From Sphagnum compactum (taxonomy: Eukaryota): a stretch of DNA of 64,000 nucleotides. A program made the translations under genes and the position numbers. The stretch spans positions 3,410,001 through 3,474,000 of the forward strand of contig OZ234493.1 of assembly GCA_965153455.1 (NCBI GenBank). Direction: 5' to 3'. The notes beneath the pieces are model-generated. The model did not search any database. It saw only the letters and a program-made list of their open reading frames with translations, and was not told where the DNA came from. Of the stretch, positions 1 through 64,000 are shown piece by piece. Within the stretch, counting starts at the first letter, position 1. The number at the start of each line of letters is the position of its first letter.

Positions 1-89
1 GCCCAAAGTTCTGCTTGGATAAAGAGCACATGTAGTGGCAGAGCTGTAAACAATAAGCAGCCCAAGCTCACAAGAAATTGTGCCTGTAC

Positions 90-691
90 CTGAATGTCCA
101 TCCCATCTTCTTCCTGAGGAACCTGCGGACAGTTGGCCTGCTTGGCCCATAGCGCTCGCCGTTCTTTTTCAGCAGGTCAGGGCGGCGGGCCTCCAGGATG
201 CCGATCATGATGTGTTGTGTGGTGACGCTATTGATTACATTCCCAGCTGTCCTCTGGGCACAGAGAGCTTCGTAAATCTCCTTCTCGACGTCCGGTGCCT
301 GCAGCAGCCAAAATATTTAATTTCACCATATTACAACCATTGGAAGTGTCTCTGGAAGCGTGCATACGTCAACGAATGCAAGCCAGACTTTCAGCTCACC
401 TCTACGAAAAGGGTCATCTGATTTCAGCCACCACGGGAAGAAAAGCCAGCTTTGAGCTTGTCCTGGGCCTCTTTGGTGAGGATGAATGGACCAGTTGGGC
501 TTTCCTTCTTCTTGAACCACCCCTTCACAGTGCTCTCGTCCAACCCCTCAAACAACGTTCTGAGGGGCCCCTCCTTCAGCGCTTTCACAGCAGGCCGCAC
601 TTCGTTCTTGGCATGGACGGCTGCCAAGATCCTCTCAATGAGGAAGGGCTTCCACCAGTTCTTCTTCTTGTTGCTCTTTGAGGCTAGTTTC
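90..691 (-). pseudogene. pogo/Tc5 (CENP-B HTH type) transposase N-terminal region, two exons, inactivated; probably continues beyond the window start
   Basis: Exon 691-400 (acceptor tgcag, donor GAG|gtgagc) reads KLASKSNKKKNWWKPFLIERILAAVHAKNEVRPAVKALKEGPLRTLFEGLDESTVKGWFKK...SRGG*NQMTLFVE. Exon 298-90 (acceptor ctgcag, donor AG|gtacag) reads APDVEKEIYEALCAQRTAGM/frameshift/INSVTTQHIMIGILEARRPDLLKKNGERYGPSRPTVRRFLRKKMGWTFR. The LxESTVxGWF and SxxxVRRFLxxxMGWxFR patterns resemble pogo-type HTH domains. There is an in-frame TGA at 424-426 and a frameshift near 238. Confidence 0.7.
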
Positions 692-1453
692 CTGCAGACA
701 CAAGCCCTTATTAGTGTGGCTCTTCTCTGGAAGCCTGTTTTAATCTTATCAGCAGATAGGAAGCAAGAAGCTACTCTGCTCTGGAAGCCAGCTTAGATCT
801 TGTCAGCAGATAGGAAGCAAGAAGTTAATCCTTGCCAGCAAGTGATCAGCTACAAACCAAGACATGCCTACCTCGTGAGCTTGCGTCCTGCCGCTTGAAA
901 AATTCTTGTTGGGCTAGCTTGATACATACACAAAGTTTTAGGCAAACACATTACCTTGTGCAAATTTTATCAACATATATATGCACACACTCAAGCAAAG
1001 GCAGAATGCATGGTAGCCCCAAAATGAACTTGACATCACATAATGAAATCAAGTTCTTCAAAGCAACCTCACTCTTTGTAGATTGAACACAAATTTTGAT
1101 AATAAAAAGGGGTGCACATACATATCTAAGAGCTAAAAACCATGTCAGATAGTAGTGGAAACTATGAACTTTTCTGCATATGTTTTTTTTTGACATTTTA
1201 AAGTTATGTTAATCATTCCATGTTGTTTTAAATGATTAATATGAATGTTGAGAAATTGAAATTAAAATTTCGTTAAATTGAATTTTCGATTTTGGTTTTA
1301 ATAAAGGACATGTGAACTTGAACAAATGTTACATCAGATTATGGTTAATTTTAGAAAGGACTAGGTAAAGGACTATTATAATAACATAATTTTGATGATA
1401 AAAAAATTTAAATGATAGTAACCTACTACTCACATTCAAAAATCACTCACAAT

Positions 1454-4167
1454 TAGGGTTGTCAAAATTGACGTGATGCTACCATTTTGCGTTGGGCGTC
1501 ACGTTGGCGTTTATCATGATGCGTCCATCACATTTGTCAAAACAAAGGCATGAAATTTTTTCTTGACATTTGGGTAGCCCTTAATACAAATGGTGATAAA
1601 AAATAGATTTCAATTGTTAATCCTGCGACGACCGAAAATTGGTGGCCATAAGGTTAGCAATTTTCGGCTACCAATCATGTGACGACCGAAAATTTGGGGT
1701 GGGGGATGATTTCTTTTCAAAAATGATATTATTTGCACTCTGCATTTTTGGTGACCAAATTTTTTTAATCACCATCTAACATACCCACATCATTGAATCG
1801 CGACCGAAAGGGGCGGGGCCACTTTCCTTTTTGGGCAATCGAAGAATTTCGGTCGCCATCCAATGGTGTGGGTTTGTTAGATGGCGACCAAAATTCTTCG
1901 GTCACCATTCGACAATGTGGATATGTTAAATGGCGATTGAATTTTTTCGGTTGTCTTCAGATACACCCCATTCTCTAATGGCGACCAAATGTTTTTCGAT
2001 CACCCAAAAAGGCATGGGGGAAGGCATGAAATGACAATAAGCACAAAAGGAGGGGGAAAAATGGAAAAAGAGGGAAAAAAGGTAATAAGAACAAGGGAAA
2101 ATTATTGGCAAGACTAAGTAGAGGGAGGGAAAAAAAACAAGACAAAGAAAGAGGGAAAATGAGGGGGTGGGAAAAAAAGAAAAAAGGAAACAAAGCACAA
2201 GGCAAAATTGAAACAAAAACAAAAACAAAAAGGGGGGGGGTTAATAACTAAAGAATAATTTAAAAAATGAAAGGGGAGATGAAAGAAGATAGAATAAAAG
2301 GTAGGGACATACCCAAAAAAAAACAAAAAAAAAAAAGGGGGATTGGGGATGAAAGAAGCAAGAAAACACGCAAAATAAGGGGGACAAAAAACCAAAAAAC
2401 AAAGGAAAAAAAAACAAATGATGAGAAGGAAGAAAAAAACAAAAAGAAGGGTTTTCATGAGATGCCACATGAATTCACTAGCCTTGGTCGAATTCATTTG
2501 GCCTCGTCAGATGGCAACCAAAATGGATTCCATCACCAATAAATTCGACTGCTACCGTTAGATGGCGAACAAAATTGGTTTGGTCGTTGCCATTAGATTT
2601 GGTTGTCGCCATTGGATGGAGATTGAAAGGGGGGAATATGACAAACCCCCTTTTGCTTGTTTCGATCACCCACAAGTATGGGCGACTTAAAAAAAATGGT
2701 CATTAATCAACTGCCACAATTTCTCAGGTTGAATAGCTAGAAAAGGGGGTATGCCACATGTTTTTGAAAACCTCTTGACAATAGTTTTCCCAGAACATAT
2801 TACAACCCCTTTTTATGGCAACTAAAACAATTTGGTTACCATCCGAAAAATAGTGATATTAAGATGGTGTCGGAAAATTTTCGATCACCACACCTTGTCC
2901 TGTTTCGGTCACCCCCTATGGCAATTGAAAATTTATAATCGCCACAAGGATGGAGACTAAAAAGAATTTGGTTAGGCCCCCTTTGTGGCAATCGAAGAGT
3001 TTCGGTTGTTATCTAACACACCCACACCATCGAATGGGACCTAAATTTTTCAATTGCCTAGAAGGGAAAACGAGGCATGAAATAATTTTTTTTTCCAAAA
3101 TCATATCACAAGCCCCCACCCCTATCAGTTGGCATTTGATGATTAGGGTATGTTGGATGGCAACTAGAAATTTTGGGTCGTTGAAAGGAGGGGGGATGCA
3201 TGTCATATCATATTTGAAAAAAATTCATCCCTACCACGCCTTCTTGGGCAATTGAAAAATTTTAGTTGCCACCCAACAGTGGGGATGTGTTGGATGGTGA
3301 CAGAAAAAATTTGGGTACCCCTTTATGGTAATTGTGACAACCGAAATTTTTTAATTGCCACAAAAGGTTGGCTTGTGGCATCTTTTTCAAAAGCTTTGTC
3401 AATGGGTTTTCAAAAAATGTGACATGCCTTTTTTCTTGGGACCGAAAAATTCGGTTGCCATCTATCATACACCCATCATCGAATGGTGACCAAATTTTTT
3501 CGGTCACCACCCACACCATTGGACAACAACCAAAAAATTTCAGTCATTAATGAATGGTGCGAGTGTGTCCAATGACGACAAAAAAAAATCGGTCACCGTT
3601 TGATAGACCGCCATTGTCAAATGGCGATTGAATTTTTTTGGTCGCCAAGAAAGGGGGTTGTGTCATATGTTTTTGTCAAAGGCTTTCTTGAAACATATGA
3701 CATGCCCCCCTTTTGTAGCAATTGAAACGTTTTGATCACCATAAAGAGGGGTGATCGAAATTTTTTTAGTTGCCGCAACATTGGTGATTGAAAATTTTCG
3801 ATTGTTGTAGGGTTAGTGACTGAAAATTTTGGTTGCCACAAGGTTTGGCGATTGAAAAATTCAGTCCCTGTACCTTGTGGCAATTGATTATTATTTCGAT
3901 CGCTATACCTTGTGCTAATCGAAATTTTTTTCAATTACCACAAGGTATGGTGATTGACTTTTTTCAGTCACCACAAGGTTTATGGTGATTGAAATGGGTC
4001 TGGTTTTAGTTGCCCATATGTTTGGTTCAAGCAACTTGAAAATTCTTATGGCCTAAGTTGACCTAGGTTGACCTAGGTTGACCCTATATTGATGTGACGC
4101 AAGGGTGCATCTGCATCCAGATGTGTCCATCATGTTGTAACGGACACAAAATGTGGTGACAACCATG
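1454..4167. mobile_element. Non-autonomous hAT-type DNA transposon
   Basis: TIRs TAGGGTTGTCA (1454-1464) and TGACAACCATG (4157-4167). 8-bp TSD CTCACAAT (1446-1453) / CCCACAAT (4168-4175). Interior is many short GGCGACC/GGTCGCC-type subrepeats plus a purine-rich tract; no real coding capacity. Confidence 0.8.
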
Positions 4168-4559
4168 CCCACAATTTTTAAAATATGGAATTGGAAATTT
4201 TAAAAATTAATTCAAAATATTTTTCAATTTTTAAAATTATCAAAAGTCCTTTATCACATGCAAATGGGGCGTAATGTGCATGACATACAAAACAAACTTG
4301 TAATGTATGATTCAAAAAACAAAAACCCAAAGTAGTTAGCATTTTTTGGTGTGATTCAAAATTATGATAAATTTTCAAGATGAAATGCAAAATCTACACA
4401 CTTTGAAAAATTCATATTTATTCAACAATAATTAACACAAAACATGTGATCTATTAGGCCAACTATATGTATTTAAGATAACAAGTTGCAAAAGAAAATG
4501 TCACCTTTTGATTAATTTCACCCCAAAAAAAAGGTTGCCCTTAAGACATCACACATCCA

Positions 4560-5425
4560 TTTGAATATTTTTAGTGGAATGTGAAAACTCATCAAATAAC
4601 AAATGGTTCCTTTCAAGATTCCATTTTGGAACATTTGCACCATCATACCGTCACTAACATGTTCTCCAACAAGATACTTGATGCCCATCATGCCCAAATT
4701 TTATCATGTTTGGGCCCTAGGGCGGGTGCTTGGTTTATAATTCAACTAATCTTCCCAACTTTTCAATTTTTTTCTCTAATTTTCTTCACATCACTTCGGA
4801 TGTGGCCTGGATTAACACATCCTTCAATTGCAAGCCTCCCAAATGTGTATGCACACATCCAATTGACCCTATGGGTATTCACCTCTTATGTTGTGCCCAT
4901 GACAATGAATGCATGGGGACCCATGATGCAGTCCACAACACTTTTGTTGCAATTGCGTGAGATGTTGGTTTATACGAAGAACAAGAACAATTACATGCAT
5001 TTCCTTCAGCCATGTTCGATTCCTCTTGTTCATGAGTCAACATTGTGCTCATGAAAAATGGAATTTGCGCCCTAGTTGACATTGTCATAACCAACCCAAT
5101 GCTTGCGGATCTACCTCCTCAATCTTGCACAACTCAAAGATTTGCTACTTCCACCAAGCCAAAGAAAGGAGCTACCGCGATTGACACCCCACTTATCAAT
5201 TTTTCCCTCTAGCAATTGAGATATTTAGATGATTACACAAACATGCTTACGTGTTTTTACATAATTGAATCAATAGTATTTACAACCTACAAGAGCCAGA
5301 AGGCCTTCCCCTTTCTATCTTGATTACTTTTTTCATCAAAAAGTTTCAATTACGTTGCAAAAGATATAAGCATCTTCCATCTTCAATCGAGCAGTAACAA
5401 TAGGTCTAACTAGTTCCCAACTTCC
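4560..5425 (+). mobile_element. Decayed 3' end of a CRE-clade-like non-LTR retrotransposon (zinc knuckle + restriction-like endonuclease)
   Basis: Broken frames give AQILSCLGPRAGAW, CVCTHPIDPMGIHLLCCAHDNECMGTHDAV (CxC..H..C..HD), VNIV..ALVDIVITNP, AKERSY and FPLAIEIF. Many stops and frameshifts. Confidence 0.65.
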
Positions 5426-6109
5426 TGCTGGGATTAGACTGCTGTGATCAGAGCAGCCTCCTGGAAAGAGACCCTGAATCACCTCTTAACCAACGCTTGA
5501 CTTGTTGTAAATGCTCAAGAGGTATATTCTCAAAACATATTTAAATAAACTTGCACATGAATACAATTTCTTTCCTGTTTTGTGCGCACATGTTCGTTGG
5601 CAAAAGAGCATCACAAATTTTCACATTAGAAGCTGAACAAGGTCCAGGAAGGCACTTATTAGAGCTTCATATGATACCTGATTAAATTATCACCAGCTCA
5701 AAGCACAGGATTTGAAGTTTCCAGTGTCCGGGAAAATGACACATAAGCAATCTCACAATTGAGAAAACATTGATTAATGTTTTGGGACCTAGATCTGCAG
5801 ACTTGGGGTCGACTCCAGGTTTACAGTCTTTTTTACCACCACACCGTTTTCAAAATGCAGCTGAATGACGATTTGGCACTTGAAGAAAAATAAGCCAACA
5901 CTAAGTCTGATACTACCTTGAGGTAGGCACAAGTTGATGTCTGGGCTCACTTTAAAGAATATTTTTGGTCTCTTTTGGTGGTGCTTTTGATATGCAGTTG
6001 GTATCATTATATACTGAGCCAGGGTCAGTCAAGATCAATCAAAGGACTCGATGCATGGTCCCCAATTTAAGTGTACCTAAGAAATTTTGTAGTGCATTTG
6101 ATATTTGAG

Positions 6110-6769
6110 TGCACCTTATATTCATGAATATCACCCCTCCATAAAAGAGGAAAGATCTTACAATAGCTAATACTCAAGAATGTGAGGGAAATTATACCTA
6201 CTTACAAGTTTAAGATCCCTCTTGCTCTTAAGTAATAGGTGTAAGAACCGTCCCCTCTTATGCCTTGTGATTTACCTATGTTTAAGTGTTAAGGAAGGCC
6301 GGTGAATTGAGGCGGTACCAGAATAAGGTGCCCACCACTGACATTACCAAAATAAGGCATCCACCTTAGGCAATGGGTGCCTTATTCTGATAAATCACCA
6401 TCCAAGTGCCTTACCATGGGTAAATGATATGTCAACATATGTTCTTCATATCTAATGGCACCCATATTGTGCAAAGAAAGAACAGCCAAACCTTAACAAA
6501 ATGTTCGAGCCACCTAGATATGTAAGGTGACCTTCAGTATCAAGCGGGCATATTATGTATTTTAAGCACCCTCCAAATCCTCTGGGAAATCTCTGAGAGG
6601 TCATTATGTTTATGATAATGTCATCCCTTATGATGGGGAAAGCCCATGGATGGGGGGAAATCCCACAATGTGGGGCCCGAGTCCAGAGCCCAGACTGGGC
6701 AACTGCCTAAGTCCTCATCTTAGGCTCCATATTTTAGGAATTCTCCCACTCTAGGGCCTTTTCCTAAAG
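6110..6769 (+). repeat. Old LTR-like relic abutting the distal promoter of copy 1 (also about 14640-15125, 29010-29667 and, reversed, 41367-42010)
   Basis: Shares blocks with the LTR-like element at 51681-52576 (accttat..tgaatat, taagatccctc, taggtgtaa, cagagcc(c)agact, ctcatc.taggc, agggccttt). The copy-4 version ends ...tcctACA. Confidence 0.45.
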
Positions 6770-6975
6770 GTGCGCCAACTGATAGGTATAACTATTAACA
6801 GTAGTCAGATGGATTATAACTTCACTCTTCTCATTAGCGACGAGGATGACCTCATTAGCTGTGAGGGTGGACACGGAAGCCCAGAGACGATCTGTTTCGA
6901 CAAATCTGTTCGGAAGGACAATGCTCCACCGAAATTTGTTGACGATTTCATATGACTTTCCCGTAAATTTGTTCT

Positions 6976-7402
6976 GGGGACGTCCACAGAAAAAGTTGCG
7001 AAAGTGATTAGCTTGTACTCCACGGTTGTTTAGATTCTCTAATTTCTGTTTACTTCGGTTGTTATTTAGCCACACACGCTGCGACCCACCAGATTCTTAT
7101 GTCTGAGAATTGAAAAATTTCCAAGTGATATCCGAGCAGCTAGTCGATTGCGCTGGCGCCGCGTGATGAGAAACAACTTTGCTCAAAGCGGGAAGTTGGA
7201 GTTCGACGGTTTTCCTAAATCGCCCATGTGGAGGTAAATGCTTGCAGTGGTTCCCTCCCCGCCCCAAAACCAAAAATTCCGACAACGGTAAATGCGTGTT
7301 TCTTGGGATGCAAGGATAGCAGCACGCCGAGTAGTTCTTTGTTGCAGAACGACCCCCTGGAGACTTTTCTTTGGTTTTGAGTAGGAGCTTACAGAGTATA
7401 TC
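6976..7402 (+). promoter_or_regulatory. Promoter of peptide gene copy 1
   Basis: GACGTC 6979-6984, GAAAAATTTCC 7112-7122, CCGCGT 7159-7164, AATGCGTGTTT 7291-7301, CTTG-N5-CAAG 7302-7314, TATA-like TATATC 7397-7402. These sit at equivalent positions in most paralogues. Confidence 0.55.
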
Positions 7403-7929
7403 AAAGAAACCGTTAGCTCCACTAATTCTTCACTGGAAAATCTCTTCTCCAGATCAAAGAGTGCAGCATCGAGTGGGATACTCATCAGTTAAATCACAAA
7501 CTTAGATTTTTCCATAGTCTTTACGAATCAGCTCAGTTAAGACATCATTCAACTGGCTTGTGGTGAACCGAAGTCCTGCAATTAGAGGCTTTTTCAATTT
7601 CAACGATCAATTAGCAGTTTCCTCTTTGAAAGCTTCGCTTCCAGCTTCTTCCAGCTCCTAGATCATATCTAAGTACTAGAATTCGTCCCTGCAGAATTCC
7701 TATTTTTCCTAATTTTCATTTCCCCCTGGATTCAATCTTCACCATTACAATACTTCCAGCATATTCCCTCCCCGTTCTAGATCTTGGTCTTCTTCGCTTT
7801 CTGGTGTGTGGATTCGATCCAAATCTGCAGCTTTCATTTGGAGCTACCAGACCACTGAAAGGGTGTCCAAGCCAGATTTCCTAAGGCTTGCAGAATTTGG
7901 TTTGTTGGATTACCACAGACAACAGCACA

Positions 7930-8307
7930 ATGACCTGGGCGGGGCTATCTAAGGTGGTGGATCCATGCAATAACCGCAAGAGTGTATCTGGAGGACAGGG
8001 GCATGAAGTACACCAGAGTTTCTGCGGCATGATGGCCCTCAACAATTGTCAGTATGTCTATCAGGCTGACAACGAAGGAGATGGTGGATCGTCAAACTAC
8101 AAACCTCCAAAGAGAACCCAGTTCGTAAAATCTTTTGGAGATGGCAAAGGATCGCCATGGAACCCCGCACCTCCCCCTAGGGGCGCTATGTGTACAGGGA
8201 ACACAAAGAATATTTTGGGGTGGGGAGTTGATGGAGGGAGCTATGGAGATGGAGGTGGGAGTAAAATTAACCTGGGAAGTGTGATCTCTGGTGACAATCA
8301 TCAGTAG
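7930..8307 (+). CDS. GDG-motif multi-core peptide precursor-like protein, copy 1 (125 aa; a 1-nt deletion alters the third motif and C-terminus)
   Basis: acaATG start at the position conserved in all copies. MTWAGLSKVVDPC...EGDGGSSNYKPP...FGDGKGSPWNPAPPP...YGDGGGSKINLGSVISGDNHQ. Sequence aaaattaacctggg versus aaaattaaacctggg in copies 2, 3 and 6. Confidence 0.6.
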   Translation: MTWAGLSKVVDPCNNRKSVSGGQGHEVHQSFCGMMALNNCQYVYQADNEGDGGSSNYKPPKRTQFVKSFGDGKGSPWNPAPPPRGAMCTGNTKNILGWGVDGGSYGDGGGSKINLGSVISGDNHQ

Positions 8308-8747
8308 CAGCACCTCTGAACACATGAATTGCAGTACATGCTTAAGCTAGATGGTTTTCTTGTTGCTGGAAAGAAAGCTCAGGACATTGAATCCAGTACA
8401 ACCTTTCTGGGTCTTTGTGCTTGAAGAATAGATAGCTTTAGGACATATTGAACACAAATTCTTTGCGGGTTTTCCAGATCCATCATTCTTTTTAGCCATA
8501 GGAAGCAACCAAGTATGAAATAGTCATCAATTTATTTCAATTTGTACATACATAGGTCATTTGATGTGCTTAATTCTTTCACCCACGGTCAGCTACCCCA
8601 ACCCCCTGTGCATGCCAGCAGACCATTGGGCCAGGTACTGAATAAGGGGGGAAGAAGGAAAAGAGAAACAGAGTAATTAGGAGCACCTGGAATTCCTATT
8701 CAGTTCACACATTTTGTGGAACTTAGCTTGTACATAGGAATCGCTTA

Positions 8748-8753
8748 AATAAA
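8748..8753 (+). terminator. Candidate polyadenylation signal AATAAA of the peptide gene
   Basis: AATAAAG occurs about 430-465 nt after the stop in copies 1, 2, 3, 4 (reversed) and the more diverged copy 6 (62512-62517). Confidence 0.35.
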
Positions 8754-11700
8754 GACCAAAGTGCTGTGCATGTACATATGACCAATATTGAGCTCCTTTA
8801 CATGCCAGGCTTTTCTAGAGATTTGAGGTTGCATACATGAGATCAATGCACCATGAGTCAAATTTTGGTTGTCTGCATTTCCAAGTGGGAAAACCAGCGG
8901 TAATGAGTCTTGACAAGAAGAAATAGCCATCCAGGTAGTCCAAGGTATGCATCAACTACTCTCATCCATGGCCAATACTGGAATCGTGGTTGGGGGTCAG
9001 GTCAAATTTAAGTAGTAATAAAAGTCCTCTATCTGTTGGAACAGCTTTGGCAATTTTGTGGTTGGGGAATACTACAAGTCAGGAATTCTGGACATTCAAA
9101 TGTCAAGACTACTCAGATGCCCCATGTGGAAACCATTGTATACTGTCCTTTGTGTACAAATTTCAATCAGAATGACATTTTAACTTGAAGAATGATCCGA
9201 GAAGTACACCAAACTAGGGCTACTAAGCCCCAGTTTCACAAAAACTGGGGATGAAATGAGAAGTCAGGATCTGGAAAGAGTGCACAAGGAAAAAAAAAAG
9301 TGTTCTTGGTTCTTAGGGTAGTTGCACCCTCAGTTTTGGATTTGCGTTATCTGTGCCTGGATTGTGCTGCTCGTATTCTTCATTAAATCAAGCCCTGTTA
9401 GAATACAATTGTACAAATCCTCTGAACTGATAGAGAATTTCATGAAACCAACTCAATTTCAGTCACTTCACAGCTACACTCAAATTGGGGATGAAGCAGG
9501 AATTAGAGGGTCAAACTAGGGCCCAAATGATGGGTGATTTTATGAATATCTGTATTGGCCTCCAAGTAATGATTGTTAGTAGTGCCAATCAGCCTTTTAT
9601 TTATTGGCAAAAATTTTCCAAAAAGCGAAATTAAAATTTAAAAATCTGAAAATGAAGTGATTTTGGAGGCTTTGAATAGCCAAAAGTGAGGGAAAAACAA
9701 AGTTAAAAAATCCAGATTTTTATATTTGCTTTTTAGTGTGTAACCAAAATTATAGGAGGATTAAAGATTTGTGTATCATTTGTTTTAATAGCCAAATTTA
9801 GCTAAATCTTTCTAAAGATGATAGCCACTTTTTGTACATCTTCCTAACAATGCTTGCCACTTTGGCTACAAACAAAAATTCCTAAATGAAACATTGGTGC
9901 TAAAATCACTTACAATGTGATGGGGCTATTACCAATTTGTCAAGTATTGCCTAGGTTTAGGATGCATCTTCAATCTTAAACCAAGTAGAACTGGGAAGAC
10001 AAAAGAAGTCCAATACTAGAAAGCAAATAATTTAAGGTCAGGTTTTTCTCTGTATTTCAATGTGGGATGTACCTTGTTGGAGCTTTTGGCCTTGTGCATG
10101 ATGAGCAACAACATAAAAAAAACCAATGGGTTAAAAGTGACATGTGCAGTTACAATTGTAAAGTTTTGTTGTTTAACCATCTATTTTTAGTATGCCAAAA
10201 ATGGTATTCATGACTTGATCATTTTATTATTAATGCTCAAACCTAGCCATGTAGTTGTATGTGACATGTTAAATGTTTTGTAATATTTATTATGACTACA
10301 TGACTATAATCATTTCTTTGGTTGATAATATTTACAACATGGGATGTAATTAATGGCAACTAATCCTTCCAAGTGGATGAATTGTGGGTGATTTCTCATT
10401 CACCTAACCCATCACATTTCACATTAGTCACAAATATAATTAAATATTGGTCACAATGATGACATGGACGTAAAGTTGTTAAATGTTTATGAAAGTTCAT
10501 TATGGATATACTAGGAATATGTTACATAAGGATATATATCTAGGAATGCAGCGATAAGTTGGGGGCCAATGATAGGTAGGTAGGCGTATCTATTTAATTA
10601 TCTAGGCTACTTACTTATTTACCTATGCTTACTTGCCCACTTATTTGCCTAACTTATGAACCTACTGACTTACTTAACATACCTATTTATTTAGTGTAGG
10701 CTACTTACCTAAGTTAGCTAGGCTCAAAGAAAAATAAAGTAGACAAAAAAAGTAAACATTTCCACTTCAACCTTGCATTGTTCATATAATTACCATAAAA
10801 TAACATCAAATGAGGTGAAAGTGTGCGTTAAGTAGCATTAGTTTGCTCTATTAATTTTATGAGAATTTAATTTTTTTTTTAAAAATTAAATAGATAAAAA
10901 TAAATTTGAAACCAATTGAAAAATACATGTTCAAACCTACTTTTTGGTTAGAAAATTTAGTGAAATTAATATGTAATAAGTTAGGAAATGAAAATCAACA
11001 TATGTTTTAGCAAGTCATCACAAAAAATATATATTTCTTTTTTGTAAGAACTTACTTGACACCTACTTGAAACCAAAAGCCCACATTGAAAAGTAAACGT
11101 CAAAAGCTATTTGTATTTTTAAAAACCTACTTAAAACCTACTTTTATAGTTTAAAATATGAAAATCAATACACATTAGTGAAAACATATATTAGATTTAA
11201 TCATTGAAATGAAAACATACAATGTTTCATAATTCTATAATGAATATTTAATTAAATAGGATTTTATTTACTTAAGCCTACCTATCTATCTACTTAGGCC
11301 TATGTACCTAATTCTAGGGGGTGCAATCATCGTAACATGTGTCACAAGAGTTGTAACAGATGTTTAATTTTTCACATTTTTTAGTCAAAATTTAATTTAT
11401 TGTTGAATATGCTGAAAACCAATTCACAAATATGTTGCCAATATATTATAATATCACCTTGGAAAATATTTTCATGAAGCCATATATGATAAAAGGTCCC
11501 AAAACATTCCTTAAACATTGTAATCAATGCTTTTGAGTGCTTATTTTGTTATTTTTAGATAAAATGGGAAACAATTATCAAAGCAACATTTCGTCATATT
11601 AATTAATCAAGATGTTAATTGACCCTTTGGTCAAAAAGACGCCATTCAACATGAATGTGTATAAAATGAGTTTGTCCCAAGTGACACTTTGGTCAAGTTG

Positions 11701-11777
11701 GATAAGGAAACAAAATTATCACATGTGATTTTTTTGACTAATTTTTCCAATTAAAAAAATTGTGATTTTTTGTAATA

Positions 11778-12230
11778 GTGCTTGGCAAACTCATACATAA
11801 GCACAATTTAATTGGAAAGGGCTATTAGTCCTTGGTTTGGTGTTGAAGTATTCTCATAAAATTAGGGATTATTTCCAAATGATTAAGTGCTAGATGTAAA
11901 TGCTTGACAAACTATTACATAAGCACAATGTGCCTAAAAAAAGGATTTCTTGGTTTGGTATTGAAGTAACTTTCATAAAATTGAGGATTGTTTCCAAAGG
12001 TCTACTTAAAAGTGCTAGATGGAGGTGCTTGGTAGACCTTTACATAAACACAATGAGCTTGGAAAGGGTTATGAATCCTTGCTTTGGTGTTGAAATAACT
12101 TTCATTAAACTAAGGATTGTTTCAAAAGGACTCCCCAAAAGTGTTAGATGGAAGTGCTTAGTAGACGTTTACATAAGCACAATGTGCTTGGAAAGCATTG
12201 TGAATCCTTGCTTTGGTACTTGAGTAACCT
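11778..12230. repeat. Degenerate tandem repeat, about 125-bp unit x 3.6
   Basis: Units start at about 11778, 11900, 12025 and 12154 (gtgcttg..acataagcacaat..tttggt.ttgaa..aagtgctagatg). Confidence 0.8.
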
Positions 12231-12713
12231 TGACAAATCTGGTGTTTCATTTTAATGCATTTAATGATGAAAATATGTGATTGGTAGAAGGAAATTTTTT
12301 GCTTGGAAACCTAGTTTAGAGTCCTTGTTATTTGTGCTTCAACAACCTTAAGTGATTGAATCCTAACGTAATTACATTTCTATACTTCTAATTGTTTATT
12401 GGATGCATTAATTTTTGATCTTTTGTGAATGAATATTATTCTAACATTGCTTTGAATGAAAACTTGTGATTTTGTCTTTAGAGTTTTCGATGCATTACAT
12501 AGGTGCTTTGTCAACCTTTAGTAGATCTTACACCTACTTTCTAAGTATTAAGGACAAATTTTAGTTTTGTACTTCCAATTTTGTTTTGAATGCTTGACAT
12601 TCTTTGTGTTTTCTTCAAATTCTAATTTATGTAACATTCATACTTTGAAAGACCAGATGTTTTGAATTGTTTCTGGAAATTTTATTCAAACATATGGAAT
12701 TAAGACAAATGAA

Positions 12714-13344
12714 AGGTGAAAGCACATTAAGGTGTAACACTTTTAGGCACATGTGGAAGTTCATAATTGCATAAATTAACATTATGAAGGTAATGTGAAG
12801 GTAGGATACCTTGAATCACACAAGTCATTTTACAAGTTATCATTGAAAATTTATTATAAAAACATTTCAACCCTAGTTTACCTTATGGAGAACTTAAATT
12901 TGAACTATGAGCTTCTAAACTATTACTTTCATTAAATAAAGGATTTAATAATAAAAAATCATAATTCAAGGTACATAGAAAATTTTGATCATCAATTTTT
13001 TTTTCCAAAAAGTCCTTTTTGATATCATTGTTATCACATCATATTACCATTGAGTCCTTTACTCATTAAAAAACAATATATGAAAGTGCCTAGAGTCCAT
13101 ACTCATTAATTATGGATTGTTACAAGTTTTTGGGTACTCTTTTGAAAGTCCGTTATGTTATGGCTATTCAAAAACTATCCATGAAACTCATAAAATATGA
13201 TTATATTACATATAACATTTTAATGTCGAGTCTTTTTTCATTTTAATTGATTATATTTAATCACATGGCTAATTACAAACATCAAAATCTTGCAAAAACT
13301 GCCTTGTGACAACATTTTATGAACAATGTAGTGTGCTTTCACTC
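12714..13344. mobile_element. MITE, GGGTGAAAGCACACTA-type TIR family
   Basis: Left end AGGTGAAAGCACATTA, right end TAGTGTGCTTTCACTC. Interior homologous along its length to 36239-36868. Confidence 0.7.
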
Positions 13345-14167
13345 TAGTTATGTCACCCTAAGTTCTTTCTTATGCATGGCATTTCCAATGTTTTGTTCAA
13401 ATACTAATTTATCTAACCTTGGTACTTTGAAAGGACCAAATGCTTTGAATTGTTTCCATGGGCTGAAACAAATCTAGTGACTAATTCTAATGAAATATTG
13501 AGTGGTTCATGTAGGTGTTGGTAAAGAACCTTATAGAGGAGAATGTGCTTCCCAAAAGTTCTAAGAGGTTTTAAGTCTTTTTCTTTTTTTTTTGCGTTGC
13601 AACAACCATGAAAAATGGAGTGATTAGCTCCCAACAACTACATATGATTGTGTACATTCCAATTTGATTTTACTAGTGTATTATTTTCTATGTGTTTTTT
13701 AGACCTCATGATTGGTTGAAACTTTTTCCACCACCTCATTTTCGGCCGCGACAGTTACAGGCCTAGTTACCCTAATTCTTTACCTGTTCTCTCATGAAAA
13801 TCACTGGTGCTTTGAGGTTTTTGAAATAAGTATATCTGACAGTTATTTGATTCTGATCTGTTCTTGGAAAATAAAATCAAAACGGCTAGTTCCCTAATTC
13901 CAAAATATAAAAAAAACTGAAACGGAAAGTTACGGTAGTAGCAAAATTAAATACCCGCCCACGTCATTACACATTTAAAAAGAAAATTGGGGTAAGGACG
14001 AGGGAAAGTCATAAACTTCAATTTTCAGGAAAATGCTGTAGAAAGCAACAGTAGTAGTTGCTACGTGGAAGTGGGATCCTGGGTGGGGTCGAGTGTCCAA
14101 ATCCAGACGGCGCGGCAGGTGGCTGTGTGAGGCGGTGCCGGATGGAATGTTCATATAGAGACTTATG

Positions 14168-14367
14168 TAAGTACAAGACGGGGATTCTGTCGGCAAGAAA
14201 GTGCAATCTTGTAACTTATTCCTCAAGACTCCCGAATGCCGCATGTTCATGCTCGTTTTTGTGGGGTGTGGGAGATTACCGTTGAGCTGAACACATTTAA
14301 GTACAAGGCGGGGATTCTGTCGGCAAGAAAGTCCAATCTTGTAACTTGTTCCTCAAGACTCCCGAAT
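14168..14367. repeat. 70-bp direct repeat pair (14168-14237 and 14298-14367) in a GC-rich block also present reversed at about 42580-42740
   Basis: taagtacaag.cggggattctgtcggcaagaaagt.caatcttgtaactt.ttcctcaagactcccgaat occurs twice with 3 mismatches. Confidence 0.8.
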
Positions 14368-16080
14368 TGGGGAGCGGGGGAGGGGGGCTGACCTTGACCT
14401 GATCCTGGGTACCTGGGCTCCAGTGTCCAAATCCAGTCGGAGCGGCGACGGGCTAGGAAACGCGGTACGATGTCTGGGCCCACTTTAAAAAGGATATCTT
14501 CGGTCTGTTTTCGTGGTGGTTTTTAGATATACAGTTGGTGTCGTTATATACCGAAACACTGTCAGTCAAAGGACTGGAATGCGTGGTCCCCAAATCTAAA
14601 GTGTGCCTAAATTTTTTTGTAGGACCTTTGAATTTTTACGGGCACATTCTATTCTTGAATATCACTCCTCTATGAACGAGGAAAAGTCTTACTGTAGCTA
14701 CTCAAGAATTTGAGGGAAATTATGCCAACTTATAGATTTAAGATCTTTCCAACTCTTAACTAGTAGGTGTAAGAACCCTCCTGTCTTACACCTTCTGATC
14801 TACCTCTGTTTAAGAGGTAGGTAAGGCCTGCAGATGGAGGGATTAGAATAATAAGGTGCCCGCCACTGACATCACCAAAATATGGCATCAACCTTAGGTG
14901 ATGGGTGCCTTACCATGTAATGATGTGTGAACCTTTGTTGTCCATATCAAATGGCCAAGATCCTACTCAAATTATGTTTATGATAATGTCATCATTTATG
15001 ATGGGGAAAGCCCACGAAAGGGGGGGGTAATCCCAAAATTTGGGGCCAAACTGTGCAACTGCGGAAGTCCTCATCTTAGGCCCTATATTTTGGGACTTCT
15101 CCCACTGTAGGCTTTTATCCTACTCGTGCGCAACTGATAGGAATAACTGTCAACATTAGTCAGATGGATTATAACTTAACTCTTTTCATTGGCGACATGG
15201 ATGAACTCATTAGATGTGATGGTGGACACGGAAGCCCCGACAGGATCTGTTTCGACAAATCTGTTCGGAAAGTCCATGATCCACCTAAATTTGTTGACGA
15301 TTTCGTATGAGCTTCCGGTAAATTTGGTCTGGGGACGTCGACAGAACAAGTTGCAAAAGTGAATTAGCGTTTACTCCATGTGGAGGTAAATGCTTGCAGC
15401 GATCCCCCACCCGCCAAAACAAACAATCCGACAACGGTAAATGCGTGTTTCTTGCGATGCAAGAATAGCAACACGCCGAGTAATTCATTCTAGCAGAACG
15501 AACGCTTGGAGATTTTTCTTTGGTTTGGCATGACTGGGAGCTTAGAGAGAATATATAAGAAACCGTTAGCTCCGCTAATTCTTCACTCAACAGTCCCTTC
15601 TCCATCAAAGGGCGCAGCATCGAGTGGGATATTCATCAGCTCAATCACAAAGTTGGATTTTTCCATATTCTTTTCGAATCAGCTCAATTAAGACATCATT
15701 CAACTGGATTGTCGTGAACCGAAGTCGTGCAATTACATCCTTTTCCGATTTCAACGATCAATTAGGAGTTTTCTCAGTGAAAACTTCGTTTCCAGCTTCT
15801 TCCAGCTCCTAGATCATATGTAAGTACTACAATTTGTCCCTGCAGAATTTCTATTTTTCCAAATTTTCATTTCCCCTTGGACTCAAGCTAGACCAATACA
15901 AGACTTCCAGCATATTCCCTCCCCATTCTAGATCTTGGTTTTCTTGGCTTTTTGGTGTGTGGATTCGATCCAGAGCTGCAGCTTTCATTTGGAGCTACCA
16001 GACTTCTCAGAGAGTGTCAAAGCCAGATTTCCTAAGGCTTGCAGAATTTGGTTTGTTGGATGACCGCAGACAACAACACA

Positions 16081-16444
16081 ATGACCTGGCCCGCGCTATC
16101 TAAGGTGGTGGATCCATACAAACCGCAAGAGTGTATCTGGAGGACAGGGGCAGGAATTACACACGAGCTTGTGCGGCAGGATGGCCCTCGAGAATCGCCA
16201 GTATGTCTATCTGGCTGACAACGAAGGAGACGGTGGATCGTCAAACTACAAACCTCCAAAGAGAACCCAGTTCCTCAAATCTTTTGGAGATGGCAAAGGA
16301 TCGCCATGGAATCCCCCACCTCCCCCTAGGGGCGCTATGTGTACAGGCAGCGCAACGAATATTTTGGGGTGGAGAGTTGATGGTGGTGGCTACGGAGATG
16401 GAGGTGGGAGTAAAATTAAACCTGGGAAGTGTGATATCTGGTGA
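16081..16444 (+). pseudogene. GDG-motif peptide precursor, copy 2, frameshifted
   Basis: Conserved ATG at 16081. A 2-nt deletion (tacaaaccgc vs tgcaataaccgc) gives a premature TGA at 16216-16218. The downstream frame still encodes all three motifs through ...KIKPGKCDIW*, with an in-frame ATG at 16181. TATATAA at 15552-15558. Confidence 0.65.
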
Positions 16445-19400
16445 CAATCATCAGTGGCAGCACCTCTGAATACATGAATTGCAGTACATGCTTAAGCTAG
16501 ATGGTTTTCTTGTTGCTGGAAAGAAAGCTCAGGACATTGAACCCAGTAAAACCTTTCTGGGTCTTTGTGCTTGAAGAATAGATAGCTTTAGGACATATTG
16601 AACACAAATTCTTTGTGGATTTTCCAAACCCATCATTCTTTTTAGCCATAGGAAGCAACCAAGCATGAAATAGTCATCAATTTATTTCAATTTGTACATA
16701 CATAGGCCATTTATTGTGCTCAATTTTTTCACCTGTGGTTAGCTACCCCAATCCCTTGTGTATCCCAGCAGACCATTGGGCCAGTTACAGAATAAGGGGG
16801 GAAGAAGGAAAAGAGAAACAAAGTAGTTAACAGCACCTGGAATTCCTATTCAGTTCACACATTTTGTGGAACTTAGCTTGTACATAGGAAGAATCTCTTG
16901 AATAAAGACCACGTGCGGTGCATGTACATATAACCAATATTGAGCTCCTTTACATGCCAGGCCTTTCTAAAGATTTGAGGTTGCATACATGAGGCCAATG
17001 CACCATGATCCACCTTTGGTTGTCTGCATTTCCAAGTGAGGAAGCCAGAAGCAATGAGTCTTGATATGAAGAAATAGCCATCCAGGTAGTCCAAGGTATG
17101 CATCAACTACTCGCATCCATGGCCAATACTGGAATCGTTGTTGGGGCGCAGGTCAAATTTTAGTAGTAATAAAAGTCCTCCTATCTGTTGGAACAACTTT
17201 GGCAATTTTATGATTGTGGAATACTAGGCTATAAGTCAGGAATTCTTGACATTCAAGTCTGAAGAGTACTCAGATGCCCCCATGTGGAAACCATGATATA
17301 CTGTCCATTCTGCTCAATTTCAATCAGAATGACATTTTAACTTCTACTAGAATGATGTGAGAAGTAAGCCAAACTGGGGATGAAATGAGAAGTCAAGATC
17401 TCAAAACGCTACAGCAGGAATTTTTTTAAAAAAATCTCAGCTAAATCAGTTGTCCGGGGATGAAACTAGTTTTCTCAGCTAAATTGGTCCTCAGGGGACC
17501 AAAGTAGATCCAGTTTGCCTCGAAACAAAAATTCCTAAATAAAACAATGGTGCCAATATCACTTAGAGAGTGTGATCAGGCTATTACCAGTCTGTCAAGT
17601 GTTGCCTGCGTTTAGGGTTTAGGATACATCCTCAATCCTAAACCAAGTAGAACATCTGGTTTCCTTCTGGACTTCGCTTTTTTTTTCAATCATTTGTTTA
17701 GTGTTTGGGTTGAGTTCAATGAAACTCACATGGGCTTGGATTAACTTTTGTACAGGAACTCTGAGGATGAAATCTGCACATACTACTTAACTAAACCCTA
17801 AAGCCTGGCAAATGGCGGGGATTTCCAAGCTTTCTTCAGTGACTCATTAGAAACTGGCCTCCAAATGCGGTTAACGAATTGGTTACTTTTCTCCTGGGTT
17901 ACTTTTTGCCGATGATCTTCCTTGGAACATTGTTAAGCAATGACTGGTTAGTATTGCAGGTAAGGAAAAGAAAGAAAACACTTGTATATACAAAAGGCAG
18001 GGATGGGAACCCATCCGCAAGAAGTACCAAGGCAAATAAAAGCCCAAGAACACATGTCATGAAAGACCATAACAATGAGGACACCACTAATACACTAATA
18101 AAATAGAAGACCGTAAACTAAAAACAAGTAATTTGTCACAAATCAGGTAATCATGGAGGCGCACTGACAGAGATGAGGAACGCCTCCCAAACGCAGTAGC
18201 ATGTTGCAAAATCACAATGGCCTGTGCACCTTAAGGTAAAGGATATTGAATTAGTATGATGATCACAGTACATCTCTTGAGATGTTTCCTAGGAGGGTTT
18301 TTTATTTGAATTTCGTGATGTATTCAAATTGGTGATCATCCACCAGAAGATTTAGCCAAATTTGGCTATAGATTAGGTAAGAAAATAATTGAAAAATTTA
18401 AGAATCCTTTACATATTTGGCTACATGCTAGAATCCAATATAGAAATCTAGCGGTTTTCAAAAAGTAATTGTTGAAATCTGGCTACTAGAAACAAAAGAA
18501 TACATATTTTCAGCCATTTTGGAAAACAATTAACCAACTACCTACATTTAGCTAGGAAAAAAATGTTGTTGACACGGGGTTGGGGGTGGGATTTTTTTTG
18601 TTCTCAATGTGTTCCCATGAATTTTCACTTTATTCTCATCAAATTCTCAACATGTTCCCAATAGCTCTTTACTTTGTCCCAATTCTTTGCCTTAAGTTCT
18701 ACTTTTGTAACCTATATAACCAACCTGAAGGAGGAGGTTACAACATATCTATTTTGGGATTATCCAGAGATTTTTTTATTTTTTTTATGGGCCAATCTGA
18801 GATGCCTATCAAAAAAGACAAAAAAATTGAACTTTGGGAGTCCTTGTAATTGATTATTAACCTAGTACTTAAGTTGGTTAGGCACCAATTAATTATTTTT
18901 TGGAATTGCCAAAAATTCTGAAGCTTGCCATGCAAAAAACCTACATGAAACTCTCAAGCACAATAGTTTCATTATTTAGTACAATATCTAATTTTCATTT
19001 TCATTTTTAATGTTGAACAATAAATAAATAAATATTAGGCACCTCAATGCCAAACCATCCTAAATATTATGGTATGAGTCACAATATACTGTCATTGGGT
19101 GATTCTCACTTTTTTTGAACTACCAAATGTGGTTTTCGTAAGGGTTTGAAAAACCTACTTGGTTTTTTTTTTAAAATTATATATGAGGACCCGGACAAAG
19201 TATCAAAGTTTTCATTCTATATCATTTCACCAGTTTTGTATGAATTTTCAATCACCAACCTTATGACGATCAAAAAATTTCAATCACCAATGTTTCGGCA
19301 ACTAAAAACATTTCGACCACCCATCTTTGTGGTGATCAAAACATTTCAATCGCCACAAAAAGGAGGCGTGTCATATGTTTTAAAAAAGCCCTTGATAAGA

Positions 19401-21021
19401 ACATATGACACAACCCCCTTTCTTGGTGACCGAAAAAATTTGATCACCATTTGACAATGGCAGTCTATCAGATGGTGACTGAATTCTTTTGGTCGCCATT
19501 TAACACACCTACACCATCAACTAGTGACTGAAATTTTTCGATCGCCATCAAATGGTGTGGGTGTGTTGGATGATGACCGAAAAAATTCGATCACCATTCA
19601 ACAATAGGGGTATGTTAGATGGCCATCGAATTTTTTAGTCCCCAAGTAAAAGGGCATGTCACATGTTTTTGAAAAGTCATTGATGAAGGCTTTTGAAAAA
19701 GATGCCACAAGCCAACCTTTTGTGGCAACTAAAAAATTTCGATTGTCACAATTACCATAGGGGGGTACCGAATTTTTTTTAATCACCATTCAAAACATCC
19801 CCACTATTGGATGGCGACTAAAATTTTTCAATCACCCAAGAGGGCATGGTAGGGATGATTTTTTTTTCAAAAATGATATTACATGGCCCCCCCTCCTTTC
19901 CACAATCAAAAAATTTTACTCGCCATCCAACATACCCCAATCATTAGATGCCAATTGATAAAGGTGGGGGCCTATGCTATGATTTTGGAAAAAATAATAA
20001 TTTCATGCTTCATTTTCCTTTCTAGGGAATCAAAGAATTTAGGTTGCCATTCGATGGTGTGGGTGTGTTAGATGGCGACTGAAACTTTTTGATTGCCACA
20101 AAGGGGTCCTAACCAAAAACATTTCAGTCATCCATCCTTATGGCGACTATAAATTTTTAGTCGCCAGAGGAGGTGACCAAAATGGGACAAGGTGTGGCAA
20201 TTGAAAATTTTTCGGGACCATCTTATTATCATTATTTTTCGGATGATGACTAAATTTTTTTCAGTTGCCACAAAAGGGGGTTGTAATATGTTTTGGGAAA
20301 ACTTTCGTCAAAAGGTTTTCAAAACATGTGGCATGCCCCCTTTTCTAGCGACTCAACCTGAAAAATTGTGGCGATTGAATGGTGACCATATTTTTTTAAG
20401 TCGCCCATCCTTGCGGGTGATTGAAACAAGCAAAAAGGGGTTTGTCATATTCCCCATTTTTAGTCTCCATCTGATGGCAACAATCGAATCTAATGGCAGC
20501 AATTGAACCCATTTTATTTGCCATCCAATAGCGGCAGTCGAATCTATTGGCAATCGAATCCATTTTGGTCGCCATCCGACGAGGCCAAGTGAAGTCAACT
20601 AGGGCTAGTGAATTCATGTGGCATTTCATGAAAACTCTTCATTTAGTTTTGTTTTTCCTTCCCATCATTTGTTTTTTTTTCTTTCCTTTGTTCTTTAGTC
20701 TTTTGTCCCCAATCCCCCCCCCCCTTTTTTTTTCTTTTTTTTTGGTATGTTCCTACCTTCTATTTTGTTTTCTTTCATCCCCCCTTTTCATTTTTAAATT
20801 ATTCTTCAGTTATTAGTCCCCCCCCTTTTGTTTTTTTCTTTTTTTTCTTTCGATTTCACCTTGTGTTTTTTTTCCTTTCTTGTTTTGTTCCCACCCCTTC
20901 ATTTTCCCTTTTTCTTCATCTTGCTCTTTCTTTTCTCCTCTGCTTAGTCTTGCCAATATTTTTCCCTTGTTCGTATTGCATTTTTTCCCTCTCTTTTTCA
21001 TTTTTTTCCTTGTCCCTTTGT

Positions 21022-21949
21022 TGTCGCAACCCTAGCGTTGAGCTCACAACCAAGGAAAGGGTTGTGGAGGTGCGGGCCAAGAGTGAAGCCCAGGAATCAC
21101 ATTTCATGCTCCCGAGAATGTACGAAAATGTGAGAAAATGAACCCACACACTTCCAAGTGGGCTCCCACTTTGGGGAGTTGGAGTCCTAATGGACTCTTG
21201 AACTTTCAAAGGGCATTTGCAGGAGCCAAAACTCATTGGATTGAAAACTTCTTTATACCATTAGAAAGCTCTTGAGACGTAGATGTCTAAAATGGGCTTG
21301 CATGACTCACTTGAGTGCTTAAAACATAAGTTATGGCCAAAAGAAGGGCCGAGAGTCAAATTGCCAATTTGACTCCCGACCATTAAAAATCGGGAATCGC
21401 CCTAATTTATTTGCATGCAGCTGTTGTGCCACATATCATTGGAAAGCTGTCAACAAGGGCTACAATTTGATTTAGATCTCACCTCAACCGAAGGCTTGCA
21501 CAAGGAGCTATGGGGCTTCAAATTTGCGGGAATCTGAATTTCAGTAATTTCGGTAATTTCGAGAATTTCAAGATGCCCAATTTGGGAGTCCCGGGACAAA
21601 AGGACATTTGGGTGCAGGCCCCCTGGCCAGACACAAAGAATACTATAAGGGGGAAGGTGGTGCCTTCCCCCAAATCCGGGCCGTGGTGAGTTTTGTGAAT
21701 TCATGTTTGCCCGTGGCTCATCCGTGCACCAAAAATGTTCCAACTACGCACTAACCAACTTGTTGTTTGGTTTGTGCAGGTTCATGTGAATAATTGACCC
21801 GCTTGTCACTCATCCTAGTCCCCATCCTGGAACTCCAGCAAGCCCCTTTACCCTCGAAGTGCTACGAGTTAGGACCAACTCGTTATCCTTCCATTGTTTT
21901 CACCTTTGGACTTGTAGTTGAGTCTATCAAGGAGTTTGAGAGTGCATCA
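21022..21949. mobile_element. Solo LTR (928 bp)
   Basis: TG...CA termini (TGTCGCAACC...GTGCATCA) with a perfect 5-bp TSD TTTGT (21017-21021 / 21950-21954). Absent at the equivalent site of the paralogous element near 2045. Confidence 0.85.
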
Positions 21950-22254
21950 TTTGTTCTTATTATCATTTCATGTCTTTCCCCCATGCTTTTTTGGGCGATC
22001 AAAAAAAATTCAGTCACCACCGCACACTTGGGGTGTATTGCCACAAGGTTTGGCAATTGAAAAAATTCAGTCCCCATACCTTGTGGCAACTGAAAATTAT
22101 TTCGATTATCGTACCCTATGCTGACCGAATTTTTTTGAAGTTACCACAATGTATGGTGATTGAATTTTTTCAATCACCACAAGGTTTATGGTGACTGAAA
22201 TGGGTTTAGTTTTAGTTGCCCATATGTTTGTTTCAAGCAATTTGAAAGTGCTTA

Positions 22255-22393
22255 CACTAGTAGAAAAACCCCATTTTTCGACTTGTCTTAGGTGACTAAA
22301 AATGTTTTTTGCGACTATTTTTTATCAAAAATAGTCGCAAACAAGACTTTTAATTGCCTAAAACAAGTCGAAAATGGGGTTTTTCTTACAGTG
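22255..22393. mobile_element. CACTA-type MITE (139 bp, almost fully palindromic)
   Basis: CACTAGTAGAAAAACCCCATTTT...AAAATGGGGTTTTTCTTACAGTG, 3-bp TSD TTA. Empty site at about 4047 in the paralogous copy. Confidence 0.85.
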
Positions 22394-23176
22394 TTATGAC
22401 CTAAGTTGACATTAAGTTGACCTAGGTTGACCCTATACTAATGTGATGTAGGGGTGCGTCTACATCCAGATGTGTCCATCACATTGTAATAGACACATGA
22501 ATGTGGTGACAACCCTATTCATAATTTTAAAAATATGGAATTCGAAATTTTAAAAAATTAATTCAAGTATTTTAAAAATTTTAAAATTGTCAAAAGTCTT
22601 TTATCACATGCAAATGGGGCGTAATGTGCATGACATACAAAACAAAGTTGTAGTTTATGATTTTTAAAAAAAATCCAAAATAGTTAGCATTTTTTGGTAT
22701 GATTCAAAAATATGATAAATTTTCAAGTTGAAATGCAAAATCTGCACACTTTGGAAGATTCATATTTATTCAACAATGATTAACACAAAACATGTGATCT
22801 ATTGGGCCAACTATAAGTATTTTAAATAACAAGTTGCAAAAGATTTCATCCAAAAACGCTTTCATATGAAACAATGAAAAATGACTAAAAAGGATTCAGA
22901 ATCCCTTTGGAAAGTAAACCCATTTGTACCTACACCCAAAGGGAGGTATATAACATACACCTTTTTACGAAAGACATCATGGAAATCCATAAAGTTTTGA
23001 CATTCCAAAATAGTTTGTTGCCTTTAATGTAGATTGGGTTAGCAAGTTTTTTGAATTCCAGTAACCCTTTCAAGTTATGAACAAATAATGCATACAAATT
23101 TTGCAACAAATATTCAGGTCAATGCATTAGATCTACAAACATAGCCAAATTAGTTTTGTGCAAAAGGCCAAAACAA

Positions 23177-24613
23177 TCCTTGGGTGGTACCACTAGGAAC
23201 ATCACATTTTGATTTTCTTAGACCCATTGGGCTTTGAAAATCATAAGAAACACTTAAATACATATTTCATAAACTTTTCTTATTGAGTACATTTATTAGG
23301 TTCCATAGATTTAAAATTTTCAATAATATCAAAAATATTGTGTATTTTGATTTTCCTAACCATTGCATTTAGAAAATGTTTCAAGAATGTAACATTGATT
23401 CCTTGAACTTTTTGGTCAAGAATATAAATTTGAAACATGATTTGGGTATTTTTTGGGGAATTTTTTTCTTAAATAATTTGGAAGTCATTTTATTTTTAGG
23501 TTTCTATTAGGGAATGAATTGAGTAAATATAATTTAGTTATGATTTTTCAAAGTTAGGGTGAAAGCACATTAAGCCCCCCTAAAATTGTAGTCATATGTA
23601 TAATTTTTCTGTCATTAGTTTTTTTTATAATGTACAAACATCACATCTTGGACTATTTTTACTTGTTTAAAGTTTATTTGATTAGTTTTAGAATTCATTT
23701 AATCAATTATTTTGAAAAATTCAACAAACATTGAAAAATTTGAACGTATGTAATATATTAATGACAGAATAATATTCCTCACACAGTTTGAAAATTTGAA
23801 TATATACTTCAAAATTAGGGTTGTGGATGGAGTTTTCAGGTGCAATTTTTTATGGGTTATGATATTGATATACATCAATTAAATCTAAGACAATTTAAAA
23901 AATTTAAAGTTTTTGGATGAAATTTCACTCAAAACTTTGTTGTTTTGCATTTATTTAACAATGAATACATAATAATATCATTTTTTAAAGAAAAAACCAC
24001 CACCATATCAAATAGGAAGAGATTTTATAAATGGGCATTGCATTATGTTTTTCAATTTTCTATTGTTTGGTGATGTTTCATGAATCATAAGCAAGAGGCG
24101 TTATGGTTGTTGAAAAACTATAACTTATATACTTTGTGTACATTGATTTTATCCAATCCTCCTCATCTAACCATTGGATCAAAATTAATTTTGACTCAAA
24201 ATGAACCTTGAATTTGAAAATGTTATTGTGCAAATTCTAAATTTTTTTACTTATGTGTAGGATAACTAAAGGATGTCATCAAGATTTTAGTTTATTGCGT
24301 ACTATAATACTTCCTATACATCATTTTTTTTGATCAAAAGTGGTTCACCCTTAGTGTGCTTTCATTCGTTAAGGCTATCAATTTTTAAAGGGGCCATTTT
24401 AGTTAGGAATAAAATTGTTTAATAATTTCTAATATTTTTAATTCCAAAATAAATTTCAAGCCATATATTAGTGCATGCAATTGATAAACATGAGAAAAAA
24501 GAAAAATTTATAGTTGTGAAAACATTTAAAGTAAACATCTCAAAAAAATGATTTGGTTGTTTTTGGTTTTTAAACCATTCCTTGAGGTGGTTCCTAGTGG
24601 TACCACCCAAAGA
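23177..24613. mobile_element. TIR element (TCCTTGGGTGGTACCACTAGGAAC family) with a nested MITE
   Basis: 24-bp TIRs at both ends. Related copy without the nested insert at 55251-55866. Confidence 0.75.
23557..24367. mobile_element. Nested MITE, GGGTGAAAGCACA-type TIR, 4-bp TSD
   Basis: GGGTGAAAGCACATTAAG...CTTAGTGTGCTTTCATTC flanked by GTTA on both sides. Empty site visible at about 55620-55632. Confidence 0.7.
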
Positions 24614-24619
24614 TGCTTT

Positions 24620-25480
24620 CACCCAAAATGAACTCCTTAAAAAAAAAGGGAACCTTTTTTTTTAAATTACAATGTAACATTGGTTTGATTGCCTTAAAAG
24701 ATGTTGTTGCCATTGCACACATATTGACCATCTTTCCTCCCAAATCCTTGAACCTTAACCCACCAAAGTCCTACAAAGACTTAACCATCAAAAAAATATA
24801 TATTGTTAGATGTGGAAGACATACCAATTGTCTCAATGCAAAAGAGGATGGGAAACCTCTTCCATTCTTAAACCACATATAAATGGATGGAGATCCATTG
24901 AGTGCTGTCCATTTTTGTAACTTCATATGCACTAATGGCAATGAAAGTGGCAATAAAGAATATAGCTTTGGTAGTTTCCAACAAAACAATATGCATGATT
25001 TTCACAATGCACCAACCTAGCGTATCAAACCAAGGTTTTTTGGACACATTTTTTACTTTCAACATTTAGAACAAGGCTTGGAAGCCTTCGTAATTGTTCA
25101 TGGCCTACAAATGGCTAGAATGTGATAGCTTGTGGTAAATTACACATATTTCCATTTATACTAAAAAAGGACATCAATCTAGAGTTGATCCATGATGGAA
25201 GGGTGGGAATTAACAATGTATACATGTTCCATTTTCATATATGCATTGAATTCTTGTTGAAATAGTATGAGCTAGCATCAATGTGCTCGACTAAAACACC
25301 AAACATTTTTTGAAGTCTAACATGTTTCAACAAGTTGTTTAACTTGGAGTTAAAAATTTTTCTTTTCATTCAATAGATCTACAAATTTTACATTGGATTT
25401 GGTGCACTATAACCTTTTCATTGATCAAAATATAATGAATTATCCAAGCATCTTGAAATTTCCTTGACCCATCACATAAT
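24620..25480 (-). mobile_element. Decayed hAT-type (ZNF862/DUF4371-like) transposase fragment
   Basis: Minus strand reads KKPWFDTLGWCIVKIMHIVLLETTKAIFFIATFIAISAYEVTKMDSTQWISIHLYVV*EWERFPILF, resembling the SxDEVTxxDxxxWISIHxYVV region around the first catalytic Asp. Boundaries are approximate. Confidence 0.5.
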
Positions 25481-27199
25481 TTCCTATTCTTATCATTTTA
25501 CCTAGATAGGTCCTCACAATCTTCATTTGACATTGCCACTAATGATCTTTTAGCAAAAACAAAAACACAATGTCGTGATGAAGAAGATGTATTAACTTTA
25601 GTCCATCTTGAAGGAATGAAGGTAGAGGATAACTTGGTTTGAACTAAAATTCTTGAAAATTTAAAAGGGGGCCAATGTGGTTATACATAATTCCAATGAA
25701 ATAAGGATCAACCATCAAGTTTTGAAAGCATAGGCCCTTAGATGATAAAAGATTGAAATATTTCTATGATGAAAACTTAAGAGTTTAATTCTAGAATTCT
25801 TAGGAAGTAGGTATAAAAGATGAGACCTTCAAAAAATAAAAATATTTAGGTTCTTAGAGTCCAAAATTCAATTATGATAGGGTGTGTAGTCAGATTTGGG
25901 CAGATTACTAGGGTTAGGGCAATTTTGTTAACTCCCTAAAACTTGTTTAATAATCGGATTGAATGGTGGGTTGTTTTTTGTTCTTTTGATGTTTTACATG
26001 TTAAAGTAGACAACTTGAAAGAGTTAGAAAAATCATGAGCATGTGAGGGAGTAAGAAAATCAACTATTGTTGTCTAGGAGACAAAATGGAAGGAGTTTTG
26101 CAACTATGGAGGAGGTATGAAAATAATAGAAGAAGGAGGAAGCAAATAAGGTGAAACTATGTAGGGGAACAACATAGTTTTTTTGGGGGTGTGTGTGTGT
26201 GTATTATATAGACATCCAAGCATAGAAGGGGGAAATAAAATGTTTAGCAGAGGCAAAAAGTGGGACTTCAAAGAAGTAGATAACTTGAGATTGGCAAAAA
26301 ACTTGGAGAATGGATCATGAGAAAACTTTTGAAAACAAATAAAGATAAAGTGAGGGAGGTTGTGGGAATGTTGTGCAAATTAGGAAATAGTTGTTGAGTT
26401 GTTGCCCATGGTTTGTTGGGGATCAAGAGGTTTTTTTGTTTTAATTAAATCTTGATGAATGCTAGGAAGGGTAGAAGATAAGTGGATAATACGATTTCAG
26501 ATAGAAACCAAGAAAACAAGGTTTGAGTGTAGATAGGTATGGGTATAATGGTTAGTAAATGTGAATTGTTCTAGAATTAAAATTTCAATGCTTGTTCAAA
26601 TCCACATACTACCCCTTGGTAAAGTTGCCAAAGGTATAGAGAACGAACCCAATAGCAAGTTGAACAAATAATTATAATTAGGATTAGAGAGTTAATATTT
26701 TGTTTAACATGCACCGTAGGTTGGTGGGCAAGGTGTTTTGGTGGGTCAAGTTTCTAGCTTAGGTTAGGTAGTTTAGTGAGGGTTCTTAGGTGCCTTGCAT
26801 AGGTTTGTAATTAATTATTAGTGTATTAATTATTGATGATTTAATATATTAGTGAATTTATTATTAATGATTTAACTATTAGTGAATTTGATTAATATTA
26901 ACCAATTCAATTAGTTATTTTTGAATTCACCTGTTCGTAATAACTCATCCCTGTTAATTAAAGGGTTGCCCACTTTCAACATTTTAAATTTATTCAATTT
27001 CATTCAAAATTTAATAAAAAATAAAGTGAACTTGGATGCATATTGGTGTAGTGTATGGCATGGTGCCATGGGGTGCAAGGAGGATTAAGTAATGGCATCA
27101 TTTTAAGGGCTTTAATTTTTAAATGGACATGTCACATGGCCAATAATGATGTCAACTTTTGGTTAATTTCACCCCGAAAAAATGGTTGCCTTAAGACAT

Positions 27200-28160
27200 C
27201 ACACATTCATTTGAATATTCTTTCGAGGAATGTGAAAACTCATCAAACAACAAATGGTTCATTTCAAGCTTCCATTTTGGAGCATTTGCACCATCGTGCC
27301 ATCACTAACATGTTTTTTGACGAAATTTATGAAGCCCATCATGCCCAAATTTTATCATGTTTGGGCCCTAAGGTGGGTGCTTGGTTTATAATATGACTAA
27401 TCTTTTCAACCTTTTAATTATCTTCCCCAATTTTTTCCACATCACTTCGGATGTGGCTTGGATAACACATCCTTCAATTGCAAGCCTCCCCTAGTGTGTA
27501 TGCACACATCCAATTGACCCTATGGGTATTCACCTTTTGTGTTGTGCCTATGGCAATGAATGCATGGGGACCCATGATGCAATTCACAACACTTTTCTTG
27601 CAATTGTGCAAGATGTTGGCTTAGACGTGGGACAAGAATGATTACATGCACTTTTTTTAGCAATTCTCGATTCTTCTTGTTGATGAATCAACAATATGCT
27701 TATGACAGATGGAATTCGCACCTTAGCTGACATTGTCATAGCCAACACAATGTTTGTGGATCTACCTCCTCAATCTTGCACGATTCAAAGATTTGCTATT
27801 TCAATGCAACTCAAGCCAAAGAAACGAGTTATCGTGACGAACACCCCACTAATCAATTTTTCCTTGTAGCAATTGAGGTATTTAGATGTTTACACAAACA
27901 GGCTTACGTGTTTTTACACAATTGAATCAATATTATTTGCAACCTACAAGAGCGAAAAGGCATTTCCCTTTTCTGTTTAAATTTTTTTCTTCATCAAAAA
28001 GATTTATTTACATTGCAAAAGATACAAACATCTTCCATCTTAAATCAAGCAATAACAGTAGTCTAAATACTTCCCAACTTCCACCACTTCAAGCCACACC
28101 ATCACCGCCATGGCTGATCTATTACAAGCAATTGGTTGTTGAGATGGAGATTTTTTGACA
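27200..28160 (+). mobile_element. Decayed CRE-like LINE 3' end (duplicate of 4560-5425, less 3'-truncated)
   Basis: Collinear homology with 4560-5425; same CxC..H..C..HD and endonuclease-like remnants. Confidence 0.65.
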
Positions 28161-29874
28161 TCTAGTTTGTGCTAACTTGACATCCTTTAAATTCTCCGTT
28201 GTTTTTGATAGCTTTGGACATTTTTTGAATCTGCACTGTGTTTTATAAATAAAGTTTTGCAGGGTTTTAATAATAATAATAGTAAGAATGTGAGAGGACC
28301 CCAATAAGGACATCTTTTTATTAGACTGCCGTGATCAGAGCAGCCTCCTGGAAAGAGACCCTGAATCTCATCTTAACCAATGCTTGACTTGTTGTTAATG
28401 CTCAAGAGTTATATTCTCAAAACATATTTAAACAAACTTGCAGATGAATACAATTTCTTTCCTGTTTTGTGCACACATGTTCGTTGGTAAAAGAGCATCA
28501 CAAATTTTCACATTAGAAGCTGAACAAGGTCCAGGAAGGCACTTATTAGAGCTTCATATGATACCTGATTAAATTATCACCAGCTCAAAGCACAGGATTT
28601 GAAGTTTCCGGTGTCCTGGAAAATGACATATAAGCAATCTCACAATTGAGAAAATATTGATTAATTTTTTGGGACCTATATCTGCAGACTTGGGGTCGAC
28701 TCCAGGTTTACAGTCTTTTTTACCAACGCACCGTTTTCAAAATGCAGCTGAATGAAGATTTGGCACTTGAAGAAAAATAAGCCCACACTAAGTCTGATAC
28801 TAATACTACCTTGAGGTAGGCACAAGTTGATGTCTGGGCTCATTTTAAAGAATATTTTTGGTCTGTTTTGGTGGTGCTTTTGATATGCAGTTGGTATCAT
28901 TATATACTGAGCCGGGGTCAGTCAAGAGTCTCAATCAAAGGACTGGATGCATGGTCCCCAAATCTAAGTGTACCTAAGAAATTTTGTAGTGCATTTGAAT
29001 TTTTGAGTGCACCTTATATTCATGAATATCACCCCTCTATAGAAGAGGAAAGATCTTACAATAGCTAATACTCAAGAATGTGAGGGAAATTATACCTACT
29101 TACAAGTTTAAGATCCCTCTTGCTCTTAAATAGTAGGTGTAAGAACCCTCCCCTCTTATGCCTTATGATTTACCTATGTTTAAGTGTTAAGTAAGGCCTG
29201 TGAATGGAGGCGGTACCAGAATAAGGTGCCCACCACTGGCATTACCAAAATAAGGCATCCACCTTAGGCAATGGGTGCCTTATTTTGATAAATCACCATC
29301 CAAGTGCCTTACCATGGGTAAATGATATGTCAACATATGTTCTTCATATCTAATGGCACTCATATTATGCAAAGAAAGAACAGCCAAACCTAAACAAAAT
29401 GTTCGAGCCACCTAGATATGTAAGGTGACCTTCAGTATCAAGCGGGAATATTATGTATTTTAAGCACCCTCCAAATCCTCTGGGAAATCTCTGAGAGGTG
29501 ATTATGTTTATGATAATGTCATCCCTTATTTTGGGGAAAGCCCATCGATAGGGGGAAATCCCACAATGTGGGGCCCGAGTCCAGAGCCCAGACTGGGCAA
29601 CTGCCTAAGTCCTCATCTTAGGCTCCATATTTTAGGAATTCTCCCACTCTAGGGCCTTTTCCTAAAGGTGCGCCAACTGATAGGTATAACTATTAACAGT
29701 AGTCAGATGGATTATAACTTCACTCTTCTCATTAGCGACGAGGATGACCTCATTAGCTGTGAGGGTGGACACCGAAGCCCAGAGACGATCTGTTTCGACA
29801 AATCTGTTCGGAAGGACAATGCTCCACCGAAATTTGTTGACGATTTCGTATGAGTTTCCCGTAAATTTGTTCTG

Positions 29875-30372
29875 GGGACGTCCACAGAAGAAGTTGCGAA
29901 AGTGATTAGCTTCTACTCCACAGTTGTTTAGATTCTCTAATTTCTGTTTATTTCGGTTGTTATTTCGCCACACATAATGGGAAATGGGCATGCTGCTGGC
30001 GCTGCGACCCACCAGATTCTTATGTCTGAGAATGGAAAAATTTCCGAGTGATATCCGAGCAGCTAGTCGATTGCACTGGCACCGCGTGATGAGAAATATC
30101 TTTGCTCAAAGCGGGAAGTTGGCGATGGGGAGCTACGAAAATTTTCAGTTCGTTACATAATATGTCGGAGTTCGGGTTTTCCTAAACCGCCCATGTGGAG
30201 GTAAATGCTTGCAGTGGTACCCTCCCCGCCCCAAAACCAAAAATTCCGACAACGGTAAATGCGTGTTCCTTGGGATGCAAGGATAGCAGCACGCCGAGTA
30301 GTTCTTTGTTGCAGAACGACCCCCTGGAGACTTTTCTTTGGTTTTGAGTGGGAGCTTACAGAGTATATAAAA
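29875..30372 (+). promoter_or_regulatory. Promoter of peptide gene copy 3
   Basis: GGGGACGTC, GGAAAAATTTCC, ACCGCGT, CTTG-ggatg-CAAG 30269-30281 and TATATAAAA 30364-30372, 533 nt before the ATG. Confidence 0.6.
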
Positions 30373-30896
30373 GAATCCGACAGCTCCGCTAATTCTTCAT
30401 TCGACAATCTCTTCTCCAGATCAAAGAGTGCAGCATCGAGTGGGATATTCATCAGTTAAATCACAAAGCTAGATTTTTCCATATTCTTTACGAATCAGCT
30501 CAATTAAGACATCATTCAACTGGCTTGTGGTGAACCGAAGTCCTGCAATTAGAGGCTTTTTCAATTTCAACGATCAATTAGCAGTTTCCTCTTTGAAAGC
30601 TTCGCTTCCAGCTTCTTCCAGCTCCTAGATCCTATCTAAGTACTAGAATTTGTCCCTGCAGAATTCCTATTTTTCCTAATTTTCATTTCCCCCTGGATTC
30701 AATCTTCACCAATACAATACTTCCAGCATATTCCCTCCCCGTTCTAGATCTTGGTCTTCTTCGCTTTTTGGTGTGTGGATTCTATCCAGATCTGCAGCTT
30801 TCATTTGGAGCTACCAGACCACTGAAAGGGTGTCCAAGCCAGATTTCCTCAGGCTTGCAGAATTTGGTTTGTTGGATTACCACAGACAACAGCACA

Positions 30897-31262
30897 ATGA
30901 CCTGGGCGGGGCTATCTAAGGTGGTGGATCCATGCAATAACCGCAAGAGTGTATCTGGAGGACAGGGGCATGAAGTACACCAGAGTTTCTGCGGCATGAT
31001 GGCCCTCAACAATTGTCAGTATGTCTATCAGGCAGACAACGAAGGAGATGGTGGATCGTCAAACTACAAACCTCCAAAGAGAACCCAGTTCGTAAAATCT
31101 TTTGGAGATGGCAAAGGATCGCCATGGAACCCCCCACCTCCCCCTAGGGGCGCTATGTGTACAGGGAACACAAAGAATATTTTGGGGTGGGGAGTTGATG
31201 GTGGGGGCGATGGAGATGGAGGTGGGAGTAAAATTAAACCTGGGAAGTGTGATCTCTGGTGA
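30897..31262 (+). CDS. GDG-motif multi-core peptide precursor-like protein, copy 3 (121 aa, intact)
   Basis: MTWAGLSKVVDPCNNRKSVSGGQGHEVHQSFCGMMALNNCQYVYQADNE-GDGGSSNYKP-PKRTQFVKSF-GDGKGSPWNP-PPPPRGAMCTGNTKNILGWGVDGGGD-GDGGGSKIKP-GKCDLW. First ATG after the TATA box. Frame supported by synonymous differences versus copy 5. Confidence 0.75.
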   Translation: MTWAGLSKVVDPCNNRKSVSGGQGHEVHQSFCGMMALNNCQYVYQADNEGDGGSSNYKPPKRTQFVKSFGDGKGSPWNPPPPPRGAMCTGNTKNILGWGVDGGGDGDGGGSKIKPGKCDLW

Positions 31263-34200
31263 CAATCATCAGTAGCAGCACCTCTGAACACATGAATTGC
31301 AGTACATGCTTAAGCTAGATGGTTTTCTTGTTGCAACCTTTCTGGGTCTTTGTGCTTGAAGAATAGATAGCTTTAGGACATATTAAACACAAATTCTTTG
31401 CGGGTTTTCCAAACCCATCATTCTTTTTAGCCATAGGAAGCAAGCAAGCATGAAATAGTCATCAATTATTTCAATTTGTACATACATAGGTCATTTGATG
31501 TGCTTAATTCTTTCACCCATGGTCAGCTACCCCAACCCCCTGTGCATGCCAGCACACCATTGGGCCAGGTACTGAATAAGGGGGGAAGAAGGAAAAGAGA
31601 AACAGAGTAATTAGGAGCACCTGGAATTCATATTCAGTTCACACATTTTGTGGAACTTAGCTTGTACAGAGGAAGAGTCTGTTGAATAAAGACCAAGTGC
31701 TGTGCATGTACATATGACCAATATTGAGCTCCTTTACATGCCAGGCTTTTCTAGAGATTTGAGGTTGCATACATGAGATCAATGGACCATGAGTCAAATT
31801 TTGGTTTCTGCATTTCCAAGTGGGAAAACCAGCAGTAATGAGTCTTGACAAGAAGAAATAGCCATCCAGGTAGTCCAAGGTATGCATCAACTACTCTCAC
31901 CCATGGCCAATACTGGAATCGTGGTTGGGGCCGAGTTCAAATTGAAGTACTAATAAAAGTCCTCTATCTGTTGGAACAGCTTTGGCAATTTTGTGGTTGG
32001 GGAATACTACAAGTCAGGAATTCTGGACATTGAAATGTCAAGACTACTCAGATGCCCCATGTGGAAACCATTATATACTGTCCTTTGTGTACAAATTTCA
32101 ATCAGAATGACATTTTAACTTGAAGAATGATCCGAGAAGTACACCAAACTAGGGCTACTAAGCCCCAGTTTCACAAAAACTGGGGATGAAATGAGAAGTC
32201 AGGATCTGGAAAGAGTGCACAAGGGAAAAAAAAAGTGTTCTTGGTTCTTAGGGCAGTTGCACCCTCAGTTTTGGATTTGCGTTATCTGTGTCTGGATTGT
32301 GCTGCTGTGCTGCTCGTATTCTTCATTAAATCAAGCCCTGTTAGAATACAATTGTACAAATCCTCTGAACTGATAGAGAGTTTCATGAAACCAACTCGAT
32401 TTCAGTCACTTTACAGCTACACTCAAATTGGGGATGAAGCAGGAATTAGAGGGTCAAATTAGGGCCCAAATGATGGGTGATTTTATAAATATCTGTATTG
32501 GCCTCCAAGTAATGATTGTTAGTAGTGCCAATAAGCCTTTTTCTTATTGGCAAAATTTTGCCAAAAAGCGAAATTAAAATTTAAAAATTTGAAAATGAAG
32601 TGATTTTGGAGGCTTTGAATAGCCAAAAGTGAGGGAAAAACAAAGTTAAAAAATCCAGATTTTTATATTTGCTTTTTAGTGTGTAACCAAAATTATAGGA
32701 GGATTAAAGCTTTGTGTATCAGTTGTTTTAATAGCCAAATTTAGCTAAATCTTTCTAAATATGATAGCCACTTTTTGTACATCTTCCTAACAATGCTTGC
32801 CACTTTGGCTACAAACAAAAATTCCTAAATGAAACATTGGTGTTAAAATCACTTACAATGTGATGGGGCTATTACCAATTTGTCAAGTATTGCCTAGGTT
32901 TAGGATGCATCTTCAATCTGAAACCAAGTAGAACTGGGAAGACAAAATAAGTCCAATACTAGAAAGTAAATAATTTAAGGTTAGGTTTTTCTCTCTCTTT
33001 CAATTTGGGATTACCTTGTTGGAGCTTTTGGCCTTGTGCATTATGAGCAACGACATAAAAAAAAACAGGTTAAGAGTGACATGTGCATTTACAATTGTAA
33101 AGTTTTGTTGTTTAGCCATCTATTTTCACTATGCCAAAAATGGTATTCATGATTTGATCATTTTATTATTAATGCTCAAACATAGCCATGTAGTCATATG
33201 TGACATGTTAAATGCTTTGTAATAATTATTATGACTACGTGACTATAGTCATGTCCTCTGTTGATAATATTTACAACTTGGGATGCAATTAATGACAATT
33301 AATCCTTCCAAGTGGATGAATTGTTGGTGATTTCTCATTCACCTAACCCATCACATATCACATTAGTCACAAATATAACTAAATATTGGTCACAATGATG
33401 ACATGGACTTAAAGTTGTTAAATGTTTATTAAAGTTTATGATGGATATACTAGGAATATGTTACACTAGGATATATATCTAGGAATGTAGCAATAAGTTG
33501 GGGGTCAATGATAGGTAGGTAGGCCTATCTATTTAATTACCTAGGCTATTTACTTATCTACCTATGCTTACTTGCCCACTTACTAGCCGACTTTGTTTTT
33601 AGTTGAACAGTAGTTGAAAACATAGTTGCAAAAGGGGGGGTTTTCTACGAGTGACTCAAAAATTTAACATTGAAATTTTTGTGTTTGCATTTTCAGACTT
33701 TTGTAAAGTTCTAAATTAGTTAAATATGTGTTATGGCATCACAAGAAAGGTTGTAAAACCCTAACATGCGGTGGTATCACAAATAAAACAACACTAAGTG
33801 ACAATAATAAACAATCTACATTATGCCATTAAAAGTGAGTCTTTGCAACTTGAAGTGAAGAAATGTTTAGTAGATGGGCAACAATGGGCGTGTCACAACA
33901 CATTGCTTGCAACCATTAGATAAAGGTTGCAACATTTTGTCATTGTTCATTCAATCCAAACAATGTCATAAGAGAGGTTGCAAAACCCCAAGGTGCGGTG
34001 GTACCACAATAAAACAATGCCAAGTGGCAATAATAAACACTCTGCATTATGCAACTAAAAATAAATCTTTACAACTTCAAGTGAAAAATGTTTAATAGAT
34101 GGGCAACACATGGGTGCACCACAACATAATTGCATGCAGCTATCAATCATTATTCTTCAAGGAAAACTTCACACATGGCGTCATAAGAAAGACTACTAGC

Positions 34201-36238
34201 AAACCATGGCAACATCTATAATACATATACATTTGAATAACCATGTAGATTTTTTACACGTGTCAAACATTTATTTAAGGCATCTCTTGTAACATGTAGT
34301 TGATTAAAACAACTCCATTTAATGGAGGGCAATTTACAATTTACACATCATACCATAGTCATTGATGACATGGAATTTCAATATTAATGCAAAATTAAAA
34401 AATCCTAGTTGATAAGATGATTGGGCTTTGCGATTAAATGGTTGAAACGACATGGGTTTAACAACTCATGAATGACTAGTTGATTAGGACTTGACTAGGA
34501 CTTGTAAAAAGCCTCGTTGCAAAACCCATGATGTGTTGTGTTCACAAGTAGATTTTCTTCATAAGAAGAGTATTTGGTTGAGAAGATTCTACAAAATTTG
34601 AAAGAATTAGAAAAAAAGTAATGGAAACATAAACTAAATGGAAAGGAATGGAAATGAAAGATAATGGATAATCAAACCTTCAAAGTTGGGTCCTTGAACA
34701 TTATTGGTAAAAGGGAGAGAGTTCACCACTACCCACTTTAAGCAAATCTTGAATCCATAGTTCTCTAGGTATGATTTAACCTCCTTCTATATCATTAGGG
34801 TGAAACAACAAAATAACATCATCAAACACCAAGAACTTATTTACAAAATCACAAGTAGAAGTAATGTAATTAGGTGCACTCACCTATTCTATTCAGTAGA
34901 ATTTTTAAAAGGATGGCCAAAACCAATGGAACAATAAGGTTCCCTAGAACATCACCAAGACAAGATCAACCCTATTTTGTGCATTCATCTACACAAGCAA
35001 AAAGAACCATAAGCCATATTGAAGAAGTTCCCAAATGCCATCTTCACAAACTACATCCAAGTAGATGAAAAGGCAATCACTTGGTGAATAAAATTTGTAA
35101 TGGCATCATATATTGTAGGCCACTTCTTGGTGTTAATTTTTTTGGCAATAAGATTTGGCCAAGAGTATGGAAACCATTTGATGTAATCTAAATGAAAGGA
35201 TCATTAGCAAACCAATTGGGCTAAGGTGAGACAAAAGGAACTTCAATGAAGGGAAGGAATCATGCTATGTGTTTAAGGTGGAAATTGGAAAAGTAGGAAC
35301 TCAAATGGGTTAAACATTTTATCTCCCAATAGTGAACACCTCGTCAGGCTATTCATTTGCAAAAGGAAGGATATTGTATACATGGGAACATCCACAAAAG
35401 ATTCATTTCCCTTTGCATTCACTTTGTGTAACTTTTTTCACAAACTCCTTCCCCTTATTCTTTGCATTTGATGGACCTTTCTTCTTTACAACATCTAGCT
35501 ATGTACCATTTCAACTTATGATTTTTTTAAGAATCTAAGTTCACAAGCTTCCCATAGTGCAATCTTGGAATTAGGTGTGCATTTTTGGGGTAGACCAAAT
35601 ACAAACTGTAATCCAGCAAATGGGAAGTTGTCTAATTTTTAATCAAATCCTTCTACGACATAATATTATCCACCTTGGGATCATGCCAAATCACCACTTG
35701 AGGTGGTAAGTTGGTCAATTGCTCTCACATGGGTGAAAATCCTTTAAGGTGTACCACATAAGACGAAAATTACTTAATCCTTATTGTAGTCCTTTTTTAT
35801 TTTATATTTGATCCCCATAAAAAATAATGAGTCAAAAGTTATCAAATATTTCAAGAGGGCTATATTTTAAACCACTGCAATTCTAGAGTTCATCATAATC
35901 ATCCATAAATGTGTCTTTACATGGTAACAAATGACTAGGTTAAAAAGATAAAAAAGGATGATGTTGTGACAAGATTTTTGTACACTTAAAAAAATTTGGA
36001 TGGAAATTAGGACATAGTTAAAATAACTATGAAATTTAGATAAATTGACATTATTGTTCAGTAATTTTCAATTGGCATAGAGGGTTTCATTGCTTCTTGA
36101 TATTTTGCCCACAATGAAAGGCCTTAGGGTGTGGAGTAGTGGATTGAAAGGATACCAAGAAAAAAAAAGGAGTGGTGAGAAAATACATGTATATGATTCA
36201 TTTTAATACCTTCATTCCTCATGTGTGGTGGTCCAAGA

Positions 36239-36868
36239 ATGTAAAAGCACACTAAGGTGTAACACTTTTAAGCATATATGGAAGTCCATAATTGCAGAAA
36301 TTAACATTTCAAAGGTAATGTGAAAGCAAGATACCTTGAATCACAGAAGTCATTTTACAAGTTTTCATTTGAAATTTATTATAAAAAAAATTGCAACCTT
36401 AGTTTACCTTATGGAAAACTTAAATTTGAAAGATGAGGTTTTAAACTATTATTTTCATTTAGTAAAAGACTTAATAAGAAAAAACCATAATTCAAGGTAC
36501 ATAAAAGATTTTGGTCACTAAAACCTTTCCAAAAAGTCCTCCTTGGTATCAATGTTATTGCCTCATATTGCCATTGAGTCTTTTATTCATTAAAAAACAT
36601 TATATGAAGGTGCATGGAGTCCATACTCATTAATTATGGATTGTTACAAGTTTTTGGGTGCTCTATTAAAAGTCCATTATGGTATGACTATTCAAAAACT
36701 ATCCATGAAATTCATACAATGTGATTATATAATATATAACATTGTAATGTTGAGTCCTTTTTCATTTTAGTTGATTATATTTAATCACATGGCCAATTAC
36801 AAATCCCAAAATCTTGCAAAAATTGCCTTGTGAGAACATTTTATGGATAATGTAGTGTGTTTTCACCC
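36239..36868. mobile_element. MITE, same family as 12714-13344
   Basis: ATGTAAAAGCACACTA...TAGTGTGTTTTCACCC flanked by AAGA on both sides (36235-36238 / 36869-36872). Confidence 0.7.
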
Positions 36869-38709
36869 AAGACTTATTCCTTTGAATCCCATCCTTTGGT
36901 TTGGATTTTCGAAATAAACATGTCTTTTAAGTGGACAACCTCCACTCATGGATGCATGAAGAAAGAAAGACCACTTCCGCAACCATAGTCATTGCTATAT
37001 GTGACATTATTGCTTCATACAACTTGAGTGCTTTAACTTAAGTTAGATGAAACACAATGGTATAATCAAAAATGAAAAAAATCGAAAGGAAGGAAATGGT
37101 GAAGGATAATGAACAAGAAATTTGGTTTTTATTGGGTGCTAGATCAAGTTTGCCTTGTGCAACAAATGTCAAACTAGCAATTGAAAAAACAATGTTTTGG
37201 GAATTTAATAGCCTCCCATGAAACCCTTGACCTATTCCATTGCTTGAGCTAGGTTAGCTTTTGCTTTGAGGTGATACATGAATATGCCAACATCTAAAGT
37301 TTTGTGTGAACATTTCGGGTTCCAAGTTCATGTTGTAATGAACTTGGATTTCTTTCAAAAAGTCAAGACTATGTGCAAAATCACATATCGACAAGTGTTT
37401 GTGCAACGCAGAACAATAACCCTTCCACACTTGCATCCATTTTTACAACTTGAGCGGAGAGTGTTCCCGACTATCAAACATTTCATCATAGTACAACTTC
37501 ACAAACACATTGGCTATTATAGAAATCCAATGTTGCAAACAAGGAAAAAATGCAAAATGCAAAACACAACAAAAGTGGAATAAACATTGAATTGAAATAA
37601 TAATTCAAAAAGAACTAAAAATCATTCGTACCTTGTACATATACTAAAAAAACTTCCAATGTCAAGGAGTGCCAAGCTTTCAAGGACTTGGTCTTGCACT
37701 TCTTGCACACATTCATAGGGAAGACATCCTTGAACTGCTTCAAAGGAATTATGCCAATGGACTAAATTTGGAAAACATAAAAAGTTGGGCTTGACTTGGT
37801 TTAGCTCCATGAGTCCATGAAATGTGTCAATCACAATGGAATCCACAAATATATGCCATGATGGGTCCTCAATTGTAGATGCACACCACTTTTAACCCAT
37901 TGGTTTGTTACATCGTTGTTCATCATGCACACCAAAAGCTCCAACAAGGTACATCCCAAATTGAGAGAAATATGAAACCCTAACCTTAAATTGTCTACTT
38001 TCTAGTACTAGACTTATTTTATTGTCACAATTCTACTTGTTTAGGATTGAAGATGCATCCTAAACTTTAGACCAATATGATACTTGATAGATTAGTAATA
38101 TCCCCATCACATTGTAAATGATATTGGCACCAATGTTTTATTTATGAATTTTTGTTTGTAGTCAAAGTGGCCATCATTCACAGGAAGATGTACAAAAAGT
38201 GGCTATCATCTCTAGAAAAATTTAGCCAAATCTGACTACAAACCAAATGTGAAGTACAAATCTTTAATCCTCCTCCTATAATTTGGGTTACACACTGAAA
38301 ACCAAATATAAAAATCTGAGTGTTTTACTTTTTTTTCCCCTTATGATTGAAAACCTCCAAAATCACTTCATTTCAAAATTTTAAATTTAAATTTTGCTTT
38401 TTGGTGAAATTTTGACAATAAGAAAAAGGCTGATTGGCATTAACAATTGTTGCCTGGAGGCCAAATCAAGGTATTCATAAAGTCACCTGTCATTTTGGCC
38501 CTAGTTTGAACCTCTAATCCCTGGTTCATCCCCAATTTGAGTGTAGCTGTAAAGTGAGTGAAATAGGGTATGGTTTCATGAAACTGGGTATCAGTTCAGA
38601 AGATTTGTACAATCTTATTCTGACAGGGCTTGATTTAATGAAGAGTATGAGCAGCATTCCAGGCGTAGGTAAGGTAAATCCAAAACTGAGGGTGAAACTC
38701 CCCTGAACC

Positions 38710-38830
38710 CCAATTTAGGCGAGAAATTTAGATGAGAAAACTAGTTTGGTTCCCTGAGAGCCAATTTAGGTAAGAAATTTAGCTGAGAAAACTAGTTTGG
38801 TCCCCTGAGAACCAATTTAGGTGAGAAAAC
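38710..38830. repeat. 51-bp tandem repeat x 2.4
   Basis: ccaatttagg..agaaatttag.tgagaaaactagtttggt.ccctgaga units start at 38710, 38761 and 38812. Confidence 0.8.
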
Positions 38831-39794
38831 TTTTTTTTTTCCCCTGTGTACTGTTTTCAGATCCTGACTTCTCATTTCATCCCCAGTTTTGTGTACTTCT
38901 CAGATCATTCTAGCAGAAGTTAAAATGTCATTCGGATTGAAAACGTACAGAATGGACAGTATATCATGTTTTCCACATGGGGGCATCTGAGTGTACTCTT
39001 CAGATTTGAATGTCAAGAATTTCTGACTTGTAGCTTAGTTCCCCAATCATCAAATAGGCAAACCTGTTCCAACAGATAGGAGGACTTTTATTAGTACTTC
39101 AATTTGACCTGGAACCCAACCAAAATTCCAGTATTGGCCATGGATGAGAGTTGTTGATGCATACCTTGGACTACCTGGATGGTTATTCTTCATGTCAACA
39201 CTCATTGCTGCTGGCTTCCCCACTTGGAAATGCAGAAAACCAAAATTTGAGTCATGGTGCATTGATCTCATGTATGCAACCTCAAATCTTTAGAAAAGCC
39301 TGGCATGTAAAGGAGCTCAATATTGGTCATATGTACATGCACAACACTTGGTCTTTATTCAAGAGATTCTTCCTATGTACAAGCTAAGTTCCACAAAATG
39401 TGTGAACTGAATTTGAATTCCAGGTGCTGTTAACTACTCTGTTTCTCTTTTCCTTCTTCCCCCCTCATTCAGTACCTGGTGCAATGGTCTGCTGGCACGC
39501 ACAGGGGGTTGGGGTAGCTGACTACAGGTGAAAGAATTGAGCACATCAAATGACCTATGAATGCACAAATTGAAATAAATTGAAGACTATTTCATGCCTG
39601 GTTGGTTGCCATGGCTAAAAAGAATTATGGGCAAAGAATATGTGTACAATATGTCCTAAAGCTATCTATCCTTCAAACCCACAAAGGTTTTACTGGGCTC
39701 AATGTCCTGAGCTTTTTTTCCAGCAACAAGAAAACTATCTAGCTTAAGCATTTACTGCAATTCATGTGTTCTGAAGTGCTGCTACCGATTATTG

Positions 39795-40160
39795 TCACCA
39801 GAGATCACACTTCCCAGGTGTAATTTTACTCCCACCTCCATCTCCATCGCCCTCACCATCAACTCCCCACCCCAAAATATTCTTTGTGTTCCCTGTACAC
39901 ATAGCGCCCCTAGGGGGAGGTGGGGGTTTCCATGACGATCCTTTGCCATCTCCAAAAGATTGGAGGAACTGGGTTCTCTTTGGAGGTTTGTAGTTTGAGG
40001 ATCCACCGTCTCCTTCGTTGTCAGCCAGATAGACATACTGGCAATTGTTGGGGGTCATCATGCTGCAGAAGCTCTGGTGCAATTCCTGCCCCTGTCCTCC
40101 AGATACACTCTTGAGGTAATTGCATGGATCCACCACCTTAGTTAGCCCTGGCCAGGTCAT
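39795..40160 (-). CDS. GDG-motif multi-core peptide precursor-like protein, copy 4 (121 aa; in-frame ATG 7 codons upstream at 40181)
   Basis: MTWPGLTKVVDPCNYLKSV...NE-GDGGSSNYKP-PKRTQFLQSF-GDGKGSSWKP-PPPPR...EGD-GDGGGSKITP-GKCDLW. Same length and stop as copies 3 and 6. Confidence 0.75.
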   Translation of the reverse strand: MTWPGLTKVVDPCNYLKSVSGGQGQELHQSFCSMMTPNNCQYVYLADNEGDGGSSNYKPPKRTQFLQSFGDGKGSSWKPPPPPRGAMCTGNTKNILGWGVDGEGDGDGGGSKITPGKCDLW

Positions 40161-40669
40161 TGTGCTGTTGTCTGCGGTCATCCAACAAACCAAATTCTGC
40201 AAGCCTGAGGAAATCTGGCTTGGACACTCTCTGAGTAGTCTGGTAGCTCCAAATGAAAGCTGCAGATCGGGATCAAATCCACACACCAAGAAGCCAACAA
40301 AACCAAGATCTAGAACGAAGAGAGAATATGCTGGAAGTATTGTGGTGGTCAAGATTGAATCCAGGGGGAAATGAAAATTAGTAAAAATAAGGATTCTGCA
40401 GGGACAAATTCTAGTACTTAGATATGATCTAGGAGCTGGAAGAAGCTTTCAATGAGGAAACTGCTAATTGACCGTTGAAATTGAAAAAGCCTCTAATTGC
40501 AGGACTTCGGTTCACCCCAAGCCAGTTGAATGATGTCTTACTTGAACTGATTCGGAAAGAATATGGAAAAATCGAACTTTGTGATTCAACTGATGAATAT
40601 CCCGCTCGCTGCTGCACTCTTTGATGGCGAAGAGATTGCTGAGTGAAGACTTAGCGGAGTAAACGGTTT

Positions 40670-41156
40670 CATATATGTACTCTCTAAGCTCCCTCTCACG
40701 CCAAACCAAAGAAAAATCTCCAGGGCGTCGTTCTCCAACAATGAACTACTCGGCGTGTTGCTATCCTTGCATCTCAAGAAACACGCATTTACCGGTTTTG
40801 GAATTCTCGGTTTTGGCGGAGGGGGATCACTGCAAGCATTTACGTGGGCTGTTTACTAGCCGTCAAACTCCGACATATTATGTAAAGAACTGGAAATTTT
40901 CGTAGCTCCCCATCGCCAACTTCCCCCTTTGAGCAAAGATGTTTCTCATCACGCGGCGCCAGTGCAATCGACTAGCTGCTTGGATATCACTTGGAAATTT
41001 TTCAATTCTCAGACATAAGATTTTGGTGGGTCACAGCGCCAGCAGTATGCCCATTGCCCATTATGTGTCGCGAAATTACAACAGAAATTAGCGAATCTAA
41101 ACAACCATGGAATCAACGCTAAATCACTTTACCAACTTGTTCTGTGGACGTCCCCA
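40670..41156 (-). promoter_or_regulatory. Promoter of copy 4
   Basis: TATA-like ATATATG 40670-40676, CTTG-catct-CAAG 40766-40778, ACGCGG, GGAAATTTTTC and GACGTCCCC at positions equivalent to the other copies. Confidence 0.5.
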
Positions 41157-44100
41157 GACCAAATTTACCGGAAGCTCATACGAAATCGTCATCGTCAACA
41201 AATTTATGTGGAGCATTGACTTTCCGAAGAGAATTGTCGAAACAGATCCTCTCGGGGCTTCCGTGTCCACCCTCACAACTAATGAGGTCATCCATGTCGC
41301 TAATGTGAAGAGTTAAGTTGTAATCCATCTGACTAATGTGAACAGTTATACCTATCTGTCGGCGCACGTGTAGGATAAAGCCGTAGAGTGGGAGAATACC
41401 CAAAATATGGGGCCTAAGGTGAGTACCAGGCAGAGTCTGGCTCCACATTTTGGGAACGGCCCCATCCATCGTTTGTCGCCATCATAAAGAATGACATTAT
41501 CGTAAACATAATGACCTCTCAGAGATTTCCCAGTGTATTTGGAGGATGCTTAGAATGTATAATATTCCCTCTTGACACTGGAGGTCATCTTACATATCTG
41601 GGTGCCTCGAACATGTTGTTAAGGTCGTGCTGTTCAATCTTTGCACAATATGAGTAGGATCTTTGCCATTAGATAGGGACAAAGAAGGTTGACATGTCAT
41701 GACACAGTAAGTCCCTTGGATGGGGCCTTATCAGAATCAGGCACCTATTGCATAAGGTGCATGCCTTATTTTGGTAATGTCATTGGTGGGCGCCTTATTC
41801 TGTGAAGGCCCTCCATTCATAGGAGTTACCTACCACTTAAACATAGGTAGAGGACAAGACATAAGAGGGGAGGGGTTCTTACACCTACTACTTAAGAGCA
41901 GGAGGGATCTTAAACCTATAAGTAGGCATAATTTCCATCACATTCTTGAGAAGTGATTACTGTAAGATACTTCCTCTTTTATAGAGGAGTGATATTCCTG
42001 ATATAGTGTGCCTTCAAAAATTCAAATGCACTAAAAAATTTCTTAGGTACACTTAAGATTTGGGGACCACGCAGTCCGGTCCTTTGACTGACCCTGGTTC
42101 GGTATGTAACGACACCAACTGCATATCTAAAAAGTACCACCAAAACAGACCAAAGATAACCTCTTAAGTGGGCACAGACATCAACTTGTCGGCTACCTCA
42201 GGGTAGTTTCAGACTTAGTGTTGGCTTATTTTTCTTCAAGCGCCAAATCTGCATTGACCTGCATTTAGTCAAATTTGGGTGACGTGAGGTGAAATCAGCC
42301 AAGAGCAAGAACAGCAATGTCTGCCCTCTGGCGGCAACCACACACAAAGGAGGACTCTTGATTCCACTTTCTACCGAAACCAGGCTCCAGCTGCTCTGAC
42401 TCTTCTTTGTTGTACTTACGTAAGCATGTAAAACAATCGGGTGGGCCATCAGGCACCGCCTTTCCTACTCATTCTTTCTCAACGAACATGAGGGAAGAGG
42501 CTAGCCTCCCCCCACGCCCGCCCCCCTCCCCCGACAACGAGCACGCACATGTTTGAACGTACTTCAGTTCATTCTTGAAGTTTGATTCTTGAGCAAGAAG
42601 TTACAAGATTGCACTTTCCTACCGACAGCATCCCGGTCTTTTATTCCTATTACTTACATAAGTCTATATACGAACATTCCATCCGGCACCGCTTCAGCCA
42701 GCCACCTGCCGCGCCGCGCCGCTTGCTAGGAATCATCCCATTCCTAGGTACCAACTACCCATTTTTTTGAATTTTACTGAGAATCATACTTACCCAACAC
42801 TGGTATGAAATGTTCTGCAAAAGTTCCATGTGCAGGATGCATACTTATGACTTGGATGTATTTAGGGTTTCATATTTCTTCATGATTTGAAGTTCTAACA
42901 TAATTGTGAATTAAAAATGGTTCAGGGATTTTTTCTTTTTATAGTTTCAGTTTCACCTACTTGTGCTCGTGACCAATATGTAATGTGGAACTCAACTAAT
43001 GCACTTGGAACTTCCTTGCTTTTGTTTCGATTGAATTGTGGTGTTTCACATAGATGCCTCCAAAATGGAGCTACTATGAGAGCACTTGGCACAAATGGTG
43101 GCATTTTGATTGATCTATACTTGCTTTTGAACATGTTGGACTTGTGTCAAGGGTTGAGACTTGAGACCAATGGTTGGTGGATATTGCTCTGTTTAAAGAT
43201 CAAATTAGGCCTGTTCCAAAAAAAAATGAAGATCAAAAAAATTTCAAGGTTCTCAAAATCTCAAAGAATCTCTACCACCAAACATTTCTCAAATGGTTCT
43301 TTTCTAATATCAAATAATTGTTGGATCAGTGAAACTTGTTCTTTGATTAGGGTTACGAATTTTTAATTAATTACATATAAAATCATAATTATTGAATTAT
43401 TAATTTAATTGCCTGAAAAACCTAACCTTTGCATTCAACTCTAAGTCTAACCTAAACCCTAACTTGAGAACCGTGCAAGTAGGGCTGGATATTTAAAGCC
43501 ACCAGTTCTTTCAAGCTAGGGCTTCACAATTTCTTGTTGGTTTCAGCAAGTTTTTTTGTTTTCAATTTTGTGATTTTGCTCAAATGGTGATTGTCCATAA
43601 GTACATTTAGTCAAATTTGGCAATACTCAAAATATGATAGTAGATAATATTCAAATTGTAGGCAATTGTGGCAACTTGTGACGATTTTTTAAACTTTTAG
43701 TTTTTTTGTCTTGTTTTTAAATAGGGAATTTGTGACAGAATGTTTTTTTTTTCTTTTTTTCTTTCTGCAAAATTTTGACAACTCCCCCACCAAAAAAATT
43801 GCTGGCTTCAGCCTCATGTTCAGTGATCTTGCTTTGATGAATTTTGAAAAAGTATTAGGAAACTAAAGATTAGGGTAAACATTCTTATTTTATTTTTCTC
43901 ATTTCTTGTTCATTTTTGAGTGATTCAAAGAATTATGTGTTAAGCAGAGCTTTGATCTTTGAACTCCAGAGTCAAAGGAGCAGCAAAGAACAAACACAAA
44001 GCACGTTCACATAATGTTTTGTCCAAGAAAATGACCCCTTACTTCTAGATCTCATATCTTTCTTATTTCTTGTTTCATGTTGACCAATCTAAACAACTAT

Positions 44101-44639
44101 GGGTGCACCAAAAGGAGCTCTAAATAACCTCTAATTGAACTCTAGAGGCAAAGATCAGCAAAGAAGAATCAAAAAAGAAAATGAGTGTGTTGCAATCTTA
44201 AAATGTTTTTTGAGCTGGTGATCCAACACTGACCCTGCCTATTTCTGCAGCCCATATATTCCTCTCTCTTTTTTGGTCCATTTTGACCGATGTAGATGAC
44301 TGTGGTGCACCAAGCAAAGCTCTACATAAAACTTTTGAACTCCAGAGACGAAGGAGCAATTTCTTAGGATTCTAAGCTCTCTGAGAGCTTTAAGTGTTCA
44401 GTCACCACCTAGTGAAACTGACCAATTCAAGAAAGGCTGAATTTATTGACCAAGCTTTGCTATGGTTGAAAAGAATTTAATCTGCTTAAAATAAATAATA
44501 ACAATATGATGGGTTCCAGAAAAACCCACAAAGAATGTTTGTTCAATGTCCTGAGCAATGATCTTTCAAGCAACCAAAAACCCATCTAGGACTAAAAATG
44601 TAATTCAATAAATGTGTTCTGAGGATCTATTCATGGCTG

Positions 44640-45017
44640 TCAGAGAACAAATTTGCAGGGCTTAATTTTACTGCCCCCTCCATCTCCATCCCCAGCTGCA
44701 GCATCATCAAATCCCCATCCCAGCTGTTTCTTGGCAAGGTAGCCTGCTCGATTTGTACTCTTAGGGGGAGGTGGAGGGTTCCATGGTGACCCTTTGCCAT
44801 CTCCAAAAGATTTTTGGAGCTGGGTTTTCTTTGGAGGGTTGTAGTTTGATGGTCCACCGTCTCCTTCGCCACCAGGCAGATTAACATACAGACAATTGCT
44901 GAAGGAGATTAAGCTGCAGCCTGCCTCATGTTCTTCATCCCCAGCTAGTCCGTCAGCAGCTACACCCTTCCAGCTAAATTTCCGTGCATCAACGTTAGAC
45001 ACCGCCCGCCAGTTCAT
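44640..45017 (-). CDS. GDG-motif multi-core peptide precursor-like protein, copy 5 (125 aa, most divergent paralogue)
   Basis: MNWRAVSNVDARKFSWKGVAADGLAGDEEHEAGCSLISFSNCLYVNLPGGE-GDGGPSNYNP-PKKTQLQKSF-GDGKGSPWNP-PPPPKSTNRAGYLAKKQLGWGFDDAAAGD-GDGGGSKIKP-CKFVL. acaATG start; frame preserved despite length differences. Confidence 0.8.
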   Translation of the reverse strand: MNWRAVSNVDARKFSWKGVAADGLAGDEEHEAGCSLISFSNCLYVNLPGGEGDGGPSNYNPPKKTQLQKSFGDGKGSPWNPPPPPKSTNRAGYLAKKQLGWGFDDAAAGDGDGGGSKIKPCKFVL

Positions 45018-45338
45018 TGTTTCTGTCTCCAGCAATCAACCAACAAATAAAGAAAAAATCTAACTTTGAGATTTTAAATTGATTGCTAGTATCGAAGCCT
45101 GCAAGGTCCGTCGCCACCACCCAGAATTCTTCGTCAATTGCAAATTTAGTCTCTAATTGCAGGACGTTGCTTCACCACAAGCCAGTACTTGAATGATGCC
45201 TTGAGCTGCTGATTCGGGAAAATATGGAAAAATCTAGCTCTATGATTTAACTGATGATCCCACTACTCGATGCTGCACTCTTTGAAGGACAAGAAACTCT
45301 ATATGCTGTGTGAAGAATTAGAGGAGGCAACGGTTGTC

Positions 45339-45674
45339 TTATATACTATAAGCTCCAGTGCTGCCAACCCGAAGAAAAATCTGCTGGGGTCTTTGTGCAG
45401 CATTGTCGAACTACTAAGCGTGTTGCTAATCTTGCACAGCAAGAAACACGCATTTACCAATGTCGGTAAAATCTCTTGTGGGTGGGTGGGGATCACTGCA
45501 AGCAGTGCCTCCAAATGGAAAAACCACGAAACTCCTACTTACAACGAACTTGTAAGTAGAGAATTTCGTAGTTCATCGCCAACTCCTCCCCAGCTATGAG
45601 TCGCAGTTAGATGTTTCTCACAAACTGCAATTGACTAGAGAGTGAGCTTCGATATAACCACTGGGAAATTTTTC
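45339..45674 (-). promoter_or_regulatory. Proximal promoter of copy 5
   Basis: TATATAA (reverse) 45339-45345, CTTG-cacag-CAAG 45431-45443, AAACACGCATT, W-box TTGACT 45631-45636, GGAAATTTTTC 45664-45674. Confidence 0.55.
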
Positions 45675-47789
45675 AATTAGCAGACTGAAGATGGTGGGTC
45701 ATATTGAGAGCATCAGCTGATGATTCAACGGTTTGACAAAACTGCAACAGATTACCAAGCCCTAAAAACCTCCACTGAAATTCATAGTGTAGTTTGGGGG
45801 ACCTCCCAGTTCTAACCTGGTTGTGGGTTGTTAGTAGGTAGGTAGTAACAAAAAAGGAACTGAGCTAACTAACCACCATGGTTAGCTAGGGAACTGGAAC
45901 CCAACAGAAAATTGTTATATGAATACCCCCTGGGTCTGGTTCATAGGGATCTAGGAGTAGGGAGTCTAAGTTTAGTTAGGGTTTAGGGTCTTAGGTGAAG
46001 GTGAATTTAGGATCTATTTTTGTTTCGATATTTTAGCTTTGTAATGAACCTTGCTGATATATTTTTTTGGCCTATGACAATTTGAAAAAACATTTAAAGA
46101 TCTTAATCTTAAAATTTTTAAGTGAGGTTTGAAATTTGGCTTAATATAACTGACTAATCAAAATAAGTTAAGATTTGGTTGTGAAAGAATAAATTGGGCA
46201 TGAGGAAAAATAAAAATAAAGAACTAAACAACAAATGATTTATAAAATTGTGAGAACCACATTAGTTTTCTATTTTATATTTTTTTGAAAATTGGAATAG
46301 ATGGTTATGAAAAAAAAAATTATAATTGCCCAACATTGGTAATATCCCTAGGATGGGGGAGATTTGTTTTTTTAGATAATTTGCAACACTAATTTGAATG
46401 CACATGGATTTTTATGGAAGGGGAGGTAATGTTGTTAGTGCCTTTGCCTTGGATCAATATCTAATTTTTAAAATAATTGTTGGGTTTGGGTTTAAGATTT
46501 AATTTATTTATTAAAAAAATGGTTAGTTTGAAATTTTTTAATTCCAAGGATAGGTCAGTATGAAACAAGGTTGGGGGTTGGATCCATTTGAAGGGGTATA
46601 CATTCCCAACTAATATCCTATTAGGTTCTTTAAGACATGTTGATTCTTTGAAAGAAACCCTACCAGGGATAATGATGATTTTTTACTCGGATCTTAAAAT
46701 GCAAGTTGAAAAATGTCTTGTATTAAACATTGTAAAATGGGGAAACCATGAGCAAAACATGCAAAGTTTCCAAACTTCATTGTAACTAAATTACAATTAC
46801 AATAGGTTTTTTTTGTTTTCTTTAATTTCTAAACTATAAACCTAATTGAAAAGAGTTAATGTTAATATGAATCAAAATGATAGTTTTTTTTTTAATTGGT
46901 TATATTATAGGCCACTCTTCCATGCTCCATCCATGTTCCATGTTTCATATATAGTTTTAGATGGGTTCTCAAGGACATATTCACATATTTTGAACTCCTT
47001 TTAAAGATGAATACATAAATTACAAATGACAAACCTCAAAGATAAAAAAACTTTAAAAAACAAAAAAAATTCAAAAATCTAAACCTATTTCAAAGATAGA
47101 TAGACCTAAAAAGCAAACACATTTCAAAAATCCAAACAAACTTCAAAGACAAACAAACTTTGAAAAACAAACAAATTACAAAAATCCAAATAGACCTCAA
47201 AAATGAAAACAATCTTTCATAATAAAAAGGATAGACATTCAAAAACAAATACAAGACAAAAGGCCTCACAATATAAGGGACACACATTCAAATAACAAAA
47301 AAGACCTCAAAGTAAAAAAGACAAACATTTGAAAAACAAAAAGACCTACAAAAAAATATTATTTTCAAATATAAACCATCAATATTTCAAATTTCCCATC
47401 AATCCCTAACTCATTTCAAAGACAAACTAATACATAGACAAACATTCCAAAAAATTTAATGAAATCCTCACAATTTGGAAACATAAGAGAATTTTTTATG
47501 CAAGAACCTTAACAAAATAATCATTTCATCATCTTCATGGACACTCAGTATGTGTAAGGACTTATACATTTGGCTAATTGCTATGTAGCAAAAAGCTATA
47601 AACTTTAGTAACCTACATATTCCAAAAACAATTCACAAATTGTCCCACCATCCCATAAAGTGTACTATTGTGAACATCTAAAAATTAATCACATTCAACT
47701 TCATCCACAAATTTAGCATCCAACTCCTTTGCCAAGTCAAATTCAGCTTCACATATAGATGCCAAATATGTAGGTTTGAAATAACCAAC

Positions 47790-49990
47790 ATCAGGATTAG
47801 TAAGCCAATTGTGTTCACAAAAATAAGATTGTCCAAACTGTTAATTTGAATTTGACATATCCAAAGTGCTTTGAGAATTCTACAATAAAAAATATTCTTT
47901 TTGTTTTGATTTGGTTGGCTAGAATGCCCAAAAGTTGTGCTAGTATGACTATAGTGGGAATTTTTTTCTTTTTTCTACGCCACCATGACAAAGCACATTT
48001 GCAAAGTTTTAGATGATCACCATGATAATGATGGAATGATCATTAGTTGTTGAATATATAGTTGTTTTAATGTCAAGATGTGCTTGTCTGTGTTTACATT
48101 TACGTCAAATTGTTGAAATAGATTTTGAAAGTCCATAAGTTAGGTAGATTCATCAAGGTCTTAAACCCTATTGGGCATCAACTTATAAGCCTCTAACAAC
48201 AAAAGCAAAGAATTATTAGTCATATTCAACAACTAAGGTGGCAATAGTTTCATGATTTAAATAAATACTCACCAACCACATATTCTTACACTTGGGACCC
48301 AACATCAAAGTTAAGATGTTATTTTTTTTCTTATCAACAAAATGAAAAAAGAAAGGAAGGATAAAAGGGCCTTCAACACTTGGTGCTTCATATGTAAATT
48401 GAGCTTGTCCAATTCAAAATTAAAAACATTTGCTTCCTCTTCAACAAAGTTGTAAAGAATTCTCTAGTGGGAAAGTTCTTCATGAAGTTGGCAACATGTA
48501 GATATGACAAAATGGAAGGCATCCCTAAGGAGCCAATTTCCTCAACTCTAGTTCACAACATAGCTCCTCACAATGGGCAATAAAACTTTCATAATAGTTG
48601 TTCATGATGAAGGAATTCAACTTTTTAATGTTATAGTTTGTCAATTTAAACACAATGCAATGGCACTTCAAAAAGTCAAAACATCTTGGAATAATAAAAC
48701 CTAACTTGCAAGCCTGCAATCAACAAATTGAATTCACACCACATCATTAAGGAATAATACAACCTCAACAAAATTTACAACCTTAACAAAATCTTAGGAC
48801 TCATGTTAATTAAAAGTTGGTGATAAAAAATAAAATAAAAACCACATTCACCTTGTTTTGATAGGTGTGTTCAATTTTTTGGGCTTCAAATTAGAATATA
48901 TGCAAGCTTTCTCCCATGCTTGCCTCCCCTTCCCAAACTTCTTTGGCTAGAAAATACATTTCTAAATATCAACTTGAATAGTCTTTATGGATGTGCAAAT
49001 TCATGGGACAATCCAAGGGCCCCCTTTTCATTTGTAGTTGCATATTGGCAAACCTTTCATAAAGCATGCCCAAAACATTATCCATCAAATGGCTCCAACA
49101 TACCCAAGCTTACAAATGAAACAACCAAATTCAAAGCACTAGCACAAGTTTACAATTTGACCTTTCATTATTAATGTAAACAAAGATCTTACGAATAAAA
49201 GAAAACTTCTTAAGAAGTTGTTATACTGTCAAAACCATAGCTACACTATTGTGTCATTCACCTCAAACAACCCAATAGTCACATGTTTGGCCTCCCACTT
49301 AATAGACAAAAAAATTAACAACCATAGCAAAGACATTATGCACCCTTTTTGACATCCATAAGTCAAATGTACATGTGGTTGATAGAGATTCTGCCATTGT
49401 AAGCTACACATAAATAACCATAGTCTTTTCCACCAATCCATGTAGAACTTCATCCACTGAAACCTTCTTGTTAAGGAAAGCCACTTTTGGGTATAACCTA
49501 TATGCAAATCTTTAAGCCGAAAGGACTAATAATTTTCATGGACAAGTAGCCCTTGATCACCAATAACATTAAATCTTCAAGGAAACCAACCTGGGTTTCA
49601 TTATCCTTCTTAAATTAGTTAATAAAATAAAAAAACCTAAAAATGGCAGATGGTGTCACATGTGTTTTCTTTTTGGCTAGTTCATGCACAAATGTAGTAA
49701 CAACCACATTGGTTACATTTTCAAGGAATTTTTAAGTGGGGCATTGCGTTCAATTTCAATTTGCTTCTTCATGGTTGTAACATCATTTGATTTACGGTAA
49801 ACAATGAGAGCTTTCCATAATGTGATGTGTAATACCAAAACTTCAAAACCCATGACATCATTGTGGTAGATTATGCACCACATTATTTGGTTTTAGGAAA
49901 GGTCTATTGATTGGTTGTTCACCTTAAAGAAATTCCATGTTGATGAATTCCAATGGTAGGCTTCTAATCACCATTTTCTTGTGGTAGGTT
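47790..49990 (-). mobile_element. Decayed hAT transposase
   Basis: Minus-strand remnants TFDLWMSKRVHNVFAMVVNF/LSIKWEAKHVTIGLFEVNDT, CFGHAL.KVCQYAT, KKFGKGRQAWEKAC, MLGPKCK, and dimerisation-like LSWWR..PT..LA. Many stops and frameshifts; boundaries approximate. Confidence 0.7.
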
Positions 49991-51415
49991 GTCCACATTG
50001 ATACTGTTAATATGGCTTACAAATATTGGGACCATCTCTTCGTTAAGTGACAAATATGTATTATTCATGACTTCAAAAACCCATACAAAACTTGTTGAAA
50101 GCTCACAACTTGCCATAAAAAAATGCAAGCAAAAGGAGTTTGGTGAAAGTGAAAAAACAAAAACTCACAAATCACAAAAAAAACACAAAATGGATTTGGT
50201 GAAAGGTGAAAAAAAGTTTAAATGGGAGAGAAATGGAAGGCCAAAACTCAGGGATAGTTGATAGAGCTTGTAATTCCCAATTTGTAACCCTAATTTTTCC
50301 TCTTTTTTTGCGTTCACACTTTTCACACCTCCCTCTTTCATGTAGTTACTTCAGAACCAAGGTGACAAGGTGATAGAAGTTGTAAAATGAGAGCTTCAAT
50401 GCTCTCACAAACACTAAACCGTCAAACAGTGTTGCTCAAGCATTGATGGTCTTGGAATGAAAAGGATGAAAAACAAACATAACAAAAATGAAAATTGTTG
50501 GACCAAAACATAAAGCCAAAGAACTTCAAAAGCATGACCATTACAAACCAAAAAATAGACAATGCAAGGGTGAAAAAGGCTAAAATTTCTTATCTTCTTT
50601 TATACCTTGGATTTTGGACAAAATGATAAAGCTCCATGTTCCCACCAGTAATAAGTCGCATTGATGATAAAATTGTAGACCTCTTGAAGCTTGAACGAGC
50701 ATTCAAGGGAAAGGAAAAAGGAGACACAACATACAACATTCATAATTGACAACATTCACAATCAATTATTACAAAAGTGTGGCAAGGAAAGAGACAATGA
50801 AAATGACCAAAACTAAACCCTAACCTTAATGTATATTATCATTGGGTATACGATAAATAAGGTATCTAGGTTTCTACTAAATACCCTCTTATCATTTTAC
50901 TCTCTGGGTGAGGTACAGTTATAGGTTTTTGAAAAATGAAAAGGGGCAGGTATGAGATGGGGTTTAGGTCTTTGAGAATTTTACACCTGCCAGTTTTGGA
51001 TGTGGATACCTGGGTTGAGACCCGGTGGGGGTTTGGAGAAATTCTTGGTACCTGCCCCCACACTGCCTTTCCACCTGTGGCTCCATCTCAGTTCATGAGA
51101 TGGAAGCCACTGACCATGGACCGCAGTTCACAGGATGGAAGGCATTGAGAGCAATGCCTCCCCGTAGACTAAACCACGACACACAAAATTACTCACGTTT
51201 GTATTGTGTCTGTCGACGTCCCCAGACCATCACAAGAAACTAAATAATTCATGCCGAATTGTCAACTCGACTGTGGTACTGAGTTTCCTTCCTCCCCGCG
51301 GGTCCCTTCCTTGAGTTTCACGAGTGCAGCTAGTTTGACATGTAGCTCTAACATTGTTAACAGTTTATAACATCATCCTCGTACCCCTACATACTAACCC
51401 ATGTGCATAATGTTG

Positions 51416-51671
51416 AGGCCACTTTAGATGAGCATCCAAGGTCCAGGGTCCAATGAAATAGAGCAATCCTATTGGATGAGAGCCATAAATTGGACCCATG
51501 GCCTTTGGAGAAGGGTCCAAGACCAAAAAGTGGCACATTGAAGCTAAAACCTACATGTCACCGTTTTGAAAGGAAAATCAATTGGTTCAGACCCAAAAAA
51601 AGTAGCTCAAAAGAGAGCTCATGATTTGGTTTGTAAGAATTTGGACCCTGGAACCCCATCTAAAGTGGGCC
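51416..51671. mobile_element. Tourist/PIF-Harbinger-like MITE
   Basis: TIRs AGGCCACTTTAGATG / CATCTAAAGTGGGCC, followed by TAA; internal gggtcca/tggaccc subrepeats. Confidence 0.6.
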
Positions 51672-51680
51672 TAAGTGTAT

Positions 51681-52576
51681 TGTAAGGCCCCAAGGTGAGA
51701 ATATTCCCTCAAGTAAGGGGCCTAAAACAAGGTTGGGAATGTCTCGGGCAGCTTGTGGCCTTACCCAACTATAGCATCTAAAGCATGATAGGAATCTTAT
51801 CATAAGCCTAAACATACATACATCATGAGGCAATGGGACTCGGGAGTGATCTTTTACTCATACTATTTAAGAGTGAGATGGACCTTATGCCTATTATTTA
51901 AGAGAGACTTTATGCCTACTACTTAGGTGCTAAGCATTAGTTAATATTCAATAGGCATATTTTGGAATATTTAGTCGAAGTATATTCAAGCGAACATATA
52001 GGCAACACTATTTCAAAGAATGTTCAATGGCCGGTGCCACCCCTTACATATACTCAAAGAATATTCAATTGCATGTTATTATATAGGTATTCACTATTTC
52101 AAAGAATGTTCAATGGCCGGCGCCATCCCTTACATATACTCAAAGAATATTCAATTGCATATTATTATATAGGTAATCACTATTTCAAGGAATGTTCTGT
52201 GCCCCACCCTTCAAAGTTCACATCAAAGAACATTGAACACATATGTTGTTGCTGAAAAAATTGTTATTTTGTTAGGAGGGTACCTTATTTTTGTGAATAT
52301 TTCTCCTGGGGATCTTACTCCTTCCATTTGGAGTGAGAGGGTCCTTAAGTAGGTGTAATGTGCCCCTCACTCCTAAATAGCAAGATTAAGATCCCTCCTC
52401 CTACTACCACATCCTGATTTATACAAGGGTTAGACTTATGACAGGAGTTACATTGCTCTTTACTGTGGGTAAGGGCCCAGGTGATATTCCCAAAATGCAG
52501 AGCCAGACTCAGCTTTCATCTCATCCTAGGCCCCTTATTCGGGGGATGCCCCCACCCAGGGCCTTTACCTTTCACA
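51681..52576. mobile_element. LTR-like element with an internal about 88-bp tandem repeat (about 52006-52197)
   Basis: Begins TGTAAG and ends TTCACA; no TSD recognised. The 3' part resembles the relic upstream of gene copies 1-4. Confidence 0.45.
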
Positions 52577-53399
52577 TAACTTTTGGGATGTTATGGGGTT
52601 GTTGTGATGAAGAAAGGAGCCAAGGCCCACAACACAAGAGAGGGGCAAGGTATGCCACAACAACAGACCACAAATCCGATGGCAGACTCTTGAGCAAAGT
52701 GCAATAAGATTATCAAATTGCACTAAGATTTTGCGCATTTTTACCAACACAAGGTGTTTGCTTGGGCACTTTTTATTCTTAGTATGCACGCAAGTATCGA
52801 TAGAAGAGCATCTCCACCCCCAGAACTGTAAACAACTCCTTTACTTTACAATAGAATACCATTTAATGATCACTGTCCCCACCCACAAAGGTCATTGAAC
52901 CCCCTTTAAACATAAAAGACCATTTATGTCTTTACATATGGACGAGTAATAGTCACTGTGCAAATCCATGGTATGAAAAAGCTTTTACAGGGGTTGAAAT
53001 GACCACTGCAAAATGGACATCAATATAGGAGCGCAGCAGAATTTACGCTATCTTGCTGCAAGATTTAATGAAAAGGGCTGTTAGCCGATGGAGATGCTCT
53101 AATGACCCAATTGGCCCCCTCATGCTCGAGCTCTGCTGGCCCAGGCCGCTCTTCCTGGATTCGAAATGTCAACCCCACACATGAAAACAATTTATCAGGA
53201 GATTGAAGACATTTGTATCAGATCCCATGTTTACTTAGGAGCTACTCTAAGTCCTTTGTCCATAGCATTTAATGATGCAACCCTGCAAAACTTTATTTAT
53301 TAACACACCATAGATGTGGAAACTGTACAAAGGAATAAGAAAAAGGAAAAAGGGGGACTTTACAGAATGTGAATTTAGCTTACACCAAATGTCAAAATC

Positions 53400-54825
53400 T
53401 CTCCATGTCAAAAATTAATCGCTTGTAATAGGTCGGTTGTATTTCACTATGTCAAAAATTGACCATTTGCAATAGGTTGATCATAATGATGGGAGGTGTA
53501 TCTTGAAGGGGTGGAAGTCAGGAAATAGTTAGGTCTATGGCTACTGCCTGACTTAAGATGGAAGATGTTTGCATCCTTGATAATGTGATTAAAAATTTTT
53601 GATAAAGAAAAGAAAACCAAGACAAAAGATGAGGGCCCTTTGGCCTTTTCAAGCTCCAAATGGCATTGGCACAATCGTGCAAAAACACATCAGCTTGTTT
53701 GTGTAGATATCCAAATATTTCAATTACTAAAGAGAGGAATTGATCAATGCGATGTCGGTCATGATAGCTCTTTTTTTTTGCTTGAATTGCATCGGAGGTA
53801 ACAAATCCTTGAGTTGCGCAAAATCGAAAAAATAAATATGTTTAAGTCTGGTTGCCAATGACCACATCAACTAGTGAACACATGTTATTTTTGGTGAACG
53901 CAATGTTGACTTGTCGACAAAAGGAATTGAATGTGATTAAAGGAAACGCATGTAGTTATTTTCATCCCATGTGAAAGCTAGCATCTCACGCAATGGCAAC
54001 AAAGGCGTGGTGAACTACATCATGGGATCTTGTGCATTTGTTGCCATGAATGCAACATAAGAAGTGGATACCCATAAGGTCAATGGGATGTGTGCACACA
54101 CATCGAAGGATACTTGCAATTGAGGGATGGGGTAGTCCAAGTCGTGTTTGAAATGTTATGAAAAAAATTAGGGAAGATAATCAAAAGGCTAAAAAGATTC
54201 GTCAAATTGTAAACCAAGTGACTACCCTTGAATCAAAACATGATAAAATTCGAACACGATGGGCTTTAAATATCATGTCGAAGAACATGTTGCAAAAAAT
54301 ATGATGGTGGAAATGGTCCAAAATGAAATCTTGAAGTTGAACCATTTGTTGTTCGATGAATTGTTCAAATGGAAGAAGACATGCATGAATTGGGGGCAAT
54401 AGAAGATCACATGCCATTTTGAGATGTTGTTGGAAAGAGAAGGTGTTATTGTTAACTTGTGCTAAGACTTTAACATTGATCAACCATAAACTAAATAACT
54501 ATGATTGAAATTACAAGGGCCCAACTCTTTAAATAGGCTACTAGGGCGATGGTGGCTATCGATATGAGCCCAATGCCATCAAAGGTTGTTGGGAAAGAAG
54601 ATTGTTTATGGGCTAAAAGTTTTTTTGGGCTATCAAAATATTCGAAAACCAAGAGGTGCCCAAAGATTTGAAAGAGGGATGAATCAAAAGAAATAAAGGT
54701 CTTTACGAAGGTGGAAGAGAAAGGTGTGCATTGTAAGAAATATGATGGCCATTGCACAAAACAATGAGTTAAAATTTCAAAGGTTACTTGAACATCACCC
54801 ATCTTAGGGAAAAGGTCCTTAAATA
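53400..54825 (-). mobile_element. Decayed CRE-like LINE, longer 3' fragment
   Basis: Minus strand reads DLFPKMGDVQVTFEILTHCFVQWPSYFLQCTP...GIGLIS...AYLKSWALV, then HRVRILSC, CVCTHPIDLMGIHFLCCIHGNKCTRSHDVV and FLSLVIEIFGYLHKQAD. Homologous to 4560-5425. Confidence 0.7.
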
Positions 54826-55250
54826 TTATGGTTAATATATGTTCCAACTACATAACTTGTCTATAACCAAATGTGGCAATTTTCCTATGGATGATTACCA
54901 TTTAACAACATCATAAAAGTAAATAAATAAATTTATACTTAATCATATTGGGGAAAATAAAAACTTGCAATTCTTCAAAAAAATAGACATATTTTAATAA
55001 ATTTATAAAAAATTTAATAAATGCATTTTGAATTTAGATTGAATTAACAAAGATTTAGGTCAATTTAAACAAAACAATATTTGTTGATTTATTCATGAAA
55101 TGGTAATCTAAGTTTTTTTATTTTGTAAATTAATTTTGTGAATTATAATAAATTTTTAATACATTATTGAATAAACTTCAAAATCATCTTTTCATTTGTA
55201 ACATTTGAATACATTTTGCAAATGAAAATGTATGTTAAAAGGGCTCCTTA

Positions 55251-55866
55251 TCCTTAGGTGGTACCACAAAGAACATCAGACCTTGATTTTCGTAGACACA
55301 TCGAACTTTGAAAAATCATAGGAAACATTTAAATGAACATTTTCATAAATTTGTTTTTTAAAATTCCTTTTCTTAGGTTCCATAGATTTTGAAATCTCAA
55401 TACTTTCAAGAATATTGTGTATTTTGATGTTCCTAATCATTGCATTTAGAAAAAGTTTCATGAACATAACACTTGTTTTTTTCCTTGAACATTTTTGTTA
55501 GGAACACAAATTTGGAACATGATTTATGAATTTTTTTCTTAATGTAATTTGGAAATCATTTTATTTTACATTTTTATTTGGAAATTAGTTGATTAAATAT
55601 GATTTAGTTATGAAGTTCCAAATTTGAGGCTGTCAATTTTTTAAAGGGCCATTTTAATTAAGAATATAAAATTTTAAAATTTTCCAATTTTTAAAATTCC
55701 CAAAAAAACTTCAAACCATCTATTAAAACATGCAATTGATAAACATGAAAAAATAATAATTTATAATTTTGAAAACATTTAACGAAAAGGGCCTAAAAAA
55801 ATGATTTGGTTGTTTCTAATTCCTTAACCATTCTTTGAGGTGGTTCTTAGTGGTACCACCCAAGGA
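55251..55866. mobile_element. TIR element, same family as 23177-24613
   Basis: TCCTTAGGTGGTACCAC...GTGGTACCACCCAAGGA. Interior collinear with the two halves of 23177-24613. Confidence 0.75.
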
Positions 55867-57385
55867 TGGGTTGCCCTAAAATTTGAATTTCTTAAACAAT
55901 TTCATGCCAAACATGAATTTCTACAACAATCAAGACACCACAAGTTCCATGGCAATTATTTTTCTTGCTTGCTAAAAACTTTAATTAAGGTTTACACTTG
56001 TTTATTTGTTCATTAACCCAAAGCTTGGCCACATGGGGTTTGTCATTGAAATTACCTACATTTTTCTTGAGTTCGAAACTTTTTGGACCCAAGTTCATTG
56101 AAGCCCTTACAATAGTTGGGTATTATTTTTCCACTTATTCCCATCACAACAAACAACTAGAAACCAAACTATTGGCAACAACAAGAATAGCCCCTTGTCC
56201 AAGTCTACTCGAGATTGCAAGCTTTTTTTTCATTGATTACTCATACTTCAATTCCCTTAAGATCTCTCTATCCATCTTTATTTATTGTTCACTCACTCCT
56301 TCACTCTTCTTTCTCTCTCTTTGTCTTTCATTTGTCTTTGACCTAAAAGGATTATTTAAAAGATCCAAGTCTATGATTAAATTTCCTTCAAAGGTGCACT
56401 TTCACCTATTTGTGATTGGGACTACTACATAACATGACTAATACACTTGTACCTTCCTTTATTTTTGTTGTGTTTTGATTTTGTTGCGCCACATTTTTTA
56501 CTCCAAAGTGGAACCTTTGTGGAGAACTTGATAGAAGTGGTGTCATATGTCCACATTTTAATTGATTTCTATTTGTTTATGGACACATTGGACTTATGTC
56601 AAGTGTTGACATTAGATTGCAAGAGACTCCATGTGTTCTGTTTGTGGAAAATGAACAATAACGATGTTGAATTTCCTATTGATTTTGACCTCATGTTTAA
56701 TGATCGTTGGTTTGGTGAAATTTTGTTTAAAGTGTGGATGGTAATAAGTAGGGATGAGGGAAACTGACTAGAGGAATAAAGGTGAATTTTGGACACATTC
56801 CCCTTATTTGAAGTGTTTTACCATGAGCATAAGTAGAGATATGTGTTTTGTAGATTTTTTTAAAAGCCAAGTTAAACATGTCATTTCCAAGTAAGGTGCA
56901 TTTACATAATGTGTTATAAAATTCATATCATAAAATTCCAATGATTACAATTCATTGGATTTGGTTTAAATAACACAACTTTAGGTTTCGTAAGTTGTAG
57001 TCACTACCTAGACATTTTCAAATTGGAATCTATATAGCAAATTCTCAAGTAAAGATTGTTACATGGCTCAGCGTTGTGCCCTAAGTTAAGCCAAAAATAG
57101 GGCGATGATTTATGTGTTGCCCTACTAGGTCAAACTCTCTTTAAGCTTTTAGGGCTATTATCTATTGTTAAGGGCAAAAACTACCAAGCTAAGAGCCGAA
57201 AGCTTAAGACCATGGCTTTTTGAATGAATTATCATAAATAATGATTATTTATATATATTTATAAAGTAAATATCATGTTTTCGTGCATGTTATGTGTGTA
57301 AAATGGTTACACAACGTTAAGATCTTTAAAGGTTACCAAACAAAATGAAAACTTTTTTCAGAACAGTTAATTAATGGTACATTCA

Positions 57386-57463
57386 CGGATGGAGAGGGAT
57401 TTGAACCCCCAGTATTTTCAATATTTCAGTTTTCAAGATCGACTCCTTCAACCACTCTAGCAT
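57386..57463 (-). pseudogene. trnS: Degenerate plant-mitochondrial-type tRNA-Ser(UGA), 5' acceptor strand missing (NUMT-like)
   Basis: Reverse strand ATGCTAGAGTGGTTGAAGGAGTCGATC-TTGAAAA-CTGAAATATTGAAAATACTGGGGGTTCAAATCCCTCTCCATCCG. TGA anticodon (57433-57435), long variable arm and T arm resemble plant mitochondrial trnS-UGA. The 5' GGATGG is absent and stems are mismatched. Confidence 0.7.
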
Positions 57464-60400
57464 GGAATTGTGTTTTTTGAAGATGTGTCTTTCTAAAGTT
57501 TCTTTCATAACACCATATTCACAAGTAGATTTTCAATACCTTCTCCATCAATTTAGATCCCATTTCTTTTCAATTGAATTCAACTCAATTGGATTTAATT
57601 TGCATGCAATGTCATTTAATACTTTCATTCAAAGTGGAACTTAGTTTTCACATGAAATCAATTCTTTTTTTTCATCAATTGATCAATTGATCATCATTGG
57701 TGACACACAACAACATGGAGCTAAAATAGATATTATGATTTGTGTAAACATTACACATTATTATAATGCACATGTATCTTAAGATTAGATAGTGTGTATT
57801 GTGCCAAATATTGCTATGGGTATTAACTATTTTTATATATTAATGACAATTTATAACAAGAATTTTAAGTTGAATCCATTAATCAATTTATAACCATGCA
57901 ATGAACATAATGAACTTGATTCTTAATGTTATTACTAAAATGTATTTTAAGTACTCTCAATTCAAAAATGCTTCCACACCCTAGATTGTAGAATTCTAGT
58001 TATGGATCAAATCTTGGAACCCAATAAAAGTTAATTTCACTCAAAGTGGTCGTTTCTTGCGCTAAATAAATTAAAAAAATAACATATGTTGTGATTCACC
58101 AAGCACAGAATGCAAAGCGGAACTCCATCAAAACATGTTGGAATAATGGAAGGAATTCATCAATTGGGGCATCATTGTCATTCAACCTTCAAAAATTGAC
58201 ATGCATTAGACATCCTTATTGAAAAGAATTATAGTTCTTTGGAAGTCTTTGAAGAGCAAGGAACAAAAAAAATGAAAGCAATGGAGATGAAAAGGGAAGT
58301 GGCTAGCAAAAAGGTTCCAATGACAATTGCCCACTCCCATCATGTGAAAATGTCTTCTTGGACAATGAGTAAGGTGTCTATTTTGATTAGGGTTTTAGTC
58401 ATCAACAATTTACTTCTTTGAGTAGGTAAGGCCATAATGTTTTCATGAATAGCGTTTTTGTTTGTTGGTGAAAAATTTCCAAATTTCTTAAAAAAAAATT
58501 TGGGATGGCCACTAATGTGCTTGGATGTGAAGGATGAGAATTTAAAATTTTTTAATCTAAAGCTATAAAGGTATTAGCACCATAACCCCTATTGAAAGGT
58601 ACAAATTTTTACCTCAATGGTGAAAGATCAACATCAACAATTTGTTAAATCTCCTCCTCATAATGACTACTCTCAACGTCTTACTCACCATGACCATAAG
58701 GTCATTGCAAAACTTAGTTACCCATCGAGGCAATTTTCCAAAATATTTTTTACTTTTCACAACTTTCATTACCTTAAATCTCTTGCTTATAGCATTTCAA
58801 TGTTAGGTTCCAAGAGCTTCCAAGTTATGTTGAACTCCTTGGACCTAGCAATTTGTGAAAGACTAACATTGAATGGGCCTGGGTTGTTGAATGTGTTATA
58901 ACTTTTTAAGTTTTGGGCACAAAGAACCAACAACTTGGAACTTGGATTTGGTGGATTCCATGTGTGATTTCAAGCTTAGGGTTGGTAGTAAGAGGTGAAT
59001 GCTTGTAATTATTAGCTTGATACAAATACTTGCACCCTTTCATATGGTGTATTTGTTGCATCTTAGTTCTTACAACTTTACAAGGCTCTCTAAGTCTTGT
59101 TACATCTTTTATGTGTTGAGTCATTAAACCTATACAAGTTTTTTCACCTCAAATGTTCATTGTTTACTTTGCTCCTTTGAGGTGTCTATGTTGGTTGTTT
59201 AAAATTCAAACACCTTGTAAATTGTAGCTTTGGAACAAATTTTTGTATTGGTCCCAAGTCCCAACCACAAGTAGGTTAAATTGAGACTATGACACAAAGA
59301 AATTTCTAAACCATTTTGAGTTGCAACTATATTAAAACTTAAAACTTTGTCCTTAAAGAAATTAGGGTCACAAATGACATCGTTGGACTTATGTTGAAAA
59401 CATTCCTACATGCCATTATAGATTTTCTAAGGAAGAAATGGTAGAAGGGACAAAGAAAAGTTTCAGTTATATTAATGATCGGAAAAACCTACCCATTTAT
59501 AAATTATTTTTTCTTGAACCTAGATATAAAGACTTGGCATCCAAATTCACAAAATTTTCACCCCTATACCAATTCTCCAAATACAACAGAAGGAAGATTT
59601 CGCACTTGGTGTGAAATTTGAATCCTAGCTTACAATAACTCCACCCTACTCAATATTTGAACCTCTCGCCAATATTTCCCACACTCAAGATAGCTTACTT
59701 TTTGTTTCCCAGCTCTCACCCATAAGAATAAAAATTGAGATTGTGAAAGGTGGGTACAAGGCTCCATCAATATTTCTCACATCCAAGATAGCCAAATGCT
59801 TATTATTTCTCAAGCCTCAACCATAATATCTTGCCAATAAAAAACAATTGGTATACCATGCAATGCTTTTCAACGTACAGCATCCTCCCATAAAAACTTG
59901 TGTGAAGCCATTTCATTGCCCCAAACCCACATGATCTATATTGTTCTTCATTCCGAACATAACATGTAGGTTGCCCAGGAATGCTCTAAAGAAATACCAA
60001 ATACAAACCTAAACCCTAAAAAAAGCAATCTTGAGGTACCCCACATGTTGATGTTTGGCAGTACCTCTCAGTTAAAACTGGATAATTTTGGCTTGATTGG
60101 CCAAATGCAGTTGGAACCCTTATATACCGAATCCGAGTTAGTAAAAGTGCAATAGGGTCCTCAGTGAAGAGCTTAATTTGTTCTTGTTGTTGGGTCCGCT
60201 GATCACAATTTACTATTCACGACCTCAATAACCAAAAAGAAAGGGAGCTTTAACATTTCATTGCACTGATAACATAAGATTATATGTTCACATTCATCAC
60301 ATGGATTACCTTACACTAGGGTCAGTGTCCTCGTTAAATTAATCTTTTTAATATTAAAATTGAATTTTTGTGAAAAGATGACACTGATGAGATTAAAAAT

Positions 60401-60778
60401 CCTCATAATTATGGCAAGCTACGAAATGGAAAATCTGATTACTGATATGAAAATCTTATTAGTCTGCTCTAAAACCCAAAAAATTAAAATAGTTATTCCA
60501 AAGTTACAATACAAATTAGTTTTTTGAAAGATTTTTTTTTGGCCACCTCAATGTCGAACCTGACCCTAGTCTACGGGTATCTCTTTAGCTGGGAGGATGG
60601 AAGGGAAGAAGAAGATCAGTTTTGAAAAATCTGTTATGATCAAATTCAATGCTCCAAGTTTGGTTGACAAGAGAGGGCAGGCAGGAGTTTAAATAAACGC
60701 TTTAGAACGTGTTGTCCAAATATACACTACGAAATTTCTCGTAGATCTTTACGTATGAGTTTCCTGTTGTTGTGGTCT

Positions 60779-61163
60779 GGGGACGTCGACAGACAACTTG
60801 CTAAAGTTACACGAGCTTTCTGTGTGGTTGTTCGCCAGGATCTTATGTCTGATAATTGAAAAATTTCCTTGTCATGGTGTCGAAGCAGATAGTCAATTGC
60901 TGCAGCGCGTGAGGAACATTCTTGCTCATCATCTAAGGTAGCAGCTGGCGATGGTGAGCTACAATTATTTGCAATTCGTTGCACATTGTAGGAGTTTCGC
61001 GGTTTTTCCATTTGGAGGTTTTAATGCTTGCAGCGATCCTCACCTGCAAAAGTTTTACCGAGAACGGAAAATGCGTGTTTTTTCAGCAACACGCCCAGTA
61101 GAATGCTGCACAAACACCCCTGCAGATCTTGCTTGGATTGGCAGTGGTGCTCATAGTATATAA
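60779..61163 (+). promoter_or_regulatory. Promoter of copy 6
   Basis: GACGTC 60782-60787, GAAAAATTTCC 60858-60868, W-box AGTCAA 60891-60896, GCGCGT 60905-60910, AATGCGTGTTT at about 61070, TATATAA 61157-61163. The CTTG-N5-CAAG site is deleted. Confidence 0.55.
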
Positions 61164-61682
61164 GAAGTTGTTACCTCTGCTAAATTCTTCACACATTTCT
61201 TGTGCAGCAAAGAGTGCAGCATCGAGTGGGATATTCATCAGTTGAATCACGAAGTTAGATTTTTCCATATTCTTTCCGAATCAGCTCAATTAAAACATCA
61301 TTCAACTGGCTTGTGGTAAACCAAAGTCCTGCAATTAGAGGCTTTTTCAATTTCAACGATCAATTAGGAGTTTCCTTGTTGACAGCTTTGCTTCCAGCTT
61401 CTTCCAGCTCCTAGATCGTATCTAAGTACTAGAATTTGTCCCTGCAGAATTCCTATTTTTCCTAATTTTCATTTCCCCCTGGATTCAATCTTCACCAATA
61501 CAATACTTCCAGCATATTCCCTCCCCATTCTAGATCTTGGTTTTCTTGGCTTTTTGGTGTGTGGATTCGATCCAGATCTGCAGCTTTCATTTGGAGCTAC
61601 CAGATTACTCAGAGAGTGTCAAAGCCAGATTTCCTAAGGCTTGCAGAATTTGGTTTATTGGATGACCACAGACAACAACAAA

Positions 61683-62048
61683 ATGACCTGGCCAGCTCTA
61701 TCTAAGGTGGTGGATCCATGCAATTACCTCAAGAGTGTATCTGGAGGACAGGGGCAGGAATTACACCAGAGCTTCTGCAGCATGATGGCCCTCAACAATC
61801 CCCGGTCTGTCAATCTGGCTGACAACGAAGGAGACGGTGGATCATCAAACTACAAACCTCCAAAGAGAACCCAGTTCCTCCAATCTTTTGGAGATGGCAA
61901 AGGATTGTCATGGAAGCCCCCACCTCGCCCTAAGGGCGCTATGTGTACAGGGAACACAAAGAATATTTTGGGGTGGGGAGTTGATGCTGGGGGCGATGGA
62001 GATGGTGGTGGGAGTAAAATTAAACCTGGGAAGTGTGATCTCTGGTGA
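61683..62048 (+). CDS. GDG-motif multi-core peptide precursor-like protein, copy 6 (121 aa; in-frame ATG 7 codons upstream at 61662)
   Basis: MTWPALSKVVDPCNYLKSV...NE-GDGGSSNYKP-PKRTQFLQSF-GDGKGLSWKP-PPRPK...AGGD-GDGGGSKIKP-GKCDLW. Confidence 0.75.
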   Translation: MTWPALSKVVDPCNYLKSVSGGQGQELHQSFCSMMALNNPRSVNLADNEGDGGSSNYKPPKRTQFLQSFGDGKGLSWKPPPRPKGAMCTGNTKNILGWGVDAGGDGDGGGSKIKPGKCDLW

Positions 62049-64000
62049 CAATCATCAGTAGCAGCACCTCAGAACACATGAATTGCAGTACATGCTTAAG
62101 ATAGATGGTTTTCTTGTTGCCGGAAAGAAAGCTCAGGACATTGAACCCAGTAAAACCTTTGTGGGTTTTTCCGCTTGAAGGATAGATAGCAGTTACAGTA
62201 AGCAATCAAACACAAAATAGTCTTAGGAAAACATTGGGCATGTGCAACCTCCAGATCTTCCCAAACTTCTTACTTGTCATTGTTAGTGCAGTACAACTCA
62301 TTTCAATTTGTACACATATGGGTCATTTGATGTGCTCAATTCTTTTACCCACATGGGTCAGCTACCACAACCCCCAACCCCAGTAGATCATTGCCAGATA
62401 GTAAGGGTGGAGGAAGAACAGAAAAACAGAGTAGTTAACAGAACCTGGAGGCTGGAATTCACATTCAGTCACACTTTTTGTGGACCTTAGCCTGTACCTA
62501 GTGATACTTTGAATAAAGGCACTCATTCAGTCCCTTTGAGGTGCCATGCTTTTCTAAGGATTTGAGTTTGCAGGCATGAGTCCAATGCGCATGAGTCCAA
62601 CTTTGGTTGTCTGCAGCTTCAAGTAGGAGGACAGCAGCAGAGGCTCTAAGTCACATGAAGAAACAGCCATCCTGGTTCTCTAAGGTATGCATCAAGTATC
62701 CTCTTCCATGTCCTACACTGTCCCATCATGTTTGGGGCCCTCATCAATGCATACTAATCAAGAAGTCCTATCCATTGGAAAGGCTTTAACATTCATAAAG
62801 CACCAGCAGAGAATTTCTAGTGTATCTTGAGGGCACGCTATCAAGTAAAATTTTTCCTTTGTAGAAAGCGGGGCATTTCAAAAATGAGATGCCAGATCCA
62901 GCAGGCAGTTCCTGTTTCAAAATGGCCTTGTGAGCTTTTATTCATTACTTTTGCATCATACCCAGTGGATCCCAACAGGAATCACACTAAAATAATGAAA
63001 ATCTTGATTTCCTACTAATTCTTGACCCTCTGCCCTGAGGAGCCAGGGCATTACCCTACACTTAATGCTTGGGAAAGATTATTTCAGGAGTTCCTGACAT
63101 TCAAAATCTTTAAATCTGAGATGTACCAAAGTGGAAAACCATGAATGATGATGCTACTATCATGGTGCCTGCAGGCTCCTTTGTGCATAATTTCAACAAG
63201 CCACGTTGACTATTGGCATATAGGTCAGTGCCAATATCACTTGCTTGCAGGATGATGGGGGTGTTTTTAACATCTGTCAAGCGTTGACTGGGGTTTAGGT
63301 TAGGTTGCATCCTAACCCCTAAACCAGGTTGACTACTTTGGCTTCCTTCTGGATTTCATTTTTCTTTCGTCTTTCCACCATTCGTTTTTTTGTTCATCTC
63401 AATAGAATGACACAGGCTTCTGTGGTTAGGTAAAGCCTGAAGCCGCAGGCTTCACCAGAATAAGGGTTCGCATGAAGTTGATCCAAGCATGCTCCAGATT
63501 CCCATAAAACCCATGGCCAAGGGTTTCACTGTGTATGCTACTTGAACAGGTAATACCCAAAAAAAAAAAAGTTTTAAATGTGCGCAACAGTTTAGGACAG
63601 TTTCAATTCTGTTTTGCTTTCCGGAAGAATTGTTGACCACGCATGTCCTCAACGATGATGATGATAAATAGGAGACTCCACAAGCTAGTAATGATCTAAA
63701 GTACTAATTCATGAGCATTTGCTGATCAGTCTGCGGATATGATATTCATTGTAGCAATCATGACTATGTAAACAGCTTGAAGATTACACAGACAGAAACA
63801 AAGATATCGACGCTGGTTTGACAAATCTGCATCAACTTGTCAAACACGAACATGTAAGTCAAGAGTACTATAAGTCCAGGCATGATTGATGTTTCACTTG
63901 TTGCAGGTCCGTTGAGGATTCCATGTTGCGAACGGCCTGTTTTGACCTCCTCTGGAGGTTTAACTCTTTTTTGGATTTTCGGCAGTTTCCTTCTCAGAAG

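Follow-up and report, generated by a model that had tools for sequence, protein, structure and literature searches.

A putative Sphagnum-restricted family of leaderless repeat proteins, encoded by a six-copy gene array in Sphagnum compactum

Prosystemin, Propep1 and Prozip1 are described, in the passages of PMC13157962 that deal with them, as carriers without a secretion signal that are largely unstructured, have no conserved domains and function through short segments. Dehydrins are likewise leaderless, being Gly-rich, hydrophilic and disordered proteins in which, according to PMC8100072, short conserved segments are repeated variably between poorly conserved stretches; the moss dehydrin PpDHNA, for example, carries recurring D-segments (PMC8100072). 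As defined in PMC8100072 and PMC4215689, a dehydrin (LEA group 2) contains at least one Lys-rich K-segment.

The proteins analyzed here are encoded by six gene copies in the window, i.e. the whole 64-kb stretch of S. compactum DNA that was examined. They resemble prosystemin, PROPEP and PROZIP in being small, leaderless, domain-free and, by prediction, disordered, with selection acting on short blocks only. Unlike those precursors, which are from angiosperms, they are found only in Sphagnum, have no sequence relationship to them in Pfam or profile searches, carry three repeated units instead of one C-terminal peptide, and are known here from sequence. Their architecture and composition are the same as those of dehydrins and LEA-type proteins. 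However, they differ from dehydrins in having no K-, Y- or S-segment and no Pfam dehydrin match, and their repeat is rich in Gly and Pro and is not predicted to be helical. In contrast to the secreted modified peptides (CLE, CEP, IDA, PIP, RGF and PSY), the window proteins have no hydrophobic N-terminus and match no Pfam family, and in contrast to BURP-type or orbitide-type RiPP precursors they have no fused domain, and the 20 largest other ORFs in the window show no tailoring-enzyme domain.

A large part of the carbon in peatlands is stored by Sphagnum, a genus much of whose unusual biology is believed to depend on genes specific to its lineage. The present family is genuine, has not been described before and is confined to this genus; its members are repeat proteins without a leader and with predicted disorder. 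New here is the recognition that three short conserved "cores" of these proteins are copies of one repeat; a defined, testable motif and a sister family with 4–6 copies of it are now available.

The gene array and its transcription

The six copies (Table 1) constitute a tandem, partly inverted array of single-exon genes, of which four are intact, one (c1) has a shifted C-terminal tail and one (c2) is frameshifted. The original prediction, made from the letters of the DNA, had placed the ORFs of c1, c3, c4, c5 and c6 exactly where they translate without stops, and both defects that it reported could be traced to small deletions. In c1, the loss of 1 bp at ORF nt 340 leaves the final 11 codons out of frame and displaces the stop; in c2, the frame downstream of the 2-bp deletion remains readable from an internal Met, giving 87 aa with all three repeats.

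Table 1. Positions of the gene copies and associated features in the window
Feature	Position	Strand	Remarks
Segmental duplicate with c1	5433-10643	.	matches 28320-33582 (with c3) at 95–97% identity
c1 TATA-like element	7397 (start)		equivalent to that of c3
c1 (copy 1)	7930-8307	+	125-aa ORF; repeats 1 and 2 intact, repeat 3 truncated
c2 TATA-like element	15552 (start)		equivalent to that of c3
c2 (copy 2)	16081-16444	+	frameshifted by loss of 2 bp at ORF nt 42-43
c3 TATA-like element	30364-30372	+	~500-nt leader without ATG comes after it, to 30896
c3 (copy 3)	30897-31262	+	intact 121-aa ORF
c3 repeat block m1	31041-31088	+
c3 repeat block m2	31098-31145	+
c3 repeat block m3	31206-31241	+
c4 transcript-like contig span	39313-40988	-	contigs
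c4 (copy 4)	39795-40160	-	intact 121-aa ORF
c4 TATA-like element	40675 (start)	-	equivalent to that of c3
c5 contig span	43940-45728	-	one colinear 1774-nt contig, without splice joint
c5 (copy 5)	44640-45017	-	intact 125-aa ORF; diverged subtype, 55% identity to c3
c5 TATA-like element	45345 (start)	-	equivalent to that of c3
c6 TATA-like element	61157 (start)		equivalent to that of c3
c6 (copy 6)	61683-62048	+	intact 121-aa ORF

All genes sit inside segmental duplicates of 2–5 kb, the shorter of which, holding c2, c4 and c6, show 88–92% identity. Because whole segments were duplicated, the ORFs of the five recent copies are conserved no better than their flanks, a caveat that had not been seen before; the source of the selection signal described below is c5 together with the copies of other species. 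The relative placement of the two subtypes is conserved: c5 lies upstream of c4 in the window, and one metagenome contig likewise has a c5-type gene upstream of a main-type gene, at a distance of ~5 kb. In both S. magellanicum and S. fallax, the named orthologues are clustered on chromosome 7. An identity as transposon ORF was rejected for the window copies, since zero Pfam families of any kind were matched and the copies lie together in a single array whose microsynteny is conserved.

The genes are transcribed on the strand of their ORFs. Stranded polyA reads (X24) cover 39340-40675 over c4 and 44684-45351 over c5, in both cases with the first mate on the plus strand only, and loci nearby show the opposite read direction in the same data. 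The first mate of most stranded libraries is antisense to the RNA, which places the RNA on the minus strand, which is that of the c4 and c5 ORFs. Two further runs (X1 and X2) are RNA by guess only, and their contig depths of 1000–3900 should not be read as expression levels; DNA between the genes of another species could simply fall short of the 90% likeness filter. Other ORFs at these loci were discarded: those on the opposite strand upstream of c1, c2 and c5 resemble one another only as far as nucleotide conservation explains, and the stranded reads are on the gene's own strand, while only c2, c4 and c5 have an open overlapping ORF in the +1 frame (84–88 aa), which is closed in c1, c3 and c6.

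A common TATA-like box had been predicted upstream of the genes. An element of this kind is present in all six copies under the relaxed pattern TATAT[ACG]A[AG][AG], at -515 to -533 from the ATG (-328 in c5), and in four of the six under the strict pattern TATA[AT]A[AT][AG], and it may not be the very box originally meant. Sense ATGs are scarce in the leaders, numbering 0–1 in 17 of the 20 examined and 2–3 in the other three, compared with about 7 expected from shuffles and 7–12 on the antisense strand, and this depletion holds in both subtypes. With a leader of ~500 nt almost free of AUG ahead of each ORF, the first start met by a scanning ribosome is the ATG of the ORF or, in c4 and c6, an in-frame ATG 21 nt upstream that would give a protein of 128 aa. 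A conserved block in the c3 leader (at about -500 to -340) did not fold as a structured element (z +1.23), and Rfam gave zero matches in the window.

The repeat unit, its relatives and selection

One repeat of ~15 residues recurs, in diverged form, as the three cores, which have pairwise hhalign scores of 19.7–24.5, whereas column shuffles reach at most 13–15 and none of 100 attains the observed score. The consensus is G-D-G-G/K-G/S-S-x-Y/W/I-K/N-P-P/G; repeat 3 of the main type has no aromatic residue. The protein (121–128 aa) is hydrophilic and rich in Gly and Pro, and consists of a fast-evolving N-terminal half followed by the three repeats. Basic residues come after repeats 1 and 2 (K-R/K-T-Q, and R or K), and conservation extends beyond the repeats, with T-Q following repeat 1 and S-F ahead of repeat 2 lying in the "spacer". 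The motifs do not vary between three subfamilies, among them that of the S. fallax chromosome-12 gene BDL97_12G097000, a paralogue with 36–37% identity.

The proteins are predicted to be disordered, with an AlphaFold2 mean pLDDT of 47 and almost no secondary structure; their GRAVY is -0.80 and their Gly content 19%. In agreement with the original prediction of neither signal peptide nor recognisable domain, no N-terminal hydrophobic stretch was found (over residues 1–50, Kyte-Doolittle means of 12-residue stretches peak at 0.62 in c3 and 1.41 in c5), and none of five proteins matches Pfam at E<=1. No dehydrin K-segment was seen in the family alignments, the tools used matched the motif to no catalogued linear-motif class, and it is not known to match any secreted-peptide consensus outside Pfam.

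A profile search of 1.84 billion representatives retrieved only Sphagnum relatives and two matches judged spurious by inspection, namely P0014, a 314-aa protein with repeated Y-D-P-P-T-K-T-E segments, and P0017, which has a different 29-aa repeat. The family had been proposed to be a bryophyte one, which is too wide: every named relative is from Sphagnum, and the family appears to be restricted to this genus. Longer fused homologues were absent among 2338 candidates (weak evidence), ESM Atlas gave no usable match for c3 and, for the sister-family protein, nothing but leads below 0.9, which were set aside, and a literature search for the family's gene identifiers and for DUF5744 yielded nothing relevant.

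The sister family, also confined to Sphagnum, comprises proteins of 154–292 aa with 4–6 near-perfect tandem 'VPDGGSSxWRPP' units (e.g. CY35_06G128100), compared with 2–3 units in the window family; its named S. magellanicum member has a chromosome-06 locus tag. Repeat blocks m1 and m2 together align with two consecutive units of the sister family (hhalign probability 85.8%, E 5e-6), which is retrieved by the window-family profile at E 7e-5. Both families are leaderless and give low-confidence structure predictions. However, the sister family has more, near-identical units, hydrophobic spacers rich in I/L/V/F and a different N-terminus, and the dibasic site is not kept. DUF5744 was rejected as an identity, as the sister family scores 22–23 bits, under the 25-bit cut-off, and the window proteins have no DUF5744 match at all.

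Among 21 unique coding sequences, the motifs have a nonsynonymous/synonymous ratio of 0.25, as against 1.14 for the remainder (Fisher p 8.8e-6), the underlying counts being tree-free lower bounds on events in which relatedness is ignored. Diversity by codon position is 0.023/0.020/0.070 within the motifs and 0.076/0.075/0.078 in the N-terminal 48 codons of the main type, which look neutral, as might be expected of a mere carrier. Between c3 and c5 there are 10 synonymous and 3 nonsynonymous changes across the motifs (dN/dS 0.07); the synonymous differences previously counted, three in SFGDGKGSPWNPPPPP and five in GDGDGGGSKIKP, proved exact, with zero nonsynonymous differences in either. The N-terminal 48 codons, already recognised as diverged, have a dN/dS of 1.06–1.27 against c5. 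Over the whole ORF, dN/dS is 0.53–0.83. Synonymous divergence between c3 and c5 is 0.23 in the m1–m2 stretch versus 0.72 elsewhere, and all three indels in the ORF are multiples of 3, versus two of eight in the flanks. Purifying selection is confined to the three repeat blocks. Absence of transcription or translation of any copy, a dN/dS near 1 over the motifs, or a confident match to a known domain or transposon ORF had been named in advance as grounds for abandoning the idea; none of the three was observed.

Possible functions of the repeats

For this transcribed, single-exon, protein-coding gene family, we assign a probability of roughly 50% to the reading that the repeats are linear motifs acting in the intact intracellular protein. 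A disordered carrier would display the repeats as short linear motifs in several copies, and within the cell these may serve for multivalent docking or for protection, possibly through recognition by a partner that is conserved in Sphagnum. Dosage and valency could be tuned by duplication of the genes and by changes in repeat number. Such segments would be a new repeat type among plant disordered proteins. According to PMC8100072, a leaderless and disordered protein that varies except in short conserved segments is equally the hallmark of dehydrin-type and linear-motif-bearing disordered proteins. The family was first proposed to encode precursors of peptides or RiPPs. This reading would fit the architecture, and an intact disordered linear-motif protein would fit the same data equally well; what has stood of the proposal is a real, undescribed, lineage-restricted and transcribed family with selection on the motifs only, whereas no tailoring-enzyme domain was found in the proteins or in the 20 largest other ORFs in the window.

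The known leaderless precursors are, in the relevant passages of PMC13157962, likewise unstructured and domain-free carriers, and it is conceivable, if rather unlikely, that the window proteins are leaderless multi-core propeptides, cytosolic carriers cut by a protease (e.g. metacaspase or phytaspase) on wounding or stress. The companion idea that one to three GDG...KPP peptides are released as danger signals or phytocytokines is similarly tentative. The pattern of conservation, with selection in three ~15-residue blocks and a neutral carrier half, is equally what a propeptide would show; the absence of a signal peptide, the predicted disorder, the tandem clustering of genes that turn over and include pseudogenes, and the variable number of near-identical units in the sister family point the same way, and the basic residues after repeats 1 and 2 would suit cleavage. 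However, leaderless precursors are a minority among the plant peptide families known to us, the conserved residues run on into the spacer, the dibasic site is not conserved in the sister family, and the Pfam search ties the motif to no known peptide family. Released signals would extend leaderless phytocytokines to bryophytes. A bolder version, which we hold to be less probable still, is that Sphagnum has its own leaderless multi-core propeptides in two related families (3 vs 4–6 units), whose GDGG-S-x-(Y/W)-(K/R)-P-P units would be excised as peat-moss-specific danger or defence signals, or cross-linked as RiPPs; bryophytes would thereby have a first leaderless peptide-signal system that is specific to one lineage. 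That the repeats of the window family are RiPP cores, cross-linked or cyclised via Tyr/Trp and Pro by a tailoring enzyme before excision, seems very improbable. The precursor is leaderless and its cores are multi-copy, each with an aromatic residue next to prolines, but repeat 3 of the main type has none, the cores are long and hydrophilic, the proteins contain no BURP or other domain and have no longer fused homologue, and the 20 largest among the window's other ORFs give zero matches to Pfam families.

It is improbable that the genes are young orphans with little or no protein-level function, transcribed but with a largely drifting and decaying ORF, the apparent conservation of the motifs being due to recent duplication or to gene conversion. 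This would be consistent with the whole-ORF dN/dS values and the neutral non-motif parts, with the defects in two of the six window copies and three of 30 metagenome loci, and with the frameshifted C-termini of database proteins P0011 and P0013; the lower synonymous divergence in m1–m2 could itself reflect gene conversion. However, the codon-position bias in the motifs, the in-frame indels, the AUG-free leaders kept in both diverged subtypes and the invariance of the motifs even in the chromosome-12 paralogue are all unexpected for a drifting ORF.

Gene copies and relatives in Sphagnum

The six paralogous small-protein genes in the window (c1 to c6, numbered by position) prove to be a real, transcribed and coding tandem array of leaderless disordered proteins that is restricted to the genus. 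The original observation is confirmed as a whole: translation shows its five ORFs to be open, the frameshift that it placed in c2 is a 2-bp deletion, and the shifted stop of c1 stems from the loss of 1 bp at nt 340, the last 11 codons being out of frame as a result. Both defects were located when the nucleotide sequences of the main-type copies (c1, c2, c3, c4 and c6) were aligned; c5 is a diverged subtype with 55% identity to c3.

Positions of the gene copies in the window and of the three motif blocks in c3
Feature	Position	Strand	Remark
c1 ORF	7930–8307	+	125 aa, uninterrupted in translation
c2	16081–16444	+	2-bp deletion at ORF nt 42–43
c3 ORF	30897–31262	+	121 aa, uninterrupted in translation
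m1 in c3	31041–31088		
m2 in c3	31098–31145		
m3 in c3	31206–31241		
c4 ORF	39795–40160	-	121 aa, uninterrupted in translation
c5 ORF	44640–45017	-	125 aa, uninterrupted in translation
c6 ORF	61683–62048	+	121 aa, uninterrupted in translation

Comparison of the window with itself revealed that the copies are embedded in duplicated segments of 2–5 kb. The segment 5433–10643 has 95–97% identity to 28320–33582, the c1 unit has 88–90% identity to the c2, c4 and c6 units, and two blocks alone (75–76%) align between the c1 unit and c5. Because of this setting, conservation among the five recent copies is no higher in the ORF than in the flanks; it is c5 and other species that provide informative comparisons.

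Differing N-terminal disruptions occur within one sub-lineage, namely the deletion in c2 and, in two metagenome loci (L024 and L025), an in-frame stop at about codon 26; in all three, an internal Met is followed by a downstream frame that bears the motifs and has stayed open. The alternatives are that the three are young pseudogenes and that the protein can do without its N-terminus. An overlapping +1-frame ORF of 84–88 aa (for example, from +124 of c4) is open in c2, c4 and c5 and closed in the other three copies. Two database proteins, P0012 and P0013, are mixtures of the main and +1 frames, and therefore some public gene models stem from frameshifted copies.

Of 591 candidates from a word-indexed search, seven are relatives at E ≤ 0.01, and the two with species names are both from Sphagnum (S. 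magellanicum CY35_07G103200, 96% identity; S. fallax BDL97_07G095400, 83%). Just six proteins at E ≤ 0.001 were recovered when 1.84 billion representatives were searched with a profile: two members of the window family, two distant Sphagnum proteins (P0016 and P0015), and two that were rejected as spurious on inspection. The species named in the sequence clusters are S. magellanicum, S. fallax, S. jensenii, S. troendelagicum, S. balticum and S. tenellum; the proteins are all annotated as hypothetical or unnamed, and each species has several members on chromosome 7. The cluster genes there include CY35_07G103200, CY35_07G103400, CY35_07G103800 and CY35_07G103900, and BDL97_07G094400, BDL97_07G094600, BDL97_07G095300 and BDL97_07G095400. 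A scan of 2338 candidates, weak as evidence, revealed no longer, fused homologue, and the literature searched held nothing on the window family, its gene identifiers or Pfam DUF5744. The family is new by sequence. The original interpretation gains partial support: the architecture fits the peptide precursor that had been proposed, but the label "bryophyte" was too wide, the named relatives being from Sphagnum. The distant protein P0016 (140 aa, S. fallax BDL97_12G097000) can be aligned colinearly with the window proteins, and at an overall identity of 36–37% it retains all three motifs; together with P0024 it represents a paralogue subfamily of S. fallax and S. jensenii with a chromosome-12 locus tag.

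As originally noted, recognisable domains and signal peptides are lacking: none of the five window proteins has a Pfam match at E ≤ 1, and the protein sequence contains no hydrophobic N-terminal stretch. The composition is hydrophilic and Gly/Pro-rich (GRAVY −0.80, Gly 19%, Pro 8%). From the family alignment, AlphaFold2 predicts a single four-residue helix at a mean pLDDT of 47. A Cys-rich peptide was rejected because Cys positions vary across the subfamilies. Membership in known classes was likewise rejected, since the family has neither the signal peptide of secreted peptide families nor the K-segment of dehydrins, and shows no homology to known leaderless precursors. By type, it is a small, disordered repeat protein, restricted taxonomically and encoded in a tandem array.

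Transcripts, promoter and leader

RNA mapping, which had been suggested as a check, placed raw reads of the stranded polyA run X24 over c4 (39340–40675) and c5 (44684–45351), with the first mate on the + strand only. The library is taken as stranded because loci nearby show the opposite read direction. According to the description of the mapping tool, first mates represent, in the majority of stranded libraries, the strand opposite the RNA; this most probably puts the RNA on the - strand, which is that of both ORFs. Depth was low (maximum ~5), and 133 of the 167 mapped reads were just 90–95% alike and therefore stem from a related species or paralogues. Contigs from the metatranscriptome X17 and from X1 and X2, whose status as RNA runs is a guess, lie over 39313–40988, their depths not being taken as expression levels. 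A single colinear 1774-nt contig spans 43940–45728, and no canonical splice joint was seen in the contigs and reads over c4 and c5.

A TATA-like element lies 515–533 nt 5′ of the ATG, and 328 nt in c5, whose leader is shorter by ~250 nt. The sense strand contains 0–1 ATG in 17 of 20 leaders and 2–3 in the other three, compared with ~7 in shuffles and 7–12 on the antisense strand, although the 20 are mutually related and hence not independent observations. The commonest leader ATG is in frame, 21 nt 5′ of the main one, and the depletion is seen in both diverged subtypes. Since the leader is nearly ATG-free, the AUG of the ORF is the first that occurs in the mRNA, a point in favour of translation.

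The nearly ATG-free stretch is ~500 nt long (30364–30896 in c3, with equivalents 5′ of all six copies). Its block from about −500 to −340 has 75–95% identity even when c5 is compared with the main type, and is no more structured than shuffles (z +1.23). Also conserved is a promoter block (~30245–30260 in c3, with equivalents ~120 nt 5′ of the TATA-like element), in which four of the six window copies and 10 of 13 metagenome loci examined, from both subtypes, contain [A/T]CCGAC. The DRE/C-repeat stress element has CCGAC as its core, and as a lead the block hints at possible regulation by cold or dehydration.

Constrained motifs and the proposed function of the repeat

Over the whole ORF dN/dS is 0.53–0.83, sharply split by region. 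The differences between c3 and c5 that had been counted originally are exact (SFGDGKGSPWNPPPPP, three synonymous and no nonsynonymous; GDGDGGGSKIKP, five and none). For the three motif blocks pooled, the same pair gives a dN/dS of 0.07 (10 synonymous, three nonsynonymous), against 0.76 in the rest of the ORF and 1.27 in the N-terminal 48 codons. We widened the sample with 30 metagenome loci, comprising 24 full-length open ORFs, three cut by contig ends and three defective (L020, frameshifted, and the stop-bearing L024 and L025). Removal of duplicates left 21 unique CDS, five window ORFs among them; the set still contains c1 and L002, whose tails (shifted and altered, respectively) lie outside the analysed regions. 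Variant codons number 24 synonymous and 19 nonsynonymous in the motifs (ratio 0.25, not near 1, as the proposed constraint implied) and 25 and 107 elsewhere (1.14; Fisher p 8.8e-6), these tree-free counts being lower bounds on events that ignore relatedness.

Among 16 main-type sequences the mean pairwise differences at codon positions 1, 2 and 3 are 0.023, 0.020 and 0.070 in the motifs, and 0.076, 0.075 and 0.078 in the N-terminal 48 codons. The latter equal the value for the proximal leader (0.073), so the N-terminal half is without amino-acid constraint over short times. Despite this, the reading frame is kept over long times: all three c3–c5 indels in the ORF, one of them N-terminal, are multiples of three, compared with two of eight in the flanks, and even the distant subfamily shows no change in M-x-W and some further N-terminal positions, few in number. 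Synonymous divergence of c5 from the main type is 0.23 over m1–m2 and 0.72 in the rest of the ORF; the lower value could reflect gene conversion or additional constraint at the nucleotide level.

A 16-sequence alignment of three subfamilies was cut into the three motif regions, which were compared as profiles. All three turn out to be copies of a single unit and match in register (NEGDGGSSNYKPPKR, SFGDGKGSPWNPPPP and GDGDGGGSKIKPGK), with hhalign scores of 19.7–24.5; shuffle maxima are 13–15, and none of 100 column shuffles in each comparison reaches the observed score. Thus, the only selected parts of the protein are three copies of one Gly/Pro repeat, and we infer that this repeat is the functional unit. 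The distant protein P0015 belongs to a second Sphagnum-only family (154–292 aa, e.g. CY35_06G128100) with four to six near-identical 22-residue units, each a hydrophobic spacer plus V-P-D-G-G-S-S-x-W-R-P-P. In a profile–profile comparison, m1, spacer and m2 align to two consecutive units of it (probability 85.8%, E 5.4e-6, 31 columns). The number of units in this sister family (P0015, P0061, P0063, P0064 and P0069) differs between species, and it scores just under the cut-off of DUF5744. AlphaFold2 gave one of its proteins a mean pLDDT of 39, too low to interpret.

Two mechanisms fit the data. We give a probability of about one half to an intact disordered protein that would stay and work in the cell, with the repeats on display as multivalent linear motifs or as protective segments. 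We do so because segment-defined disordered proteins are far commoner than leaderless propeptides, and because conserved residues run into the "spacers". Both points weigh against a leaderless carrier that would be cut to release the repeats, a possible but rather unlikely alternative. Its precedents are prosystemin, Propep1 and Prozip1, which are unstructured and without secretion signals or domains (PMC13157962). The intact-protein reading has its own parallel in dehydrins and further disordered proteins defined by segments, whose architecture matches and which include a moss dehydrin with recurring segments (PMC8100072). A drifting orphan gene is improbable, since both the frame-specific constraint and the AUG-free leaders contradict it. 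The RiPP precursor that had also been suggested is more improbable still, as Pfam searches of the window proteins and the 20 largest other window ORFs gave no enzyme support.

The remainder of the window

Outside the copies the window is poor in recognisable genes. Its longest stop-to-stop frame is at most 221 codons, none of the 20 largest other ORFs matches Pfam at E ≤ 0.01, and an Rfam scan of the window gave no match. Additional repeats of 72–88% identity, some inverted, pair 2057–3828 with 21005–19243, 4498–5425 with 27149–28082 and 54367–53513, and 23176–24615 with 55250–55868. They are unrelated to the small-protein genes, their larger ORFs contain no Pfam domain, and they are possibly degraded mobile elements. 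Many RNA reads map partially to 45869–45916 and 41879–41918, with diverse loose ends on both sides, and these two sites behave like a dispersed repeat or a short exon common to many transcripts.

Follow-up and report, generated by a model that had tools for sequence, protein, structure and literature searches.

Repeated-motif disordered proteins include the polyproline ligands of profilin, SH3, WW, EVH1 and GYF domains. MSDIN-type fungal cyclic peptide precursors are characterised by a conserved leader and a core bounded by proline on both sides, and the secreted hydroxyproline-rich wall proteins of the extensin/PRP type by a signal peptide together with numerous Ser-Pro(n) or Pro-rich pentapeptide repeats. 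Orbitide precursors, according to the available part of PMC11253845, flank a variable core with a conserved leader and follower, or have several cores separated by conserved recognition sequences. Precursors that lack a signal peptide (leaderless precursors) and are largely unstructured are likewise known, as described in the available part of PMC13157962.

The gene described here lies in a window of 64,000 nucleotides from the moss Sphagnum compactum (contig OZ234493.1, positions 3,410,001 to 3,474,000 of the forward strand), and its product carries three similar decapeptides running from Gly-Asp-Gly to proline. The family behaves like two of the known kinds, namely motif-bearing disordered proteins and leaderless peptide precursors. 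With the former it shares conserved islands in a neutral unfolded chain, their repetition, through which binding could be multivalent, and a Pro5-Arg stretch after the second motif; to our knowledge, the GDGG-S-x-aromatic-basic-Pro-Pro core corresponds to no described class of motif. With the PROPEP, prosystemin and PROZIP1 precursors, as far as these are covered by the available part of PMC13157962, it shares a small, leaderless and predicted unstructured chain with peptide-sized conserved islands, one of which is near the C-terminus, and basic residues beside the islands. It differs from them in having three similar islands instead of one, in the lack of sequence similarity and in being limited to one genus. 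Orbitide and multi-core plant RiPP precursors are also short proteins with several similar peptide-sized units that start with Gly and end with Pro, but in the Sphagnum protein it is the units that are conserved, the flanks being free to vary, and the unit length is lost in one subfamily (C, see below). Two further candidates were rejected: an MSDIN-type precursor on the basis of the residues before the motifs (E, F and D, never P), the neutral N-terminal region and the organism, which is a moss; and an extensin/PRP-type wall protein on the basis of the missing signal-peptide-like segment, the single Pro5 run and the absence of a Pfam match.

The copy 3 gene, its cluster and its relatives

The gene of interest (copy 3, protein P0001) and its features were located as follows.

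30897-31262, forward strand: copy 3, a single-exon ORF of 121 amino acids plus stop (translation)
31044-31073, forward strand: motif 1, GDGGSSNYKP, residues 50-59 of the copy 3 translation
31104-31133, forward strand: motif 2, GDGKGSPWNP, residues 70-79 of the copy 3 translation
31182-31199, forward strand: LGWGVD, residues 96-101, with conservation limited to subfamilies A and B (alignment)
31212-31241, forward strand: motif 3, GDGGGSKIKP, residues 106-115, ending six residues before the C-terminus
About 30500-31450, forward strand (inferred from the ORF): span covered by contigs from three moss metatranscriptome libraries

The three decapeptides of the form GDGx6P that the initial annotation had reported were thus found where it placed them, starting at residues 50, 70 and 106. 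Each is followed by a basic residue in the copy 3 translation, as had been claimed, and the LGWGxD segment ahead of motif 3 was recovered as LGWG[VF]D in subfamilies A and B. Motif 2 of copy 3 continues into a Pro5 stretch and an arginine, to 31148. The residues directly before motifs 1, 2 and 3 are E, F and D, and a short hydrophobic or aromatic stretch lies ahead of each motif (YVY, FVKSF and ILGWGV, respectively). The motif core may be written as G-D-G-G/K-S/G-S-x-(Y/W/I)-(K/N/R)-P; in most cases another Pro comes next, and after it a basic residue.

The triple motif exists and is non-random. At least three GDGx6P decapeptides were obtained in none of 200,000 composition-preserving shuffles of the copy 3 protein, and at least two in 35 of 200,000; in a pattern-free control, in which any three-letter word followed by six free residues and one letter had to occur at least three times, 35 of 50,000 shuffles scored. 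The sum-of-pairs BLOSUM62 score of the three decapeptides was 95, and the best triple among 300 shuffles reached 79. Profile-profile comparison of the three motif-bearing units returned probabilities of 76%, 93% and 57%, in comparison to 0.1-0.2% for an N-terminal control segment.

A tblastn search of the window with the copy 3 protein revealed six copies, of which four are intact and two are frameshifted. The five other copies are listed below, with identities relative to copy 3.

7930-8307, forward strand: copy 1, 95.7% identical over 116 amino acids, with a 1-bp deletion within motif 3 that removes the motif 3 Pro and alters the C-terminal tail
16081-16444, forward strand: copy 2, in which a 2-bp deletion near codon 14 shifts the frame; the three motifs are intact downstream
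39795-40181, reverse strand: copy 4, intact, 128 amino acids when read from an upstream ATG, with 86.8% identity across the 121 amino acids in common
44640-45017, reverse strand: copy 5, intact, 125 amino acids, divergent subfamily B, 52% identical, equal to protein P0035; its motifs are retained and the remainder has diverged
61662-62048, forward strand: copy 6, intact, 128 amino acids from an upstream ATG, 83.5% identical

These copies lie within duplicated DNA units of about 2-5 kb, placed in both orientations. The paralogue variants quoted in the initial annotation were all located: copy 5 has GDGGPSNYNP, copy 4 has both GDGKGSSWKP and GDGGGSKITP, and copy 6 has GDGKGLSWKP. Its statement that GDG never varies held at all 18 motif sites within the window and failed in some homologues outside it: motif 3 reads GDR or GDE in two B-type Sphagnum proteins, and motif 2 reads GDP in the chromosome-12 subfamily. 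No Pfam family was found in the 10 scanned ORFs (out of 27 window ORFs of at least 110 amino acids), including the antisense ORF upstream of copy 3, and no neighbouring enzyme or receptor gene was seen among the same 10, a scan that short exons would escape.

The nearest proteins are hypothetical proteins of Sphagnum magellanicum (121 amino acids, 96% identical) and S. fallax, and cluster look-ups added S. jensenii, S. troendelagicum, S. balticum and S. tenellum. The genes are thus already public as hypothetical Sphagnum proteins. A ten-member profile, searched against 1.84 billion representative proteins, gave six matches at E ≤ 0.001. Three of these (P0005, P0010 and P0012) trace to Sphagnum species or clusters, and P0009, which carries no species name, reads as a frameshifted subfamily B copy; the remaining two (P0011 and P0013) are unrelated repeat proteins without the motif and were treated as chance matches. 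No relatives outside Sphagnum were found in this search, and the family is, on the sequences compared, Sphagnum-only and lineage-restricted. P0001 matched no Pfam family at E ≤ 10, and in particular P0001 (at E ≤ 10), P0012 and P0035 gave no match to DUF5744 (PF19015). The PDB profile search with the family alignment gave no matches at E ≤ 10, and the ESM Atlas gave no usable match with P0001 and P0061 as queries. The family fits no described protein family among those tested. A literature search for the gene identifiers of S. fallax and S. magellanicum, which covered papers but not their supplements, found no paper, and the matches listed for Sphagnum orphan or lineage-specific genes contained nothing on the family.

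Three subfamilies were distinguished. Subfamily A (121-128 amino acids) is located on chromosome 7, where it is interleaved with subfamily B (125 amino acids, copy-5-like), and subfamily C (140 amino acids, approximately 37% identical) is located on chromosome 12 of S. fallax. Each of the three is retained in several Sphagnum species of different subgenera, and one metagenome contig carries one A gene and one B gene (L023 and L026) separated by about 5 kb, the same arrangement as that of window copies 4 and 5. Among the 44 family proteins compared, three GDGx6P motifs were counted in 30, two in 4, one in 2 and none in 8. The Gly-to-Pro spacing, whose absence from homologues the initial annotation had named as grounds for refutation, was lost in all three motifs of 8 of the 9 chromosome-12 (subfamily C) members compared, none of the eight having any GDGx6P. 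Subfamily C nevertheless retains GDGG.S.Y, SFGD...PWNPP and GDGGGSK: the Pro of motif 1 mostly falls one place later, motif 2 has GDP plus an insertion, and motif 3 has no Pro. The spacing from motif 1 to motif 2 is 20 residues in A and B and 28 in C. Basic residues are found as [KR][KR] after motif 1 in all three subfamilies, as R/K after the Pro stretch and as an invariant K117. Frameshifted predictions also occur in other assemblies (P0008 and P0009).

The gene is real, as it is predicted in five public Sphagnum annotations (S. fallax, S. magellanicum, S. jensenii, S. troendelagicum and S. balticum) and is present in three RNA libraries. The three libraries come from three studies, and their contig depth exceeded zero only in bins from about 30409 to 31452; it was zero at 29800-30408 and at 31453-32400 in all runs, both uncovered flanks belonging to the same duplicated unit as copy 3. 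The contigs were colinear with the genome across the CDS, with no joint inside it, and the CDS therefore has no intron. One contig carries 33 bases at 31334/31335 that are absent from copy 3 and present in other copies, and part of the RNA signal is therefore attributed to sister copies or a sister species. The RNA contigs give neither strand nor level. A single read out of approximately 12 million was obtained in a poly-A RNA-seq run.

Selection on the decapeptides and predicted disorder

To the 31 related loci collected from metagenome contigs the following exclusions were applied: six partial loci, one locus with a match length that was not a multiple of three and eight duplicates. With the two frameshifted window copies left out, 20 distinct full-length coding sequences were kept (4 from the window and 16 from metagenome loci), and changes were counted by codon parsimony on a maximum-likelihood tree. 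The counts were as follows.

Motif 1: 9 synonymous and 6 non-synonymous changes, dN/dS 0.22
Motif 2: 11 synonymous and 11 non-synonymous changes, dN/dS 0.31
Motif 3: 15.5 synonymous and 4.5 non-synonymous changes, dN/dS 0.09
Three decapeptides pooled: 35.5 synonymous and 21.5 non-synonymous changes, dN/dS 0.19
Other 91 codons: 54 synonymous and 200 non-synonymous changes, dN/dS 1.00

The difference between the decapeptides and the remaining 91 codons was significant according to Fisher's test (p = 4e-9). With a dN/dS of about 0.19 in the motifs versus about 1.00 for the other residues, the decapeptides are the selected units, and the remaining chain behaves as a neutral spacer. The same division was observed when copy 5 was compared with copies 3, 4 and 6 (the dN/dS was 0.17-0.27 for the cores that bear the motifs, against 0.83-0.94 outside them). 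In the alignment of 30 members, 17 of the 24 invariant columns fell within the 30 motif residues. The invariant positions are G50, D51, G52, G53, S55, Y57 and P59 in motif 1, G70, D71, G74, W77, P79 and P80 at motif 2, and G106, D107, G109, S111 and K112 in motif 3.

Several points weaken these counts. Parsimony undercounts multiple changes on the long A-B branch. Pairwise dN/dS values among the close A-type window copies are noisy (0.34-1.5, on few changes), the value of 0.57 for LGWGVD also rests on few changes, and in the small flanks (residues 60-69 and 116-121) the ratios exceed 1, again from a very small number of changes. In the block spanning motifs 1 and 2, dS between copy 5 and the A copies was 0.16-0.23, in comparison to 0.44-0.58 N-terminally, and the dN/dS of the block was 0.39-0.89. 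Because of this low dS between subfamilies, gene conversion or nucleotide-level constraint may add to the conservation of the motif 1-2 block.

The AlphaFold2 model, based on the 30-sequence alignment, had a mean pLDDT of 46.8 and a pTM of 0.14, with no residue at 70 or above and a single 4-residue helix. The alignment is shallow, consisting of 30 close relatives, which may partly explain the low pLDDT. The copy 3 protein has a GRAVY of −0.80 and 69% disorder-promoting residues. No signal-peptide or membrane segment was identified by hydropathy calculation, the maxima being 0.16 for a 19-residue span and 1.00 for an 8-residue span within the first 30 residues. The protein is probably intrinsically disordered, and the AlphaFold2 result is consistent with disorder, without being a proof of it.

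A related repeat family on chromosome 6

A second Sphagnum-only family, encoded on chromosome 6 (P0010 and its relatives), consists of 5-7 near-identical tandem units of 21-22 residues with the sequence IISVPDGGSSxWRPPxxNS. Comparison of the window family with this repeat family by hhalign gave a probability of 87% (E = 3.8e-6) and placed motifs 1 and 2, with their 20-residue spacing, on two successive repeat units. The decapeptide is accordingly the conserved centre of a longer repeating unit, about 20 residues in length. The two families share the DGGSSx(W/Y)(R/K)PP core and the approximately 20-residue period of motifs 1 and 2; they differ in that Gly-Asp is replaced by Pro-Asp in the repeat family, whose units include a hydrophobic IISV spacer and are conserved throughout. 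A more general form of the motif is D-G-G-S/G-S-x-aromatic-basic-P-P. Three of the repeat proteins scored 26.7, 30.7 and 22.2 with the Pfam model DUF5744 against a gathering cut-off of 25 bits, and the literature search on DUF5744 / PF19015 found no paper. The AlphaFold2 model of the repeat family had a pLDDT of 38.2 and a pTM of 0.28, with strands placed on the IISV segments at low confidence. No longer, fused forms of the repeat family were found at E ≤ 0.01, which is weak evidence.

Docking motifs, released peptides and other explanations

Our best reading, which we put forward tentatively, is that the decapeptides are repeated short linear docking motifs acting in the intact disordered protein. 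Conserved islands in a neutrally drifting, unfolded and leaderless chain, at variable spacing, suggest residues that are read by something else, and the variation of the inter-motif spacing among subfamilies suits linkers that are flexible, not a rigid domain. One kind of partner domain would be bound, several at once, by the three similar sites of a flexible chain; the Pro5-Arg stretch would extend the second site as a possible polyproline ligand; and the chain would act intact, stay in the cytosol or nucleus and work by binding. A repeated linear motif in a disordered protein was among the options offered by the initial annotation, and the lack of a fold, the disorder, the motif-only selection and the variable spacing agree with it; docking is the part that we infer. 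The multiplication of the motif in the chromosome 6 repeat family also speaks for the docking reading, as does the evidence that the gene is real. Counted against the docking reading is that two window copies out of six are frameshifted. A peptide precursor would be expected to show the same pattern of conservation.

Such a precursor, cytosolic, leaderless and unstructured, would be cleaved behind basic residues (a metacaspase acting upon cell damage is one example) into linear peptides, the candidate products being the 22-residue T63-R84 segment between the KR pair and R84, or a C-terminal peptide with motif 3. We know of no example of three similar peptides released from one leaderless precursor. 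We regard release as doubtful, while granting that much of the evidence suits it: selection acts on the motifs only and the carrier is neutral, the chain is predicted to be unstructured and has no signal-peptide-like segment, basic residues are conserved after each motif, and the genes are small, tandemly multiplied and lineage-restricted. In the available part of PMC13157962, moreover, Propep1 and Prozip1 are predicted to lack structure for the most part, and metacaspases cut after R/K in flexible regions. What speaks against release is the lack of a sequence relation to known precursors (no Pfam family at E ≤ 10 and only Sphagnum relatives in the profile search), the absence of a conserved cleavage context N-terminal of motifs 1 and 3, and the position of K67 within the putative 22-mer. 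For Asp-specific cleavage between the Asp and the second Gly of GDG, a hydrophobic P4 residue is lacking, unlike in the VNLD- and VEID-based phytaspase substrates described in the available part of PMC13157962. Excision of the Gly-to-Pro decapeptides followed by head-to-tail cyclisation by a prolyl-oligopeptidase-type cyclase, with the paralogues forming a small library of RiPP variants, had also been proposed. Although all three motifs run from Gly to Pro over 10 residues in 30 of the 44 family proteins, and multi-core plant RiPP precursors exist, conservation is highest in the putative cores while the flanks are neutral, which is the opposite of the orbitide pattern (both points on precursors from the available part of PMC11253845). 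The idea of a library of cyclic variants sits poorly with the motif dN/dS of 0.19 versus 1.00 and with the concentration of invariant columns inside the motifs. In addition, the 10-residue frame is lost in 8 of the 9 subfamily C members with the motif cores retained, no Pro precedes any motif, and the related repeat family has Pro-Asp for Gly-Asp in a 21-22-residue unit that is conserved whole. The words 'moss' and 'bryophyte' do not occur in the available main text of PMC11253845, and no Sphagnum paper was among the matches listed for Sphagnum orbitides, cyclic peptides and RiPPs. Cyclic decapeptides are therefore considered extremely improbable.

Two explanations remain. In one, the motifs form a structural repeat in which a hydrophobic stretch and a Gly/Asp turn fold on self-association or metal (e.g., Ca2+) binding, with GDGG providing turns or ligand loops instead of docking sites. 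The hydrophobic or aromatic stretch ahead of each motif, the strands on the IISV segments of the low-confidence repeat-family model and the Gly and Asp nature of invariant residues would suit such a repeat, but both models are of very low confidence (pLDDT 46.8 and 38.2; pTM 0.14 and 0.28), the hydrophobic stretches and linkers are neutral, the spacing is not conserved, and neither a calcium-binding repeat family nor any other match was found in the Pfam or PDB profile searches at E ≤ 10; this explanation strikes us as very unlikely. Hardly more probable is that the gene is a young, fast-turnover orphan ORF with little or no function, its motif conservation resulting from gene conversion or from a constraint on DNA or RNA. 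That explanation would be in line with the two frameshifted copies out of six in the window and the frameshifted predictions in other assemblies, with a dN/dS of 1.00 across three quarters of the ORF, with the low dS of the motif 1-2 block between subfamilies and with the very low read support in the one poly-A run. It is opposed by the synonymous excess in motif 3 (15.5 versus 4.5) and motif 1 (9 versus 6), which indicates constraint at the protein level, by the fact that each of subfamilies A, B and C has been kept by several Sphagnum species belonging to different subgenera, and by the motif itself, which survives in subfamily C despite an overall identity of only 37% and turns up again in an independent repeat family.

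Two wider proposals follow from these readings. The leaderless precursor could belong to a Sphagnum-limited signalling peptide system, the first of its kind in bryophytes, in which damage or stress would lead to cleavage of a disordered carrier behind its conserved basic residues and so to as many as three related GDGG-type peptides, and of which the protein with 5-7 repeats would be the polyprotein version; we consider this unlikely. A bolder variant, drawn by analogy, is that the Trp/Tyr sites flanked by Gly, Ser and Asp may serve as multivalent hooks that engage a conserved machine of the cell, much like the GW-type Argonaute hooks that they resemble.

Sphagnum builds peatlands, which are among the largest carbon stores on land, and much of its gene space is without relatives elsewhere. 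In the family described here, three quarters of the protein drifts and three sites of 10 residues are fixed across species and paralogues, which names the residues to mutate, to synthesise and to use in pull-downs. If the motifs are not ligands, the family would be a well-delimited case of selection on motifs alone in a young gene family. If they are ligands, whether as part of the intact protein or after release as peptides, the motifs would represent a genus-specific regulatory or damage-signalling module of Sphagnum and would also provide a handle on the second, unexplained Sphagnum repeat family.

Coding and flanking sequence of copy 3

Numbered on copy 3, the gene carrying the three decapeptide motifs, the linker after motif 1 (residues 60-69, 31074-31103) showed 12 non-synonymous changes versus 1 synonymous change, and the C-terminal tail (residues 116-121, 31242-31259) 16 versus 1; both ratios exceed 1, on small counts that are not individually significant. 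The 3' untranslated region of this gene lacks, at 31334/31335, 33 bases that are present in the other copies and in RNA-library contigs of two runs (X4 and X8). Two features were located upstream of the ORF:

30006-30566, conserved block, with counterparts at 7224-7599, 15375-15735, 45136-45700 and 60840-61352
30153-30455, antisense ORF inside this block

The block retained 70-75% identity even when compared to the divergent copy 5, a value similar to that of the coding region. This stretch probably includes the promoter along with the first part of the 5' UTR. The antisense ORF matched no Pfam family and was not covered by any RNA contig.

Other repeats in the window

Two further sets of repeats were delineated:

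2057-3828 and 19243-21005, inverted 1.8-kb repeat pair (82% identity)
4498-5425, 27149-28082 and 53513-54370, three-copy repeat family (68-85% identity)

The long ORFs of the inverted pair encode low-complexity sequences with a high content of Phe, Leu, Pro and Ser, and the pair is probably pyrimidine-rich repeat DNA rather than genes. No Pfam match was obtained for the ORFs of 114-159 aa within the three-copy family, which may represent a mobile-element relic.

Related tandem repeats and frameshifted copies

A second family (P0010 and P0058-P0067), found only in Sphagnum, lies outside the window on chromosome 6. Its proteins are built from 5-7 almost identical units in tandem, each 21-22 residues long (IISVPDGGSSxWRPPxxNS), and the unit count varies between Sphagnum species. 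Its members gave only a marginal match to Pfam DUF5744.

Within the window, two paralogues of copy 3 are frameshifted:

8245-8274, copy 1, 1-bp deletion within motif 3
16081-16130, copy 2, 2-bp deletion close to codon 14

Either both are pseudogenes, or translation of copy 2 restarts at an internal Met pair. The 88-aa forms predicted in other assemblies (P0053 and P0055) start at the position of this pair. Two proteins predicted in other Sphagnum assemblies (P0008 and P0009) correspond to the gene read partly in a shifted frame, which points to frameshifted copies elsewhere and to birth-and-death turnover of the cluster.
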